In this document: in pieces, positions 1-64,000 of the stretch | How positions within the stretch are numbered: position 1 is the stretch's first letter | Layout: each line of letters starts with the position of its first letter | NCBI GenBank assembly: GCA_963758495.1 | Contig: CAVWVI010000001.1 | Coordinates: forward strand, 448,001 to 512,000 | Source: Oligoflexia bacterium | GTDB taxonomy: Bacteria > Bdellovibrionota > UBA1018 | DNA: 64,000 bases | Reading direction: 5' to 3' | Notes under the pieces: model-generated | What the model saw: the letters and a program-made list of their open reading frames with translations, nothing else | Database searches by the model: none | What the model was told of the DNA's origin: nothing | Translations under genes and position numbers: made by a program

Positions 1-727
1 TTTATCCATGCCTGAATTAGATCGAACCCAATCCTTAGTGATCGGTGACCGAATCACAGATATGGAATTAGCGGAAAATATGGGGATTCCTGGAATAAAA
101 ATCACTGCTGATTACGGATGGAAACAAATTGCACTCAATATTTTATCCCTTTCACGAAAAGGCAGTTTTCGAAGAAAAACAAAAGAAACTGAAGTCAGCG
201 TTCAAGTCAATTTAGATCAAGAGTCCAGGATTCAAATCTCCACCGGGATTGGATTTTTCGATCATATGCTAGAACAACTGAGTCACCACGGTTCTTTCAG
301 TACATCCATCCAAGTCAAAGGAGACCTGCATATTGATGATCACCATACAATAGAAGATACCGCTATTTCTTTAGGTTCTGCTTTTCGCGAAGCATTGGGA
401 GATAAAGTAGGCATTGAGCGTTTTGGCTTTTACCTTCCGATGGATGATTCTTCCGCTCAGGTCACACTCGATCTCTCCGGAAGAAATCACTTTCACTTTG
501 ATGGAAACTTGTCGCGTGATTCCATCGGAGGAATGTCTACAGAAATGATTCCTCACTTTTTCAAAAGTTTTTCAGAGAGTCTAGGCGCTAATTTACACAT
601 CAAGTTACAAGGTGAAAATACCCATCATCAAATTGAAGCTGCTTTTAAGGCTGTAGGAAGAAGCTTACGTGCAGCAATTCAACTGACCCGCCCCGGCCAA
701 ATCCCATCCACTAAGGGAGTATTATGA
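1..727 (+). CDS. hisB: Bifunctional histidinol-phosphatase/imidazoleglycerol-phosphate dehydratase, 5'-truncated by the window edge
   Basis: HAD tail (VIGDRITDMELA) followed by IGPD motifs (RKTKET, FFDHML, DDHHTIED, NTHHQIEA, PSTKGVL). Frame is open back to the window start. Confidence 0.95.
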   Translation, partial: LSMPELDRTQSLVIGDRITDMELAENMGIPGIKITADYGWKQIALNILSLSRKGSFRRKTKETEVSVQVNLDQESRIQISTGIGFFDHMLEQLSHHGSFSTSIQVKGDLHIDDHHTIEDTAISLGSAFREALGDKVGIERFGFYLPMDDSSAQVTLDLSGRNHFHFDGNLSRDSIGGMSTEMIPHFFKSFSESLGANLHIKLQGENTHHQIEAAFKAVGRSLRAAIQLTRPGQIPSTKGVL

Positions 728-1311
728 TTGCTGTCCTGAATACCCGCATTGCAAACGCGGCATCTGTCCTCAACTCCCTTGATCGCATCGGTTATTCCGC
801 CCTCTTAACGCAAGATCCCCATAAAATTACAAAAAGTAGTCGAGTCATTTTACCGGGGGTTGGATCAGCTTCCGCCTTAATGGACCACCTTAAATCATTT
901 GAAATATCCGATTGTCTCAAAAGCCTGACTCAACCCGTTTTAGGCATCTGTTTAGGAATGCAAGCCCTTTATGACTTCTCTGAAGAAGGATGGGTCGACT
1001 GCCTGGGAATCTTCTCGGGGCGTGTCGTTAAACTCAATCCTCCTGGAAACCTTCCTATACCTCATATGGGCTGGAATCAGGTGAATCACTGTCAAACCTC
1101 TCGCCTTTTAAAAGGCATTCCTGATCATTCTTATTTTTACTTTGTTCACTCTTTCCAAGTTCCCGAAGGCCCAGAAACTACGGCCTTTACTGAATATGGA
1201 AATAAAATTCCAGCAGTAATTGAATCTTCCCATTGGTTTGGAACTCAATTTCATCCAGAACGATCGGGAAGTTGGGGAGAGAAATTACTTAAAAACTTTT
1301 TAGACCTTTGA
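724..1311 (+). CDS. hisH: Imidazole glycerol phosphate synthase, glutaminase subunit
   Basis: LPGVG, GICLGMQ, PHMGWN, FVHS and QFHPE motifs; ATGA overlap with hisB. Confidence 0.97.
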   Translation: MIAVLNTRIANAASVLNSLDRIGYSALLTQDPHKITKSSRVILPGVGSASALMDHLKSFEISDCLKSLTQPVLGICLGMQALYDFSEEGWVDCLGIFSGRVVKLNPPGNLPIPHMGWNQVNHCQTSRLLKGIPDHSYFYFVHSFQVPEGPETTAFTEYGNKIPAVIESSHWFGTQFHPERSGSWGEKLLKNFLDL

Positions 1312-1323
1312 TTGGACTTAATT

Positions 1324-2055
1324 ATGGAAATTTATCCGGCATTAGATCTTTTAAATGGACAATGCGTAAGACTCAAAGAAGGAAATTTTAATCATAAAAC
1401 AATTTATTCCAAAGATGCAAAATCGATTGTTCAGGCCATTGAAAATGCGGGTTGCAAGAATCTTCACCTAGTGGATCTATCAGGAGCCAAGGATCCGAGC
1501 GAAAAACAAACCATCCTCATTCACCAACTCATTACAGGATCTCAGTTGAAAATTCAATGTGGTGGAGGAGTACGGTCACTTCAAGACGTTACCTATTTAC
1601 TTAACCTCGGAGCTGATCGTATTGTTTTGGGAAGTATAGCCGTTTCAGATCCCAATTTAACTTTCTCCATACTCAAAGAAGTCGGTCCAAATTACATTAC
1701 TCTCGCCCTTGATGTTCAGATTGACCCCAATGGATCTCTAAGAATTGCCACTGACGCTTGGAGAAAAACCTCGTCAGAAAATATTTCTGATTGGATTTCA
1801 TACTACCTTGACGCAGGCCTGAATCGCATCCTCTGTACCGATATTAGCCGAGATGGCATGATGAAAGGTCCTAATTTTCTACTCTACCAAAATCTAGTGA
1901 AAACATTTCCGCAAATCCAATTTCAAGCATCTGGAGGAATTTCTTGTTTACAAGACCTACATACATTGAAAAAAATCGGAGTCCACTCGACGATTATAGG
2001 TAGAGCATTTTACGAAGGAGCAATCTCACTTCAAGAGGCACTTACCCCATGTTAG
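1324..2055 (+). CDS. hisA: ProFAR isomerase
   Basis: [38 protein letters not shown] motifs. ATG at 1324 preferred over TTG at 1312. Confidence 0.96.
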
Positions 2056-2816
2056 CAAAACGAATTATTGCTTGTCTTGATGTTAAAGATGGAAAAGTAG
2101 TTAAAGGGATACGCTTCAAGAATCACGAACCCGTGGGTGAAATTAAAGATTTAGCTATTCGTTATCAAGAAGAAGGCGCAGATGAATTGGTCTTTTATGA
2201 TATTACCGCAAGCGCTGACGGCCGCAGAGTATCCAAAATTTGGGTCAAAACAATCGCAAGATTTTTAAACATTCCATTTTGTGTAGCAGGTGGCATTCGA
2301 AGTGTAGATGATGCTGCTGAAGTTTTATTATCAGGTGCAGATAAAATCTCTATTAATTCTCCTGCTATCAAAAACCCCCGATTGATCACTGAGCTATCTA
2401 ACCGGTTTGGCCAACAATGCATCGTTGTTGGAATAGACTCTATGCAAGTAGGTTCTGATTATGAAGTCTGTTGTTACACGGGTTATGAATCTACCACGCA
2501 AAGAACACGAAAAAAAACCATGGAATGGTTAAAGGAAGTGCAGTCCCTGGGAGCAGGAGAAATTGTACTCAATTGTATGGACCGTGATGGAACTGGCTCA
2601 GGATATGATTTAAAGCAACTCAAACTTGCTCGAGAAACAGTTTCAATTCCATTGGTTGCCTCTGGAGGTGCCAGAACCATCGAAGATTTTGAAAAAGTAT
2701 TTCAAGAGAGTCGTGTAGATGCCGCATTAGGTGCGGGCGCTTTTCATAATCGCAAGCTCGTCATTTCTGAACTGAAACTTGCGTTAGCTCAACGGAGGAT
2801 TGAAATTCGCTTATGA
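2049..2816 (+). CDS. hisF: Imidazole glycerol phosphate synthase, cyclase subunit
   Basis: [39 protein letters not shown] motifs. Confidence 0.97.
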
Positions 2817-3406
2817 AATTAAATTGGGACAAAAAAGATGGCCTGATACCTGCCATCATCCAAGACCATCAGAGTAACGAAATTTTAATGTTAGGATATA
2901 TGAATGCTGAGTCTCTTCAACTCACCCAAGAAACGGGACTCGTGACTTTCTTTAGTCGATCACGACAAGCCATTTGGCAAAAGGGTGAAACCTCTGGAAA
3001 CTCCCTGAGCGTAGTAGAGATCAAGACTGATTGTGATCAGGACGCCCTACTGATCCGTGTGAATCCAAAAGGTCCCGTCTGTCATCGAGCAACGCCCACC
3101 TGCTTTGATTCGGAATATGAATTTCTGGCTGAGTTAGAATCGATTATAGAAAGTAGAAGTCTCAACTCACCTCAAAAATCCTATGTCTATCAACTTTTCA
3201 ATTCGGGTCTCGATCGAATTGCACAAAAAGTCGGGGAAGAAGCGATAGAAACTGTCATAGCTTCTAAAAATGAAGATTTGAAATCATTTGAAAACGAAGC
3301 AGCAGACCTCCTTTTTCATCTCATTTTGCTGCTCAAATTTAAGAAAACGTCACTTTCTCACGTGACTCAACTTCTTAAACTACGCCATCTCTCAAGATTG
3401 TGTTAA
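2813..3406 (+). CDS. hisIE: Bifunctional phosphoribosyl-AMP cyclohydrolase/phosphoribosyl-ATP pyrophosphatase
   Basis: [19 protein letters not shown] followed by KVGEEA and EAADLLFH. Confidence 0.96.
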
Positions 3407-3415
3407 CGTAGTGCC

Positions 3416-3613
3416 ATGTTTTCCATACTGGGTTATAAAATTACAAGTACTCTAATCGGTAATAGCTGTTTGATCATTTTGATTACCGTTTGGATTTCTA
3501 TAACGTTTTATAGAAGAAGAGCACAATCGGATAACCAAGAGCTCATTCATGGATTTAAGGATCGACTCAAATCTCTCGATGGAAAAGGTCCATTTTCAAA
3601 TTCAAAACCTTGA
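3416..3613 (+). CDS. Small hypothetical membrane protein (65 aa)
   Basis: Starts 9 bp after hisIE. One hydrophobic stretch followed by RRR. No family recognised. Confidence 0.4.
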   Translation: MFSILGYKITSTLIGNSCLIILITVWISITFYRRRAQSDNQELIHGFKDRLKSLDGKGPFSNSKP

Positions 3614-3653
3614 AATTTTTCCCATTGATTCCATCGCCCCCATCTCTACTGAA

Positions 3654-4268
3654 TTATTTCAGCATCACTCGTTTAAAAGCTGGGCGAGCAAGCATCTGAC
3701 CGAGCCAGGCAGAAAGATGGGTGTATTTCTCAAGCTCAGGAAATCCTGGTTTAATCGCCACAAACTGCCGAGCAAATGGGAAAAGATGGATATCGGCTAA
3801 TGTCATCTGCCCACCCACAAGAAAAGCACTCGAACGAAGCGTCATATCCCAATGAGATAGATGCCCGTGAATTCTCGTGAGCAATTCGGTGGTTTCCACT
3901 TCATTGAGAGTTGACAGTTCGTATTTATAAAGATCAAGGTCGGGCTTAAAAAGCTGATCACACCAATAGGTCCAAAGTCGGACCTGAGCTCTCTCAACAG
4001 ATCCTTGGGGCATCAGCGAAAAATCAGGAAATGCTTCTTCCAAATATTCAGTAATAATACTCGATTGATAAATCACCTGACGGCACTCTTTGAGTTGATG
4101 AACTAAAAGCGGCACTCGACCCTCAGGGTGCAGCGACAAAAGCTCGGCGGAAAGATGAGAAAGATTCTCTTCTACAAGCTGGTACGAAATATTTTTTTCC
4201 TCAAGCACCATCCGTACTCGAATTGCAAAAGGACACCGTCGATAGGAATATAAAGTTAAAGACTGCAT
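3654..4268 (-). CDS. Glutathione S-transferase family protein (SspA-like)
   Basis: LYSYRRCPFAIRVR, GRVPLL, QSSIITEYL, TLADIHLFPF. Start placed at MQSLTLY. Confidence 0.9.
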   Translation of the reverse strand: MQSLTLYSYRRCPFAIRVRMVLEEKNISYQLVEENLSHLSAELLSLHPEGRVPLLVHQLKECRQVIYQSSIITEYLEEAFPDFSLMPQGSVERAQVRLWTYWCDQLFKPDLDLYKYELSTLNEVETTELLTRIHGHLSHWDMTLRSSAFLVGGQMTLADIHLFPFARQFVAIKPGFPELEKYTHLSAWLGQMLARPAFKRVMLK

Positions 4269-4313
4269 AGAAGTGAATCTTACCATAATTTATGTTAAGA
4301 AATAAGACTCACT

Positions 4314-6500
4314 ATGGAATTAGAATTAGATACGTTTGCAAAAATGATTCTATTTGGGTCGACTCTTGAGGAAAAACTCGTAAAAGTAAGTTCTTTTTCC
4401 ATTCCTTCTGGTATGAGTCATCCGCAAAAAGCTATGAATATCCCTGGCTTTCCAGGACGTCCTCCTCAGCTCGCAAAGCCAGGTAAAGCCCCGTTTCCCT
4501 CTCTCAATCAATTACACAAACCCACGGTCCGAGGCGAAGTCCTTCACTTTTTTGCAAATCACGAATTACTTGCTATGGAATTGATGGCCCTCGTCCTTCT
4601 GCGCTTCCCTGAAGCCCCATCTGCATTTCGACAAGGACTAGGTCGAATTATCCAAGAAGAACAAAACCACCTTCAACTTTATCTCAATCGAATGCATGAA
4701 CTGGGTGTTGAATTTGGAGATCTCTCCGTAAGTGATTATTTTTGGAATAATATGAAAAATATGAGGTCTCCACTGGAATTTACTGTCCAGATGAGCCTCA
4801 CTTTTGAACAAGCAAATCTCGATTTCTCACTCTTTTTCATGAATGCAATGAGACGTGAAGGCGACGAAGAAACGGCTTCTCTACTGGAACGAGTTTTTCG
4901 TGAAGAAATAGGTCATGTGAAACACGGTCTCCATTGGTTCAATCGCTGGCGCGAAAAATCTACACCAGAAAGTGATTGGGAAGCCTACTTACGACTTCTC
5001 CCCCCACCCATGACTCCACGTCGAGCTAAAGGATTAGAATTCTGTGCAGAGGCTCGTCGTCAAGGCGGTCTCTCTGAAACTTTTATTCACGAATTAGAGC
5101 TTTATACTGGCTCAAAAGGTCGGCCTCCTGTTGTTTGGATCTACAATCCACACTGCGATAGTGAGATTGCACGAGGTCGCCCTGGTTTTACTCCAACAAA
5201 AGGAGCGAGAAGGCTTGCACAAGATCTTGAACATATCCCTATGTTTCTTGCACTAGATAAAGATTTGGTATTAGTCAAAAATCGTCCACGCTCTGAGTGG
5301 ATCGATTCGTTGCAAAAAAATGGATTTAAGACTCCGGAATTTGCGGAAAATAAAAGTAAACCGATCCTTCAGCAAATTAGGGCTCCAAAAATAGGGGGTC
5401 TAGAACCTTGGGGTTGGAGCCCAGATACGTTCAATCTGTTTCAACCGCTCCGTTCACATTTGGTAGAAATGAATGGTGGAAATAGTGCTTGGTGTCATAA
5501 AATTTTCAATTGTGAAACCTTTCCAAAAACAGGTTTTGGAAAACTTTTTTCAAAATCCTGGAGCGTTCAATTTCTGCAAGAATGGTTAAAAAATCATCCG
5601 GAAATGCACCGGTTTTTGGGACATCCAGAGAGACATCCAGAGGGGCACCCAGAAACGGTGGGTTCTATTTTTGTGGATGAAGGATCCGCAATCCAAAGAA
5701 TTACCCAACTTCTTACTGCGGGATGCTTTGCCATGGTAAAAGCACCTTATGGAACTGCTGGCATGCAAGTCAAACCAGTTCGAACTCTTCAGGAGCTGAA
5801 TGGACCCCTTGGCGGCTGGATTAAAAATATCATTTCAAGCCAAGGTGCTATCATTGTCGAGCACTGGTTAGACAAAATTTGTGATCTTTCAATTCAAATA
5901 GAAATCACAGACGATCAAACCCATCTCCTCGAAGTGCGTCAATTCATAACTGGCATCCATAATGAATATCGAGGCACCTATTTAGGAAGAAAACTCTCAG
6001 AATTGGCGTCAAATCATTTGCGTTTCTTACACTCTGTGCTGGATCCATGGCACCTCCTGATTCGCGATCTAGGATCAAAACTTCGGAAAGAAGGTTACCG
6101 AGGCCCCGCCGGAGTGGATGCCCTTTTGTGGAGGGATAAAAAGGGTGATATTCAAATGAAGCCCTTAGTCGAGCTGAATCCACGATGGACTATGGGCCGA
6201 GTCGCCCTTGCACTTGAAAACCATCTCCTTCCAGGAGTCAATGGTATCTGGGCTTTCCTTCCCATTCGAGAATTGAAAACCTACAACTTTAAAAATGCAG
6301 AAACTTTTGCGGAGTATTTGAAAAGTCAGTATCCTCTCAAAAGAATCCAAGCGGGAGCAAGCCTTCGTATTGAAAGCGGTGTCGTTTTCACAAATGACCC
6401 ATCACGCGCGCAGGAAGTACTCACCGTAATGGGGACATTACCCAATCCTGATTTAGAGAATTTATTGATAAGTCGATCTCAGAGTAATAATTCTAAATAG
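4314..6500 (+). CDS. Ferritin-like (DUF455) domain fused to an ATP-grasp-like domain
   Basis: Di-iron-type motifs HFFANHELLA, EEQNH, FEQANLDF and EEIGHV. C-terminal PWGWS, VKAPYGTAG, IVEHW, GPAGVDA and VELNPRWTMG. Confidence 0.8.
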   Translation: MELELDTFAKMILFGSTLEEKLVKVSSFSIPSGMSHPQKAMNIPGFPGRPPQLAKPGKAPFPSLNQLHKPTVRGEVLHFFANHELLAMELMALVLLRFPEAPSAFRQGLGRIIQEEQNHLQLYLNRMHELGVEFGDLSVSDYFWNNMKNMRSPLEFTVQMSLTFEQANLDFSLFFMNAMRREGDEETASLLERVFREEIGHVKHGLHWFNRWREKSTPESDWEAYLRLLPPPMTPRRAKGLEFCAEARRQGGLSETFIHELELYTGSKGRPPVVWIYNPHCDSEIARGRPGFTPTKGARRLAQDLEHIPMFLALDKDLVLVKNRPRSEWIDSLQKNGFKTPEFAENKSKPILQQIRAPKIGGLEPWGWSPDTFNLFQPLRSHLVEMNGGNSAWCHKIFNCETFPKTGFGKLFSKSWSVQFLQEWLKNHPEMHRFLGHPERHPEGHPETVGSIFVDEGSAIQRITQLLTAGCFAMVKAPYGTAGMQVKPVRTLQELNGPLGGWIKNIISSQGAIIVEHWLDKICDLSIQIEITDDQTHLLEVRQFITGIHNEYRGTYLGRKLSELASNHLRFLHSVLDPWHLLIRDLGSKLRKEGYRGPAGVDALLWRDKKGDIQMKPLVELNPRWTMGRVALALENHLLPGVNGIWAFLPIRELKTYNFKNAETFAEYLKSQYPLKRIQAGASLRIESGVVFTNDPSRAQEVLTVMGTLPNPDLENLLISRSQSNNSK

Positions 6501-6755
6501 AATATATTAATCCAATAAAGTTTTGTTTTGATCAAACTAACTCAATGCATTAGCAGTACTTCTCTATTTTACTTTATGAAGAATTATACCGTAAATTTGA
6601 AAAAAACGACTTAGTTTCTCGTATAGAAATTTAAAAACTAAAAGCTATTAATTGATTTTTTCCAATATTGAATATATGAAATGAGCACTTCGAAGTACTA
6701 TAAATGGAAACCTGTTTTATAACCATCGCGGAAACCACACAAAGAGGGCACTTGG

Positions 6756-8432
6756 ATGAAACTCTGGACAAAGCTATCACCCCTGACACTCATCTTTGGA
6801 TTGCTGATTGTACACGTCCAAACGGCAAAGGCAGAATGCCAATTCAACGAAGTGCTACAGAAAATAGGAAGCCTTGAACCCATTGACTATCAAGCCATTC
6901 TCGAATTCAATACCGAAGCAAAGAAATGTACCGATGACTTTGGCCGAGTGACTCCCTCGTTGCAAGAGTCACTTTATCAAATTGAAAAAACCTACTATTC
7001 TCGCTTTACTGACGAAGCCAAGGATGCCTATCAAGACTTTCTGGCTAAAATCGGTGCTAAAATGCTGAACCCGATTCGAATGCCACAAGATCAGACTCCC
7101 TTTTGGCTCAAAGACCGAGAAAAATATCCTTCCTTGGATGCCTTATCACCTCTTCCCAAAAAAGCAGATATCGTCATTATTGGAGCAGGCTTAACGGGTT
7201 CTTCGGCTGCCTATTATCTCAGTAAGGAGCCCGGAAATAAAAATAAAACGATCCTCGTCTTAGAAGCCAATTATCCTGCCTCTGCCTCAAGCGGCCGAAA
7301 TGGTGGAAACTTCCAATTGCTTCCAGAAAGTTATGTAGGTAATTATGAGGGCCTCGTTCAAGAGCGTTATAAATGGCTGAAATCCAAAAAGCCTGATGCC
7401 GATGAAGCGGTTCTCATGAGAACTGCGAAACATCAAGCTCGGATCTTACTTCAATTTACTTACAATAATTTTTTACGTTTTACAGATCTGGTTCGAAAAG
7501 AAGAGATTCAATGTGACTTATCTCCTCATGGATGGCTTCGTATTCCAGATACTCTGGCAGAACAGACAGCACTCTTAGCAGATGAAGAGTGGATGAAAAC
7601 CACTGGACTTGAATTGACACCTGAAACAGAGATTTGGTCACCTCAGAAAATTACTGAAAATACTGGCATTCGATCTCAGTTTTTAGGAAGATATATTTCT
7701 GGTAGTGGGAATTACCACCCATTTAAATTTGTCATGGGTGTCTTGAAAAAAGCTTCAGAAAATGGTGTAAAGATCTATTCTGGCGTTAAAGTCACTCAAA
7801 TATCTCCTATCCAGACAGGCTCAGTCTTACTCGAAACTTCGCAAGGCTCCATTGACGCTGAAAAAGTGATTGTTGCAACCAATGCCTTCACTCCTCAACT
7901 TTTTCCAAAACTGAGTGAAATCCAATGTTACCCATCTCAGGTGATGAATTTGGAACACGTCAAAAATCAACTCAAAGGGATAACCGTCACTGAAAAGTGT
8001 GGGGATATTTATTATAACTTTCCTTCATCACAGCACTACATCGACTCCAATCATGAAGATCGAGGAATGATTCATTTTGGACTCGACTTTGACCATCCCG
8101 TCCAAGATCCGAATCATTTACCAAGATCAGCCGAGTTATTTGCAGAGATGAAGAAATATACGGATGATCAATTCCCAGATACTCAAAACCAACCCCCCTC
8201 TCGGCTATGGACAGGACCGATGGCTTTTACACCAGACCGTGTCCCTGTCATTGGTTTTTTACCTTCAAAAGAGGCTCCTCATCAAAACATTATTATAGCA
8301 GCAGCGTTTCAAGGTTATGGTGGAAGTTTTTGTACACAAGCGGGTTATGTCGCAGCACAAATGGCCTTGACTGGTGAAACTCCTCCTGACGTCCCGGAAG
8401 ATTTTTTTTCACCTGCACGATTTTATAAGTAG
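6756..8432 (+). CDS. Secreted FAD-dependent oxidoreductase (DAO/PuuB-like)
   Basis: Sec-type signal peptide (..TAKA|EC); IVIIGAGLTG, ASSGRNGG, VIVATNAF, WTGPMAFTPDRVPVIG. Confidence 0.85.
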   Translation: MKLWTKLSPLTLIFGLLIVHVQTAKAECQFNEVLQKIGSLEPIDYQAILEFNTEAKKCTDDFGRVTPSLQESLYQIEKTYYSRFTDEAKDAYQDFLAKIGAKMLNPIRMPQDQTPFWLKDREKYPSLDALSPLPKKADIVIIGAGLTGSSAAYYLSKEPGNKNKTILVLEANYPASASSGRNGGNFQLLPESYVGNYEGLVQERYKWLKSKKPDADEAVLMRTAKHQARILLQFTYNNFLRFTDLVRKEEIQCDLSPHGWLRIPDTLAEQTALLADEEWMKTTGLELTPETEIWSPQKITENTGIRSQFLGRYISGSGNYHPFKFVMGVLKKASENGVKIYSGVKVTQISPIQTGSVLLETSQGSIDAEKVIVATNAFTPQLFPKLSEIQCYPSQVMNLEHVKNQLKGITVTEKCGDIYYNFPSSQHYIDSNHEDRGMIHFGLDFDHPVQDPNHLPRSAELFAEMKKYTDDQFPDTQNQPPSRLWTGPMAFTPDRVPVIGFLPSKEAPHQNIIIAAAFQGYGGSFCTQAGYVAAQMALTGETPPDVPEDFFSPARFYK

Positions 8433-8489
8433 TCTCGACCTTGGCTCCAAATGATATCTGCTTGTGAATGTATAACGTTGGGGGGTTCT

Positions 8490-9752
8490 ATGAAAATTAA
8501 ATTTACCGTTCTTTATTGCCTGTTCGGTGCAGTACTGACTCCAGTTGTGAATGGATCCTCAGAGTTTCATCAAATCTCGTACATGAAAATGAAGTCTCTC
8601 ATTCAACCTCCAAGTGGCAGTACTTTATTACTCGGTAGAGGATTTAATTCTGTTAACGGTACTGTCGGAGGACCCTGCGTTGAAGCTGGAGAAACTATAA
8701 AAAGTGCCCCTTCTCATTCCAATAGCCAAAAGGTCAATTATGCCATGCAAGAAGTTCAATCATTGGAAGATCTCCAAGGGCAATTGGATATAAACTTCAG
8801 CGGATCTCTAGGCCTTGGAGTCTGGAGTGCGGATTTAAAATCTAAATATTATAGAAACAACACCTACAATTCCAATCACTATTACCTTCTTCTTCGAGTG
8901 ACTGTTGAAAACCAAACTGAAATATTGAAAAATTACAAACTCTCCCCATCCGCAGTGGATTTATATACGCGCCAAGGAAAAGAAGCTTTCTTGATGGCTT
9001 GTGGTGACCAGTTTGTAGCTGCGCAGGTTACGGGTGGAGAATTTATTGCTATTCTTGAAATTGAAGCACACTCATCAGATGAAAAGCAAACGATCTCCAC
9101 ACTGCTGAATGCGAGTGGATTGAATTGGAGTGCAGGTCCTCAAGTAAGCACACTACTGACAGAAATCTCAAAACGAAATCGAATCTCCATGACTCTTTTT
9201 CGGGCAGGGGACTCGGGAGCTTTACCACCCCAAGATCCGCAAAAATTGATTGAATATGCCTTAAGTTTTCCGGCAAAAGTACTCAATCAATCCGGAGGTG
9301 CTTGGCCATTCATAATCAATACGGAGTCTTATGATGCCATTTTAGATAAGCCCTCATCTGACTTCATCCATTTAGACGCCCAGCAACATGTCATTGCCGA
9401 ATTAGCTCAAGCTCAAGAAAAAGCAAAATCTATTATAAATGAAATCGAGTACGTTCTTACTCATCAAGATCAGTTTATGAATCCAGATTTGATGAGCCTG
9501 AGGACTATTCAAACTGCTTTAAAAAGTACTTTACATGACATTCAAGAGTCTGCCTACCACTGCGCTTCTGATTTAATCAGGGGCTGTAAGTTTCCTGTCC
9601 TGAATTGGCCGCAGTTCACCTTACCCTCTCACCGCACGGTAACAAGTACCCCAGTCAGTGAGAGTATAACAAATACTGATAGCACCTCAAATGACGGGGG
9701 GCCAGCTAACAGCTCTTCTAATTTTGATGACTTTGGCAACTTGAGTCGTTGA
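8490..9752 (+). CDS. Secreted protein with a MACPF-like signature
   Basis: Signal peptide. LGRGFNS near the N-terminus and F..ACGDQFVAAQVTGGEF resemble the MACPF (Y/W)G(T/S)H(F/Y)x6GG motif. GGGGG RBS-like run upstream of ATG 8490. Confidence 0.55.
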   Translation: MKIKFTVLYCLFGAVLTPVVNGSSEFHQISYMKMKSLIQPPSGSTLLLGRGFNSVNGTVGGPCVEAGETIKSAPSHSNSQKVNYAMQEVQSLEDLQGQLDINFSGSLGLGVWSADLKSKYYRNNTYNSNHYYLLLRVTVENQTEILKNYKLSPSAVDLYTRQGKEAFLMACGDQFVAAQVTGGEFIAILEIEAHSSDEKQTISTLLNASGLNWSAGPQVSTLLTEISKRNRISMTLFRAGDSGALPPQDPQKLIEYALSFPAKVLNQSGGAWPFIINTESYDAILDKPSSDFIHLDAQQHVIAELAQAQEKAKSIINEIEYVLTHQDQFMNPDLMSLRTIQTALKSTLHDIQESAYHCASDLIRGCKFPVLNWPQFTLPSHRTVTSTPVSESITNTDSTSNDGGPANSSSNFDDFGNLSR

Positions 9753-9755
9753 TCA

Positions 9756-11234
9756 TCAGATTCTCTTTTTCTTGTCCAAAGCTTTCTTGAGCTGATCACC
9801 CAGAGTCCCAAATGATCCGCCCGTCGATGCTTGGGCGGCATACCCTTTCCAATCATCTCGATTCGGATCTTGAGGCACATCTAAAGAAATACGTCTTTCT
9901 TCAACTCTGAGTTCCCCAATCTGTACCGTGATAGCATCGCCTAATTTAAATTTCTCAAACATAAACTCTGGACGCTCCATCGCTTTTGACTTTGGAAGAA
10001 GCGCTGTCACACCTTCATCAAGCAATACAAAGAGCCCATAGGGCTCACGACGCTCCACTTTTCCTGAAACAATTGCTCCTACTGGAAATTTTAGAGGTAC
10101 CATCACCCAAGGATCTGACCCCGCATCACGCAAGGATAACGAAATACGCTTGGTTTCGGGATGGACTTCTTTAATCATGACCGTAACTCGTTCACCTTCC
10201 TTAACTAGCGCATCCGATTGTATCACTCGCTGGGTATAACTCATCTCTGAGAGAGGAATAAGACCCTCAATTCCAGGAGCCAATTCCACAAATGCACCAA
10301 ATTTCATGCATCGCGTTACTTTTCCCTCTACGACTTGACCTTCTTTAATTTGTGAAGGCAAATTTTCCCAAGGAGCAGGGCCTACTTGCTTTAAAGATAA
10401 GGAGATCTTGAGACGGCCGTCTGTGCTTTCTCTCTTTAAAATTTTGACTCGAACCTCTTGTCCTACACTCACCACTTCTCGAGGATCTTCTACACGAGAC
10501 CAACTCAACTCGGAAATATGAAGAAGTCCTTCAATCCCAGGTGCCACCTCTACAAACGCACCAAAGGGCTCAATTCTTTTGACTACCCCTGAAACCACAT
10601 CTCCATCTTTACGATCTTCTTCAAAAGCCCCTTGAGAGAGGTCTCTTTGCTCTTCAAGCACTCTACGTCGCGATACGATAATGTTACGCCCGCCTTCAGA
10701 AAATTGAGTGATCCTAAACTCAAACTTCTTTCCTACAAATTCTTCACCCGTTTCTACGCGTGAGAGATCCAACTGGCTAATGGGACAAAACGCTAGCTTT
10801 CCTCGTATAGAAACCCGAACCCCCCCTTTGCATACTTCTGTCACTTTCCCTTCGATAGGGATCATCATATCGTAAGCATCTACCAAATCATCCGCGACGT
10901 TTTTAGCTGTAGGCTTGGGGGAGAGGAAAACATCCGCCCCTTTGATCTGGGTGACATAAAGCTCGAGAGTATCCGCAACTTTATAGTTAAATTGACCCTC
11001 CGCATTCAATAAGTCCCGCTTAGAAACAACCCCATCACTCATCGAACCGCTTTGCCCTGTAGAAACAAAGACTTCTTCTTTCCCAATAACGAGAATTTCT
11101 CCTCGTATTCTATCCCCTACAGAAAGCCTCTTTTGAGGCTTCTTAAATGAGTCCTCTAAAAGCCGAGCGAATTCGGCTGATTTCTGTCGTTTTTGGTCAT
11201 CATCAAACGCATCGTTGTCAAATGGATCACTCAT
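9756..11234 (-). CDS. 30S ribosomal protein S1-like protein with multiple S1 domains (probable paralog)
   Basis: Repeated S1 motifs (FGAFVEVAPGIEGLLHISELSW, FGAFVELAPGIEGLIPLSEMS) and the S1-type tail FGTLGDQLKKAL. Confidence 0.88.
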   Translation of the reverse strand: MSDPFDNDAFDDDQKRQKSAEFARLLEDSFKKPQKRLSVGDRIRGEILVIGKEEVFVSTGQSGSMSDGVVSKRDLLNAEGQFNYKVADTLELYVTQIKGADVFLSPKPTAKNVADDLVDAYDMMIPIEGKVTEVCKGGVRVSIRGKLAFCPISQLDLSRVETGEEFVGKKFEFRITQFSEGGRNIIVSRRRVLEEQRDLSQGAFEEDRKDGDVVSGVVKRIEPFGAFVEVAPGIEGLLHISELSWSRVEDPREVVSVGQEVRVKILKRESTDGRLKISLSLKQVGPAPWENLPSQIKEGQVVEGKVTRCMKFGAFVELAPGIEGLIPLSEMSYTQRVIQSDALVKEGERVTVMIKEVHPETKRISLSLRDAGSDPWVMVPLKFPVGAIVSGKVERREPYGLFVLLDEGVTALLPKSKAMERPEFMFEKFKLGDAITVQIGELRVEERRISLDVPQDPNRDDWKGYAAQASTGGSFGTLGDQLKKALDKKKRI

Positions 11235-11276
11235 AATTTCCTGATACAACAGTTCCTAGGCCTCTGACAATCAGGA

Positions 11277-11310
11277 AGTACTCCGGCCTTACAGCAGTAG
11301 CCGGAGTACT
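11277..11310 (-). terminator. Hairpin, probable terminator or stabiliser between the C1 protease and the S1-like gene
   Basis: 11-bp perfect stem AGTACTCCGGC / GCCGGAGTACT with a 12-nt loop. No clear U-tract. Confidence 0.5.
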
Positions 11311-11332
11311 CCTCTCTCATTTGTAATAAAGA

Positions 11333-12868
11333 CTAATTTGTAACAGTCACATCGAACGAATTTGAATCCACCGCGTAGACCTTGCCTTTATAGGTAGTTT
11401 CTCCATGAAACAAGATCTTGTATTTACCATTGGGCACGGTCTGAGTCCTCCAACCCATCTTCATCTGAGGGAAGACATAATCGTTGGATTTCACAGCCAT
11501 AATCTTTCCGGTTGGATCAATTGCTCGAAACTCAACATGCTGCATGGGCACTGAAGACGTAGTCACATTCACATTAAACTCAATACGTCCATCTAATGCC
11601 GCTTGAAGATTTACCCCATCCACAGCAGTAAATGACAAGGATTGATTCGGCGCACTATTAATCATATAAAACTCTCGGACTTGAGACTTCAAAGAAGGTT
11701 CCGACGTGCTTTCAGCATAAATTTCATAACGTCCTTCTTTAAGTTGAGTTGTATCGAGCAGTGCAGAACAACCCTGAGCCGTAGAAACAGAACAAGTGAC
11801 CTGAGTTACATCTCGACCACTCGAATCTCTTAAATGAAATAAAGCAGCCTGATTTTTTAACTGATCACTTTGAACCACGAGTTTATAGTTTCCTGAAATG
11901 TATTCTCGATCTGAAGGTGCGGTCACAGAAATTTGACCTTGAGAAGAGGGGATTTCCAATTTCCAAGTATTAGCGCCAATACCAGAAGAATCGTCCCAGC
12001 TAATCCAGGCGAAACCATTTTCTCCCCATTCAGCTCCCCAACTATTTCTAATCAGCCAAGCTCTCTTGCTATCGTCAAATCCAACTAAACTCACAGCATG
12101 TCCACCTACAATGTCATCCGTGACATGTTGATAGACCCCACTCGAATAAGTAATAAAATCCGAATAGACTTCTAAAGTCGTAACTAAGGGGCCATTTTTA
12201 AGCGCCGCTTTCACAGCATCTACACTGCCACCATAAGATGAAGGGGTACTATAGCCTGCTATTTTCAAACTTCTCGCGTCGGAGTCTCCACATTTCTGAT
12301 TACATGAAACGTCAGCACCCGTAGAACCAGACACGTAAGGCATACATGCCTCATCAGGAACTCCGGTGCTCTGCAAAAAACTAGCGGCATCTTCTGGCAT
12401 CCACCCCGTAGCACAAGATGCACCGCCACATGAAAAAAGTGTTTGAGGTGAAAAAGTAGGATGAAGCCACGGAACTCCAGCAGAAATTGAAGCCTGAGCT
12501 TCAAGGGTTGCAATCGTAGCGAATGCAACGCAACTTCCACAATTTCCTTGATTCATGACAGGACCTAACCAATTCACTCCATCTTTATTACGCCAATCTA
12601 CCCCCTCTGCTAAACCATGTTTAAAAATACCCATGGATTCAAAATCAAGCGTTCCCTGAGGCGAACTTTTTAAGCCCAACATCCTTTTCAACTCAACTTT
12701 AGATAAACGCGTTATCCAAGATTCCTTTGCTCGCCAGTTTAAATGCTTTTGAGCAATCTGGTTTTGAACTGATTGAATATCAATCACTTTTTGGGATTGC
12801 GCAAACGCCGAAGTTCCCACCAACACCCCCACCAACAGTTCCATTCCTAGAACTTTTACTATTTTCAT
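11333..12868 (-). CDS. Secreted papain-like cysteine peptidase (family C1A) with a C-terminal beta-rich extension
   Basis: Signal peptide (AFA|Q); VDWR, NQGNCGSCVAFA, GGHAVSLVG, WLIRNSWGAEWGENG. Confidence 0.93.
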   Translation of the reverse strand: MKIVKVLGMELLVGVLVGTSAFAQSQKVIDIQSVQNQIAQKHLNWRAKESWITRLSKVELKRMLGLKSSPQGTLDFESMGIFKHGLAEGVDWRNKDGVNWLGPVMNQGNCGSCVAFATIATLEAQASISAGVPWLHPTFSPQTLFSCGGASCATGWMPEDAASFLQSTGVPDEACMPYVSGSTGADVSCNQKCGDSDARSLKIAGYSTPSSYGGSVDAVKAALKNGPLVTTLEVYSDFITYSSGVYQHVTDDIVGGHAVSLVGFDDSKRAWLIRNSWGAEWGENGFAWISWDDSSGIGANTWKLEIPSSQGQISVTAPSDREYISGNYKLVVQSDQLKNQAALFHLRDSSGRDVTQVTCSVSTAQGCSALLDTTQLKEGRYEIYAESTSEPSLKSQVREFYMINSAPNQSLSFTAVDGVNLQAALDGRIEFNVNVTTSSVPMQHVEFRAIDPTGKIMAVKSNDYVFPQMKMGWRTQTVPNGKYKILFHGETTYKGKVYAVDSNSFDVTVTN

Positions 12869-12975
12869 TATACAAGTGTAACAAATATGGCCTTTGCTTA
12901 AAGTAATTATTTACATCTTAATAAAATATTTTTATTATAATAACTTAAATACCTATTTTAGCTGAATTCAACAAA

Positions 12976-14535
12976 CTAAGCTCCTAAATTAAGAACAATT
13001 ACCACATAAGCTTCTGCATTATTTACGGCAATACGCCTAACCCGCAAGAGATATTCCTTTTTATATTTAACTATTGAATAAAATTGTTTTACATTACTAA
13101 TTGGGTTTTTATCGACTTCAATAATGACATCTCCCCTTGTCAGCCCCGCTAAATCAGCCGGAGTCCCTGGATTGACATCAGTCACAAGAACTCCTCGGAA
13201 TGGGGAATTTATTCCCAACTGCCTAGCAATATCGGGTGTAATATTCTCTAATGACATTCCAGTATTAATATGAGGGGGTTGTTTTTTATTTTTATCGCCT
13301 CTCGTCGAAGAGGATTCGTTACGAGCGCTAGGTCTCGGAGCAATTTTAATAGAAAATACCTTTTTAGAGCCATTTCTGGAAATTTCTAGTGGAACTGTTT
13401 GCCCCACCGAAGTAGAGCTGACCACTCCAATCAAGTCAGTAGCGGTCCGAATCGGTTTTCCATTAAAGCTCAGGATAATATCATAGGGCTTCAAGCCAAT
13501 TTGATCAGCTGGTCCACCTGGATAAACATAAGTTACAAAGGGAGCCTGTAAGGCCTTACTTACTCCTAACTTTTTTGCAATATCTGGAGTCAACTCTCCA
13601 ACTAACACTCCAACATATCCTCGAGTTACTGTACCCTTGCTTTTAAGTTGAGGGATAATGGTATTGACTAAACTCATTGGAATTGCAAATCCAATCCCCT
13701 GCGCTCTTGCCTCAATAGCGGTATTCATTCCGATGACTTCTCCATTGAGATTAATCAGCGGCCCTCCTGAGTTACCTGGATTAATAGGCGCATCCGTTTG
13801 AAGATAATTTCCCATCGGAAAATCAGGGCTCAATCTCCCTTTTGCAGAAATAATTCCATGTGTGACGGTATGACCCTGACCGAAGGGGTTCCCAACTGCC
13901 AACACGTACTCTCCCACTTCTAACTGATCAGAATTTCCGAGAGCAATAGGTACCATCTTTCGTTCTGTTTTCACCCGAATGAGGGCCACATCGAGCTCTG
14001 GATCTCTTCCGATCACGACTCCATCTGTTGGGGTTTCACCTTCTGCTTCGGTAAACTGGATTTTGATTTCATCCGCTCCTGCCACTACGTGATTATTAGT
14101 TAAAATAATTCCAGACGAGTCGATAATGAACCCTGAACCCAAAGCAATTGCATTGGGTCGCTGCTTAGGCAAAGAAGGGGGAGAGGAAGAGCCATCATCC
14201 CCTTTGGAATTATCGCCTCTGGCGCCAAAATCACGTCCAAAAAAATCTTCAAAGAATTTTCTAAATAAATCATCCGGAGTACCCTGCGTAAAAGGACTTT
14301 TTACCGTAGATAATGTAGAAATATTAACAACGGATGGAACGGTTTTTTTAGCTAAATTTACAAATATATTCGCATCAATTGGACCCTTTACCTCAGCACA
14401 TAATCCTAATGTTGTAAATCCTACTAAAACTACGCAAAGAACCGTAAGCACTGTAAGGAGTCCTGTTACGCCGGGAGTCCAAATCTTTACAGCGTAACAG
14501 GAACTACTTACGTTCAACTTTGAAACTATGTACAT
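12976..14535 (-). CDS. degP: HtrA/DegP (Do) serine protease with two PDZ domains
   Basis: LGSGFII, TNNHVV, DVALI, QTDAPINPGNSGGPL and two PDZ-like repeats. The N-terminus contains a repeat-element insertion. Confidence 0.93.
   Translation of the reverse strand: MYIVSKLNVSSSCYAVKIWTPGVTGLLTVLTVLCVVLVGFTTLGLCAEVKGPIDANIFVNLAKKTVPSVVNISTLSTVKSPFTQGTPDDLFRKFFEDFFGRDFGARGDNSKGDDGSSSPPSLPKQRPNAIALGSGFIIDSSGIILTNNHVVAGADEIKIQFTEAEGETPTDGVVIGRDPELDVALIRVKTERKMVPIALGNSDQLEVGEYVLAVGNPFGQGHTVTHGIISAKGRLSPDFPMGNYLQTDAPINPGNSGGPLINLNGEVIGMNTAIEARAQGIGFAIPMSLVNTIIPQLKSKGTVTRGYVGVLVGELTPDIAKKLGVSKALQAPFVTYVYPGGPADQIGLKPYDIILSFNGKPIRTATDLIGVVSSTSVGQTVPLEISRNGSKKVFSIKIAPRPSARNESSSTRGDKNKKQPPHINTGMSLENITPDIARQLGINSPFRGVLVTDVNPGTPADLAGLTRGDVIIEVDKNPISNVKQFYSIVKYKKEYLLRVRRIAVNNAEAYVVIVLNLGA
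14444..14511 (-). mobile_element. Copy E of the GTAAG...CTTAC palindromic element (33-bp internal deletion), in frame inside degP
   Basis: Reverse complement is GTAAGTAGTTCCT|GTTACGCTGTAAAGATTTGGACTCCCGGCGTAACAGGACTCCTTACAGTGCTTAC, collinear with copy A (60003-60103). Confidence 0.85.
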
Positions 14536-14599
14536 AAATTTATGCCCCGCTTACCCATGTCAAAATAAAGAATTTTGATAGTGCAAGTTCTGTACGCAA

Positions 14600-16324
14600 T
14601 TAAGATGAATCACTATTGTCATAAATGGCCTGCTGATCTACGATTTCTTGCATTTCTTCAGCAGAATTAACTAGATGGATTTTGTCTTTAAATTTTTCAG
14701 GTAAATTAAGCTTCTTCAACCAGCTCACAAGACCTGTATAATAGTGGCGCCCAACGAACACAAGAGGAGCCTCGGTTTCGTTCTTTGAACCGATTTTTAT
14801 TAAAAGGGCTGCAAGCTCCCTGAGGGTATTCTCACCTCCAGGCGTAAATACAAAAAGCTTTTGATTCTGAAAAAGTAGAGGAATCTGTTGTGTATACCCC
14901 TCGGTAGGCAGAGTCAGATCATGGCAATGGCGAGCAGGTGCCTCTTCTAAAGGAAGGCTCCAGGATGGGTTCTCGATCGGAATTCCGATTGAAACAACAT
15001 TCGGATTCTTCTGAATATGCTTCTGATCGTGAGTAACTTGATTTGCGACCTCTAGAAGTCCACCTCCACCACTGGTGATGATTGAAAGTTGAGCTTGAGT
15101 AATTACTTCCACAGTCCTTCGCACTAAGTCTTCATAGGTAGAATTTTTCAGAGTAGAACCGAAAACTACGGCCCGTCCTCCCTTGAAAAAGTTATCCAAT
15201 AACGTGAAAGACTTGGCAAATGTGTTTCCATTTTGAATGATTTCCTCAAATCGATCTGGATGGATTTCAGATAATATCGCCCCAAGGTCGGCGGAAGGTA
15301 TAAAAGAATCTATCCCATAAGACGCATACTCATACCAATAATGCGCATAGTTATTCAGTGAAAAAACGATCGAAGAACTTCCATTATAAACTTTTGGCTC
15401 TTGATCTGATGGATATCGAATTCCTAAGTTTTTTACACTCCTAGGACATCTCACCTCTTCAATGACTTCGACGACAGAGCCAGAATCTAGGTGGCTCACC
15501 CATTGAGAGAGTCCGGAATTTACCCATTGGTCATTCAGGTCTAGAACTTTAAACCTATTTTTTCTTTGGTTCATTCCCTTAATAAACAAACCCATGCCAG
15601 TAACTGAATCTGGAGAGATTAAAATCTCATGAATGGAAAGAATACTCATCATCCTAGTGTAAGGATTGTCAATGACGAGTGTCCCACTGGATTCATGACT
15701 GTGATTTCCACTGATTCCCAGGCGTCGTCCTTTTGGCACTGCCTTCTTGATAATGGGAGTAATGGCCGAATCTGCATCATAAACGACCAGATACCCATAA
15801 TGATAGAGCTTTGATGCTAAATCATGAATCTGTTTTTGTTCTGGCCCACTGAATTGGCTATCTCCATTCCCTATCGCCAAAAAAATAGGAAAATCGTGCT
15901 TTTTAGATGCATTTTTAGATACCACGTTATCAAAATAATACTCTGCCAATTCATCTCGAACTTTCACTGAGCTGGGTGTTAGCGATCCATTCAATAAGTT
16001 CCGAATCTCAATTCGTTTTTGCCAGATTTTCTCACGAATCAACTTTTTACTAGCCTTCTGCCTGGCTTTCCACTCTTGGAGGATTTGCTTTTGTTGCGCG
16101 GCCTCAGTCCTCATCAGTGCTTGCTTGTGCCATTTCTCTTTCCATTGAACTTTCTTATTTTCTATAAATCTCTGCCAATCATCAAGCCATCCTTGCCGAC
16201 AAGGTGCGGCGCTTTCCTGAACCTCCGAGGTATTTTCATGACCTTCGCTCCCTGCCCAAAGGGGCTGAGAAACCAAAACGAATAAAGACACAATAATGAG
16301 TTTCAATAAGAAATTTTTAAACAT
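14600..16324 (-). CDS. Secreted tandem LOG/SLOG-like protein, degenerate paralog
   Basis: Signal peptide (LWA|G). C-terminal VFGS, IITSGGGGLLEVAN, SIGIP and PGGENTLRE. Paralogous to 16352-17956. Confidence 0.7.
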   Translation of the reverse strand: MFKNFLLKLIIVSLFVLVSQPLWAGSEGHENTSEVQESAAPCRQGWLDDWQRFIENKKVQWKEKWHKQALMRTEAAQQKQILQEWKARQKASKKLIREKIWQKRIEIRNLLNGSLTPSSVKVRDELAEYYFDNVVSKNASKKHDFPIFLAIGNGDSQFSGPEQKQIHDLASKLYHYGYLVVYDADSAITPIIKKAVPKGRRLGISGNHSHESSGTLVIDNPYTRMMSILSIHEILISPDSVTGMGLFIKGMNQRKNRFKVLDLNDQWVNSGLSQWVSHLDSGSVVEVIEEVRCPRSVKNLGIRYPSDQEPKVYNGSSSIVFSLNNYAHYWYEYASYGIDSFIPSADLGAILSEIHPDRFEEIIQNGNTFAKSFTLLDNFFKGGRAVVFGSTLKNSTYEDLVRRTVEVITQAQLSIITSGGGGLLEVANQVTHDQKHIQKNPNVVSIGIPIENPSWSLPLEEAPARHCHDLTLPTEGYTQQIPLLFQNQKLFVFTPGGENTLRELAALLIKIGSKNETEAPLVFVGRHYYTGLVSWLKKLNLPEKFKDKIHLVNSAEEMQEIVDQQAIYDNSDSS

Positions 16325-16351
16325 CAGTCTTCACATCCTCTTTAACGACTT

Positions 16352-17956
16352 TCACGTCCTCTGCAACTTTATCTTTGGATTGTACAAAAATACCTTTTTA
16401 CGAAAGGATGCCGGCAGGGGTAATTTTTCAAGCCAACCGAATAAAGAACCATAATAGGCTCCACTTAGGAAGAAGATGTCTGCAGAATCATTGGACCCGA
16501 GTTCCGTTGCAAATTTGACCAGCGTGACGGCCAGTTCCTTCATCGTCCCGCTGCCCCCCGGTGCAACAAGAATGAATTTCCGATCCTGAAGTAATAACGG
16601 GATACGAAACTCATACCCAGGCACTGCTAATGTCAGGTCGTGATCACCATCAGCCGTAAAAAGCTCGCTGAAAATCCGATGAGAACCCCCTAAGGGAATT
16701 CCTATCGACAACGCACCTTCTTGACAGGCGACACGATTAGCGGTTTGCATAAATCCTCCCGCCCCCCCCGTTACGATGGGATTACTCTCTTTTGCAAGCT
16801 TGCGAACCGCTGCTTGGACTAAGGGTTCATAATGATAACTTCCACTCCCTGAACCAAAAAGTACCGCCCCACCAGGGATTCTCTGCCCAGTTTTCGGATG
16901 AAGCGTGAGAATATTTGATTTCCTGGAATAAGACTCTGCCCTCTCATGGATCTCAAAAATATCTTTCGATTCGAATTGATTGAGGAAATCCAAGTATTCT
17001 ACTTGTGGTATTTTTTTCAAACTAGCGCCAAACGAAGATGAAAAATGAGAATATGAAAAATAAAAAATACTCTTAATTAAATCTTCGACGGAACTATAAG
17101 TTTTAGGTTCCTTGTAGGTTGGATAGCTAATCCCTAGATTTACTGGAGACTCTGCGACACTCGAGGACCAATTGGATAAGCCATGCTTTGGCCATTGATT
17201 CAAGGGATCAAATACAGAGAACTTATTTTTAAAATTTCCATATCCTTCGATTAATAAACCTAACCCAAGCACTGAGTCGGGGGAAATCACAATTGACTCA
17301 ATGGTGAGCAGTTGATTCATTCGAATATAAGGATTGGAGATCACGAGTACGTCATCGCTCATGGCCTCCCAAAGCCCACTGATCCCGAGTCGATAACCCC
17401 GAGGGACCGCCTCTCGGATCAGACTAGCCGCTTGTGAATCTGCATCGTAAAGAACACGACTCCCTTTTTCGTAAATTCCACGAGCTAACTCAGATACTTT
17501 GGAAGCCACTTCTGGGCTTAAGGGATTCATCTTATTACCCAAAGCGAGAAAAACGGTTCGTTCCGCAGAAATGGCCAGCTTTTTGGAGAACCAATAGGCT
17601 GATATTTCATCTCGGACCGTCTGAGAATAGGAGTTGAGAGGCTGCTGATGTATCGCACCGATGAGCTGATTTTTGGCTGTTTCCAAGGAGCGGACCTCTT
17701 GCACTTGCCCAACAGACTCACTTGCTTTCATTTCTGAATTCAACACAGGTCTTTCTTCTTTGTCTCTCTTCGTTTCATAATGATAGTACTGCGCCTCGGG
17801 ACGAGAGTCGAATATACGTTCGCGCCATATACTGACCTTGTTTTTCCATTGCGATGGCTTTTCATAAACTTCGGGTAAGTCATCTGGACTCGCCGACGAG
17901 ATATTTGGAATACTCAGCGCAATGAAAAAAACTCCAAGTTTAAAGTTCAACATCAT
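16352..17956 (-). CDS. Secreted tandem LOG/SLOG-like nucleotide phosphoribohydrolase
   Basis: Signal peptide (SSA|S); VLFGSG, IVTGGAGGFMQTANR, SIGIP, EFRIP and PGGSGTMKE, which matches the LOG PGGxGTxxE motif. Confidence 0.78.
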   Translation of the reverse strand: MMLNFKLGVFFIALSIPNISSASPDDLPEVYEKPSQWKNKVSIWRERIFDSRPEAQYYHYETKRDKEERPVLNSEMKASESVGQVQEVRSLETAKNQLIGAIHQQPLNSYSQTVRDEISAYWFSKKLAISAERTVFLALGNKMNPLSPEVASKVSELARGIYEKGSRVLYDADSQAASLIREAVPRGYRLGISGLWEAMSDDVLVISNPYIRMNQLLTIESIVISPDSVLGLGLLIEGYGNFKNKFSVFDPLNQWPKHGLSNWSSSVAESPVNLGISYPTYKEPKTYSSVEDLIKSIFYFSYSHFSSSFGASLKKIPQVEYLDFLNQFESKDIFEIHERAESYSRKSNILTLHPKTGQRIPGGAVLFGSGSGSYHYEPLVQAAVRKLAKESNPIVTGGAGGFMQTANRVACQEGALSIGIPLGGSHRIFSELFTADGDHDLTLAVPGYEFRIPLLLQDRKFILVAPGGSGTMKELAVTLVKFATELGSNDSADIFFLSGAYYGSLFGWLEKLPLPASFRKKVFLYNPKIKLQRT

Positions 17957-18018
17957 AATCTACCTACTCTTTGAAATATTTTTTTGAGAAATATCTCTTT
18001 GAAAAATATCAATCCACA

Positions 18019-19935
18019 TTAAGAAGATTTTCTGAAAAAGGAAAACCAGGACTGCTTCGGATGCTTCTTTTTGAATGCCACTCTTGCGTGCCCATATCGA
18101 AGTGATTCCTGAGAATGAGTCAGGTTCTTATGGGAAGGCTTCCGTAACGCCTTGTATTCTGCTCGAGTCGTAAGCTGACCGAGGGCTCGCTCGGCAATCC
18201 TATAGTGGGACAAACTGTTCTGCTTAATCGAAGAAATCAGTCGATTCATGTCATGAATATCGGGGTGTAATTCAAAATAGAAATCCAAAACCGAGTCTAA
18301 GATTAATTTTCTTTTTTCTTCCGGAAAAATATTCAACAATCTTATTAATGAAGCTTTATCCAGGTTAAATTTCAGAATAAGATCTGAATTCGCTACCAGG
18401 TAATCCCGTTGCCCACTGGATAGAGAGTTTCGAACTAACTTCAAGAGTCGATTCATTTCATCATCAGATTGAACTAAAGAAAGCGCTAATTTGAATACAG
18501 TTGGGTGCTTCGATAATTTGGCCTTAAAACTGTTTGAAAAAGAAGACGGGTCCATTACTTTAAGCACGGCATCAAAGTCCATCTTTTCGTTAGGACTCAT
18601 CATTCTTGCCAAATAAACAGCTTCAAACTCTTTCTTATTCAAATTAATTAAACCGAATTGTTCGTTCATTTCGAGCAAATCATCCAAAGTCGTAAGATCT
18701 GCCTTCGCCATCAACAGATTCACCTGGATGGTTAGATCCTTTAATAGTTGAGTCTGTCGATGAGAGGTCAATCGTGTGTTCTTTAGCTCCAGTATAAAAT
18801 GACGCATACCTTCCGAAGTGTGCACGTCTTCCAGTAATTTTTTCAATAGGAAATACTTATTTTCTGCAGATTCCCGCATGGTTGGAAACGAATATCCTAA
18901 TTTGGACGCTTCGTTCTTCACATTTATAAAAAACTGCGGTGATTGAGCGGCTCGCACCACATAAGCTTGAAAGCGGATCGTCGCCTCACGCACTTCCTCT
19001 AAGGCAAGTGAACCCACTTGCGCTAAAACTCGTCCCTGACCGGTTTGGATCACTGGCCCATAGGAACCATGCCAGGACCCAGTCCAATGGGTGTATCCAG
19101 CCTCATTGGTTCCAATGAATTCCTGAGTCACATTGCCATCCGTATAGGTAAAAATAGTGTAATGATCAAAATCGATGAAGTTCTGGTCCTGATCTTTTTC
19201 GATTAACTTCTGCGCCTGTAAAGCATCCCTATGGGGGATTGCCGTAGTCGAGACTCGGAGACCGATAAAATTAAAATACGGCAGCAAATCAGAGGAAGTC
19301 CAAGACAAGGATGGCCATTTATGACCCTGAGCCAAAGCTCCATAAACAGCATTCAGAAGATAACGCCCCTGACGCCCTCCTCCTCTTGAAACTGCATCAA
19401 TCAGAATAAAAGGATGCATTCCTTCTTTCAGTTCGAGACCCTGAGACTCAAGCAGACCCATGGCAAGTTCACCTGTAAGCCCGTCGAGTGTACCTCGACT
19501 CATACCGATCCGTGCGACTCGATCTGTCTGACCGATTGAACGATAAAAGGCCTCAAACACATCGGCCAAAATGGCCATATCACGTCCGATAAAAGCCCAG
19601 GTTGCACCTGGAAAAGCTTTTTCAAAGGACGCAATCATTTGCGGTGCCCCTTGGATCAGAACAGTGTACCAGATTGGAAAATTATTTTGGAGATCATTCC
19701 TCGGCTTCTGGCTGTCTTTGGGTAAACTTGTTTCACTCTGCAGTTCGGGTAGCGGAGTACTGTTTTTCAAATACTGCTCTATCTGCTGAACCGATGGGCG
19801 CTGAACCTGATTGACTAGCTTCAAAAGATCCAACCTGGATGCGGCCAGTCCTTCAGCAGTCATGAGAGTAGGTAATAGAAAACTGATTAAAAATACCTGA
19901 ACCTTGATGGATTGAACTCCCTGAGAAAACTTCAT
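18019..19935 (-). CDS. Secreted hypothetical protein, paralog of 19932-22316, with a PRTase-like N-domain and helical C-terminus
   Basis: Start at ATG 19935 gives an ATGA overlap with the upstream gene. Signal peptide. Shared motifs PGAxWAxxGRD, FxEAFY, hhhhD and a C-terminal TRxxYxALxxPS. Confidence 0.7.
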   Translation of the reverse strand: MKFSQGVQSIKVQVFLISFLLPTLMTAEGLAASRLDLLKLVNQVQRPSVQQIEQYLKNSTPLPELQSETSLPKDSQKPRNDLQNNFPIWYTVLIQGAPQMIASFEKAFPGATWAFIGRDMAILADVFEAFYRSIGQTDRVARIGMSRGTLDGLTGELAMGLLESQGLELKEGMHPFILIDAVSRGGGRQGRYLLNAVYGALAQGHKWPSLSWTSSDLLPYFNFIGLRVSTTAIPHRDALQAQKLIEKDQDQNFIDFDHYTIFTYTDGNVTQEFIGTNEAGYTHWTGSWHGSYGPVIQTGQGRVLAQVGSLALEEVREATIRFQAYVVRAAQSPQFFINVKNEASKLGYSFPTMRESAENKYFLLKKLLEDVHTSEGMRHFILELKNTRLTSHRQTQLLKDLTIQVNLLMAKADLTTLDDLLEMNEQFGLINLNKKEFEAVYLARMMSPNEKMDFDAVLKVMDPSSFSNSFKAKLSKHPTVFKLALSLVQSDDEMNRLLKLVRNSLSSGQRDYLVANSDLILKFNLDKASLIRLLNIFPEEKRKLILDSVLDFYFELHPDIHDMNRLISSIKQNSLSHYRIAERALGQLTTRAEYKALRKPSHKNLTHSQESLRYGHARVAFKKKHPKQSWFSFFRKSS

Positions 19936-22316
19936 TTCTGGGCCTCCTGATGGATCGAAGTCCCCGAGCGCTTCATGAATCGTTCTAAGAAATACCCCCA
20001 ACCTTTCTTGGGGTGAGACATTTTAAATGCTCGCTTCGCAGTTACGTAATCCGGGCGAACTGAGCGTCGCATTGAAGGACGCTTCAAAGCCTCGTAATCT
20101 TCCCGTGTTTGAAGAGTCTTTAAAGCATGAAGCATCATCTCAAAATGAAGCTCACTGTTTCGGGGCACCCATTGAATCAATTGATTGATTTGTGCTACTG
20201 AGGGTTGAAAACTAAAGAAAGTCGGCAAGTAATTTAACAATAAGCTTGTATTAAACTTTGTTAAATGAAGATACTTAAAACCCTCATCTAAATTGGAAAC
20301 CGAGTTCAGCAAAAGTACTATGAAATCACTTCTACTTTCAGATGGCATTTGTTTAAGTGCCGTCAGCATGAGTTGATGATAGGAGTGATATTGAATCATT
20401 TTACGAACATGTTTTTCCGCAATCTTGGATTGCTCTCGATTAAAGGATCCAATAGTTTTGAAAATACCACTTAATTCCTGTGCTGAATTTGCCAAGTCAA
20501 AAGCGAAATCCAAAATAGAGGGATCTGCTAAGTAGATCCTGACCAGAGTGTCCCTGCTCAAAGAAGGATGATTGGATTGCCCCCTCACTTCAGTCAAGAA
20601 ATTTTGAAATAACTGGGATAATTCAAGCCCAATTGGCTTTTTCAAAGCACCCGACAGGGATTCAAATAAGTTCAATCGACAATGAAAATCAAGACTGATG
20701 TGAGGATTAAAAAGAGTAGCTAGGAACTCATTTCGACTCTCCTGAGGAAGCATTAAATGAAACTGTTTCAGGAGGTCGATGTCATCACCCAACAAACAAT
20801 TGAGTTTCCCTATTTTTAATAATGAAATAATCGGATCCTTAAACGTCTGAAGTATTTGAATTCTATTCTGAGCCAGTGGCTCCAATCTTAGATGTGTAAA
20901 AATCCTCTTTAATTGGGAACTGGGATTTTCAGAAGAAACGGCTCTGCTTAAGGCCTGTGTATTTAATTTTTGAGAAATAGGGCCGTTGTGATCCAGCAAA
21001 TTATCCAGACTTAAGATTTGATCCAAAGAAGGTCTTTGATTTAAAATGACACGAATATTGTCTGAAATCAGCCTTTCACGTTGAAAAGAGTGAATCGCAC
21101 ACGCCTGTAAAATCTTAAGCGAATCATTGACATTCGAAAACCCTTTTAAAAGGATTGTAATAAATCCCACTTTGCTCTTTTCTGATAAATTTGAACAGAC
21201 TTTGGATAAAATACTCAAATTTTTGGAATAAATACCAATGCGAATGTAGTGTTTTTCGAGTGCTTCGATATGTTCTTGAGTTATAAAGCCAAGCTGCTCA
21301 ATAGTTGCATTGATCTGGGTCTCGTTTGTAGCAGTCGCAAGAGCCTGTTCAAAGAGGAATGGATCTAAAATATTGGCGCCATACTTTTGAAGTTGGGTTT
21401 TTAAAGATTTTTCAAAAGCATCGGCTTTTACAATTCTAAAAATTTCAACCATTGTCGTCAAAATTTTCCGTCGAGTAAATTCATCAGAAATGGATCCAAG
21501 GGTTGTAGCGACCTTTCCATCACTCTGTTTATAGAAAGGACCAAAAGTATTATGCCAAGCGGTACTGTCACTTAATGCGATGGCTGTTGATAAAATTCTA
21601 CTTGGGGGTCCAGATTCACCTAAACTCCTTCTAAATTCGGGTAAATTCAGGTTTGGGGTGATAGAGGTATGATTATTATTACCTAAGGCGATAACACCTA
21701 CTTCTGATAGATAATGGTTTCTTTGGCTCGGGGGAATTTTTTCAAAAACCGTAGAAATGAGCTTTGTACTTTGACTATCCCATCCATAGGAAGTTCGATC
21801 CAAAATAACAAATCTCTTGGTCGGCAACTCGTCTTTACCCTCTGTGCCCACCAACCCAAGGCTTTTAAAAAGATCAATTAATGGAATATTACTTCGAAAA
21901 CTTCCTGTGCTTGCATTGATCCGAATCACACGATCCATTTGCTGATTGACCAAATAAAAAGCTTCCAGAAAATCACCGGCAATAACAGCATCACGACCGA
22001 GGGGTGCCCAGACTGCGCCTGGATAGCTGTATTCAAGTTGCGCAATCAATTCTGGACCGCTTGTTTCTATTAAACGAAGAAGATGAGAGTCAGTGCTATT
22101 GACAGTGGCTGCAAATGGATTCTTTGAAAAATCCCAGTTCATTGCATCAGCGACTTGACTCATTGTGGGTCTTTCACTTGAATGCACCAAGTCTTCAAGA
22201 GTGGCCGCACTCACTCCATGATGCCATGAGAAGGAAAAAACAACCCCGCATAAAGCCAAGCTTGCTGAATATTTACTTGATCGAGAAAATCTCTTAAAAA
22301 TAGAAAGAATCATCAT
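19932..22316 (-). CDS. Secreted hypothetical protein, paralog of 18019-19935
   Basis: Signal peptide (VSA|A); YPGAVWAPLGRD, FLEAFY, FVILDRTSYG, AWHNTFGP; long Leu-rich helical region. Confidence 0.7.
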   Translation of the reverse strand: MMILSIFKRFSRSSKYSASLALCGVVFSFSWHHGVSAATLEDLVHSSERPTMSQVADAMNWDFSKNPFAATVNSTDSHLLRLIETSGPELIAQLEYSYPGAVWAPLGRDAVIAGDFLEAFYLVNQQMDRVIRINASTGSFRSNIPLIDLFKSLGLVGTEGKDELPTKRFVILDRTSYGWDSQSTKLISTVFEKIPPSQRNHYLSEVGVIALGNNNHTSITPNLNLPEFRRSLGESGPPSRILSTAIALSDSTAWHNTFGPFYKQSDGKVATTLGSISDEFTRRKILTTMVEIFRIVKADAFEKSLKTQLQKYGANILDPFLFEQALATATNETQINATIEQLGFITQEHIEALEKHYIRIGIYSKNLSILSKVCSNLSEKSKVGFITILLKGFSNVNDSLKILQACAIHSFQRERLISDNIRVILNQRPSLDQILSLDNLLDHNGPISQKLNTQALSRAVSSENPSSQLKRIFTHLRLEPLAQNRIQILQTFKDPIISLLKIGKLNCLLGDDIDLLKQFHLMLPQESRNEFLATLFNPHISLDFHCRLNLFESLSGALKKPIGLELSQLFQNFLTEVRGQSNHPSLSRDTLVRIYLADPSILDFAFDLANSAQELSGIFKTIGSFNREQSKIAEKHVRKMIQYHSYHQLMLTALKQMPSESRSDFIVLLLNSVSNLDEGFKYLHLTKFNTSLLLNYLPTFFSFQPSVAQINQLIQWVPRNSELHFEMMLHALKTLQTREDYEALKRPSMRRSVRPDYVTAKRAFKMSHPKKGWGYFLERFMKRSGTSIHQEAQK

Positions 22317-22394
22317 AATACTTTATCTAAATTCCAGCGACCTTATTTTGAGAGACAGTTTTTAAAAGCCTAAAACCGAGTGGTTTATTTTATC

Positions 22395-23534
22395 TTATTT
22401 AATGAATTGATCTAAGAATCCATTCACTATGTAGAATTTGAAAATATTCCTTTTTGCAGGAACTTTCATATGGGGTTTACTCGGATTCACATCAATGTCG
22501 TGGATTGTCGAGAATGTTAGAACTGATTGAACTAGTCTTTGAATTCTTTGACTCTGCTCTTGTGTTTCGGCACGCTCAGCAATAGCAAGGGCTTCATAAA
22601 TTAATGTAAAATTGAGAGAGACATCCATATAGTAGAGATCCCAGGCTGTCCATTTTACATTTCCGGTGTATTTTCTAATTAAATTTCGCAGTTGAAGCAG
22701 GTCCTTTTCAGAGGAGGGCTTGACCTGTGTTTTAGGTAATCTTTGAAGTAGCAGTTCAAGTTCATTCGCTGTGATCGAGTCTGCTCGTCTTACACTTTTC
22801 AATAATAAGTCTAATTTATCCCGATCCGTCATTGAGAGCGAGCTTTGATCAAGAAAGTCAATACTCATTTTGAAACTTTGCGTTCTGAGACTTTGCCGAC
22901 TTACTTGCAGGGATTCCGCAAAAAACACATTCAGATCTTCACCCTGCCTCGGATCAGGGAGTTTGGCTTTTAATACGTTTCGATAAGCATCTAGATCTTG
23001 ACTTGAAAAAGAAGCCTTCGATAAAAGCTCAAACAACCGGCAAGCCTCATTATAATTTAAATGAGGTTTATTCATTTCTTGAACTGCATCGGATTCAACA
23101 ATGAGGGTTTGAAAAAACTGAGTCTTACTTAATAAATGCTCATAATTTTGCCTTGTTTCAGTGCTCGTTTTATTTTTTACAACTGAGGCGAGTACTTCAT
23201 CAAGTACGTACCCCAGAGAAAATCTTTCTGGGTTGTTTTTTACTCTGACAAAATGCTCTGCGGCTGCGATTCTAAGTTGGAATAAGCTAATGCCATATTT
23301 AGAAAAATCTACCTCGTTGGCAATAGGGCCATTCATAACAAACTCATAACGGGGAGGCGAATCAAGAAGTATTGCGCTATTACTCGGGGAACTAAGAGGC
23401 TCGTAAGAAAGCCTTGCACTGCTGATTGGGGAGCTGGGAGGCGTATTATGAACTATTGCCGTGTTGCGTGGAGAGCCAGCGCTTAGAGTCGATATAAAAA
23501 GTAAAAGAAGAGAGCTAGAAATGAGAGAGACCAT
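22395..23534 (-). CDS. Secreted hypothetical protein with a Pro/Ser-rich N-terminal linker
   Basis: Long ORF. A start at MVSLISSSLLLLFISTLSA gives a signal peptide and avoids overlap with the divergent gene. Confidence 0.6.
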   Translation of the reverse strand: MVSLISSSLLLLFISTLSAGSPRNTAIVHNTPPSSPISSARLSYEPLSSPSNSAILLDSPPRYEFVMNGPIANEVDFSKYGISLFQLRIAAAEHFVRVKNNPERFSLGYVLDEVLASVVKNKTSTETRQNYEHLLSKTQFFQTLIVESDAVQEMNKPHLNYNEACRLFELLSKASFSSQDLDAYRNVLKAKLPDPRQGEDLNVFFAESLQVSRQSLRTQSFKMSIDFLDQSSLSMTDRDKLDLLLKSVRRADSITANELELLLQRLPKTQVKPSSEKDLLQLRNLIRKYTGNVKWTAWDLYYMDVSLNFTLIYEALAIAERAETQEQSQRIQRLVQSVLTFSTIHDIDVNPSKPHMKVPAKRNIFKFYIVNGFLDQFIK

Positions 23535-23723
23535 TCGATTGAAACAAGAACTTTGTATCTGCGTATCAGGGGTAGATTCTATCATCTCTGAACAACTTTC
23601 TCTAAAAAGATTTAAAACCAGACTAACCATAAACTGTCGCACTGCGTATACCAAAAAATGCAAGACCGCCAAAATAAATTTAACAGGATTGACAATACTT
23701 AGATTTCTGCGAAGGCTAAAGTA

Positions 23724-24911
23724 ATGCAAAACTTAAGATCAATTGCAATCGTCGGCTCTGGTCCAGCAGCCCTCATGACCGCAGACGTAGTCTCCAGCGC
23801 CGGACATTCTGTCTCCATTTTTGAAAAAAGGAAGGCGCCTGGTAGAAAACTACTCATCGCCGGAAGCTCAGGTCTCAATATTACAAATAACTTACCCCTA
23901 GCGGAATTTATGAAACATTATTCAGGACCATCTGAATTCTGGCACAAGGTTCTAAAGACTTTCTCTCCAGAGGCATGGATCAAATTCATTGAAAACCTAA
24001 AAATAAACACTTTTGAAGGAACTAGTGGCCGATACTTTGTGCAGGACATGAAAGCATCTAAATTTCTTCGCGCATGGCTCAATCAACTCAGTGAGAAAGG
24101 TGTTCAATTTTATTACGATCATGAATGTGTAGGCTTTGAGAAGGAGAAAACTACAGACAAACTCCTTATACATTTCTCGCAAAAGAATTTACGCCCATTC
24201 GATGCCCTCTGTTTTTGCTTAGGGGGTGGCAGCTACGAACCCGCCGAATCTCCTTTAAGATGGCCATCGATATTCCTTAAAAACAAGTTAGGATTCGATG
24301 GCTTTACACCCTCTAATGTCGGATATCAAATAGACTGGACTGAAGCCTTCTTAAAAGAAGCTGAAGGACTACCCCTTAAAAACATTAAACTAACATCAAG
24401 TAAAGGAAGCCGCATGGGAGACGCGGTGATTACAAAGTATGGCCTTGAAGGTACTCCAGTGTATTTTGTAGGCGAACCCGGTACCCTTAAAATTGATCTC
24501 AAGCCAGATTTAAATAGAGAACAAATTTTAATCAAATGTCAGGGAATTAAGGAAAATCTCTCTCCCTTAAGAAGAGTAAAAAGACAATTATCGCTTTGCC
24601 CCGCTTCCCTTGCACTTCTCTTTCATCACACCCCCAAAGCAGTTTTGCTTGACTTAAAACTCCTTGCATCCTTTATTAAAAGTTTTCCAATTACATTTCG
24701 GAGTAGCCAAAGTATCGATGAAGCTATTTCATCTGCCGGAGGCCTTCATCTTTCAGAGTTGAATGAAAATTTTATGCTAAAAAAATACCCTGGAGTATTT
24801 GCAGCGGGAGAAATGTTGAACTGGGACGCACCGACAGGAGGTTTTCTAATTCAAGGCTGTGTGTCGCAAGGATTTTGCGCAGGTCAAGGAGTCATCTCAT
24901 ACTTTAAATAG
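23724..24911 (+). CDS. HI0933/YhiN-like flavoprotein (TIGR03862-type)
   Basis: IVGSGPAAL, GRKLLIAGSSGLNIT, GTSGRYF, EAISSAGG, GEMLNWDAPTGGFLIQ. Confidence 0.88.
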   Translation: MQNLRSIAIVGSGPAALMTADVVSSAGHSVSIFEKRKAPGRKLLIAGSSGLNITNNLPLAEFMKHYSGPSEFWHKVLKTFSPEAWIKFIENLKINTFEGTSGRYFVQDMKASKFLRAWLNQLSEKGVQFYYDHECVGFEKEKTTDKLLIHFSQKNLRPFDALCFCLGGGSYEPAESPLRWPSIFLKNKLGFDGFTPSNVGYQIDWTEAFLKEAEGLPLKNIKLTSSKGSRMGDAVITKYGLEGTPVYFVGEPGTLKIDLKPDLNREQILIKCQGIKENLSPLRRVKRQLSLCPASLALLFHHTPKAVLLDLKLLASFIKSFPITFRSSQSIDEAISSAGGLHLSELNENFMLKKYPGVFAAGEMLNWDAPTGGFLIQGCVSQGFCAGQGVISYFK

Positions 24912-24942
24912 TACTACTACGAAAGTTTTAACGGAGTAGTCA

Positions 24943-24971
24943 TAGTCACTGCCGCTTCCCGGCAGCGACTA
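24943..24971. terminator. Hairpin between convergent genes, candidate bidirectional terminator
   Basis: TAGTCACTGCCG-CTTCC-CGGCAGCGACTA; overlaps the stop codon of the minus-strand gene. Confidence 0.5.
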
Positions 24972-26339
24972 AATAAAACGCTGTAGAAACCTCTCCAGCT
25001 CAGAACTATATGTTTCAACAAACTTCTTAAAAACCCCTTCGACATATTCATTTTTACGGCTCTTAATAAAATTTTTCAAATCAGCTCGCTCCCCTTCAAG
25101 CCAAATAAAATTAGAAATGTCATGAGCAATAATGAATAAAGAGGGAAGCTGTCCTAATTGTGAAGCATTGAGACGATTAGGAAATCCAGTTCCATCAGGG
25201 CGCTCGTGATGGGATCTAATAATTAAATCTACGTCTGAGGGCACATTTTGCATACGCTTGAGAAGCTCTACTGCTTCATTTCCATGCTCTCTAAATTTAC
25301 TCCATGAATCTTGACCTTTTGGCGGTGAATTTTTCCTTGATAATAAAAACAATTCAGTCATTGCAACTTCATTATCAGATAACGTGAGATCATGAATAAT
25401 AGAAGCAAATGCAAGTTTGTACTGCATGGTTTCTGAAGTCCATCCAAACATACTCGCTAATAGGCAAGAAACTTGAGCTAATAAAACACTATGAGTGCTC
25501 AGGTAGTTATCCCGTTTTAAATTAACTCTTTCAATAAAAGGAGTCACAGTTGAATCACTCATAATACTTGTCAATGCAAGCTGAGTACATGTTTTTGCGA
25601 GAGCAAACGCTTCCTGTGATACCCCCAGACTAGAAATGACTTGATACAAAGTTTCATAAGCTCGAGTCGAATTATGAAGAGACTCTTCCATTAATAGCGA
25701 CTTAGCGTGAATGATGCCCATCAAATCCGTGGTATATTTATTTAATAACTCGCCAATATCATTAGCCATGAAATACAAATACTCTATGTTCTTTTCTACA
25801 TATTTATCCAAATCTTCTTGTCCGAAGATATCTCCTGCTTTAATGAGTTTCACATATTTTTCATCGGACAACTTAATGTAGAAATCACAATTGATACCAC
25901 CCAGTTTCAATAATGCATTGATTTTCATAGGACAATACTTGATAGGAACAGAATCAACGGCCTCCTCCGACGGAGTCCTTATTGCCTCATTTATTGCATT
26001 AATCACTTCCTTGGATTTGAAAGGCTTTTCTATAACTGCACTGAGCTTATCTTCCGCAGTAAATTTTCGATCTCCTGCAGCCGATCCAGAACAAAGAATG
26101 AATGGAATAGATCGAGGCATAGTTTTCATAAAACGATAGACTTCATCGCTTGTACCATCACCTAAATCATAGTCCGAGAAAATGCAATCAATGTCAGGAT
26201 TTTCCTTAAGAAGCTCTATAGCCCTTTTAACGCAATCTGCCTCTAATATATCAAATTTAAATTTTGATTTTATGACTAATAAAATTATCTCTAAAATTTC
26301 AGCGTTATCTTCGATGACTAGAATTTTTTTATTTTTCAT
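24969..26339 (-). CDS. Response regulator receiver + HD-GYP-like domain protein
   Basis: KILVIED, FSDYDL and EKPF (receiver); IIHDL and HHERPDGTGFP. Confidence 0.85.
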   Translation of the reverse strand: MKNKKILVIEDNAEILEIILLVIKSKFKFDILEADCVKRAIELLKENPDIDCIFSDYDLGDGTSDEVYRFMKTMPRSIPFILCSGSAAGDRKFTAEDKLSAVIEKPFKSKEVINAINEAIRTPSEEAVDSVPIKYCPMKINALLKLGGINCDFYIKLSDEKYVKLIKAGDIFGQEDLDKYVEKNIEYLYFMANDIGELLNKYTTDLMGIIHAKSLLMEESLHNSTRAYETLYQVISSLGVSQEAFALAKTCTQLALTSIMSDSTVTPFIERVNLKRDNYLSTHSVLLAQVSCLLASMFGWTSETMQYKLAFASIIHDLTLSDNEVAMTELFLLSRKNSPPKGQDSWSKFREHGNEAVELLKRMQNVPSDVDLIIRSHHERPDGTGFPNRLNASQLGQLPSLFIIAHDISNFIWLEGERADLKNFIKSRKNEYVEGVFKKFVETYSSELERFLQRFI

Positions 26340-26447
26340 TATTATCCCTATGCTATGGATTAGTATACATTTTGAAATTATTTAATCCCACTAGTTATCA
26401 AAAAATTATAAGTTTATATCTTAGTCAAAAACTTGACATGCCTTAAT

Positions 26448-26487
26448 TATTGGGGCATTTCTATACAAAATGGGGTAAATTTCCCCA
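26448..26487. promoter_or_regulatory. Candidate enhancer (UAS) pair for a sigma54 activator
   Basis: TATTGGGGCA plus near-palindrome TGGGGTAAATTTCCCCA, about 80 bp upstream of a sigma54 promoter. Same arrangement at 30971-31013. Confidence 0.5.
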
Positions 26488-26552
26488 TAAAAATTTAATT
26501 AAATAAATCATAAATTAAGCTAACTACTTAATATTTAAATACTTTAATAAAG

Positions 26553-26568
26553 TGGCTTACTCATTGCT
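26553..26568 (+). promoter_or_regulatory. sigma54 (-24/-12) promoter of the CsbD-like gene
   Basis: TGGCTTACTCATTGCT (GG-N10-GC), preceded by an AT-rich tract. Confidence 0.7.
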
Positions 26569-26626
26569 CATAGTATCATCCTGTGAAGTGCCAGAAACTT
26601 TAACTCTAACAGGAGGATTGCGAGAG

Positions 26627-26848
26627 ATGAATGAAAATTTCGCTAACACCAAATGGGTAGTAGTCAAAGACAAAATAAAGGCCAGGTGGGAGAAACTCAC
26701 TGACGATGATATCGAGTCTTTTCGGGAAAACATCGATAGTCTTACTGGAAAGATTCAACTCGTCTATGGTTGCACAAAGGATCACGCTGAATGGGAGTAC
26801 AAGGAATTCAAACATAAACTTCAATCATTCTGGAATAAAGGACGGTAA
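26627..26848 (+). CDS. CsbD/YjbJ-like stress protein
   Basis: KWVVVKDKIKARWEKLTDDDI...LTGKIQLVYG; AGGAGG RBS upstream. Confidence 0.85.
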   Translation: MNENFANTKWVVVKDKIKARWEKLTDDDIESFRENIDSLTGKIQLVYGCTKDHAEWEYKEFKHKLQSFWNKGR

Positions 26849-26897
26849 TCCCTACCTCATTTCCAGACAGATCACTCACCCTTCAACATAATATTAG

Positions 26898-26942
26898 ATA
26901 GAAATAGAGGGAGTCCTGAGGACCTCCCTCTATTTCTATTTT
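26898..26942 (+). terminator. Rho-independent terminator after the CsbD-like gene
   Basis: ATAGAAATAGAGGGAG..CTCCCTCTATTTCTAT inverted repeat followed by Ts. Confidence 0.7.
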
Positions 26943-27018
26943 CTGAACATCTTTAAAATAGACCTCAAAGTAATTCTAAAAATAAGCGTTCTACAGAAAA
27001 TTTTGATAATATACCAAT

Positions 27019-29649
27019 ATGAATATTCCATTAGTGTTAATAGCGACCAAACGTTGGTTTACTCATTTAGATTCAAAAATTCGAATCACTCTGGATCGTA
27101 TTCTACCCAGAAACTTAACAATACGTTACATTGCCGCCTTAAGTACGATTGGAGTCTTATCGATTTTAGGACAGATTGTAGTGCAGCTTGCCTTAACACG
27201 TCTTGAAGATTATCAAAAGAAACTACGAACAATTGAGATCAAAATTCAAGATAGCGAAAGTGTGCGAAAAGCCGCATTTGCTCTCCACCTCAATTCAAAT
27301 AAGCCTAAAACCCAAGATCAATTTGAGGGCATTTTGGATTGGCTGAGTCGCCTCGAGAATAGTCAGCAATTTATCAGTACAGATGTAACTCAACTTAAAA
27401 TTCAAATTGACTCACCCCCTGATCTCCCCAAGCTTGCCGAGAGTGAAAAAAGAGCAATCTCGCGAATCAATCAGAACTTTTGGCATCTTCATTCCGTTCT
27501 TTTAGATAAAACCTCTTTGCATGAGTCACAAATAGAAAACCAAATCAATACACTAGCTCAAGATCTTTTAAATAATGAGACTCTGTATGGTGAAACCCTT
27601 CGTGCATTAGCTCACTTTTACGAGCAACAGCTCATCCAACAAACTAACGATTCTCATCAACTAGAACTCTTCTTTCTTATGGCGACGCTATCACTCTTAA
27701 TTGTAGAAGCCCTGTATGTATTTCGACCAGGCGTCGAAAGCCTATACGAGGCCCTCAGAACTCGTTCTGATTTTTTAGGTCGCATGGGTCATGAGATTAG
27801 AAATCCAATGAATTCCATTATTGGTATGACAAATCTACTTTTTGAAACGCCCTTAACGGATCAACAGAAAAAGTACCTTTCTACGCTTCGTAAATCGAGT
27901 GGAAGTTTGCTCGAAATGCTCAATAATCTGCTTGATTTTTCAACCGCTGAATCAAAAGGAACCAAACTCGAAAAAATCCCTTTTAACTTGTATGACCTTG
28001 TCGAGAGGTCGATTGATTTAGCGGTCTTCGGTGCTCATGCACACGGGCTTGAGCTCATTTTAGATCTAGGATTTGACGTCCCGCTCAGACTCAAAGGAGA
28101 TCCCACTCGACTGCAACAAATTCTAGCAAATCTTCTAGGCAATGCATTGAAGTTTACAAAACAGGGAGAAGTCACCCTGCAAGTACAGCTTATGAAGCAC
28201 TCAGAAGATCCACTTATTCAGTTTTCCATTATTGACACTGGCATGGGTATCGATAAGAAAAAGATTCAACAAATTTTTAATCCATTTGTTCAAGAGGACT
28301 CCACTGTCAGAAGAAGATTCGGTGGATCAGGTCTTGGGCTCAGCATCGCAAATGATCTCGTGAAATTGATGGAAGGAACTCTTGCTGTCGAAAGTGAAAA
28401 AAATATAGGAAGTCGTTTCTATTTTACAATTCCGCTTCCTATCGAACCAAAATCCGCACAGGGCGAAAATATCGACCAGCTTATTATACAAAAGCAACAA
28501 TTGGATAATTTTGACGCAATGATCCTCGAACCCAACGCTAGGGTCTCAAGTCTACTTGAAAGTTTGGTACAAAAAATGGGAGGCACTACATCACGAATCA
28601 ATGATCAGTCAGAAATATTAAGACTATTTTCTAGCTTCACAAAATCCAATCAAACAAAGAGCACTATATTCATAGTAGACTATGAATTTATCAAAGGTTC
28701 TCTCAATGATTTATTTTCAATCGCTCGTCGAAGTGACGTGAATTTTAGTGGGTTTATCTTTTTGATTAAAACTACAGCATCCTCTAGCGAACTTGAAAAA
28801 CTTGCAGATTATGGAGTTAATAATTTTCTATTTAAACCCGTCAAACCCATTCAATTGATAGAACTTGTGGGATATGCAATTACTGGAAAAAAAGAAACCA
28901 AGGTCATAGTAGAACAAGAAGAACTCGTTCATGATCACAGAAATCTTCGTGTTCTTGCGGCGGACGACTCCAAAGATAATCAATTTCTTATTAAAGCATA
29001 CTTAGAATCATTACCCTATCGCCTTGTATTTGCAGACAATGGACTCATAGCATTCCAAAAATTTAAGGAATCACGATTTGATATCATTCTGATGGATTTA
29101 CAGATGCCAGAGATGGACGGCTATTCTGCAGTAGAAGCTATTCGCCAATGGGAAGAGTCTGAAAATATGCGCCCCATCCCTATTATTGCGGTCACTGCCC
29201 ATGACAATGAATACGAAACCAAACGGTTTCGTGATGCAGGATTCTCTGGATATCTTCTCAAGCCTATAAACCCCAATCAAATTCGAAGAGAAATTTTAAA
29301 GTTCACTCATGGTATCAAACAAATACCTCAAAGCATTGCGCCCGCTGATTCAATTGCTACACTAGAAAAACGACTAGGTGAGCTCGCTCCAGGATATATT
29401 CGAAATCGGCGAAAGGATTTAATTGAACTCAAAAAGTATATAGAAGCTTCAGACTTTAAACAAATTGCCATTCTTGGTCATAGAACCAAGGGAAGTGCAA
29501 AAAGCTACGGATTTGAAGAATTAGGTAACCTTGGTTCCGAACTAGAAGAAGCAGCAAAAGAAATGGATCTCGATAAAACTCAAACGGCTGTTTTTTCCAT
29601 GGAATCCTTTCTTACCCGTGCTCCTTTCGATACAATGTTTTGCGATTAA
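27019..29649 (+). CDS. Hybrid sensor histidine kinase (2 TM, HisKA, HATPase, receiver domains, Hpt)
   Basis: GHEIRNP, NLLGNALKFT, DTGMG, GGSGLGL, LMDLQMPEMDG, GHRTKGS. Confidence 0.93.
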   Translation: MNIPLVLIATKRWFTHLDSKIRITLDRILPRNLTIRYIAALSTIGVLSILGQIVVQLALTRLEDYQKKLRTIEIKIQDSESVRKAAFALHLNSNKPKTQDQFEGILDWLSRLENSQQFISTDVTQLKIQIDSPPDLPKLAESEKRAISRINQNFWHLHSVLLDKTSLHESQIENQINTLAQDLLNNETLYGETLRALAHFYEQQLIQQTNDSHQLELFFLMATLSLLIVEALYVFRPGVESLYEALRTRSDFLGRMGHEIRNPMNSIIGMTNLLFETPLTDQQKKYLSTLRKSSGSLLEMLNNLLDFSTAESKGTKLEKIPFNLYDLVERSIDLAVFGAHAHGLELILDLGFDVPLRLKGDPTRLQQILANLLGNALKFTKQGEVTLQVQLMKHSEDPLIQFSIIDTGMGIDKKKIQQIFNPFVQEDSTVRRRFGGSGLGLSIANDLVKLMEGTLAVESEKNIGSRFYFTIPLPIEPKSAQGENIDQLIIQKQQLDNFDAMILEPNARVSSLLESLVQKMGGTTSRINDQSEILRLFSSFTKSNQTKSTIFIVDYEFIKGSLNDLFSIARRSDVNFSGFIFLIKTTASSSELEKLADYGVNNFLFKPVKPIQLIELVGYAITGKKETKVIVEQEELVHDHRNLRVLAADDSKDNQFLIKAYLESLPYRLVFADNGLIAFQKFKESRFDIILMDLQMPEMDGYSAVEAIRQWEESENMRPIPIIAVTAHDNEYETKRFRDAGFSGYLLKPINPNQIRREILKFTHGIKQIPQSIAPADSIATLEKRLGELAPGYIRNRRKDLIELKKYIEASDFKQIAILGHRTKGSAKSYGFEELGNLGSELEEAAKEMDLDKTQTAVFSMESFLTRAPFDTMFCD

Positions 29650-30952
29650 TTCCTAAAATACTAGCAGCTTTTTCTTTGGATCTTTCAGTATAAGAAAGAA
29701 CATATTGAACATATTCTTTCTCAAGTTCATCTAGCGTAGGCAACTTTGAAAATAGATCTTGAGTACACTGTTGTAATACTATTCCGCTTTCGATCTGAAT
29801 ATCTTTATCATCAATCATTAATTGCGTCGAAAGCACTACCGCACGCTCTATTGTATTCTCAAGTTCTCTAACATTTCCAGGCCATTTCTCATGAATAAGT
29901 TTACTCATGGCAGCTTCACTGAATTTTTTTTCTTCTGTATCATTTAAATTACAATATTTTTTTATAAAAAAATCTGCAAGCAAAGGAATATCTTCTTTTC
30001 GTTCTCTGAGCGAAGGTAATTGAATTGGAATAACGCATAATCTAAAGTAAAGATCCTCACGAAACTTGCCTTCATTTATTTGAGTACGTAGATCTTTATG
30101 GGTGGCAGCAATTATTCTAACATCAATTCGTTTGGGTCTATTTTCTCCTATAGGCTTAATTTCCCGCTCTTGAATCACTCTCAATAGTTTAGATTGAAGC
30201 TCTAAAGGCATATCCCCAATTTCATCAAGAAAAATAGTTCCTTTATTTGCTTCTTCAAATAGACCTCGTCGTGCATCCTGCGCTCCTGTGAAGGCCCCTT
30301 TCTTATGTCCAAATAGCTCAGACTCTAAAAGATGCTCTGGAATTGAAGAACAATTTAATGCAATAAAAGGCATCAAACTCCGCGCACTCTGTTCATGAAT
30401 TGCGCGAGCCACCATTTCCTTACCTGTGCCACTTTCACCAGTGATCAGCACGTTGGATACCGACCGAGCGACCCTTTCTATTAGGTCAAATATTTGTCGA
30501 ATCTTAAGACTCTTTCCTATCATTTTTAAGCTAGATCTTGGAGTTGTTCTATTTTTATCACAATGATCGAATTGGATCGCACGTTTCGCAATTAAGATCA
30601 GCTCCGCCAAATTGATAGGCTTGATAATATAATCGAATGCACCTTTTTTGACGGCCTCCACTGCTGTTTTAATAGAACCATGAGCGGTAATTAAAATAAT
30701 CGGAGTTAGAATATTCAAGGATTTCATACGTACAATAAATTCAAGTCCATCCAAATCAGGTAGTTTGAGATCACAAATAATGAGATCACTTATTAGTTTA
30801 TTATTTCTTTTTCTGGCCTCAATTTCGACCAACGCATGTAATCCTGTTGAAAACAAGACAACACTCAGATTTTCTAAGGTGAATAGCCTTTTAAGCAGAA
30901 GCTGAAGATCAGGGTCATCATCAATAATCATCACTTCATATTTATTCGCCAT
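29612..30952 (-). CDS. sigma54-dependent NtrC-family response regulator
   Basis: Receiver domain, GESGTGKE, GAFTGA, FLDEIGD, WPGNVRELEN and a Fis-type HTH. Convergent 38-bp overlap with the kinase gene. Confidence 0.95.
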   Translation of the reverse strand: MANKYEVMIIDDDPDLQLLLKRLFTLENLSVVLFSTGLHALVEIEARKRNNKLISDLIICDLKLPDLDGLEFIVRMKSLNILTPIILITAHGSIKTAVEAVKKGAFDYIIKPINLAELILIAKRAIQFDHCDKNRTTPRSSLKMIGKSLKIRQIFDLIERVARSVSNVLITGESGTGKEMVARAIHEQSARSLMPFIALNCSSIPEHLLESELFGHKKGAFTGAQDARRGLFEEANKGTIFLDEIGDMPLELQSKLLRVIQEREIKPIGENRPKRIDVRIIAATHKDLRTQINEGKFREDLYFRLCVIPIQLPSLRERKEDIPLLADFFIKKYCNLNDTEEKKFSEAAMSKLIHEKWPGNVRELENTIERAVVLSTQLMIDDKDIQIESGIVLQQCTQDLFSKLPTLDELEKEYVQYVLSYTERSKEKAASILGINRKTLYRKEHG

Positions 30953-30970
30953 AATATAATCATATAAGAA

Positions 30971-31013
30971 TATTGGGGCAAAAACGAATTTAAATCTGAG
31001 GCGTTTTGCCCCG
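30971..31013. promoter_or_regulatory. Candidate enhancer/autoregulatory site pair
   Basis: TATTGGGGCAAAAACG...CGTTTTGCCCCG inverted repeat, 18 bp from the start of the NtrC-like gene. Shares TATTGGGGCA with 26448. Confidence 0.55.
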
Positions 31014-31073
31014 AATTTTGCATCTAAAATCGATATTAAAAGATAAGTATCTAAATTTAATAGGTTAATAAAC

Positions 31074-31089
31074 TGGTCCGGGTCTTGTT
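31074..31089 (+). promoter_or_regulatory. Degenerate sigma54 promoter
   Basis: TGGTCCGGGTCTTGTT (GG-N10-GT), at a similar distance from the UAS-like site as at csbD. Confidence 0.4.
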
Positions 31090-31134
31090 AGTAACTCTCT
31101 AGTTAAATGAAAGGATTTTTAAAGAAAGGGATGT

Positions 31135-31620
31135 ATGAATATAAACTTAAATATCAAAAAACACGCTTCAGACTCTTTAACGAGGTCAAAAGCAAAAACC
31201 AATAGCCGAGTCTTGATTGTCGAGGATGACTTAGATCTTGTCACCGTACTTGAAACGGTACTCCAGAGCATTGATCGAGGGATCGAATTAGATTGGGCAA
31301 CGAGTGCTGAAAATGCAATCATTCAGCTCAAAAACTCCAATAATAACTCCACCATTCAGAATTATGATCTCATCATCGCTGACATCTTTCTTGATGGCGA
31401 GTCAACAGGGATAGACCTATGGAATAAATGTCATGAATTTTGTATTGACGTTCCCATAATTATTATGTCGAGTTTACCTACTCATAAATACTTTGCAGCA
31501 TTAGGACAGCAAGCCATTAGTCCACCCTTTTTAACAAAACCCTTGGTCCTAAATGAGTGTAAGCAACTGTTTGAAAGTATGCTGAATTACAACTTAATAA
31601 ATAAAAGACTTCATAAGTAA
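31135..31620 (+). CDS. Single-domain response regulator
   Basis: RVLIVEDD, YDLIIADIFL, IIIMS, FLTKP. Confidence 0.88.
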   Translation: MNINLNIKKHASDSLTRSKAKTNSRVLIVEDDLDLVTVLETVLQSIDRGIELDWATSAENAIIQLKNSNNNSTIQNYDLIIADIFLDGESTGIDLWNKCHEFCIDVPIIIMSSLPTHKYFAALGQQAISPPFLTKPLVLNECKQLFESMLNYNLINKRLHK

Positions 31621-31629
31621 AAGAATAGC

Positions 31630-33150
31630 TTAACGCCCATTTCGACTCATCGGTTGATCCCAGCCCGATTTGACCTTTTTGTGTCGACTTGGATGTTTTG
31701 ATTGACCCTCACGACTTGAATAATGATCGCGCCGCCGTTCCTGGGGCTGGTCACGGTGTCGTTCATGAGCTGCTCGTTTCGGACGACGAGAAGTCCCATG
31801 GTCGCTCGCTCCTGTAGAAACACGTACTGTTTTTGGGGCTTCAATCTGAGCTCGCTCCGCAAATACTTCAGGAAACATGACCGATAAAAAGCGTCCCACG
31901 ATCTCTTCACGATTCATTTCAGAAACCGCTAACTTCCAATCTGGTGTCATCAACTCAATTGCACGAGGAAAAGCATTTTGTGCCTGAAAATTCTCAAGAA
32001 TTTTTGAAATCTTCTTGGTTCCAATATCTTTACGAGTCGGAATTTTCCCCTCACGCATTTTACTTTTGGTCATTTGTTCAATTCGGCCAATTAATCCACG
32101 ATGACTTGGGGTCACTAAGCTCATCGCAATACCATTTTTTCCGCTTCGAGCGGTACGCCCAATACGATGAACGTAACTATCGAGTTCGCGAGGAATCGAA
32201 TAGTTAATTACGTGAGTTATATTTTTGACATCGAGTCCACGAGAAGCAACGTCGGTACAAATGAGCAAATTGACTTTTCGGTCCCGAAAAGCCTGCATCG
32301 TTCTTTCGCGTGCGTTTTGATCTTTATCCCCATGCAATGAATCTACTTTATAGGCACGTTCCGTCAAATACTGAGTGAGGTCTGTTACTAACGACTTAGT
32401 TTGACAAAAAACAAGCCCATAAAAATCCTCTGCAGAATCAATTAATTTACATAAGATCTCAGGCTTATTGGATTCGTGAGTCATAAAATAGAGTTGCTCT
32501 ACCGTATCAGGGAGCATCTCCGTTCGATTCACTTGAACTTGACGAGGACTTCGCAAGTATTCATCTGCGACTTTGCGCACTTCTCGGCTCATGGTTGCCG
32601 AAAAAAGCCAAATATTACTCGATTCTCGTGGGGTACTATTTAAAATTTTCTCTAAATCGTCCTTAAAGCCCATTGAAATCATTTCATCAGCTTCGTCAAG
32701 AATCAGGGTTTCGAGCTCATCTAAGCGGAGAGTACCCCTATCCATATGATCAACTACACGACCCGGGGTTCCAACTACTACGGAAGCTCCCTTTTTTAAA
32801 CCATGAATCTGATCAGAGTAGCTTGAACCACCATAAATGGGTAGTGCACGGACACCCTTATGTTTGCCCAATAAATTAATCTGTCCAGCGACTTGAAGAG
32901 CAAGCTCTCGAGTTGGACAAAGGACAAGGGCCTGAACCGACCTTCGAGAGGGATCAATCCGCTCCAAAAGTGGGATTGCAAAGGCAGCAGTTTTACCTGT
33001 ACCTGTGGCCGCTAAACCCAAAAAGTCCGTAGACTTACCTAATAAAATAGGGAGCGCTTCCGCCTGGATTGGGCTTGGCTTTTCATAGCCCAGTTCGGCA
33101 ATTGCACGCATTAATGAAGTACTTAATTTAAGCTGATTAAATGAATCCAA
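31630..33150 (-). CDS. DEAD-box RNA helicase (DeaD/CshA-like)
   Basis: Q motif, ATGTGKT, PTRELA, TPGR, DEAD, SAT, HRIGRTAR and a basic tail. TTG start inferred. Confidence 0.95.
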   Translation of the reverse strand: MDSFNQLKLSTSLMRAIAELGYEKPSPIQAEALPILLGKSTDFLGLAATGTGKTAAFAIPLLERIDPSRRSVQALVLCPTRELALQVAGQINLLGKHKGVRALPIYGGSSYSDQIHGLKKGASVVVGTPGRVVDHMDRGTLRLDELETLILDEADEMISMGFKDDLEKILNSTPRESSNIWLFSATMSREVRKVADEYLRSPRQVQVNRTEMLPDTVEQLYFMTHESNKPEILCKLIDSAEDFYGLVFCQTKSLVTDLTQYLTERAYKVDSLHGDKDQNARERTMQAFRDRKVNLLICTDVASRGLDVKNITHVINYSIPRELDSYVHRIGRTARSGKNGIAMSLVTPSHRGLIGRIEQMTKSKMREGKIPTRKDIGTKKISKILENFQAQNAFPRAIELMTPDWKLAVSEMNREEIVGRFLSVMFPEVFAERAQIEAPKTVRVSTGASDHGTSRRPKRAAHERHRDQPQERRRDHYSSREGQSKHPSRHKKVKSGWDQPMSRNGR

Positions 33151-33256
33151 AGTGTATCTCTTTTCTTTAAGATACCCTGTATAGCACACTTTTTACCCAA
33201 TTGCCGTTTATTTTGATACCCTCCTTGTATTAAATCGGTTAAAAGTCGAATTAAGT

Positions 33257-34450
33257 ATGAATCATTATGATGTTATCATTATTGGAGCCGGTGGTGCCGG
33301 CCTTATGTGCGCTCTCCATGCTGCCCGACGAGGACGTAGGGTCTTCTTGCTCGATCACGCTAAAAAACTCGGTGGGAAAATTTTAATATCGGGCGGCGGC
33401 CGTTGCAATTTTACCAATAGGGAAGCGAGCCATTTAAATTATGTTTCTGAAAATCCTCATTTTTGTAAATCGGCACTTTCTCGTTACCCTTCCGAGAGTT
33501 TTGTTGAGATGGTTCAAAATCATAAAATCGCGTATCATGAAAAAAAACTGGGTCAACTCTTCTGTGATCATTCGGCTCAAGAAATTGTCAATCTTCTAAA
33601 ATCTGAATGCGACAAAGCCGGAGCACGTATTGAGCTGGAGTGTAAAATTAACAAAATATCTCGAATTGCCGAGAACGATGTTCATTTTAACATTGAATCA
33701 AGTTCAGGTACCTTTCAATGTACTTCATTAGTCATCGCGACAGGTGGCCTTTCTATTCCAAAAATTGGAGCGACAGGTTTCGGCTATGAAATCGCACGCC
33801 AATTTGGACTCCGGATTGTCAATACGACACCTGCTTTGGATGGGTTTCGGCTTGCTGACAAAGAGACCCAATCTTTTCGTGAATTATCGGGTCTCTCTAT
33901 CGATTGTAAAATTACTTGTAATATGATTTCGTTTCGAGAAAATCTTCTTTTCACTCATAGTGGGTTGAGTGGTCCGGCCGCCCTCCAAGCTTCACTTCAT
34001 TGGAATCCAGGTCATTCTATTTTCATAGATCTGTTACCTGATATGCCTTCTTCTTTTGAATGGTTTCTTAATAAAAAAAGAGAAGGTAATCGCTCTATTG
34101 TAAAAAACTTACTGGCTGAATTATTACCCAATCGATTTTCAGAACGCTTTTGCGAACTTTACTTTGCATCCACACTCCCTCTACCTCAAGTCTCAGAAGT
34201 CGCATTGAGTGAGTTTTGCCAAAAACTACATCATTGGGAAATTACTCCCAGCGGAACAGTAGGCTACAATAAAGCCGAAGTAACACGGGGTGGAGTCAGC
34301 ACTGATGAACTTTCCTCCAAAACAATGGAAGCTAAGAAAGTCTCTCATCTCTATTTCATAGGAGAAGTGGTTGACGTTACTGGCTGGCTAGGGGGCTATA
34401 ACTTCCAATGGGCATGGGCTTCTGGCTGGGCGGCAGGCCAAGCTGTTTAG
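33257..34450 (+). CDS. HI0933/YhiN/BaiN family NAD(P)/FAD oxidoreductase
   Basis: IIGAGGAG, GKILISGGGRCNFTN, GQLFC, AEVTRGGV, GEVVDVTGWLGGYNFQWAW. Confidence 0.92.
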   Translation: MNHYDVIIIGAGGAGLMCALHAARRGRRVFLLDHAKKLGGKILISGGGRCNFTNREASHLNYVSENPHFCKSALSRYPSESFVEMVQNHKIAYHEKKLGQLFCDHSAQEIVNLLKSECDKAGARIELECKINKISRIAENDVHFNIESSSGTFQCTSLVIATGGLSIPKIGATGFGYEIARQFGLRIVNTTPALDGFRLADKETQSFRELSGLSIDCKITCNMISFRENLLFTHSGLSGPAALQASLHWNPGHSIFIDLLPDMPSSFEWFLNKKREGNRSIVKNLLAELLPNRFSERFCELYFASTLPLPQVSEVALSEFCQKLHHWEITPSGTVGYNKAEVTRGGVSTDELSSKTMEAKKVSHLYFIGEVVDVTGWLGGYNFQWAWASGWAAGQAV

Positions 34451-35604
34451 TCCGCTCCTTTTTTTGCTTTAAATAGATGTACTGAATAGATTTCTAGTTG
34501 CCGGACATGTTTAAAGAAAAGCCAAGGTAAGTGGTCTATTTTCTCCTCAATTTTAAACCCTGCTTGTTCATAGAGCCATTCCGCGGCTCGAGCAGAATCC
34601 TGAATCCCACGAGGCAGGCGCGCCCGAAGTTTCTTAGCCACGACTTCATGCCAAATATAGGGGCAACTTTGAATGGCTATACCGTTATTTTTTAGCAAAT
34701 CATACTGAATGGCGGGAAGCGAAGACGGATTATCCAACATATCAATCGCATTGAATACCAATGCAAGATCCCACTGCCCGGTGAGTGCAGGAGGATTTTC
34801 CAGATCTCCAACTAAAAAATCCCCTTGACCATCATAGCTCTTTGCAGGGGAAATATGAATGGAACGCGATAAAGGACCTTGAAGCAAATCTTCAGGAATC
34901 CGCAAGGACCCTCGATAGGGAACACCTAAACTAAGGTGCCGAGCCATTGCAATACTTGCAAATGAACTGTCTATTCCAAGGTAAGATTGAAGATGATTTT
35001 TTAACATTGGATATAAACCACCTACGCCACATCCTAGCTCCACAACATGATTCAAACTCCTCTTTTGACCTAGGTGTGCTACCCATTTTTGAATCTGTGC
35101 AAATGGACCTTGATCCCAATACTCTTTTACAAGCGAATCAATCAGTGGACTCCCCTGCCCTCGGCGAGGTTTCCACCAAATGTCTTGAGAAGCTAAAGAG
35201 CTCACTCCTACACGTAAATAATGATTCATGAGATAAAGCGCGTTCACCCGCTCGGCTTCCAAATCATCTTCAATATGCTCAATTTGAATCTCAGCTTTAG
35301 CTTCTAAATAATCCTGTAGATATTCACGAGGAATTTCAGAGTCTTGAACCGCTTGCGCAATCCCTTTCACATGATTTAAAAGGTAAAGACGAACATCATC
35401 TACAACAATGGCCACACCCGCTAGAATAGGGAATTTCGCTTGACACTTCAGGCACTTGAGATCGCCAGACCGGACATCAAAAACATCCTCTGCAGGCCCA
35501 CTCTTTAGCTTCTCATGGGCAATCAGCTGAAAAGACCCCTTACATCGACTTGCACCACGTTTTTTCTTAGGACATTGCAACCTAGAAACTGTTGTATTCA
35601 TCAT
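34447..35604 (-). CDS. Class I SAM-dependent methyltransferase with a Trm112-like N-terminal Cys knuckle
   Basis: LQCP..LKCLKCQAKFPILAGV; VVELGCGVGG, GIDSS. Confidence 0.75.
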   Translation of the reverse strand: MMNTTVSRLQCPKKKRGASRCKGSFQLIAHEKLKSGPAEDVFDVRSGDLKCLKCQAKFPILAGVAIVVDDVRLYLLNHVKGIAQAVQDSEIPREYLQDYLEAKAEIQIEHIEDDLEAERVNALYLMNHYLRVGVSSLASQDIWWKPRRGQGSPLIDSLVKEYWDQGPFAQIQKWVAHLGQKRSLNHVVELGCGVGGLYPMLKNHLQSYLGIDSSFASIAMARHLSLGVPYRGSLRIPEDLLQGPLSRSIHISPAKSYDGQGDFLVGDLENPPALTGQWDLALVFNAIDMLDNPSSLPAIQYDLLKNNGIAIQSCPYIWHEVVAKKLRARLPRGIQDSARAAEWLYEQAGFKIEEKIDHLPWLFFKHVRQLEIYSVHLFKAKKGAD

Positions 35605-35702
35605 GAATCTTAGATTTATCTCGCTCGACCTATGAAATCGAGCAAAAAGCTATTTTTTCCATTAATCGTTAATAAAGTTATATTTTTTTCCGATATGACA
35701 TA

Positions 35703-37451
35703 ATGCGGACCTACGCAATCTCATTATTTAAAAGAACTTTTCTTTACTTTTTAATTTACCTGATGCTTCTGGCGCAACCTTGTTTTTCAAGGATTCCACT
35801 GGAAGTTCAAAAGGAAATGCGTGAAACCGAATTAAAGATAGAAGGACTTCAGAAGTTGAATAAAAGTTCAGAAGTTCCAGCTGCCGAAGAAGTGGAACTT
35901 TTAAAAAATTACCTAAAATCACTAGAAATTATTAACCAACTTTCAAATCAATCCTGCAATTTACCTTCGCCTACCCCACACAATGACACACTCACTCTTG
36001 AGCGCAAATTTCTACAGACATTAGAGCAGCTAGACAAAGTCTATAAATCAGACATTAGTCCTTCTGAAGTTTACAAACTCATTCATTATGTTGAGTCTAA
36101 TAAAGAACAATGGAGAATGAGAAATACTCAGATAAAGCCATTCACCATCAAAAGCAAATCGGGTGAAGTGACTCAGGTACATTTTTCAATAGATCGTCAA
36201 GATAGAATTTATTTACAATTTGGATCAATCGCATTAGGAAGAGGTGCTAGTAAAGTTGCTTATAAAATCACCTCCTATGGAAGTTGGTCTAACTTAGTCA
36301 AGCTTGCTCTTAGACCTGACATAAAAGAACCTGACACAAAAGAAAAAAATGAAAACTTTGCAAATGAACAAAAAATACTTGGACGAATTTCCGATCTTCC
36401 TCGCAACGAACAAACAGGACTAGTAGAGACTTACCATGTAGGGAGGAAGCAAATCATTCAATCCATGTATCCTTATGCTCTGTCTGCAATTCGCCCAGAA
36501 GTGATGAGAAACCTTCGTTCAGACTTACGTTTAGATCTTATTCATCAACTTAGCATTGGACTTAGAAAGTTGCATGATTTAGGCATTCATCATACTGATC
36601 TAAAACAAGAAAACATTTTGGTGAATTTAGAAAGTCAGGAACCCAAACTAGCTATCAGCGACTTTGATTTAGCCTATTTCCCACAATACCTAATTCGTAG
36701 TATGAAAAAAAGACCGCTGAGGGGCACTCCTGTTATGATGGCTCCAGAAATGATAAAAATGATCGGCTATCCTCAAAAAACAACATCTTGGGAAGGAGCA
36801 GACGAGAAAGAAAAAATTGAAATCGTTTTTAAGAGTGATGTTTATGCTGCAGCTACTATCGCTTATGAAATCATGAATCCATATGGACAAAATTGGATAA
36901 AAAAATGCGAAAATATTCTGATTTTTTATTCTTCTAATGAATATTCTGATGAATATAAAGATTTTTTTACTTGCCAAGTCCATGCGCTCAAGAACTTCAT
37001 ATACCAAGAGTCTGAAAGTTTAAATTTAGATTCCTTTAATCACCTCATAGCTGCTGCCGTGAAACCAGATCCTGCTCAAAGAATTAACTCAAAGCAGTTC
37101 GATGAAGGAATTAAATACCTTCAAGAGAAGTCTTATTCTCCTCAAAATGATCCAGGCCCGGTACCCGAAAGGCTGTTGATTTCCAAGTACCAGAAATATG
37201 GTCAACCCGACTATGTTAAACTACGGGAAGTTGAGGCTGAGAATTTACTTATGGGCAAGAGTCCAGGTTCTTATATAGTTCATAAAATAAAATTTAATAA
37301 AGGATTTAGAATGGGTTTTACTTTCATAACTCAAGATGGATCTCCTAAAACCAAAGTTTTAGAAATAAACTCACTCGAACCGTTAGAACTAGAAAAAGAA
37401 ATTAACTTTCTTAAAATGCTAGGAACGCTCAAATCACTGATCTCAGTTTAA
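35703..37451 (+). CDS. Secreted Hanks-type protein kinase with a C-terminal SH2-like domain
   Basis: Signal peptide; LGRGASKVAY, LVKL, NEQKIL, HHTDLKQENILV, SDFDLA, GTPVMMAPE, SDVYA; tail EAENLLMGKSPGSYIV. Confidence 0.85.
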   Translation: MRTYAISLFKRTFLYFLIYLMLLAQPCFSRIPLEVQKEMRETELKIEGLQKLNKSSEVPAAEEVELLKNYLKSLEIINQLSNQSCNLPSPTPHNDTLTLERKFLQTLEQLDKVYKSDISPSEVYKLIHYVESNKEQWRMRNTQIKPFTIKSKSGEVTQVHFSIDRQDRIYLQFGSIALGRGASKVAYKITSYGSWSNLVKLALRPDIKEPDTKEKNENFANEQKILGRISDLPRNEQTGLVETYHVGRKQIIQSMYPYALSAIRPEVMRNLRSDLRLDLIHQLSIGLRKLHDLGIHHTDLKQENILVNLESQEPKLAISDFDLAYFPQYLIRSMKKRPLRGTPVMMAPEMIKMIGYPQKTTSWEGADEKEKIEIVFKSDVYAAATIAYEIMNPYGQNWIKKCENILIFYSSNEYSDEYKDFFTCQVHALKNFIYQESESLNLDSFNHLIAAAVKPDPAQRINSKQFDEGIKYLQEKSYSPQNDPGPVPERLLISKYQKYGQPDYVKLREVEAENLLMGKSPGSYIVHKIKFNKGFRMGFTFITQDGSPKTKVLEINSLEPLELEKEINFLKMLGTLKSLISV

Positions 37452-37461
37452 CAATTCGAGC

Positions 37462-37562
37462 GTAAGCGAGGGAAGGAGTCTTATTGTGCTTGGAACCCAA
37501 ATCTTTACGGCGCAATAAGACTCCTTCCCTCGCTTATCAACAACCCTAAAGGAATTACTTAC
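37462..37562 (-). mobile_element. Copy B (full length, 101 bp) of the GTAAG...CTTAC palindromic element
   Basis: 78/101 identical without gaps to copy A (hand count). Perfect 24-bp stem TAAGCGAGGGAAGGAGTCTTATTG / CAATAAGACTCCTTCCCTCGCTTA. Lies between convergent genes. Confidence 0.85.
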
Positions 37563-37575
37563 ATTTCTATTTTTT

Positions 37576-39444
37576 TCATAACGCTTGTGATGCTTCCCTT
37601 AAATTTACAACATTGCCGTTATATTTCTCCCATAGCTGCTTCAAACCTATTTCGTCAATAGTCTCTTTGACTATCAAAATGTGCACTGCTTCTTCAATAA
37701 GTGCTTTATAATTATGAATTACATCAGTGGCTAATTTCATAGATCGATTCATAATATTTTGAATTGAATTGTCAATTTGTTGAGCCGTTTTCTCACTAAA
37801 TTCAAATGCCCTGATCGCAGCCGGATTCCCCAGCATTGCACTGGACTCTCTTTCATAGACAGCGAGGCCAAGTTTCGGGTCCATACCGTAACGAGTCACC
37901 ATAGCTCGAGCAATATCCGTAGCTTTATCTAAATCATCACCTGAACCCGTTGAAATGTCATCAAAAAATAGATCTTCTGATGCACGACCTGCAAGGGCAA
38001 TGGCCATCTTAGATTCTAATTCTCGACTACTCATCAGATATCGATCTTCCGTTGGACGTCGCATAGTATAGCCTAATGCACCCAACCCACGAGGAATAAT
38101 ACTTACTTTATGAACAACTTCACCTTGACCAAGAGCTAGAGCAACTATGGCATGTCCCATTTCATGGTATGCAACCCTTTTCTTTTCCTCGTGATTAAGT
38201 ACTCGACTTCGCCGTTCCAATCCTGCAATAATTCGCTCAATTGCAAAAGTAAAAGAATTCAAGCTAACTACTTTGTCACCATTTCGAGTCGCAATGAGTG
38301 CAGCCTCATTTACCAAATTAGCAAGGTCTGCACCTGAAAAACCGGCAGTCATAGATGCTAAGACCTTAACGTCTACATGAGGAGCTAATTTTATTTTTTT
38401 CATATGAATCTCTAAAATTTGCTCTCTTCCTATACGATCTGGCTTATCAACTAAGATTTGGCGGTCAAACCTTCCTGCACGAAGAAGCGCCGGGTCCAAA
38501 ACTTCTGGACGATTCGTAGCTGCTAATAAAATAATTCCTTGTGCGGGATCAAATCCATCCATTTCTGCCAGCAATTGATTGAGGGTTTGCTCCTTCTCAT
38601 CATTAGATGATCCAGTAATCGCACTCATTCCCCTCGCCTTTCCTAATGCATCCAATTCATCAATAAAAATAATACAGGGTGCTTTACCTCTTGCTTGCTC
38701 AAAAAGATCTCTCACTCTCGCTGCCCCCAAGCCAACAAATAGCTCAACAAATTCTGAACCGTTAATTGAAAAAAAAGGAACTCTTGCCTCTCCTGCCACC
38801 GCTCGAGATAGTAATGTTTTTCCTGTACCAGGAGGGCCAATTAATAATATTCCTTTAGGCATTCTTCCACCCAGTCTTGAATAACTAGCTGGATCTTTCA
38901 AAAAATTTACAATTTCAAATAACTCACCTTTAGCTTCATCAACCCCAGCAATATCCTCAAATCGTGTTTTCAAATCAGTTTCTACATAAATTTTAGCCTT
39001 GGATTTCCCCAAGGACAGAAACCCTCCCCCTCGAGAGCCCCCTCCTGAACGCTTCAAAATAAACGACCAAAAGAACAAAAATAAAATTATTGGAAATACC
39101 CAAGCTAACAAACCACTAAAAACTTTACTCTCCGGTATCGCACTAAAACGAATGTTTGAAGCTGTAAGTCTATTAACCAAATTTGAATCATTTACTCTTA
39201 AGGTTGTAAATTCTTTTGGATGCCCTACTGGTGGGTTCTTTAAAGTGCCAATAATTCTCTCTGAACCTAAATCCACTTCAGATATTCGACCTTCATTTAC
39301 ATAAGTTATAAATTGACTATAAGGAATTGTTTCTATAGTTTTAGTGTATTGTATCCAATTACTCATCATTATTAAAACAAAGGTAATCATCAGCAAAGAA
39401 AAAATATTAACCCTAGGAATAGTTGAAAGTGGATTCTTTTTCAT
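37576..39444 (-). CDS. ftsH: ATP-dependent zinc metalloprotease FtsH (probably a secondary paralog)
   Basis: 2 TM segments, [17 protein letters not shown] ([20 protein letters not shown]) and HEMGH. Confidence 0.96.
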
Positions 39445-39487
39445 GACCCGCCTGATTCTATGTTACAATTAGCTAGATACCCAGATG

Positions 39488-39503
39488 TGCAAGCCTACTG
39501 CCA
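39488..39503 (-). promoter_or_regulatory. sigma54 promoter of ftsH
   Basis: Minus strand reads TGGCAGTAGGCTTGCA, near consensus, 43 bp upstream of the ATG. Confidence 0.8.
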
Positions 39504-39506
39504 AAT

Positions 39507-39549
39507 ATAAGCAAGCCCTAAAGGAAGTAGTTCTAAAGGAGCTGCTTAC
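39507..39549 (-). repeat. Mini copy F (43 bp) of the GTAAG element between divergent promoters
   Basis: Reverse complement GTAAGCAGCTCCTTTAG-AACTACTTCCTTTAGGG-CTTGCTTAT keeps both ends and duplicates the TCCTTTAG motif. Confidence 0.6.
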
Positions 39550-39553
39550 GACT

Positions 39554-39569
39554 TGGCATGGACATTTCA
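39554..39569 (+). promoter_or_regulatory. Possible sigma54 promoter of the AI-2E gene
   Basis: TGGCATGGACATTTCA: good -24 element, variant -12 (TTTCA). Confidence 0.45.
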
Positions 39570-39586
39570 TTTCTAAAATAATTATA

Positions 39587-40672
39587 ATGAACCGGTTTCC
39601 AAGAGGACTTCTCACTACAGCACTCTTAGTCATAGTGACTTGGGGAATCGCAACTGCGCGCCCCTTCTTAGTCCCCGTTTGCATTGCGGCACTCCTCGGA
39701 TTTTTGATCACTCCTCTGATTCGCATTTTAACTCGTATCCACGTACCTGAATGGCTTGCCGTCACATTGGGCACGATTCTACTACTCATCCCTATTCCTG
39801 CAGTGAGCTATATGCTGATCAGACAAGCTACCTCTTTATTTCAAGATATTCCGCTACTCATGAATTCACTCAATAAACTCTTAAATACGTTTAATAAAAG
39901 TAAATTAGGGCAATCTATTCACATCTCAGATTATTTAAATCCGGCTGCACTTTTGGAAAAACTCTCTGTTGTGGCTGGAGAAAGCATTCAGGTAATTTTA
40001 TCGGGTTTAAATGCCGTACTCAATACTGGCTCACAAATAGCCCTTATTTTATTATTTACTATTTTAATGATTATGTCACGCAAACACCTTCGAACTACTT
40101 TTGAAAAAATCCTAGCACGGTATGAGTCCATTCAAGGCGCATCCATGTTAGATGAAGTAACCACCCTAATTGAACGCTTCTTATTAGCTCGATTATTGAT
40201 TGTTATCATTGTAGCCGCAGTTGACACGATTGCATTGATAGGTTTTTCAGTGCCCTACAGTTTTCTTATGGGAACATTTCTGGGCATTATGACTCTCTTA
40301 CCAGCCATTGGTTTTATTCTAGCATTAATACCGCCTGTCATTGTTTCTTTTGCAGAAGGGCATACTTTAGCATCTATACTTTTCCTGGTAATTGTACTTT
40401 TAATTATGTCAATTATTGAGGGAAATATCCTTTCCCCAAAGTTAGTTGGTATTCAACTCAATATAAACGCACTTTCATCGTTTTTAGGTATTTTTGCCGG
40501 AGGCTTGATTTGGGGTATCTGGGGGATGTTACTCTGCATTCCATTTTTAGGTGTTTTACGGATTATCTTCAGCGCAGTACCTACACTTCAACCTTGGGGC
40601 GATCTCCTTGCAGACAAGGAGGACAAAAAACTTTCCTTAAAACTCATGAAGCGACCTTCAAAGATAGCCTGA
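39587..40672 (+). CDS. AI-2E family transporter
   Basis: Multi-TM; IEGNILSPKLVG, LNINAL, GGLIWGIWGMLLCIP. Confidence 0.9.
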   Translation: MNRFPRGLLTTALLVIVTWGIATARPFLVPVCIAALLGFLITPLIRILTRIHVPEWLAVTLGTILLLIPIPAVSYMLIRQATSLFQDIPLLMNSLNKLLNTFNKSKLGQSIHISDYLNPAALLEKLSVVAGESIQVILSGLNAVLNTGSQIALILLFTILMIMSRKHLRTTFEKILARYESIQGASMLDEVTTLIERFLLARLLIVIIVAAVDTIALIGFSVPYSFLMGTFLGIMTLLPAIGFILALIPPVIVSFAEGHTLASILFLVIVLLIMSIIEGNILSPKLVGIQLNINALSSFLGIFAGGLIWGIWGMLLCIPFLGVLRIIFSAVPTLQPWGDLLADKEDKKLSLKLMKRPSKIA

Positions 40673-40693
40673 ACTACCCTATGAAAATGGAAT

Positions 40694-40753
40694 ATAAGTA
40701 GTTCCTACAGGGTTGTTGACAAGCACTGCAACAGGACCTCTTGCAGTGCTTGC
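40694..40753 (+). mobile_element. Copy C (internally deleted) of the GTAAG element
   Basis: ATAAGTAGTTCCTACAGGGTTGTTGACAAGCACTGCAA|CAGGACCTCTTGCAGTGCTTGC; flanks AATGGAAT / TGTGGAAT. Confidence 0.8.
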
Positions 40754-40755
40754 TG

Positions 40756-40771
40756 TGGAATGAGGCTTGCT
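40756..40771 (+). promoter_or_regulatory. sigma54 promoter of the act-cox operon
   Basis: TGGAATGAGGCTTGCT (GG-N10-GC), 30 bp upstream of actA and followed by a GGGGAG RBS. Confidence 0.7.
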
Positions 40772-40801
40772 TCATGAGCTGGGCACGGGGAGTTTCACGC
40801 G

Positions 40802-41467
40802 ATGCCTCAGCTTTTTCGCATAGGCGCAAACACAGTCACAAAAATCGTCATAATATCATTTATTGGACTTGTCTGTGGCTCTTTCGGAGTTGGAGAAATA
40901 CTTAAATGGTCATCCTATGTTACAGATGTTGGAGTTCCACGTGAGCAGCCGATTCCCTTTAGCCATCGCCATCATGTCAAAGGTGATGGCATAGATTGCC
41001 GCTATTGTCATACTTCTGTGGAAATTTCTTCCACAGCAGGAATGCCATCTACTGAAACATGCATGACATGCCATTCCCAAATCTGGTCACAGAGTCCTCT
41101 TTTGAAGCCTGTGCAGGCGAGTTTCTTTGAAAATAAACCTCTCCATTGGACACGTGTGCACGTTTTACCAGACTATGTTTATTTTAATCACAGCATTCAT
41201 ATTAATAAAGGAATTGGATGCGTCAGCTGTCATGGACAAGTAGATGAAATGCCTCTTAATTTGAAAATCCGAACCTTTTATATGCGTGATTGTCTCTCAT
41301 GTCACAGAAATCCGGAGCGTTATATACGACCTCGTGAAGAGGTGTTCAATTTGCATTGGAAACCACCCACGGGGGAAAAAGAAAGAAATCAACTCGGTAA
41401 GCAACTGATTCAGCAATATCAGATTGATAAAGAGCGAATTACAAATTGCTATACATGCCATAGGTAG
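40802..41467 (+). CDS. actA: Alternative complex III pentaheme cytochrome c
   Basis: Five CxxCH motifs, QPIPFSH, VYFNHSIH and an N-terminal TM. Confidence 0.93.
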   Translation: MPQLFRIGANTVTKIVIISFIGLVCGSFGVGEILKWSSYVTDVGVPREQPIPFSHRHHVKGDGIDCRYCHTSVEISSTAGMPSTETCMTCHSQIWSQSPLLKPVQASFFENKPLHWTRVHVLPDYVYFNHSIHINKGIGCVSCHGQVDEMPLNLKIRTFYMRDCLSCHRNPERYIRPREEVFNLHWKPPTGEKERNQLGKQLIQQYQIDKERITNCYTCHR

Positions 41468-41475
41468 GAAAATAG

Positions 41476-44340
41476 ATGATGGATCTAGACGACTCAATTG
41501 ACCGACGCCGATTTATGGAAATCATGGGTGCATCTATGGCCCTTGCTGGTCTCACCGCCTGTAGTCGAATGCCTCTTGAGAAGATTGTTCCTTATGTGAT
41601 TCAACCTGAAGAAATTATTCCTGGCAAACCCCTATTTTTTGCGACTGCAACCACACTCAGAGGATATGCTACTGGAATTTTAGTAGAAAGTCATATGGGT
41701 CGGCCTACTAAAATCGAGGGAAATCCAGACCATCCCGCCAGTCTCGGAGCCACAGATTCAATTACCCAAGCTCAAATTCTTTCTCTCTATGACCCCGAAC
41801 GTTCCCAAACAGTCGTTCACGAAAAGAACCTTGATACCTGGGATGGATTTATTGCCGCTTTAAATAAAAAGAGATCAGACTGGCAAAAGAATTTTGGTAA
41901 TGGGCTTTATATTCTTTCTGAAACAGTCACTTCTCCTACTATGGGTAACCAATTACACCAATTACTAAAGAGTTTTCCTCAAGCACACTGGCATTCCTTC
42001 GAGCCCATTACTCGTGACAACGCAAGAAAGGCATCCCTCTTAGCCTTTGGAGAAGATCTGGAATTCATCTATGAATTTAAAAAAGCCGATATCATTTTAA
42101 GCCTTGATTCGGACTTTCTCTCCCACGTACCGGGGAGCACTCGCTATTCTCATGACTTCTCTGATCGCCGTAGAGTTCGTTCTGAAAATCTCAAAACGGA
42201 TCAGTTCAAGATGAATCGGCTTTACGTGATTGAAAGTACCCCCTCCATCACAGGGTCCATGGCAGATCATCGCTTGAACCGTAAAGCTTCTTCTATTGAA
42301 ATCTACGTTCTTGCGCTTGCGAAGATACTTGGAATCAATATCGATACTCCTTCCTTACCTCCAAAGGATTTAAATTGGCTTTCAGTAGTCGCCAAAGATC
42401 TCCAATCTCATCCAAACTCTAGTATTATTACGATAGGATTAGATCAAACACCTCGAGCTCAAGCTATTGTTCATGCCATTAATTTAAAATTGGGAAACAT
42501 AGGAAAAACAATCATTCCTATACCTCCTGTAGAATTTAGACCCGTGGACCAGCTGGCATCAGTTTGCCAACTTGTCACAGATATGAATGCGGGAAAAGTG
42601 GATACTCTCATTGTGCTTGGAGGTAACCCTGTTTACTACACTCCAATTGATCTTAATTTTTCTAAAAGTTTTTTAAAAGTACCTCTACGAATTCATCTAG
42701 GGCTTTATCAAGATGAGACGGCCACCCTTAGTCATTGGCACCTTCCAGAAACCCATAGCCTGGAGACTTGGAGCGATGCACGAGCGTTTGATGGAACTGT
42801 GACGATTATGCAACCGTTGATCGCGCCACTTTATCAATCCAAATCAGCACACTGGGTTTTAGCTTCCCTTATGGAAAACCTCACGTCATCAGATTATCAA
42901 ATAGTCCGTGATCACTGGGAACAGTTGTGGAAGGTAGACTTTGACCCAAAATGGGAGAAAGCATTACAACAAGGAATAGTAGAAAACACATCCTTTAGCC
43001 CTAAACAAGTCAAGTTGAATTCAGAAATACTTAAAAGCACCTATCATCCTTTAGAAAATAATCAGGTAGAAAATAATCAGGCAGAAAATGATCAGGGGTT
43101 AGAGATTATTTTTCGCTCTGATTCAACAATTTGGGATGGCAGATTTGCAAATAACAGCTGGCTTCAAGAGCTTTTCAAACCTCTTACTCAACTCAGCTGG
43201 GATAATGCAGCTTTCCTGAGCCCTCGTACAGCCCAACGACTCCATTTATCGACAGGAGACATTGTCTTACTTCGTTACTCAGGTCGGAATATTCACGCAC
43301 CCGTTTGGATTCTGGCAGGACACGCAGACGAATCTGTTACGCTACAGTTTGGATTTGGGCGGACCCAAGCTGGCAAAGTCGGCTCGAACATCGGTTACAA
43401 TGCTTACTTGCTTCAGACTTCTGATCATCCCTATTTCAATCCAGGTCTTGAAATTACTAAAACTGAAAAAACACATATTTTTACAAAAGAACAAGATCAA
43501 GATTCAATGAAGGACAGAGATATCATTCATAATGCAACGATTCAAGACTTCCAAAAGAATCAAAACCTATTTCACGAAAAACCACTCAAACCTCATTCTC
43601 TCTACCCCCAGTTTCCTTACACAGGTTACGCATGGGCTATGGTCATTGATACAAATACATGCACAGGTTGCAGTGCGTGTGTCATTGCTTGCCAAGCTGA
43701 AAATAATATCCCTTCTGTTGGAAAAGACCAAATTATCAAAAAAAGAAACATGTATTGGATCAGGGTAGATCGATATTACGTCGGAAAAAATGATAATCCA
43801 AAAACATTTTTTCAACCTATACCTTGTATGCACTGCGAAGACGCGCCGTGCGAAGTAGTTTGCCCGACCGCCGCCACCGTCCATGGAAGCGAAGGCCTTA
43901 ATGAAATGGTTTACAATCGATGTGTAGGAACTCGTTATTGTTCAAATAATTGTCCGTACAAGGTAAGACGATTCAATTTTTTTCAATATAGTGATTATAA
44001 AACTCCTAGTTTCAAGGCGATGAGAAATCCGGACGTAACAGTTCGAAGCCGCGGAGTTATGGAAAAATGTACATACTGTATTCAACGTATCGTTGAAAAA
44101 AGGATTCCTGCGGAGAATGAAAACCGCCGAATTCGGGATGGAGAAATTAAGACCGCCTGTCAACAGGTATGCCCTACTGAATCCATTATATTCGGAGATC
44201 TCAACACTCAAAAAAGTGTGCTCAATCAACTCAAATCTCAACCCCATAATTATGGACTTCTAGCTGAACTTGGGACACGACCTCGAACTACTTATCTTGC
44301 AAAATTCACTAATCCTAATCGTGAGCTTGAGATAATATGA
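41476..44340 (+). CDS. actB: Alternative complex III ActB (molybdopterin-oxidoreductase-like + Fe-S domain), Tat/lipoprotein signal
   Basis: RRRFMEIMGAS..LTAC, GRPTKIEGNPDHP, CTGCSACVIAC, CMHCEDAPC, CVGTRYCSNNCPY, MEKCTYC. Confidence 0.93.
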   Translation: MMDLDDSIDRRRFMEIMGASMALAGLTACSRMPLEKIVPYVIQPEEIIPGKPLFFATATTLRGYATGILVESHMGRPTKIEGNPDHPASLGATDSITQAQILSLYDPERSQTVVHEKNLDTWDGFIAALNKKRSDWQKNFGNGLYILSETVTSPTMGNQLHQLLKSFPQAHWHSFEPITRDNARKASLLAFGEDLEFIYEFKKADIILSLDSDFLSHVPGSTRYSHDFSDRRRVRSENLKTDQFKMNRLYVIESTPSITGSMADHRLNRKASSIEIYVLALAKILGINIDTPSLPPKDLNWLSVVAKDLQSHPNSSIITIGLDQTPRAQAIVHAINLKLGNIGKTIIPIPPVEFRPVDQLASVCQLVTDMNAGKVDTLIVLGGNPVYYTPIDLNFSKSFLKVPLRIHLGLYQDETATLSHWHLPETHSLETWSDARAFDGTVTIMQPLIAPLYQSKSAHWVLASLMENLTSSDYQIVRDHWEQLWKVDFDPKWEKALQQGIVENTSFSPKQVKLNSEILKSTYHPLENNQVENNQAENDQGLEIIFRSDSTIWDGRFANNSWLQELFKPLTQLSWDNAAFLSPRTAQRLHLSTGDIVLLRYSGRNIHAPVWILAGHADESVTLQFGFGRTQAGKVGSNIGYNAYLLQTSDHPYFNPGLEITKTEKTHIFTKEQDQDSMKDRDIIHNATIQDFQKNQNLFHEKPLKPHSLYPQFPYTGYAWAMVIDTNTCTGCSACVIACQAENNIPSVGKDQIIKKRNMYWIRVDRYYVGKNDNPKTFFQPIPCMHCEDAPCEVVCPTAATVHGSEGLNEMVYNRCVGTRYCSNNCPYKVRRFNFFQYSDYKTPSFKAMRNPDVTVRSRGVMEKCTYCIQRIVEKRIPAENENRRIRDGEIKTACQQVCPTESIIFGDLNTQKSVLNQLKSQPHNYGLLAELGTRPRTTYLAKFTNPNRELEII

Positions 44341-45704
44341 TCTCTAAAACTTCTAAAAACAATAATGAAACACTATCGGTTATTGCTCCAGGATATACCT
44401 ATCAAAGTGTCACTAGAAAAATTTCAGACCTTGTTCTTGCCCGAGATTATCACTGGCGATGGTACTTGGGATTTGGAATTGGCTTTTTTCTTGTCACAAT
44501 ACTCTTAGTCGCGATTACATATTTACTGGCAGTCGGAATTGGAATTTGGGGAGTTAATATCCCTGTAGCTTGGGGATATGCCATTACAAATTTTGTATGG
44601 TGGATCGGAATTGGTCATGCAGGAACCTTCATTTCAGCATTCTTACTCTTGATGCGCCAAGACTGGAGAACCTCTATTAATCGCTTTGCAGAAGCGATGA
44701 CTCTGTTTGCAGTAGCTTGCGCAGGTCTATTTCCCTTATTGCACTTAGGGCGGCCTTGGTTTTTCTATTGGCTTCTCCCTTATCCTGATACTATGGATCT
44801 TTGGCCACAGTTCCGAAGTCCATTGGTGTGGGATGTTTTTGCAGTGAGCACTTACCTTACAGTATCACTTGTTTTTTGGTACACGGGACTCATTCCCGAT
44901 CTTGCCAGTATGCGGGAAAGAGCAAAACGACCTTGGGTAAAAAAACTTTATGCCACACTTTCTCTAGGATGGAGGGGGTCCGCCATACATTGGCGACGCT
45001 ATACTTCAGTCTATTTGCTTATGGCAGGTTTGGCAACTCCCCTTGTACTATCCGTTCACAGTGTAGTGAGTTTTGACTTTACGATTTCAATTGTACCAGG
45101 TTGGCACTCCACTATTTTCCCTCCTTACTTTGTAGCTGGAGCCATTTTTTCAGGCTTTGCAATGGTTTTAACAATTGCGATTCCACTCAGAAAATATTTT
45201 AAATTAAAAGACTTTATTACGCTTAAACACTTAGATAATTGTGCACAACTCACTTTAGTCACAGGCTTGATCGTAACCTATTCCTATATTCAAGAAGCAT
45301 TCATGGCGTGGTATAGTGGAAATTTGTATGAAAGATATTCTTTATTAGATCGAGCAACCGGACATTACGATGTCCTTTACTGGATCCTAATCGTATGTAA
45401 TGTATTCATCCCTCAGTTTCTTTGGTTCAAACGAATTCGAATAAATCCTACATTACTCTTTATCATTTCACTATTTATTAATTTAGGAATGTGGTCAGAA
45501 CGTTTTGTGATTGTAGTTCAAAGTCTGAGTCGAGATTACTTACCCTCCGACTGGCATAACTATTCTCCAACCATTTGGGATTGGTTAACCCTCCTGGGTT
45601 CAGTAGGCTTTTTCATTTTCTCTTTTTTGCTTTTTATTCGGATTTTACCCGTAATTGCTATCTCTGAACTGCGCGAACTTCTACATCGAAAGGAGCATGA
45701 GTAA
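44337..45704 (+). CDS. actC: Alternative complex III ActC (NrfD/PsrC family)
   Basis: NFVWWIGIGHAGT, HLGRPW, FRSPLVWD, SVHSVVS, PGWHSTIFPPYFVAGA. Confidence 0.93.
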   Translation: MISKTSKNNNETLSVIAPGYTYQSVTRKISDLVLARDYHWRWYLGFGIGFFLVTILLVAITYLLAVGIGIWGVNIPVAWGYAITNFVWWIGIGHAGTFISAFLLLMRQDWRTSINRFAEAMTLFAVACAGLFPLLHLGRPWFFYWLLPYPDTMDLWPQFRSPLVWDVFAVSTYLTVSLVFWYTGLIPDLASMRERAKRPWVKKLYATLSLGWRGSAIHWRRYTSVYLLMAGLATPLVLSVHSVVSFDFTISIVPGWHSTIFPPYFVAGAIFSGFAMVLTIAIPLRKYFKLKDFITLKHLDNCAQLTLVTGLIVTYSYIQEAFMAWYSGNLYERYSLLDRATGHYDVLYWILIVCNVFIPQFLWFKRIRINPTLLFIISLFINLGMWSERFVIVVQSLSRDYLPSDWHNYSPTIWDWLTLLGSVGFFIFSFLLFIRILPVIAISELRELLHRKEHE

Positions 45705-45706
45705 CC

Positions 45707-46294
45707 ATGAGCACTCAGCCCCAAACAAAACCTCAATACACTCTCATAACTCAATCACCCCTTCCTCCCTCCCTTTATGGTCTCATGGCTGTTTTCAATG
45801 AGCCCGAAGCCTTACTCAAAGCTGCACAGAGCGCTTACGATGCGGGATATCGCAAACTCCAAGCTTATACTCCATTCCCCGTAAATGGCCTCTCAGAAGC
45901 AATTGGCTTCACTCACGATAGGATGTCCATGATTACTTTAATTGGAGGTCTTTTCGGCTGCAGTGGTGGGTTTTATATGCAATATTTTGCAAATGTCGTG
46001 AGCTATCCATTAAATATAGGGGGAAGGCCATACAATAGTTGGCCCGCATTTATTCCAGTTACCTTCGAACTGACTATTCTTTGCGCCGCACTTTCAGCTC
46101 TTTTTGGAATGCTTATTTTAAACAAACTCCCTCAACTCTACCATCCAGTATTTAATGTGCCAGAATTCAAGCGAGCTGCTGAGGATGGGTTTTTTCTTTG
46201 TATTCAATGTCTGGATCCCCAATTTAAGTATCAAGAAACTCATAATTTTCTAAAGTCCCTCATTCCTCAGGAAGTCTATGAGGTAGAGTTATGA
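45707..46294 (+). CDS. actD: Alternative complex III ActD (DUF3341)
   Basis: YTPFPV, YPLNIGGRP..SWPAFIPVTFE; operon position. Confidence 0.9.
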   Translation: MSTQPQTKPQYTLITQSPLPPSLYGLMAVFNEPEALLKAAQSAYDAGYRKLQAYTPFPVNGLSEAIGFTHDRMSMITLIGGLFGCSGGFYMQYFANVVSYPLNIGGRPYNSWPAFIPVTFELTILCAALSALFGMLILNKLPQLYHPVFNVPEFKRAAEDGFFLCIQCLDPQFKYQETHNFLKSLIPQEVYEVEL

Positions 46295-46860
46295 AAGAAC
46301 TGTTATGGGTCTCATTCATAATTCCATTAGCGATGGGATGTCAGCAAAAAATGACTCAACAACCCAAGTACCTTCCCTATGACCCAAGTGACTTTTTCGC
46401 AAACGGAATGTCATCTCGTCCCATCATTCCTGGAACCATAGCACGTGGACAACCACGAACAGATCTCCCTTTTTATACTGGAAAAGTAAACGGAGTGTCT
46501 ATAACTACCTTGCCGATACCCTTGACAGCCGAACTATTAAAGCGAGGACAACAACGATTTAATATTTACTGTTCCCCCTGTCACGGAGAATCCGGAAACG
46601 GCCAAGGAATGATAGTAGCTCGAGGCTTTACCGCACCTCCTTCTTATCATACCGAGGAATTAAGAAAAGCTCCTATAGGTCACTTTTTCGATGTAATCAC
46701 CCGAGGATACGGAGTGATGTACAGCTACGCTTCACGCATTCCAATCAAAGATCGATGGGCAATATCCGCTTATATTCGAGCGCTTCAGCTCAGTCAAAAT
46801 GCAAAGCTGGAGAATCTTTCACATCAAGATCAAATGAAACTGGAGAACATAAAAAGATGA
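46291..46860 (+). CDS. actE: Alternative complex III ActE monoheme cytochrome c lipoprotein
   Basis: Lipobox LAMGC, CSPCH, DRWAISAYIRALQ. Confidence 0.9.
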   Translation: MKELLWVSFIIPLAMGCQQKMTQQPKYLPYDPSDFFANGMSSRPIIPGTIARGQPRTDLPFYTGKVNGVSITTLPIPLTAELLKRGQQRFNIYCSPCHGESGNGQGMIVARGFTAPPSYHTEELRKAPIGHFFDVITRGYGVMYSYASRIPIKDRWAISAYIRALQLSQNAKLENLSHQDQMKLENIKR

Positions 46861-47966
46861 ATCAAGACCCAAGCCTATTGAAATCTTTAAAGCACGTTCT
46901 CATATCCATTTACAAAATGAGTGCCGTTATCGCAATCATCACATTCATCGCACTTACATTTGGATATAGATACAATCCCACTCAATTCTTTCGCTCCTAT
47001 CTCTGTGGATACCTATTTTGGATTGAAATATCCCTCGGTTGTTTTGGATTACTATTAGTATCCCACCTTACGGGTGGCTTATGGGGCGTTTCTGTAAGAC
47101 GATTTTTTGAAGCGGGGAAAAGCACGCTTTGGCTCATGGCAGTACTTTTTATTCCCATTTTATTTGGATTAAAATCGATCTATTTATGGTCACGCCCGGA
47201 TGAACTTGCTCACAATGAACTCTTGCAACATCAATCCATTTATTTAAATCAGTCCTTCTTTATTTTAAGAGCTGTACTTTATTTCATCGTTTGGATTGGT
47301 TTTAGCTATTGGACAAGACTGAGTGCCTTGGGTTTGATTCTCTATTGTTTCACTGCATCTTTTGCATCCTATGATTGGATCATGTCTCTTCAACATGACT
47401 GGTATTCCACCATATTTGGAATGATCTTCTTCGTCAGCCATGGATTGGGTGCTCTTTCTTTTATTATTCTATTTTTAGCAATTATTTCTAAATACGATGC
47501 TATTTCTAACTTTTTCACACCTGAATGTTTAAATGATTTAGGCAATGTTTTAATGGTATTTGTGATGCTTTGGGCATATCTCAACCTTTCTCAATACCTC
47601 ATTATCTGGGAAGGAAATAAACCAGAGGAAGTTGACTGGTATTTTCGCAGGAGCCAAGGAGGGTGGCAATGGCTTGCGTACAGTTTGGCTTTATTTCAAT
47701 TTGCATTCCCTTTCTTTCTTCTCCTTTTTCGTCAAACAAAACGTCAACTTTTTACGCTAAGTGGGATTGCAGGACTTACTTTTCTGATTCGTATTATTGA
47801 CGTTTATTGGTCAATCATTCCCAGTTTTGAAGAAAGCCTTCGACTTAATTGGATGGATATTTTAGCCCCTATTTGTATTGGAGGAATTTGGATCAGTTTT
47901 TTTACCTGGTATCTCAGTAAAATGAAATCCCCCATTATACCCGTGCTTCAAAAGGAAAAAGCATGA
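46857..47966 (+). CDS. actF: Alternative complex III ActF membrane subunit
   Basis: DWIMSLQHDWYSTIFG, DLGN, WAYLNLSQYLIIW; ATGA overlap with actE. Confidence 0.88.
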   Translation: MNQDPSLLKSLKHVLISIYKMSAVIAIITFIALTFGYRYNPTQFFRSYLCGYLFWIEISLGCFGLLLVSHLTGGLWGVSVRRFFEAGKSTLWLMAVLFIPILFGLKSIYLWSRPDELAHNELLQHQSIYLNQSFFILRAVLYFIVWIGFSYWTRLSALGLILYCFTASFASYDWIMSLQHDWYSTIFGMIFFVSHGLGALSFIILFLAIISKYDAISNFFTPECLNDLGNVLMVFVMLWAYLNLSQYLIIWEGNKPEEVDWYFRRSQGGWQWLAYSLALFQFAFPFFLLLFRQTKRQLFTLSGIAGLTFLIRIIDVYWSIIPSFEESLRLNWMDILAPICIGGIWISFFTWYLSKMKSPIIPVLQKEKA

Positions 47967-48364
47967 AAAAAAAACCTACTCAATTAAAACGAAATCCTTT
48001 TCAGGAATCCATCTCTCAAGGATATGAATCCAGTGACGTCAGCATCTCTGCGATAAAAAAATGGGCCATCGGTCTTTTCTTAATGGTCATTGGAGTGCAA
48101 CTCACTCTGCTCTATTGGTATGATGTCTTGAATGAAAAACAGCGCGTCACCCAGAGTAAAAGTATTATTTGGAGTGGTCAACCCGTACCTCCAGTTGAAA
48201 TCGCTGCACTAGAGATTGAATCAGGGAAAGAACGCGAAAGAATTCATACTCAGGAAGTTCACCAACTCACCTCTTACGGCTGGATTAACTTAAAAGAAAA
48301 AATAGCTCACATCCCCATTCAACGGGCCATGGCACTCCTTCTTCAAAATGGGAGTGGAAAATGA
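47963..48364 (+). CDS. ActG-like single-TM accessory subunit
   Basis: GYESSD, one TM segment, YGWIN..AHIPIQRAM; position after actF. Confidence 0.7.
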   Translation: MKKKPTQLKRNPFQESISQGYESSDVSISAIKKWAIGLFLMVIGVQLTLLYWYDVLNEKQRVTQSKSIIWSGQPVPPVEIAALEIESGKERERIHTQEVHQLTSYGWINLKEKIAHIPIQRAMALLLQNGSGK

Positions 48365-49236
48365 ATTTAAAACTCAATGCCCAGGTGCTCAATTTAGCTG
48401 CGGCCTATCCTCTGTGGCCCAGACACTTACTAAAATTATTATGCTGTATTTCTTTTACTTTTTGTTCTCTAGTCAATGCAAGCTCGCTCCTATCTGAGAA
48501 TTTGAACAATATTGGTATCGATCAAAATCTCAACTCACAAATACCACTCAGTCTCTCTTTCCATGACGATCAGAAGCGGGTGGTTTCCATTCAAAAGCTA
48601 GTTTATCCAAAGCCCACTATTTTAGTCCTCACTTACTTTGGGTGTCCAAGTCTTTGTACTTTAGTTCTCAACAACTTAGTGGAGACCTTAGAAGAAATGA
48701 AAGGATTTGATTTAGGTCAAGACTATAACATTTTAACGGTAAGCATTGATCCCAGTGAAACTTCAGCTCTTGCTTCTAAAAAAAGAAATACTTATTTGCA
48801 ACGATACGGACACAGAGGAAACCCAGAGGGTTGGCGCTTTTTAACCGGAAACAAAAAGACCATTGATGCTTTAGCGAAAGTGGTAGGTTTCAAATACAAA
48901 TATGATCCAGCCACCCGCCAATTTGCTCATGCCAGTGGCATCATGATTCTGACTCCTCAGGGGATAATTTCCCGTTATTTTCTTGGAATCGGCTACTCTC
49001 CTCAAGATCTTCGTCTCTCACTCATTGAGGCATCCTCTGGAAAAGTTGGCTCTCTTGTCGATAAAATTGCATTACTCTGTTACGAATATAATCCCATTAC
49101 AGGAAAATATGGTGTTTCCATTACCCGCCTACTCAAGTTATTTAGTATTATTACCGTCCTCTTTTTACTGATTCTCATTTTTCAACAGAACTGGTGGCCC
49201 ATGCAATGGAAACCTCAGGAGAAGAAAGCGCTATGA
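48361..49236 (+). CDS. SCO family copper chaperone
   Basis: YFGCPSLC (CxxxC), TVSIDP, WRFLTG, QFAHAS. Confidence 0.9.
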   Translation: MNLKLNAQVLNLAAAYPLWPRHLLKLLCCISFTFCSLVNASSLLSENLNNIGIDQNLNSQIPLSLSFHDDQKRVVSIQKLVYPKPTILVLTYFGCPSLCTLVLNNLVETLEEMKGFDLGQDYNILTVSIDPSETSALASKKRNTYLQRYGHRGNPEGWRFLTGNKKTIDALAKVVGFKYKYDPATRQFAHASGIMILTPQGIISRYFLGIGYSPQDLRLSLIEASSGKVGSLVDKIALLCYEYNPITGKYGVSITRLLKLFSIITVLFLLILIFQQNWWPMQWKPQEKKAL

Positions 49237-50240
49237 ATGCTGACTTCCCTTTATTTCCGATCCGAGCATCCACCATTGCGGCAAGTGTTGACACCCTCTT
49301 TCTGAGTATGTTTGGATTAGAAGTTTTCATATTAATTTTAATTTTTTGCGCTATTCTTTACTTTTGCATTAAATATCATTTCCATACTGTCACCGATCGG
49401 AGTCGGAGAAACTTCAGCCAAAGTTCCATTGAAATTACTTGGACTTTAGTTCCACTCGTGCTGCTTATTATTTTATTTTTCTGGTCTGGCCGTATTTATT
49501 TAAAAATGTACACTCCGCCAAAAAATTCTATGGAAATATTCGTACTGGGTAAACAGTGGATGTGGAAATTCTTGCAACCTAATGGACGGCGAGAAGCGGC
49601 TGAATTACATGTCCCGTTGGGTATACCTATTAAATTAACAATGACTTCGGAAGATGTCATTCACAGTCTTTTTGTTCCGGCTTTTCGGATTAAACAAGAC
49701 GTTCTTCCAGGACGATACACTTCGGTCTGGTTTCAAGCCAGCGTTGCAGGAGAATACCATCTCTTTTGTACGCAATACTGCGGCACCCAACACGCAGAAA
49801 TGGGCGCAGCCAAAATTATTGTTATGAAACCTGAAAAATACGAACAGTGGCTCAGCTCAGGGGACACTGCAGGCAACAGCTTCTCAAAAGTAGTATCACT
49901 GACTTCGGAAGGACGAGATCTATTCCAAAAATTAAGCTGTAATACCTGTCATTTTGATAATGTTGGAATCCGCGCACCTCGATTGGAAGGTCTCTACGGA
50001 AGCATCGTCACTCTAGAGGGAGGTAAAAACATCATTGCTGACGATACCTACATTCGTGAATCTATTCTTGAGCCTAATGTAAAAATTGTCCAGGGATTTC
50101 TACCCGTCATGCCCAGCTATAAAAACCTTGTGAATGAAGAACAACTTCTTGCGCTGACTGCTTATATTAAATCCATGCAATTCAGTGAAGGCCATAGTCG
50201 AAAGCTTCTTCTAGGAATACCGGCAAAGGAGTCACCATGA
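49233..50240 (+). CDS. coxB: Cytochrome c oxidase subunit II with fused cytochrome c (caa3 type)
   Basis: EITWT, QWMW, DVIHS, CuA motif [12 protein letters not shown] and C-terminal CNTCH. Confidence 0.95.
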
Positions 50241-51829
50241 ATTATCTCAATGCTGATCGTGGTATCATGTCTTGGCTACTCACAGTAGATCATAAGCGCA
50301 TTGGGATTCTCTATTTACTGAGCATTACGGGTTTCTTTGCTATAGGTGGAATCGCAGCTACTCTGATACGTCTCCATCTTCTTACGCCAACGGGGACTCT
50401 CTTTCAGGCCGAAACATATAATAAACTATTTAGTATTCATGGCATCACCATGGTCTGGTTTTTCTTGATTCCTTCTATTCCGAACGTCCTTGGAAATTTT
50501 CTAGTACCCATGATGATTGGAGCACGTGATGTAGCCTTTCCTCGTCTCAATTTGGCAAGCTGGTATCTCTATATGACCGGTGGATTTCTTGTCCTGCTAT
50601 CTATTATTACGGGAGGGGTTGACACGGGTTGGACTTTTTATACGCCCTATAGCACGTTGTATTCTAATTCCCATGTCATTTTAGCAATTTTCGGCGTATT
50701 TATCGCAGGATTCTCATCTATTCTAACCGGACTTAACTTTATTATCACTATAAATAAAATGAGAGCACCAGGTTTGACTTGGTTTCGTCTCCCTCTTTTT
50801 ATCTGGTCTATGTATGCCACGAGTATTATTTTAATTCTAGCCACGCCAGTTCTTGCCATCAATATCCTACTCATTACAGTAGAGAGGATATTTAAAATTG
50901 GAATATTTGACCCTGCATTAGGAGGAGATCCCGTACTTTTTCAGCATCTCTTCTGGTTTTATTCCCACCCAGCTGTTTACATCATGATTCTTCCTGGAAT
51001 GGGAGTAATTAGCGAACTTGTCCCTTGCTTTTCAAGAAATGAAATATTTGGTTATAAGTTTATTGCCTATTCGAGCTTCGGAATTGCTATTTTAGGCTTT
51101 TTAGTTTGGGGCCATCATATGTTTGTTGCCGGGCAATCTGCCTATGCAAGCCTCATATTTTCAATTCTAAGTTTCTTAGTCGCTATTCCTTCTGCAATCA
51201 AAGTATTTAATTGGACTGCTACACTTTATCGAGGAAGAATTATTCTCAAAACTCCGATGATTTATGCTTTAGGATTTGTCGGTTTGTTTACAATCGGAGG
51301 ACTCACAGGACTGACTCTCGCCGCTCTTGCAATTGACGTACATGTCCATGACACTTATTTTGTTATTGCCCATTTTCATTATATTATGGTGGGTGGAATG
51401 GTCACCGCCTATTTAGGAGGTATCCATTATTGGTGGCCAAAAATTTCCGGCAGAATGTATCCTGAAGGATTGGGGAAATTTGCAGCACTGGTTCTTTTTC
51501 TTGGCTTCAATCTCACTTTTTTTCCTCAATTTGTTTTGGGATATCTAGGAATGCCGCGTCGCTACCATTCTTATCCTCCTGAGTTTCAAGTTCTTCACGT
51601 TATGTCCACCTTGGGAGCTTCAATCCTAGCTGTAGGATATGTCTTGCCCATATTTTATCTTCTTTGGTCACTTAAGTATGGAAAAATCGCCTCAGGCAAT
51701 CCGTGGGACGCTACTGGTGTAGAATGGCAAACCTCATCACCCCCACCCAAACATAACTTTATCGAGATCCCAATCATCACTCATGGCCCCTATCTTTACT
51801 CTTCCTCTGAGGAGGTCCCTTATGATTGA
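50237..51829 (+). CDS. coxA: Cytochrome c oxidase subunit I (type A2)
   Basis: [20 protein letters not shown] (YS motif), VWGHH, AHFHY, GMPRRY. Confidence 0.97.
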
Positions 51830-52502
51830 CTTCGAAAGTACTCAAATTGCCAAGCCTTTTGAAAAGATTCATGTCGCGGAGCAGTTTGAAAATGCTGAGC
51901 AACAGAAATCTGTGGCTCAAATAGGCATGTGGACTTTCCTCTCAACAGAAGTTCTCTTTTTTGGCGGGCTTTTTGCGGTGTATATTATATACAGAGTCAT
52001 CTATCCTGAGGCTTTTGCAGAAGCGAGCCGTCATACCAAGCTCATCATTGGGGCAATTAATACAGCAGTCCTTCTCTCCAGTAGTCTCACTATGGCACTA
52101 GCCGTACACTACTCAAAGCTCGGCAAAAAACACCCTCTCGTGGTGTACTTAGTCTGTACCGCACTTTTTGGTGTTGTATTTATGGGGCTTAAGGGAATTG
52201 AATATTATCAAGATTATCAAGATCACGCTGTACCCTATTTCAATTATGCTCTTAAAATAGCCGATCCTGCGAGAGGAGAATTATTCTTTATTATCTATTT
52301 TGTCATGACCTTGATTCACGCTCTGCATCTCACAATTGGAATTGGACTTATCAGTTTTATAGCATTCCAAGCTTTGAAAAATAAATACTCGCCGAGTTAT
52401 CACACGCCGGTTGAGCTTACTGGGCTATATTGGCACTTTGTCGACATCATTTGGGTCTTTCTTTTTCCCCTACTCTATCTGATTGACAGGAGTCCATCAT
52501 GA
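51822..52502 (+). CDS. coxC: Cytochrome c oxidase subunit III
   Basis: [37 protein letters not shown]. Confidence 0.95.
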
Positions 52503-52798
52503 AGGAACCCAAATTTGGAGTCAAAACTTTATTGGGAACTTACGTCCTATTAATGTTTTTATTGGTACTGACCATTGCAGTAGCCTTCATAAACCTGGGC
52601 CCATTCAATACTCCGATTAATATAGGAATTGCAGTTGTAAAAACAGTTTTTATTGCGCTCTTTTTTATGGAGTTGCTCATCGCTCGGGGCCTAGTGCGTA
52701 TCGCAGCCGGGGCAGGAGTCTACTGGCTAGCTATACTGATTGGGCTGAGTTTGATGGATTATCTAACTCGAAATTGGGCTTCTTTACCGGGTAAGTGA
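52499..52798 (+). CDS. Cytochrome c oxidase subunit IV (CtaF-like)
   Basis: Three TM helices, IAVVK..FFMEL, DYLTR. Confidence 0.85.
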   Translation: MKEPKFGVKTLLGTYVLLMFLLVLTIAVAFINLGPFNTPINIGIAVVKTVFIALFFMELLIARGLVRIAAGAGVYWLAILIGLSLMDYLTRNWASLPGK

Positions 52799-52802
52799 CT
52801 CA

Positions 52803-52872
52803 TCTGGCATTAACTCTCTGGTATTAACTCTCTGGTATTAACTCTCTGGCATTAACCCTCTGGTATTAACTC
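52803..52872. repeat. Tandem repeat, 5 x 14 bp (TCTGGYATTAACYC), spanning the argH stop codon
   Basis: Units start at 52803, 52817, 52831, 52845 and 52859. Confidence 0.95.
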
Positions 52873-54231
52873 TCGGGCTCGATTTATTTGCCGATCCACG
52901 GAATCAGGTCCAGTACCTCCCTCAGAAACTCGTGCTCGAACTGAAGCCTGTGGAGAGAGAACAGTCATGGCATCTGACTCAATTAATAAAGAGAACTCTC
53001 GAAGTTCCGATAGACTCAAACCCTCAAGAGTAGTGCCACTACAAATGCATGAGCGTACAATCTTGCCTACGATTTCGTGCGCTGCTCTAAATGTAAGACC
53101 TTTCCGAACCAAATAATCAGCCAGATCGGTAGCGGTAGAAAAATCACCTCGCATGGCTTCACTCATTTTTAAAGAATTGAATTTTGCTGTTTCCAACATA
53201 AGTCCCATCAAACGAATGCTGGATCGCACTGTATCAAGACCTTCAAAAAGAAATGTTTTATCCTCTTGAAGGTCGCGGTTATAAGAAAGCGGAAGAGCCT
53301 TCAACATCATCTGGGCACCTGTTAAAGCTCCAGCAACTCTCCCCGTCTTACCTCGAATGAGTTCCGCAACATCCGGATTTTTTTTCTGGGGCATAATACT
53401 GCTCCCTGTGGTCACACTGTCATCCAGTTCCACAAATCCGAACTCAGGAGAACTCCACAGAACCAGCTCTTCTGCAAATCGAGAAAGGTGAAGCATCATT
53501 AAAGAAGCAGCAGCAAGAAATTCAATGACAAAATCACGATCAGAAACGGCATCCAAACTATTCTCAGTCACCGAATCAAATCCCAATTCTTTGCGAGTCA
53601 TCTCTCTATCAATTAAAAAAGGTGTCCCTGCCAGAGCAGCAGAGCCCAGAGGAAGAAAACTAGTCCGTTTTCTGCAATCACTTAATCTTTCATAATCACG
53701 CTGAAGCATCCAAAAATACGCTAAAAGATGATGTGAAAAGCTCACAGGCTGAGCATGCTGAAAATGAGTCAATCCAGGAAGTAAAGTCTCGCGATAAATT
53801 TCCGCTGCATTCACGAGCCACAACTGAAGCGCACGAACCTCCTTTTGCAATTGATCAATTTGATCTTTTAAATAATACCGAGTTGCAGTCGCTACTTGAT
53901 CGTTTCGACTTCGAGCCGTATGAAGCTTACCTGCCACCAACCCAATCTTTTCCGATAAAAGCCGCTCAATCTCAGAGTGAATGTCTTCAGCATCTGGACG
54001 AAATTGAACTTTCCCTGAAGCAATCTCTGAACGTACATCCTCTAAACCCGCTATGATTTGATGACTGTCCCGTGCATCGAGAATTCCACATTTTCCTAGC
54101 ATCCGAGCATGAGCCATGCTTCCAGCCAAATCCGCTTCCCACAGTCTGGAATCCACTGCGAGAGAAGATGTAAATTCTTCAACAGCCTTAGCTGTCTGTT
54201 CTTTGAATCGACCGCCCCAAAGTTTGTTCAT
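52852..54231 (-). CDS. argH: Argininosuccinate lyase
   Basis: MNKLWGGRF, EDIH, HTARSRNDQ, TGSSIMPQKKNPD, YNRDLQEDK. Confidence 0.97.
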   Translation of the reverse strand: MNKLWGGRFKEQTAKAVEEFTSSLAVDSRLWEADLAGSMAHARMLGKCGILDARDSHQIIAGLEDVRSEIASGKVQFRPDAEDIHSEIERLLSEKIGLVAGKLHTARSRNDQVATATRYYLKDQIDQLQKEVRALQLWLVNAAEIYRETLLPGLTHFQHAQPVSFSHHLLAYFWMLQRDYERLSDCRKRTSFLPLGSAALAGTPFLIDREMTRKELGFDSVTENSLDAVSDRDFVIEFLAAASLMMLHLSRFAEELVLWSSPEFGFVELDDSVTTGSSIMPQKKNPDVAELIRGKTGRVAGALTGAQMMLKALPLSYNRDLQEDKTFLFEGLDTVRSSIRLMGLMLETAKFNSLKMSEAMRGDFSTATDLADYLVRKGLTFRAAHEIVGKIVRSCICSGTTLEGLSLSELREFSLLIESDAMTVLSPQASVRARVSEGGTGPDSVDRQINRARELIPEG

Positions 54232-54235
54232 TTCT

Positions 54236-55429
54236 TCACTGATTCCTTTGTTTGAGATGATAATACATACGCGCTTGCAAACCAAAATTCTTGACGGTTC
54301 CCGTACTTTCCCTCTGATCAAAAGTTGTCGTATCAAAAGATGCTAAATCTTCAGAGTAGAGAGCCCACTGACTAGATCGACCGATCACTTGAAGAGCACC
54401 TTTATAAAGACGAAGAGAAACCCAGCCCGTAACTCTTTCCTGTGTCTTATGAATGAATGCTTCAAGATCTTCTTTAAATGGATCAAACCAGAGCCCCTCA
54501 TAGGCGAGCTTACTCCACTCAGCGTCTACCAGACTTTTAAAACGAAGTTCCTCACGAGTTAATACCAGTGCTTCAAGTGCACGATGCGCAGTCAGGATCA
54601 AAGTAGAACCGGGACATTCATAATTTTCTCTCACTTTCAATCCCAGCATACGGTCTTCCATAATATCAATTCGACCTACTCCGTGTTCACCTGCAATTCG
54701 GTTTGCCTGAGAAATAAGAGTTGCCGGTGATGACCGCTCACCATTGATTGCGACTGGCACTCCATTTTCAAAGCTGAGCTTAATCTCTGTGGGCTTATCC
54801 GGGGAAAGCTGTGAATCTCTCGTCCATTCAAAGATCTCACTCGGAGGTGCATAAGAGGGCTCCTCTAATCGTCCACCTTCGATAGAGCGACCCCAAAGAT
54901 TTTCATCGACACTCCAGATTTTTTCTAAGCTCTGCTTAATGGGTATACCCTTGCTCATTGCGTAATCAATCTCCCAGCTCCGAGTCATGTTTCGCTCCCG
55001 GACAGGCGCATGAATCGTTGCTCCAGGCATCAACGCCCGAATTGCAAATTCAATTCGAAACTGATCATTGCCCTTTCCAGTACAACCATGTGCAAATGCA
55101 TTTGCACCGATTCGAGTAGCTACATCGACCGCCTTTGCAGCGATCAATGGGCGGGCAATAGAAGTGCTGATAGGATATCCCTCATAGTTTCCGTTCGCAC
55201 GAACCGAAGCGAAACAATAGTCACGAGCAAATTCTTCTTTTGCATCCACAGTATAATGCTCAGTACCCATTGCCTGGGCTTTCTCAGCGGCCTCACGAAT
55301 ATCATGAGAAGGCTGACCCACATCAATGGTGACCGTGACAATACGACTATATCCATACTCTTCACGCATTAGGGGAATGCAAACAGATGTATCCAAACCT
55401 CCAGAATAAATCAGAACTATCGTTTTCAT
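54236..55429 (-). CDS. argG: Argininosuccinate synthase
   Basis: YSGGLDTS, ARPLIA, HGCTGKGNDQ, SVDENLWGRSIE. Confidence 0.97.
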   Translation of the reverse strand: MKTIVLIYSGGLDTSVCIPLMREEYGYSRIVTVTIDVGQPSHDIREAAEKAQAMGTEHYTVDAKEEFARDYCFASVRANGNYEGYPISTSIARPLIAAKAVDVATRIGANAFAHGCTGKGNDQFRIEFAIRALMPGATIHAPVRERNMTRSWEIDYAMSKGIPIKQSLEKIWSVDENLWGRSIEGGRLEEPSYAPPSEIFEWTRDSQLSPDKPTEIKLSFENGVPVAINGERSSPATLISQANRIAGEHGVGRIDIMEDRMLGLKVRENYECPGSTLILTAHRALEALVLTREELRFKSLVDAEWSKLAYEGLWFDPFKEDLEAFIHKTQERVTGWVSLRLYKGALQVIGRSSQWALYSEDLASFDTTTFDQRESTGTVKNFGLQARMYYHLKQRNQ

Positions 55430-55445
55430 TATTTATTTTGCTCCT

Positions 55446-55550
55446 TACCTTTGCATATATATGCAAAGGTATAATTAAATCAATGTATTTTTGGGTTGAC
55501 TTCAGCGTAAATATGCATATTAATGCATTAGAGATGCATATTTATGAACA
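55446..55550. promoter_or_regulatory. Three ArgR-type ARG boxes in the divergent argG/argC promoter
   Basis: TGCAT-N4-ATGCA cores at 55452 (inside a perfect 26-bp palindrome), 55514 and 55535 (the last ends ATGAA). The last two are 21 bp apart, the classic tandem spacing. TTGACT -35 at 55496. Confidence 0.85.
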
Positions 55551-56625
55551 CAAAAAACAACCAGCTGCCGAGGCAAAAATACCTATCGCCATTATTGGCG
55601 CACGCGGTTACTCGGGTCTTGAGCTTGTCAGAATTTTATTAAAACATCCTGGAGTCAAAATTGAAGCCTGTGTTGCAACTGATTCTGATTTTTGTCTGTC
55701 CCATTGGCTTCCTGAACAAACAGCAGAGACAATCCCTGTAACCTCAATCCATCATCTAGAACAAGTCTTAAATAAAGTTCATACCGTATTCCTAGCTACT
55801 CCGGCTGAAGCCTCTATTGAACTTGCTCCCAGAATTCTAAAATCCGGCGTAAGTGTAATCGACCTAAGCGGAGCATTTCGCCTTGAAGCTGAAAATGCAC
55901 AACAGTATTATGGAATTCGAGGTGATGCTCTTTCGATTTTGCCACACGCTGAATACGGATTGATTCCTTGGATTGGCCCCGCCAAAAATCGAGAGAATCA
56001 ACCGAGCCTCATTGCAAACCCAGGTTGCTATGCCACTTCCATTCTCATGGCTATCCTTCCTTTGCTTAAAGAAAACATCATCAATACCGCGTCACTTGTG
56101 ATTGATTCGAAATCAGGCACGACGGGTGCAGGTCGCAAAGCGACTGAAAATCTTTTATTTAGTGAGGTTGATGGTGAATGCATCCCCTATAGAATTGGAA
56201 CCCATCAGCATTTTCCTGAAATCGTGCAATATGCATCTCACTTTGCTTCCATTGATATTGACCCTCTGTTTTCCACTCACTTATTAGGGGCCCGTAGAGG
56301 AATTATTTCTGGAATTTATGCTCGAACTCTCAACAACATGTCAATCCATAGAATAGAAACAGCTTACTCTGCATTCTACTCAAATTATCCTTTAGTCCGA
56401 TGGGGAAGAATTAACCCAAATCAGCCAAGAGCATTATCTTTGAAGAGAGTCGTAGGAAGCGCAAGAACTGAAATCCAATTTGAACTCAAAGGCAACCAAC
56501 TTTACATTTTTTCTCTCATTGATAATCTAATTAAAGGCGCTGCCGGTCAAGCCATTGAGAATTTCAATCGAATCTATGACTTTCCAATTACAACATCACT
56601 ACTTGAACTCGAGGGCGTATTATGA
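55534..56625 (+). CDS. argC: N-acetyl-gamma-glutamyl-phosphate reductase
   Basis: IIGARGYSG, IDLSGAFRL, ANPGCYAT, SGTTGAGR, DNLIKGAAGQA. Start position uncertain. Confidence 0.95.
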   Translation: MHIYEHKKQPAAEAKIPIAIIGARGYSGLELVRILLKHPGVKIEACVATDSDFCLSHWLPEQTAETIPVTSIHHLEQVLNKVHTVFLATPAEASIELAPRILKSGVSVIDLSGAFRLEAENAQQYYGIRGDALSILPHAEYGLIPWIGPAKNRENQPSLIANPGCYATSILMAILPLLKENIINTASLVIDSKSGTTGAGRKATENLLFSEVDGECIPYRIGTHQHFPEIVQYASHFASIDIDPLFSTHLLGARRGIISGIYARTLNNMSIHRIETAYSAFYSNYPLVRWGRINPNQPRALSLKRVVGSARTEIQFELKGNQLYIFSLIDNLIKGAAGQAIENFNRIYDFPITTSLLELEGVL

Positions 56626-57821
56626 CTCCTGGACCTGGAATAGCAAGAACACCACTCCCTAAGGGCTTTTCAGCGGCAGCAATTCATTGTGGAGTTCGTA
56701 AGTATCGCCCGGATTTAGGAATGATTATTTCTGAACAAGACTGCGTTGCCGCTGGTACCTTTACTCAAAACGAATGCCAAGCGGCCTCAGTTCTTTACTC
56801 AAAGGGAATACTACCCAGCTCACATATTCGCTCTGTAATAACCAATAGCGGACAAGCAAATGCTGCCACCGGAAAACTCGGGAAAATCAATAACTGGAAA
56901 ATGGCTCTTGCGGCAGCTCGAACGATTGGATGCTTACCTCATCAAGTGCTCACAGCATCCACGGGAGTCATAGGCGTTCAGATGGAAATAGAAAAGATTG
57001 AAAAGGGAATTCTCCATCTTCCCGATAGAATCGCATACAACTCTGAATTATTCGCTCTTGCCATTATGACGACAGACCTAGTTCCAAAGACTGTCACGAC
57101 CACTGTATTACTCAGCGAAGGAGAAGTCAGAATCACTGGAATCTGCAAAGGTTCTGGAATGATCCATCCAAACATGGCAACGATGTTAGGTTACCTTCTC
57201 ACTGATGCTCAGGTGCCACTTGAAATGGCCCAGCCTTTACTCTCAGAAGCAACTCAGTTGAGTTTCAATATGATCAGTGTTGATGGAGATACCTCTACAA
57301 ATGATTCAGTTTTTTTATTAGCCAATGGCATGAGTGGAGTTACCCTCAGCACCCAAGAGGATATCAAAAAGTTTCAAAAAGCCCTCAACGAAGTAGCGCA
57401 ACTCCTTGCTCAGGCAATTGCAAGAGATGGAGAGGGAGCAACAAAATTGATCGAAGTACAACTCACGGGTGCTCCTTCCGACGAACTCGCCCGTAGAGCT
57501 GCACGTGGATTAATACTCAGTCCATTAATCAAGGCAGCAATTCATGGAGAAGATCCAAATTGGGGGCGAATCCTTGCACGATTAGGTGCGGAACAGATTC
57601 CCTCGACTTGTCTGGAGTCCTTAAATTTAGCGATTCAAGAAGTTCGTGTATTTGAAGAAGGACAACCTATTAATTTTGATCGAAGTATCGTTCGAAATCT
57701 TCTTAAAGACGATACCGTCCGAATTCAAATTGATCTCAATTCAGGATTATTTAATGCTAAGGCTTGGGGTTGTGATTTGTCGAAAAGATACGTGGAAATC
57801 AACGCAGAGTATTCAACGTGA
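56622..57821 (+). CDS. argJ: Bifunctional ornithine acetyltransferase/N-acetylglutamate synthase
   Basis: NSGQANA, STGVIG, IMTTD, KGSGMIHPNMATML, DGDTSTND, DGEGATK. Confidence 0.97.
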   Translation: MTPGPGIARTPLPKGFSAAAIHCGVRKYRPDLGMIISEQDCVAAGTFTQNECQAASVLYSKGILPSSHIRSVITNSGQANAATGKLGKINNWKMALAAARTIGCLPHQVLTASTGVIGVQMEIEKIEKGILHLPDRIAYNSELFALAIMTTDLVPKTVTTTVLLSEGEVRITGICKGSGMIHPNMATMLGYLLTDAQVPLEMAQPLLSEATQLSFNMISVDGDTSTNDSVFLLANGMSGVTLSTQEDIKKFQKALNEVAQLLAQAIARDGEGATKLIEVQLTGAPSDELARRAARGLILSPLIKAAIHGEDPNWGRILARLGAEQIPSTCLESLNLAIQEVRVFEEGQPINFDRSIVRNLLKDDTVRIQIDLNSGLFNAKAWGCDLSKRYVEINAEYST

Positions 57822-58594
57822 ATAAAAGAATCCTTATCAAACTCGGTGGAGCTGCCCTTGAAAACTCAGACTGGGTCACTTCTATTTGCAAAGAACTTGT
57901 TCGTATCCGTTCTATGGGAATTTCTGTTGTCGTCGTTCACGGCGGAGGACCTGCAATCAATCAGGAGCTTAAGCGTCGGGGGATTCAATGGCAATTCATC
58001 GACGGCCAACGAGTCACCACACCTGATATGATGGAAGTCATTGAAATGGTCTTATGTGGTTCAGTCAATCGCAAAATTGTTCGTATTTTGAACGGGATGG
58101 GAATGCCCGCTATTGGATTTTCTGGTATTGACGGCAAAACTCTCTTATGCAAACAAGCGGATCCACGGTTAGGTCAAGTAGGTACGATCGAGCAAGTCGA
58201 TCCAAAAACGATTCTCTCTATCCTTGAAAGAGACAAAAAATCTGAAAAGGGAATCATTCCAATCATTGCTCCTATTGGAATCGGGAAAAACGGTGAATCT
58301 TACAATATTAATGCGGACTGGGCAGCAACCTGGATTGCCCAGGCTCTCAAAATAAAGACTCTGATTTTTCTGACTGATCAAGATGGCATACTCGATACGA
58401 ATAGAAAGCCCATTTCAAATGTTGATTTAAATGGACTGCAAAAGCTCATTAAAACAGAAACCGTGACTGGAGGAATGCTGACCAAGACCCGCGCCGTCCT
58501 TCACTCACTCAAAAATAATACAAAGGAAGTTTATATATTAAACTCCCACAGACCTTTTCCTTGGAAAGGCCAAGGAACATTTTGTCGGCCTTAA
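57818..58594 (+). CDS. argB: Acetylglutamate kinase
   Basis: IKLGG, VVHGGGP, GQRVT, YNINAD, TGGM; GTGA overlap with argJ. Confidence 0.95.
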   Translation: MNKRILIKLGGAALENSDWVTSICKELVRIRSMGISVVVVHGGGPAINQELKRRGIQWQFIDGQRVTTPDMMEVIEMVLCGSVNRKIVRILNGMGMPAIGFSGIDGKTLLCKQADPRLGQVGTIEQVDPKTILSILERDKKSEKGIIPIIAPIGIGKNGESYNINADWAATWIAQALKIKTLIFLTDQDGILDTNRKPISNVDLNGLQKLIKTETVTGGMLTKTRAVLHSLKNNTKEVYILNSHRPFPWKGQGTFCRP

Positions 58595-58637
58595 ATAAAA
58601 ACTCCATTATCTTTCCGTCATCCTTAGGGAAAAAGTT

Positions 58638-59570
58638 ATGATCAAATTCAACACTAGCCATCTACTTACTGGAGAAGAACTCAATTTAGATGAATTATTG
58701 GACCTTTTAGATTGCGCAGAGAAGCTCAATCATGAAAGACACCAAGGAATGATCCGAACGGATCTTGTCGGAAAAACACTCACCCTTTTATTCGAAAAAC
58801 CATCTTTAAGAACACGCGTCAGTTTTACAGTCGCCATGAGAGAATTAGGAGGAGATATCGTAGAATGCCTCGCCTCCTCCCGCAAGCATGAAGAACCCGA
58901 AGATGTAGTACAAGTCCTAGGTGGTTATACTCATGCCATTATGTTACGAACCCACGAACATTCTAATTTAATACGTATGGCAAATAAGTCATCTATTCCT
59001 GTGATCAATGGTCTATCAGACTCTCATCACCCGTGTCAGATATTTGCAGACCTTCTTACATTAAAACAGCATTTTGAGAAACTAGAAGGCTTGACAGTAA
59101 CCTATGTCGGAGATGGAAATAATATTTTACATAGCCTTATGCTTTTGATGCCCATTCTAGGTATTCATCTCCGCTACTCATGTCCAAATAATTACATGCC
59201 CGACCCCTTGATTGTCAAAAACGCTATAGATCGGATTAAACTTATAAAGGTGAAAGGCTCCATCTCTTCGTTTTCTGATCCAAGGAGCGCTGTTCAAGGT
59301 GCAATAGCAGTTTATACAGATGTTTGGACCAGCATGGGCTTTGAAGAAGAACAGACGGACCGGGAAGAAGCTTTCAAAAACTACCAAGTAAACGAAGAAC
59401 TACTTTCTCACGCGCAGCAGGGCGCATTGGTCATGCATTGTATGCCCATGATTAAAGGCAAAGAAATTTCAGCAACCCTCGCTGAGCACCCTAAAGCCGT
59501 CTTTTTTAAACAGAGTGAGAATAGACTTCATGTCCAAAAAGCACTTCTTTTAGCTCTATTAAAGCATTAA
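58638..59570 (+). CDS. argF: Ornithine carbamoyltransferase
   Basis: FEKPSLRT, HPCQ, GDGNN, DVWTSMG, HCMP, ENRLH. Confidence 0.94.
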   Translation: MIKFNTSHLLTGEELNLDELLDLLDCAEKLNHERHQGMIRTDLVGKTLTLLFEKPSLRTRVSFTVAMRELGGDIVECLASSRKHEEPEDVVQVLGGYTHAIMLRTHEHSNLIRMANKSSIPVINGLSDSHHPCQIFADLLTLKQHFEKLEGLTVTYVGDGNNILHSLMLLMPILGIHLRYSCPNNYMPDPLIVKNAIDRIKLIKVKGSISSFSDPRSAVQGAIAVYTDVWTSMGFEEEQTDREEAFKNYQVNEELLSHAQQGALVMHCMPMIKGKEISATLAEHPKAVFFKQSENRLHVQKALLLALLKH

Positions 59571-59794
59571 CCTTTTTCTTGATTTTCGTCTTCTCGCTTA
59601 ATAAGAATTGATCTTCGCTTTTGCAAAAGACCCTTAACTCTCTCTAAAGATTCATAAGCCTTAGTCAATTGCCCAACCTCTTCCAATGGAGCATCAGGTC
59701 GGGCTTTAAGACTCTCTATAACCGAATCCGTCAAAAAAAAAGCCGTCCCAAGAGCGCCTGCCAAGTCGTGAAGAAATTCTCTTTCATCGTTCAT
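59567..59794 (-). CDS. Small protein with an H-box-like (HisKA/DHp) helix
   Basis: REFLHDLAGALG followed by a second helix; AGAAAGG RBS-like sequence upstream. Confidence 0.6.
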   Translation of the reverse strand: MNDEREFLHDLAGALGTAFFLTDSVIESLKARPDAPLEEVGQLTKAYESLERVKGLLQKRRSILIKREDENQEKG

Positions 59795-60002
59795 TGAAAA
59801 ACCTTTCTTATACAAACATAGCACATCGCATTAATAACTTACTGTTTTTTTAATTTACAGGAAGGTATATGAGCTTTCTGCCCGAATCTTTAAACCAAAG
59901 TTTCTTAAGAAAAATCCTAGCAAGCCATTTGATTTGAGTCAAAGCAAGATTCCTACTTTCATAGTTGCTTAAATGAAATCTCACCTTATGCTTTTAATTA
60001 TT

Positions 60003-60103
60003 GTAAGTAGCTCCTTTAAGACTGTTGACAAGTATTGTAAGGAGTCCTGTTGCGCCGTAAAGATTTGGATTCCCGGCGCAACAGGACTCCTTACAGTGCT
60101 TAC
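60003..60103 (+). mobile_element. Copy A (full length, 101 bp) of the GTAAG...CTTAC palindromic element, with a 7-bp flanking direct repeat
   Basis: 28-bp stem 60030-60057 / 60074-60101 with two G-T pairs. AATTATT at 59996-60002 and 60104-60110. Confidence 0.87.
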
Positions 60104-60105
60104 AA

Positions 60106-60474
60106 TTATTGATCGGTCTTTAAAAAAATCGCCTGAATTTTTGAAATAATTTCTTTAATCAAGAATGGCTTTTGAAGAAATCCAGCAATGGTATAACCAT
60201 CAAATTCTTTATGATTTTCTAAAGAATCTCCACTACAGAGTATAAAAGGGATCTTTATATTTTTTGAGTTAAGATACATAAATAAGTCTGCTCCAGATCC
60301 CTGTTTCATATTGTAATCACAAATAATACCTGCAATGTCTTTTGTATTCTCCAGGACTGCTATCGCTTCAGCCACTGATCCAGCAACCACTGTGTCTATA
60401 TGTAATTTATTTTGAATAAGGGTAGACATTAGTTCCCTCAGGTCTGGTTCATCATCAACAATTAAAAGTTTCAT
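60106..60474 (-). CDS. Single-domain response regulator
   Basis: LLIVDDE, IICDYNM, FILCSG, LQKPF. Confidence 0.9.
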   Translation of the reverse strand: MKLLIVDDEPDLRELMSTLIQNKLHIDTVVAGSVAEAIAVLENTKDIAGIICDYNMKQGSGADLFMYLNSKNIKIPFILCSGDSLENHKEFDGYTIAGFLQKPFLIKEIISKIQAIFLKTDQ

Positions 60475-60533
60475 TATCCAATTATAAACTCCAAGTATTA
60501 TTAAGTCCTAGTTGATTATTTAATATCTATACC

Positions 60534-60573
60534 GTAAGCAGATCCTTTAGGGAGAGCAGCCCACTCTCCCTCC
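60534..60573 (+). repeat. 5'-end fragment D of the GTAAG element joined to a short hairpin
   Basis: GTAAGCAGATCCTTTAGGG, then AGGGAGAG-N7-CTCTCCCT next to the HAD gene stop codon. Confidence 0.55.
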
Positions 60574-61317
60574 CTATTCCACACTGTTTAATTCCCTTTC
60601 AAGTAAATTTCTAAGACCTGAATAGGTTCCACACCACGCAAATCCCGTAACACCATGCAATATAATTGACTTAAAAACAGGTTTCAAATGACTCAAATGA
60701 GGCTTCAACAAAAAGACATTAATTCCCAAATGAACTGCGGGCAAATCGTTTCGTTTATCATTACCTATCAATAGGCATTCGTTAGGATTTAGCTCCTCTT
60801 GCTCAATGAGTTCTTGATAGTATTCTAACTTAGGCTTACAGGCATGCATTCGTTTAGCATGAGTAAAAGAGCGAAAAGACTGTATATTAAGCCCTGCCCA
60901 CTTGACTCGAAGCTCAATCGCTTCTGGTAGCCAGATTGGATTTGTTGCAAGAATGAGAGGAAAATGATTTTCAGCCCATTTAATAAAGCTGGCTGCACCA
61001 GGGACGGGGAAAAAGTAACGACTTAGAGTAGGAAAAACATCCTGAATAGAACTCTCTAAAAGTCGCCGAGCATCCTCTTCTTTCATTTGAAAAGTATTTG
61101 CAAATGCCTGTACCATCCTTACTTCGTTAGTCTGCTCACTGGATGCGGAATCTGCAGCTACTTGAATCTGACGAATCGCTTGAATATGCTTATGAAATCC
61201 TCTGTGCAAACGCCAACTTTGCATAATACGAAAGATAAATTCTAGGCGCATCCGAAGACCGTCACCCGCAACTAACGTTCCATCTAGATCGACCAGAAGA
61301 TGAGTTATTTTTTTCAT
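60574..61317 (-). CDS. HAD family hydrolase
   Basis: LVDLDGTL, LATNP, CKP..YY, IGNDKRNDL. Confidence 0.9.
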   Translation of the reverse strand: MKKITHLLVDLDGTLVAGDGLRMRLEFIFRIMQSWRLHRGFHKHIQAIRQIQVAADSASSEQTNEVRMVQAFANTFQMKEEDARRLLESSIQDVFPTLSRYFFPVPGAASFIKWAENHFPLILATNPIWLPEAIELRVKWAGLNIQSFRSFTHAKRMHACKPKLEYYQELIEQEELNPNECLLIGNDKRNDLPAVHLGINVFLLKPHLSHLKPVFKSIILHGVTGFAWCGTYSGLRNLLERELNSVE

Positions 61318-61508
61318 AATTTACAGTTCGATTCTAGATTCTTAACCTCTTCAAAGAATCCAATCTCTTGGCTAACGTAATAACGAATTTATCACAAGCT
61401 TTCAACGCAGCGAGAAGTATTAAATTATTTTAACTTGACACGAAAGGACTTCCCTCAGTAGAGACACAGTTTTCCATAGGGAAGCAGCTTTCTTGGGGGG
61501 TCAGTAAT

Positions 61509-63083
61509 ATGTTGAATCGTCTAAAACTGATGCATCTGACTTTTCTAATTCTTCTTTCACAGATGAGTTATCAGATGAGTTATAGCAGCGATAGTCCAAA
61601 TCCTGGAGGATACCATTTTCCAGCTGAACACTGTAAGGATGCATGGTCTGAAGTCAAATCCGAAGACTACTTATATGACTTTGTAAATGATTCAAATATT
61701 TCCAATATTGAAAATGGAGGATATGAAAACTATCTTGAAAGACTGAAAAAAAAGAACCTAATCAGACAGAATTGCCATAAAAACTGGACTGTTTTTATCT
61801 ATATGGCAGCAACAAATGACTTGATACCCTACAGCTATAATAATCTTTATGAAATGGAATCTGGATCCTCTGTTTTTGACTCCTCTACTACGGGGTCAAG
61901 TTTGAGAACCGATGTAATTGTACAATTACATACTCAAAACAATGATAAAACGAGAAGATATCATATTTTTCAAAACCCAGAAAACAAGCCCCTGGAGCTC
62001 TCGAAAGACGAGGCCTTAAAACTTACTGAAAACGATATTCATTCCCCTTTCATTTCAATACCTCATAAAATAACTCGTTCCAAACAAAGCCAACGACTAG
62101 AAGACTTCCTCTCTTGGGGGATCGAAAACTATCCTTCTGAGCACTACCTTTTGATTATCTGGGGTCATGGGAAAAAGGGTGAATTAGCGATAGAAGGGGC
62201 CGATGAGTACCTTGACTTTCCCCGTATCCGTGAAGTACTACAAAATTTTAAAAAATGGACAGGTTCTTCTATTGATGTCTTTGCTACAGACTCTTGCCTA
62301 TGCCAAACCATAGAAGATGTAACTGAACTTTCTGGATGTACCGATTTTATCTGTGGATCAGAAGGAAGAGAAAGTTTAGCAGGATATCCATACGGCAACC
62401 TTTTGTATCATCTCAATTCAGGGACATTTAATTCAGCCCCAAGCAAATGCACAGGAAGTGAACTTGCATATAGCGAGCCTTATTTGTTAGCCTGGATGAT
62501 TTCACAACTCTACAAAGAGTCGCTAGATCCAGAAAATGGTACTCACAGAAAAATAGATCCAAAAATGTTTTTGAAATTAACCGCAAGTTCAATTTCAACA
62601 AAACATCTTAATTCAACGCTCATTCCAGCGTTACATTATCTAGGAATAGCCCTCAGTAACTTTATTGATGAGAACCCAAAAAGACGACTTCAATTAAATA
62701 TCATGATCCAAGAAAAGCCTTTTTTTGAAGATGACACACAAGACTTAGGTATCTTACTTAAAAAATTGAACACTCTTATACAGAAAGAAATCACAAACAA
62801 TAATGAAAACCCCACGCCTTCATTGTTAAAGCTAAAAAAAGCGCTAACCGATACTTATAACGCACTCAGCTATACTATCGTAAACGCAGCCCTAGGAAAA
62901 GAATACTCAGAATTTGATCCAAAGAAAGAATACGGACCAATGGGAATCTCAGTCTGGCTTCCTAGAACTATTCAAAGTTTCAAAAGCAGAATTGATAAAC
63001 TCTCAAAATCACTTTTCTATACTTATAGAATACCAAGCAAAGGATTAGGTTGGCAAACCTGGATTATGAAACTGTACGAGTGA
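61509..63083 (+). CDS. Secreted clostripain-family (C11) cysteine peptidase
   Basis: Signal peptide; WTVFIYMAATNDL, FLSWG..YP..HYLLIIWGHG, DSCLCQ, GSE, GISVWLP. Confidence 0.85.
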   Translation: MLNRLKLMHLTFLILLSQMSYQMSYSSDSPNPGGYHFPAEHCKDAWSEVKSEDYLYDFVNDSNISNIENGGYENYLERLKKKNLIRQNCHKNWTVFIYMAATNDLIPYSYNNLYEMESGSSVFDSSTTGSSLRTDVIVQLHTQNNDKTRRYHIFQNPENKPLELSKDEALKLTENDIHSPFISIPHKITRSKQSQRLEDFLSWGIENYPSEHYLLIIWGHGKKGELAIEGADEYLDFPRIREVLQNFKKWTGSSIDVFATDSCLCQTIEDVTELSGCTDFICGSEGRESLAGYPYGNLLYHLNSGTFNSAPSKCTGSELAYSEPYLLAWMISQLYKESLDPENGTHRKIDPKMFLKLTASSISTKHLNSTLIPALHYLGIALSNFIDENPKRRLQLNIMIQEKPFFEDDTQDLGILLKKLNTLIQKEITNNNENPTPSLLKLKKALTDTYNALSYTIVNAALGKEYSEFDPKKEYGPMGISVWLPRTIQSFKSRIDKLSKSLFYTYRIPSKGLGWQTWIMKLYE

Positions 63084-63119
63084 GAACAAGAATGACAATA
63101 GATTAAGCAAATCTTCCTC

Positions 63120-64000
63120 TCAAACTAATTTTACTTTTGCATTTGTCTTATTATTTATTAGGTCCTTTGGATCCAGCCCCACAATTTGAGCTAAAGGATG
63201 TAAAAAATTTGAATCCATTGTCTCGTAATGCAGAAGAAAAATTCTCTTCACAGCCTCTCTCGGCGTAATTTTAGACTGCTCCTTACCTTCCCCAATTACA
63301 AGGTCACAAAACTCATCGCAAACAGCAATAAGTCGAGCAACTGGGTGAATTCTGCTTTTTGTAAGTTTGAGAGGATATCCAGTTCCTATATTATTTTCAT
63401 GATGTTGTTTAATAATTTGTAAAATATCATCTGAAAAACAACTACTCTTAGAGAGAATCTCAACACCCTTTGCGACATGAGCTTCTAAAGCTTTAACTTC
63501 ACTACCTTTTAGCTCAGATCGCTTTTTATCCAATATTGCAGAATCTATTTCTTTCATCCCAATATCATGAAACATCCCAGCAATAGAAATCTTACTAAGA
63601 GTCTGAGGGGAGTTCCAACCCAGTTTCTTAGCAACTAAACAAGCATACATACTTACTGCGATGCTATGAGCATAGAGTTGGTCCGAACTATTTTTGATCG
63701 TTTCTAATAAACCCAGTATGTTACTACTATCCATCAAAATATCTAAGACCGACTCGGTAATTGCCATTGCTGAGTCTAAATCATCCTCATTAATTTCAGT
63801 CGAACACATTTTCTCAAGAATAACATCTGTAGTATGCTTTGCCAGAGTCAGCTTCTTATTTGAATTTAAATTCGGACTAGTGACGGCTGCCTTAGTTAGC
63901 ATTACCGTAAATTGATAATATTTTTTAAATTCCTCTTTAGTAAGGTATAAAAACCTGATCCCTTTAAGTTTATATGAATAAATTCTTTCAGCAGGAAGAT
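63120..64000 (-). CDS. HD-GYP domain protein, 5' end outside the window
   Basis: HSIAV, FHDIG, HHENNIGTGYP. Frame stays open from 63902 to the window end. Confidence 0.88.
   Translation of the reverse strand, partial: LPAERIYSYKLKGIRFLYLTKEEFKKYYQFTVMLTKAAVTSPNLNSNKKLTLAKHTTDVILEKMCSTEINEDDLDSAMAITESVLDILMDSSNILGLLETIKNSSDQLYAHSIAVSMYACLVAKKLGWNSPQTLSKISIAGMFHDIGMKEIDSAILDKKRSELKGSEVKALEAHVAKGVEILSKSSCFSDDILQIIKQHHENNIGTGYPLKLTKSRIHPVARLIAVCDEFCDLVIGEGKEQSKITPREAVKRIFLLHYETMDSNFLHPLAQIVGLDPKDLINNKTNAKVKLV

Follow-up and report, generated by a model that had tools for sequence, protein, structure and literature searches.

A dispersed family of hairpin-bearing mobile elements of about 100 bases, apparently undescribed, in an uncultured group of Bdellovibrionota

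The repeats that recur in the window (by which we mean the whole 64,000-nucleotide stretch of DNA analysed) are copies of a mobile element of about 100 bases, apparently undescribed, whose hosts belong to an uncultured Bdellovibrionota group. The best explanation overall, and one that we regard as reasonably probable, is a superfamily of MITEs moved by DDE transposases, with stem arms that are copied and end types that have been switched. Elements of ~100 bp in one Bdellovibrionota family would be mobilised in trans; target duplications, nesting and dispersal are observed, and we infer that the enzymes are DDE transposases. One lineage probably swapped its transposase partner while keeping its interior, because the ends of types M1 and M2 point to IS66-like enzymes and those of type H to IS630-like enzymes. 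The two arms would change jointly by arm-to-arm DNA copying (template switching) and not through step-by-step compensatory change in an RNA fold, and the paired variants seem to be fixed mainly in master copies that are still mobile, so that pairing and loop probably matter for mobilisation. After insertion, copies would decay mainly by losing the hairpin through deletions at microhomologies. Surviving insertions would lie at gene 3′ ends with the hairpin end facing the stop codon, a placement that may come from a T/A-rich target preference together with survival bias, and perhaps from true targeting.

A more ambitious version of this account is possible, and we offer it tentatively: an old hairpin module, with a 16-nt loop read by a factor of the host or of the transposase, would have persisted in several genera by switching partner, from IS630-type to IS66-type ends or the other way round, had its right end rewritten by the inner arm, and been aimed at stop codons. 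If true, this would be a natural helper switch in a MITE and a case of structure-assisted, gene-end-targeted DDE transposition, in which aiming at stop codons leaves genes intact or lets them use the element's own TAA.

Copies in the window and abundance in the genome

The six copies and fragments in the window are listed in Table 1. Copies A and B are both 101 bp long and align without gaps at 78/101 positions, as the sequence-only reading had stated. The 7-bp duplication to the right of copy A contains the stop codon of a response-regulator gene (60106-60474, -), which lies 2 nt from the end of the element, and copy B occupies the gap where a kinase gene and an FtsH gene converge, with 10 and 13 nt separating it from their stop codons. 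Copies E and C had been taken for internal deletions, correctly: 33 and 41 bp were lost at 4-bp microhomologies. Copy E lies in frame within a DegP/HtrA gene (12976-14535, -), in the part predicted to encode the signal peptide, and the 60-bp form of copy C was found again elsewhere in the genome.

The remaining two had been described as end fragments, which is right for D alone. Copy D, just behind the stop of a HAD hydrolase gene (60574-61317, -), is a left end when scored against the family over its first 19 nt, the remainder being unlike the family by eye; matches of its 17/19 class number 77 in the genome and 0 in reversed decoys. Copy F, which precedes the probable start of a gene for an AI-2E transporter, is rearranged and is the weakest of the six, its 15/19 match being weak alone (130 genome matches vs 19 in the decoy).

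Table 1. Copies of the element in the window, with the parts of copy A
Feature	Position	Strand	Identity	Remarks
Copy A, full length, type M1	60003..60103	+	94/101 to consensus	
Copy A, unpaired left end	60003..60029	+		GTAAG terminus; box (positions 9-19) in common with type H; inner TIR motif (positions 20-25)
Copy A, left arm of 28-bp stem	60030..60057	+		Inverted copy of right end
Copy A, 16-nt loop	60058..60073	+		Best-conserved part of the family; common to several genera
Copy A, right arm and right terminus	60074..60103	+		
Copy A, target duplication, left copy	59996..60002	.		7 bp
Copy A, target duplication, right copy	60104..60110	.		7 bp
Copy B, full length	37462..37562	-		Six paired stem changes
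Copy E, 68 bp	14444..14511	-	63/68 to family consensus	33-bp internal deletion
Copy C, 60 bp	40694..40753	+	53/60 to family consensus	41-bp internal deletion; loop gone
Copy F, rearranged remnant	39507..39549	-	Left-box matches 15/19 and 15/16	Left box present twice, plus right-end tail
Copy D, left-end fragment	60534..60552	+	17/19 over first 19 nt	

The predicted abundance was borne out. The 3.66-Mb genome holds 114 left ends, nearly all intergenic, 68 of them belonging to two-ended copies, and nhmmer returned 84 matches at E<=0.01, against a single decoy match at E 0.39. A chance origin of the repeat family is excluded by this comparison with decoys and by that of both-arm stem changes with shuffles. 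Dispersal, target duplications and nesting support the earlier view of a non-autonomous mobile element.

Of 74 further genomes from the same bacterial family, 8 yielded relatives to searches with covariance models, and the other bacterial families searched yielded none. The element had also been called lineage-specific, which holds for the sequence, genome-specific by BLAST and by pattern, and fails for the structure and loop, which occur in four other genera. BLAST of copy A against 40 relatives gave 0 matches, and the left-end pattern occurred at most twice per genome in 126 genomes of the class, as in the control. Scans of a genome collection yielded three single matches, each in an unrelated MAG, close to the number that chance would give; two metagenome scans gave 0 and 0, two viral scans 0 and 1 (the single match being without a stem), and plasmid and phage collections no match. 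In six further genomes the loop alone was matched, with no stem around it. Nothing in the window exceeded an Rfam gathering threshold; Rfam gave sub-threshold hairpin matches only, at seven loci. A ranking of relatives based on FtsH was confounded by paralogues.

Architecture of the element

In the M1 layout, a 27-nt left end is followed by a 28-bp stem with a 16-nt loop; across types, the frame of the superfamily is a left end of 25-27 nt, a stem of 28-29 bp and a loop of 16 nt. The element had been taken to be palindromic from end to end, which is wrong, as only positions 28-99 pair and the first 27 nt stay single. Copy A folds into the full stem and loop with a z of about -9 (vs 200 shuffles). 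The left arm of the stem is an inverted internal copy of the right end, the terminal inverted repeats are bipartite, with left and right ends identical at 16/25 positions, and an open reading frame spans the element on both strands.

Termini, target duplications and candidate partner enzymes

M1 is the type of this genome and M2 that of two genomes of another genus; type H occurs in five genera, with four copies in this genome. Ends of M1 and M2 are of the G(T/A)A type with 7-8-bp duplications and most resemble IS66-family ends. M1 has GTAA termini at both ends, M2 in part only, its left ends often beginning GAAG. Type H, which is IS630-like, is bounded by TAG...CTA, with a duplication of TA inside CTAG.

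Tabulated genome-wide, duplications of 7 or 8 bp flank 26 of the 68 two-ended M1 copies (11 of 8 bp, 15 of 7 bp) against 0.6 expected; across 27 copies the flanks are most alike at 8 bp, with an identity of 0.60 as against 0.33 after permutation, and M2 gives 5/18 vs 0.12 expected. The duplication reported around copy A is present, at 7 bp and not the ~8 bp proposed. The other 42 two-ended copies lack a recognisable duplication, and duplication quality did not correlate with divergence. In type H, TA stands on the left in 19/31 copies, on the right in 15/31 and on both sides in 10/31, with no excess of 7/8-bp duplications; this TA could belong to the palindromic ends instead.

The proposed link to IS66 is sustained by GTAA termini and 7-8-bp duplications, and parentage is unproven, the genome's own IS66 agreeing no further than the fourth base. 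In this bacterial family IS66 elements begin GTAA, three of them with 8-bp duplications (8/8, 8/8, 7/8), and the genome's IS630-like element lies in a CTAG context in 3/3 copies. Duplications of 7 bp are as common as those of 8 bp around the MITE, and the IS66 copies here lack the 7-bp form. No M1, M2 or H ends other than those of MITE copies were found at 114 transposase-bearing loci (323 kb, partly overlapping). IS66 loci fetched from relatives included none with matching TIRs, which does not signify absence because the assemblies are fragmented. For type H, ten PF13358 loci (in 3/5 genomes) compared as IS630 had other ends or none, and neither a parent search via PF03050, PF13358, PF01609, PF00665 and PF01797 nor a scan of the whole genome for duplication-flanked elements with GTAA ends gave a match. 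A type H copy that follows an IS66 tnpC gene at 85 bp has TA flanks of its own, and we read it as an insertion. Two cross-species comparisons for an empty orthologous site, in a sample without a same-genus genome, yielded no alignable site.

It is conceivable, though in our judgement unlikely, that one enzyme reads the folded single strand by its stem length and loop and moves all three types, the IS-like termini being secondary. The termini of M2 are odd for a DDE end read by sequence, since they take three right-end forms and follow the inner arm at positions 2-3 in 11/18 copies. A single-strand reader would also suit the conservation of the loop above all other parts, the 27+28+16+28 geometry that stays constant despite a 6-nt shift of the left box, the strand bias of 57 vs 27 relative to GC skew, and the searched loci that held no parent IS. 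The intermediate proposed for REPINs is a hairpin too, with a 5′ tail left unpaired that is complementary to the 3′ end (PMC3116915). However, two duplication types would demand two cutting geometries from such an enzyme, and the genome's only Y1 (HUH) gene is without an element cluster, the one left-end fragment nearby lying ~1.4 kb off. HUH elements are not known to produce such duplications.

Paired changes in the stem and placement at gene ends

The stem covariation noted earlier is real. Changes on both arms fill 70 cells vs 13.0 in shuffles, with 0/500 shuffles as high, in a control inflated by related copies; of the individual pairs quoted as compensatory, one in copy A holds a mismatch. 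All 48 of 48 double changes are Watson-Crick (8.8 expected), and transversions make up 20/48 double changes vs 15/73 single changes. Single-arm changes show no G-U preference on the element strand (28 vs 30), nor on the likely transcribed strand, where 7 wobble-compatible stand against 13 incompatible (p=0.26, small numbers). The loop is inverted in 2/37 copies. Paired changes are unrelated to the divergence of the unpaired parts (rho -0.01, p 0.98), whereas single changes rise with it (rho 0.42, p 0.025), in a test of n=29 with non-independent variants (10/24 paired variants recur). In two old H copies, the stems appear by eye to extend to ~38 bp. Published work describes homogenised arms and inverted spacers as products of template switching (PMC8604942, PMC5941160), and the covariation looks DNA-made rather than RNA-selected. 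As for the earlier suggestion that structure is under selection, an RNA fold is disfavoured by the inverted loops and the lack of G-U bias, and it is plausible that the mobile lineage requires its arms to pair as DNA.

The placement of the copies bears on whether the fold is instead selected as RNA in host transcripts, as a 3′ stabiliser or an RNase III/RNase E site of the kind known from ERIC and Correia elements, which would make the covariation classical compensation; we assign this a low probability. Right ends cluster at stop codons, convergent gene pairs hold 17/40 copies (p 2e-4), and in tandem pairs the element lies opposite to transcription in 16/20 (p 0.012), all of which an RNA function would accommodate. 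The effects of ERICs on mRNA are reported to depend on orientation (PMC2229807), and old H copies retain loop and stem with left ends down at background identity. Yet G-U bias is absent on both strands, 0/48 double changes depart from Watson-Crick pairing, some loops are inverted, and the hairpin is gone from many copies (of 114, 27 are short with both ends and 46 have the left end alone). Deletion breakpoints fall at microhomologies of at least 2 nt in 20/27 cases vs 17% at random.

The element's own TAA ends 17 genes of at least 150 aa. Eight of 100 matches lie inside an ORF of at least 120 aa, all close to ORF starts, and copy E, the only one of them examined, is convincingly coding. A promoter and terminator scan around copy A found no excess over shuffles.

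Loop conservation and the probable kinship of M and H

Among M1 copies, picked by full length, the loop diverges by 4.3%, vs 8.5% for the left box (p 0.01) and ~10% for the arms (p 2e-5); its conservation across genera is partly built in by the model search and by anchoring on the loop. A candidate IHF site in the loop scored 7/9 to the consensus, but equal scores occur elsewhere in the element, and it is not evidence. In three H copies compared with M1, the two types are colinear, with loop identity of 12-13/16 and box identity of 8-11/11 after a 6-nt shift, and arm identity of only 12-14/28 (43-50%). H was also recovered by a covariance model trained solely on M-type copies from this genome.

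We think it improbable that these are unrelated ordinary MITEs, in which template switching alone keeps the stems, low mutability and search bias account for the loop, and M/H reflects a captured hairpin with no partner switch. Template switching alone is reported to be able to keep inverted repeats perfect (PMC5941160), H matches were selected by a loop-rewarding model, and the M-H arm identity is low; but M and H agree in loop, left box, arm length and register from end to end, the loop is conserved within M1 as well, and paired changes are no more numerous in older copies. Readings as integron attC sites or IS91/IS200-type elements were dropped because duplications are present, given the known properties of those families.

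Implications

MITEs are usually regarded as end-remnants of one IS, dying with that IS. That a single interior is combined here with two kinds of ends and two kinds of duplication suggests that a MITE lineage can persist beyond its helper through a switch of partner, and we found no precedent for a helper-switching MITE in the open-access papers searched. The family is also a warning for covariation screens, as strong scores here accompany signatures that point to DNA copying and away from RNA selection. The clustering at stop codons and the genes that end in the element's TAA make target choice testable.

Comparison with known systems

Short, non-coding, dispersed and present in many copies with TIRs and target duplications, the element has the features of a bacterial MITE. 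The IS630-type MITEs ERIC/IRU, RUP and Correia are alike in their ~100-130 bp, intergenic position, long stem-loop and nesting, have TA at their ends as in type H, and are elements for which orientation relative to neighbouring genes matters (PMC2229807). No match in sequence is expected. ERIC-type elements pair 5′ with 3′ ends, whereas here the hairpin is internal, between the right end and its inner copy, and the interior is found with GTAA ends and 7-8-bp duplications as well. ERICs beside stop codons have a preferred orientation. With Rickettsia RPE the family shares one in-frame copy (E, in a signal-peptide region) and a frame open on both strands, and Yersinia YPAL too has internal inverted repeats (PMC2229807). 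Unlike those elements, nearly all copies here are intergenic, with duplications of 7-8 bp or TA and not of 3-26 bp (PMC2229807), and the frequent in-frame insertion into conserved genes of the RPE type is not seen.

REPINs of the REPIN/RAYT system similarly keep hairpin length and pairing but not stem sequence, with compensatory changes common; they conserve their ends and vary the middle (PMC3116915), whereas the present family conserves the loop. Target duplications and the lack of a RAYT cluster (a single PF01797 gene) also set it apart. REP/REPIN elements are not known to make 7-8-bp target duplications. The IS66 family, including single-ORF ISBst12-like members, has the same GTAA termini, imperfect ~25-bp TIRs and 8-bp duplications (PMC12888890); the MITE differs in having no coding capacity and in that half of its duplications are 7 bp, and the IS66 elements found match its ends over the first few bases at most. 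Finally, bcr1 of the Bacillus cereus group, 155 bp long with 5-bp repeats and a cruciform, is likewise mobile, flanked by direct repeats and marked by compensatory changes that keep a long pairing. That pairing has been read as acting at the RNA level (PMC3184786), whereas our tests favour DNA copying.

Dissemination of the M1 element

The element family in this genome (Bdellovibrionota by its protein relatives; assembly of 3.66 Mb in 5 contigs) was followed through its DNA copies. The sequence-only reading had proposed an abundant, MITE-like non-autonomous mobile element, and both parts of that proposal were borne out by dispersal, target duplications, nesting and deletion decay. For M1, the type with GTAA-type ends, nhmmer gave 84 matches at E<=0.01 (a decoy gave one, E 0.39), and the 19-nt left end had 97 matches at <=3 mismatches, compared with 1 in reversed DNA. 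Our merged catalogue contains 114 left ends, with the right end also present in 68. In 27 copies flank identity was highest over 8 bp (0.60; permuted flanks 0.33) and formed another peak at 7 bp. Duplications of 8 bp were found in 11/68 copies and of 7 bp in 15/68, where 0.6 were expected; the other 42/68 have none. The two ends are identical at 16/25 positions, split into two blocks. Among 27 short two-ended copies, 24-bp and 36-bp forms recur (eight each), and 20/27 breaks fall at microhomology of >=2 nt vs 17% at random. One M1 copy lies inside the loop of another. Such features characterise a MITE that a DDE transposase has moved and hairpin deletion has since worn down.

Copies A and B are, as first read, both 101 bp and align without gaps (78/101 identical). 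In copy A, positions 28-55 pair with 72-99 to form a 28-bp stem closing a 16-nt loop (z about -9), which leaves 27 nt at the start and 2 nt at the end unpaired. Copies E and C are indeed internal deletions, of 33 and 41 bp, at 4-bp microhomologies. The claim of two end fragments held for D, a left-end fragment (17/19), but F is a rearranged remnant and the weakest case in the window. Because copy E lies in frame in the N-terminal part of a DegP/HtrA gene and no start codon follows it, it is probably translated inside the signal peptide, to which region it adds ~23 codons; no target duplication is recognisable around it. In the full element, frame 1 is free of stop codons on either strand. Rfam, where an already described family would have removed the novelty, gave no match.

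A second MITE, of 165 bp, has ~25-bp terminal inverted repeats (TIRs) and 7-8-bp duplications, and occurs in about 17 places besides the one tabulated. Two M1 copies carry it in the loop, with 8-bp duplications, and the TIR of this MITE has 8 bases in common with the inner M1 stem. Its candidate parents are two 1.37-kb elements whose ends are similar and whose transposase weakly resembles that of IS1.

Coordinates of element copies and neighbouring features (G000, studied genome; G070 and G071, relatives)
Feature	Location	Strand
Copy A	window 60003-60103	+
Copy B	window 37462-37562	-
Copy C	window 40694-40753	+
Copy D	window 60534-60552	+
Copy E	window 14444-14511	-
Copy F	window 39507-39549	-
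165-bp MITE	G000:C4:456169-456333	
1.37-kb element	G000:C1:176305	
1.37-kb element	G000:C3:114220	
1720-bp IS66-family element	G000:C3:100870-102589	
1720-bp IS66-family element	G000:C4:964964-966684	
Relic of joined IS66 ends	G000:C4:40200	
ISCR/IS91-like element	G000:C3:191618	
IS110 element	G000:C3:331288	
IS630-like element	G000:C1:85068	
H hairpin locus, G071	L207:1501-1616	
H hairpin locus, G070	L208:1501-2830	

Covariation and conservation

Stem differences had been read as often compensatory, and the covariation is real, with 70 double-sided cells vs 13.0 in shuffles of 32 aligned copies. Every one of the 48 double changes in 29 core copies is Watson-Crick, where independent arms would give 8.8 double changes; the outer ten stem pairs hold 35 of them, and transversions make up 20/48 double vs 15/73 single-arm changes. 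Divergence of the unpaired parts correlates with single changes (rho 0.42, p 0.025, n=29) and not with paired ones (rho -0.01), which, in a small sample where 10/24 paired variants are common to several copies, suggests that paired variants were fixed mostly before insertion, in mobile masters. The loop is inverted in 2/37 near-full-length copies; arm homogenisation with spacer inversion is a reported signature of template switching (sections of PMC8604942 and PMC5941160).

The loop is conserved best of all, with 20/464 changes; the left box has 46/544 (p 0.01) and the arms have 169/1623 (p 2e-5). One enzyme reading the hairpin could account for this loop and its paired arms, and is an unlikely explanation of an interior that occurs with two types of end. 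Selection on the fold at the RNA level could likewise preserve pairing, and we consider it more doubtful still: single-arm changes create G-U pairs 28 times on the element strand and 30 times on the opposite strand, and in 16 copies, read on the strand that is probably transcribed, 7 such changes are wobble-compatible and 13 incompatible (p 0.26).

Relatives with other ends

The suggestion that the element is lineage-specific held for M1 sequence, which is confined to the studied genome (BLAST, 0/40 relatives; pattern search, <=2 matches per genome in 126 genomes), but covariance models found relatives in four other genera: in 6/74 and 7/74 other genomes of the family (union 8), 0/52 from other families of the class and, in a phylum sample, 1/9 within the family and 0/141 outside. 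As 24-32 candidates were scored per genome, the copy numbers are minimum values and weakly matching relatives may escape.

Type M2, from another genus and with G(T/A)A-type ends, has 50 left-end matches in G081 and 13 in G082; 5/18 copies have 7-8-bp duplications (0.12 expected), and right termini vary along with the inner arm in 11/18. Type H, with termini TAG...CTA, has at least 16-29 scored matches in G008, G081 and G083, fewer in G069-G071 and G112, and four copies in the studied genome, one with an insertion inside the loop. Across 31 copies from G081 and the studied genome, TA occurs at the left in 19 and at the right in 15, and no 7/8-bp duplication was found.

Three H copies are colinear with M1 from the left terminus, with arm, loop and right end at equal positions. 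Identity is 12-13/16 in the loop, 8-11/11 in the left box after a 6-nt shift and just 12-14/28 in the arm, with self-pairing of 22-26/28 per copy; M1 bears a 6-nt motif behind the box that is the inner block of its TIR. For 72 H copies, in matches model-selected for the loop and an alignment anchored on it, identity to M1 is 0.75-0.94 for the loop and 0.21-0.50 for the arm. That these are ordinary MITEs, unrelated to each other, would suit the dissimilar arms and is the least probable reading of the common interior.

Two old H copies in G008 (L226, L349) have stems lengthened to ~38 bp by new sequence, a kept loop and an unrecognisable left end. At L207 and L208, H hairpins 74% alike follow the same gene between flanks 95% identical; a 1.1-kb gene after the G070 hairpin is absent in G071, a gene gain or loss adjoining the H copy. 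In one intergenic stretch in G081 (L194) an M2 left-end fragment accompanies an H copy, ahead of a gene that also has an upstream H copy in G008 (L350), a candidate shared insertion.

Position relative to genes

By rough ORF-based gene calls, convergent genes flank 17/40 full copies (such gaps make up 17% of intergenic bases; p 2e-4) and divergent genes 3/40; in tandem pairs the element opposes transcription in 16/20 (p 0.012), and the right end points towards a stop in 33/40. Among 98 right ends, a set with one duplicated locus, ~4 doubtful matches and ~4 inner-arm echoes, a stop codon is exactly 2 nt away in 12 and is provided by the element itself in 14, both positions in one frame. For genes >=150 aa with ends within 0-60 nt, 9/37 are at +2 vs 6% expected by target profile (p 3e-4). 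The 114 left ends show a weaker pattern (5 at +2, 6 at +1, 4 at -4), and H copies lie near stops without a +2-type spike. Seventeen genes end on the element's TAA, 12 with Pfam matches; in 7 the C-terminal domain is complete, 0-22 residues before the end, and one gene may be truncated. Survival bias and targeting both fit this clustering and are inseparable here.

Possible helpers and comparison with known elements

IS66 elements of this bacterial family start with GTAA, as do published IS66 ends (part of PMC12888890), and three have 8-bp duplications; the IS630-like element of the studied genome lies within CTAG in 3/3 copies, and RUP has been linked to IS630 via TA targets (part of PMC2229807). 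On these grounds M ends look IS66-like, as first proposed, and H ends IS630-like. No coding element with M1, M2 or H ends was found among 114 transposase-bearing loci, nor a matching one in a genome-wide scan of the studied genome or in genome, metagenome, viral, plasmid and phage collections; the likeness is therefore one of working, not of family membership.

The studied genome is rich in IS families, among them multi-copy ISCR/IS91-like, IS110 and IS630-like elements. The same two flanks border both of two copies of a 1720-bp IS66-family element and also a short remnant of its ends joined together, in one case in inverted order; around a third copy there is a normal 8-bp duplication. A CRISPR-like repeat of about 28 copies, presumably type I-C, ranks among the commonest 16-mers.

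Taken as a whole, the explanation we think probable is a MITE that would be moved by IS66- and IS630-type helpers, with a switch of partner between helper types, a role for pairing and loop in mobilisation, and perhaps targeting of gene ends. Our literature search found no report of this family, nor of one interior with two end types. Two MITE overviews (PMC10969869, bioRxiv 2024.01.18.576219) yielded nothing relevant, although the preprint's supplementary MITE lists could contain the family, and passages of PMC8024623 and PMC3469429 add nothing further. MITEs such as ERIC, Correia, bcr1 and REPINs are already known to combine a long hairpin with compensatory changes and a position at gene ends (portions of PMC2229807, PMC3184786 and PMC3116915).
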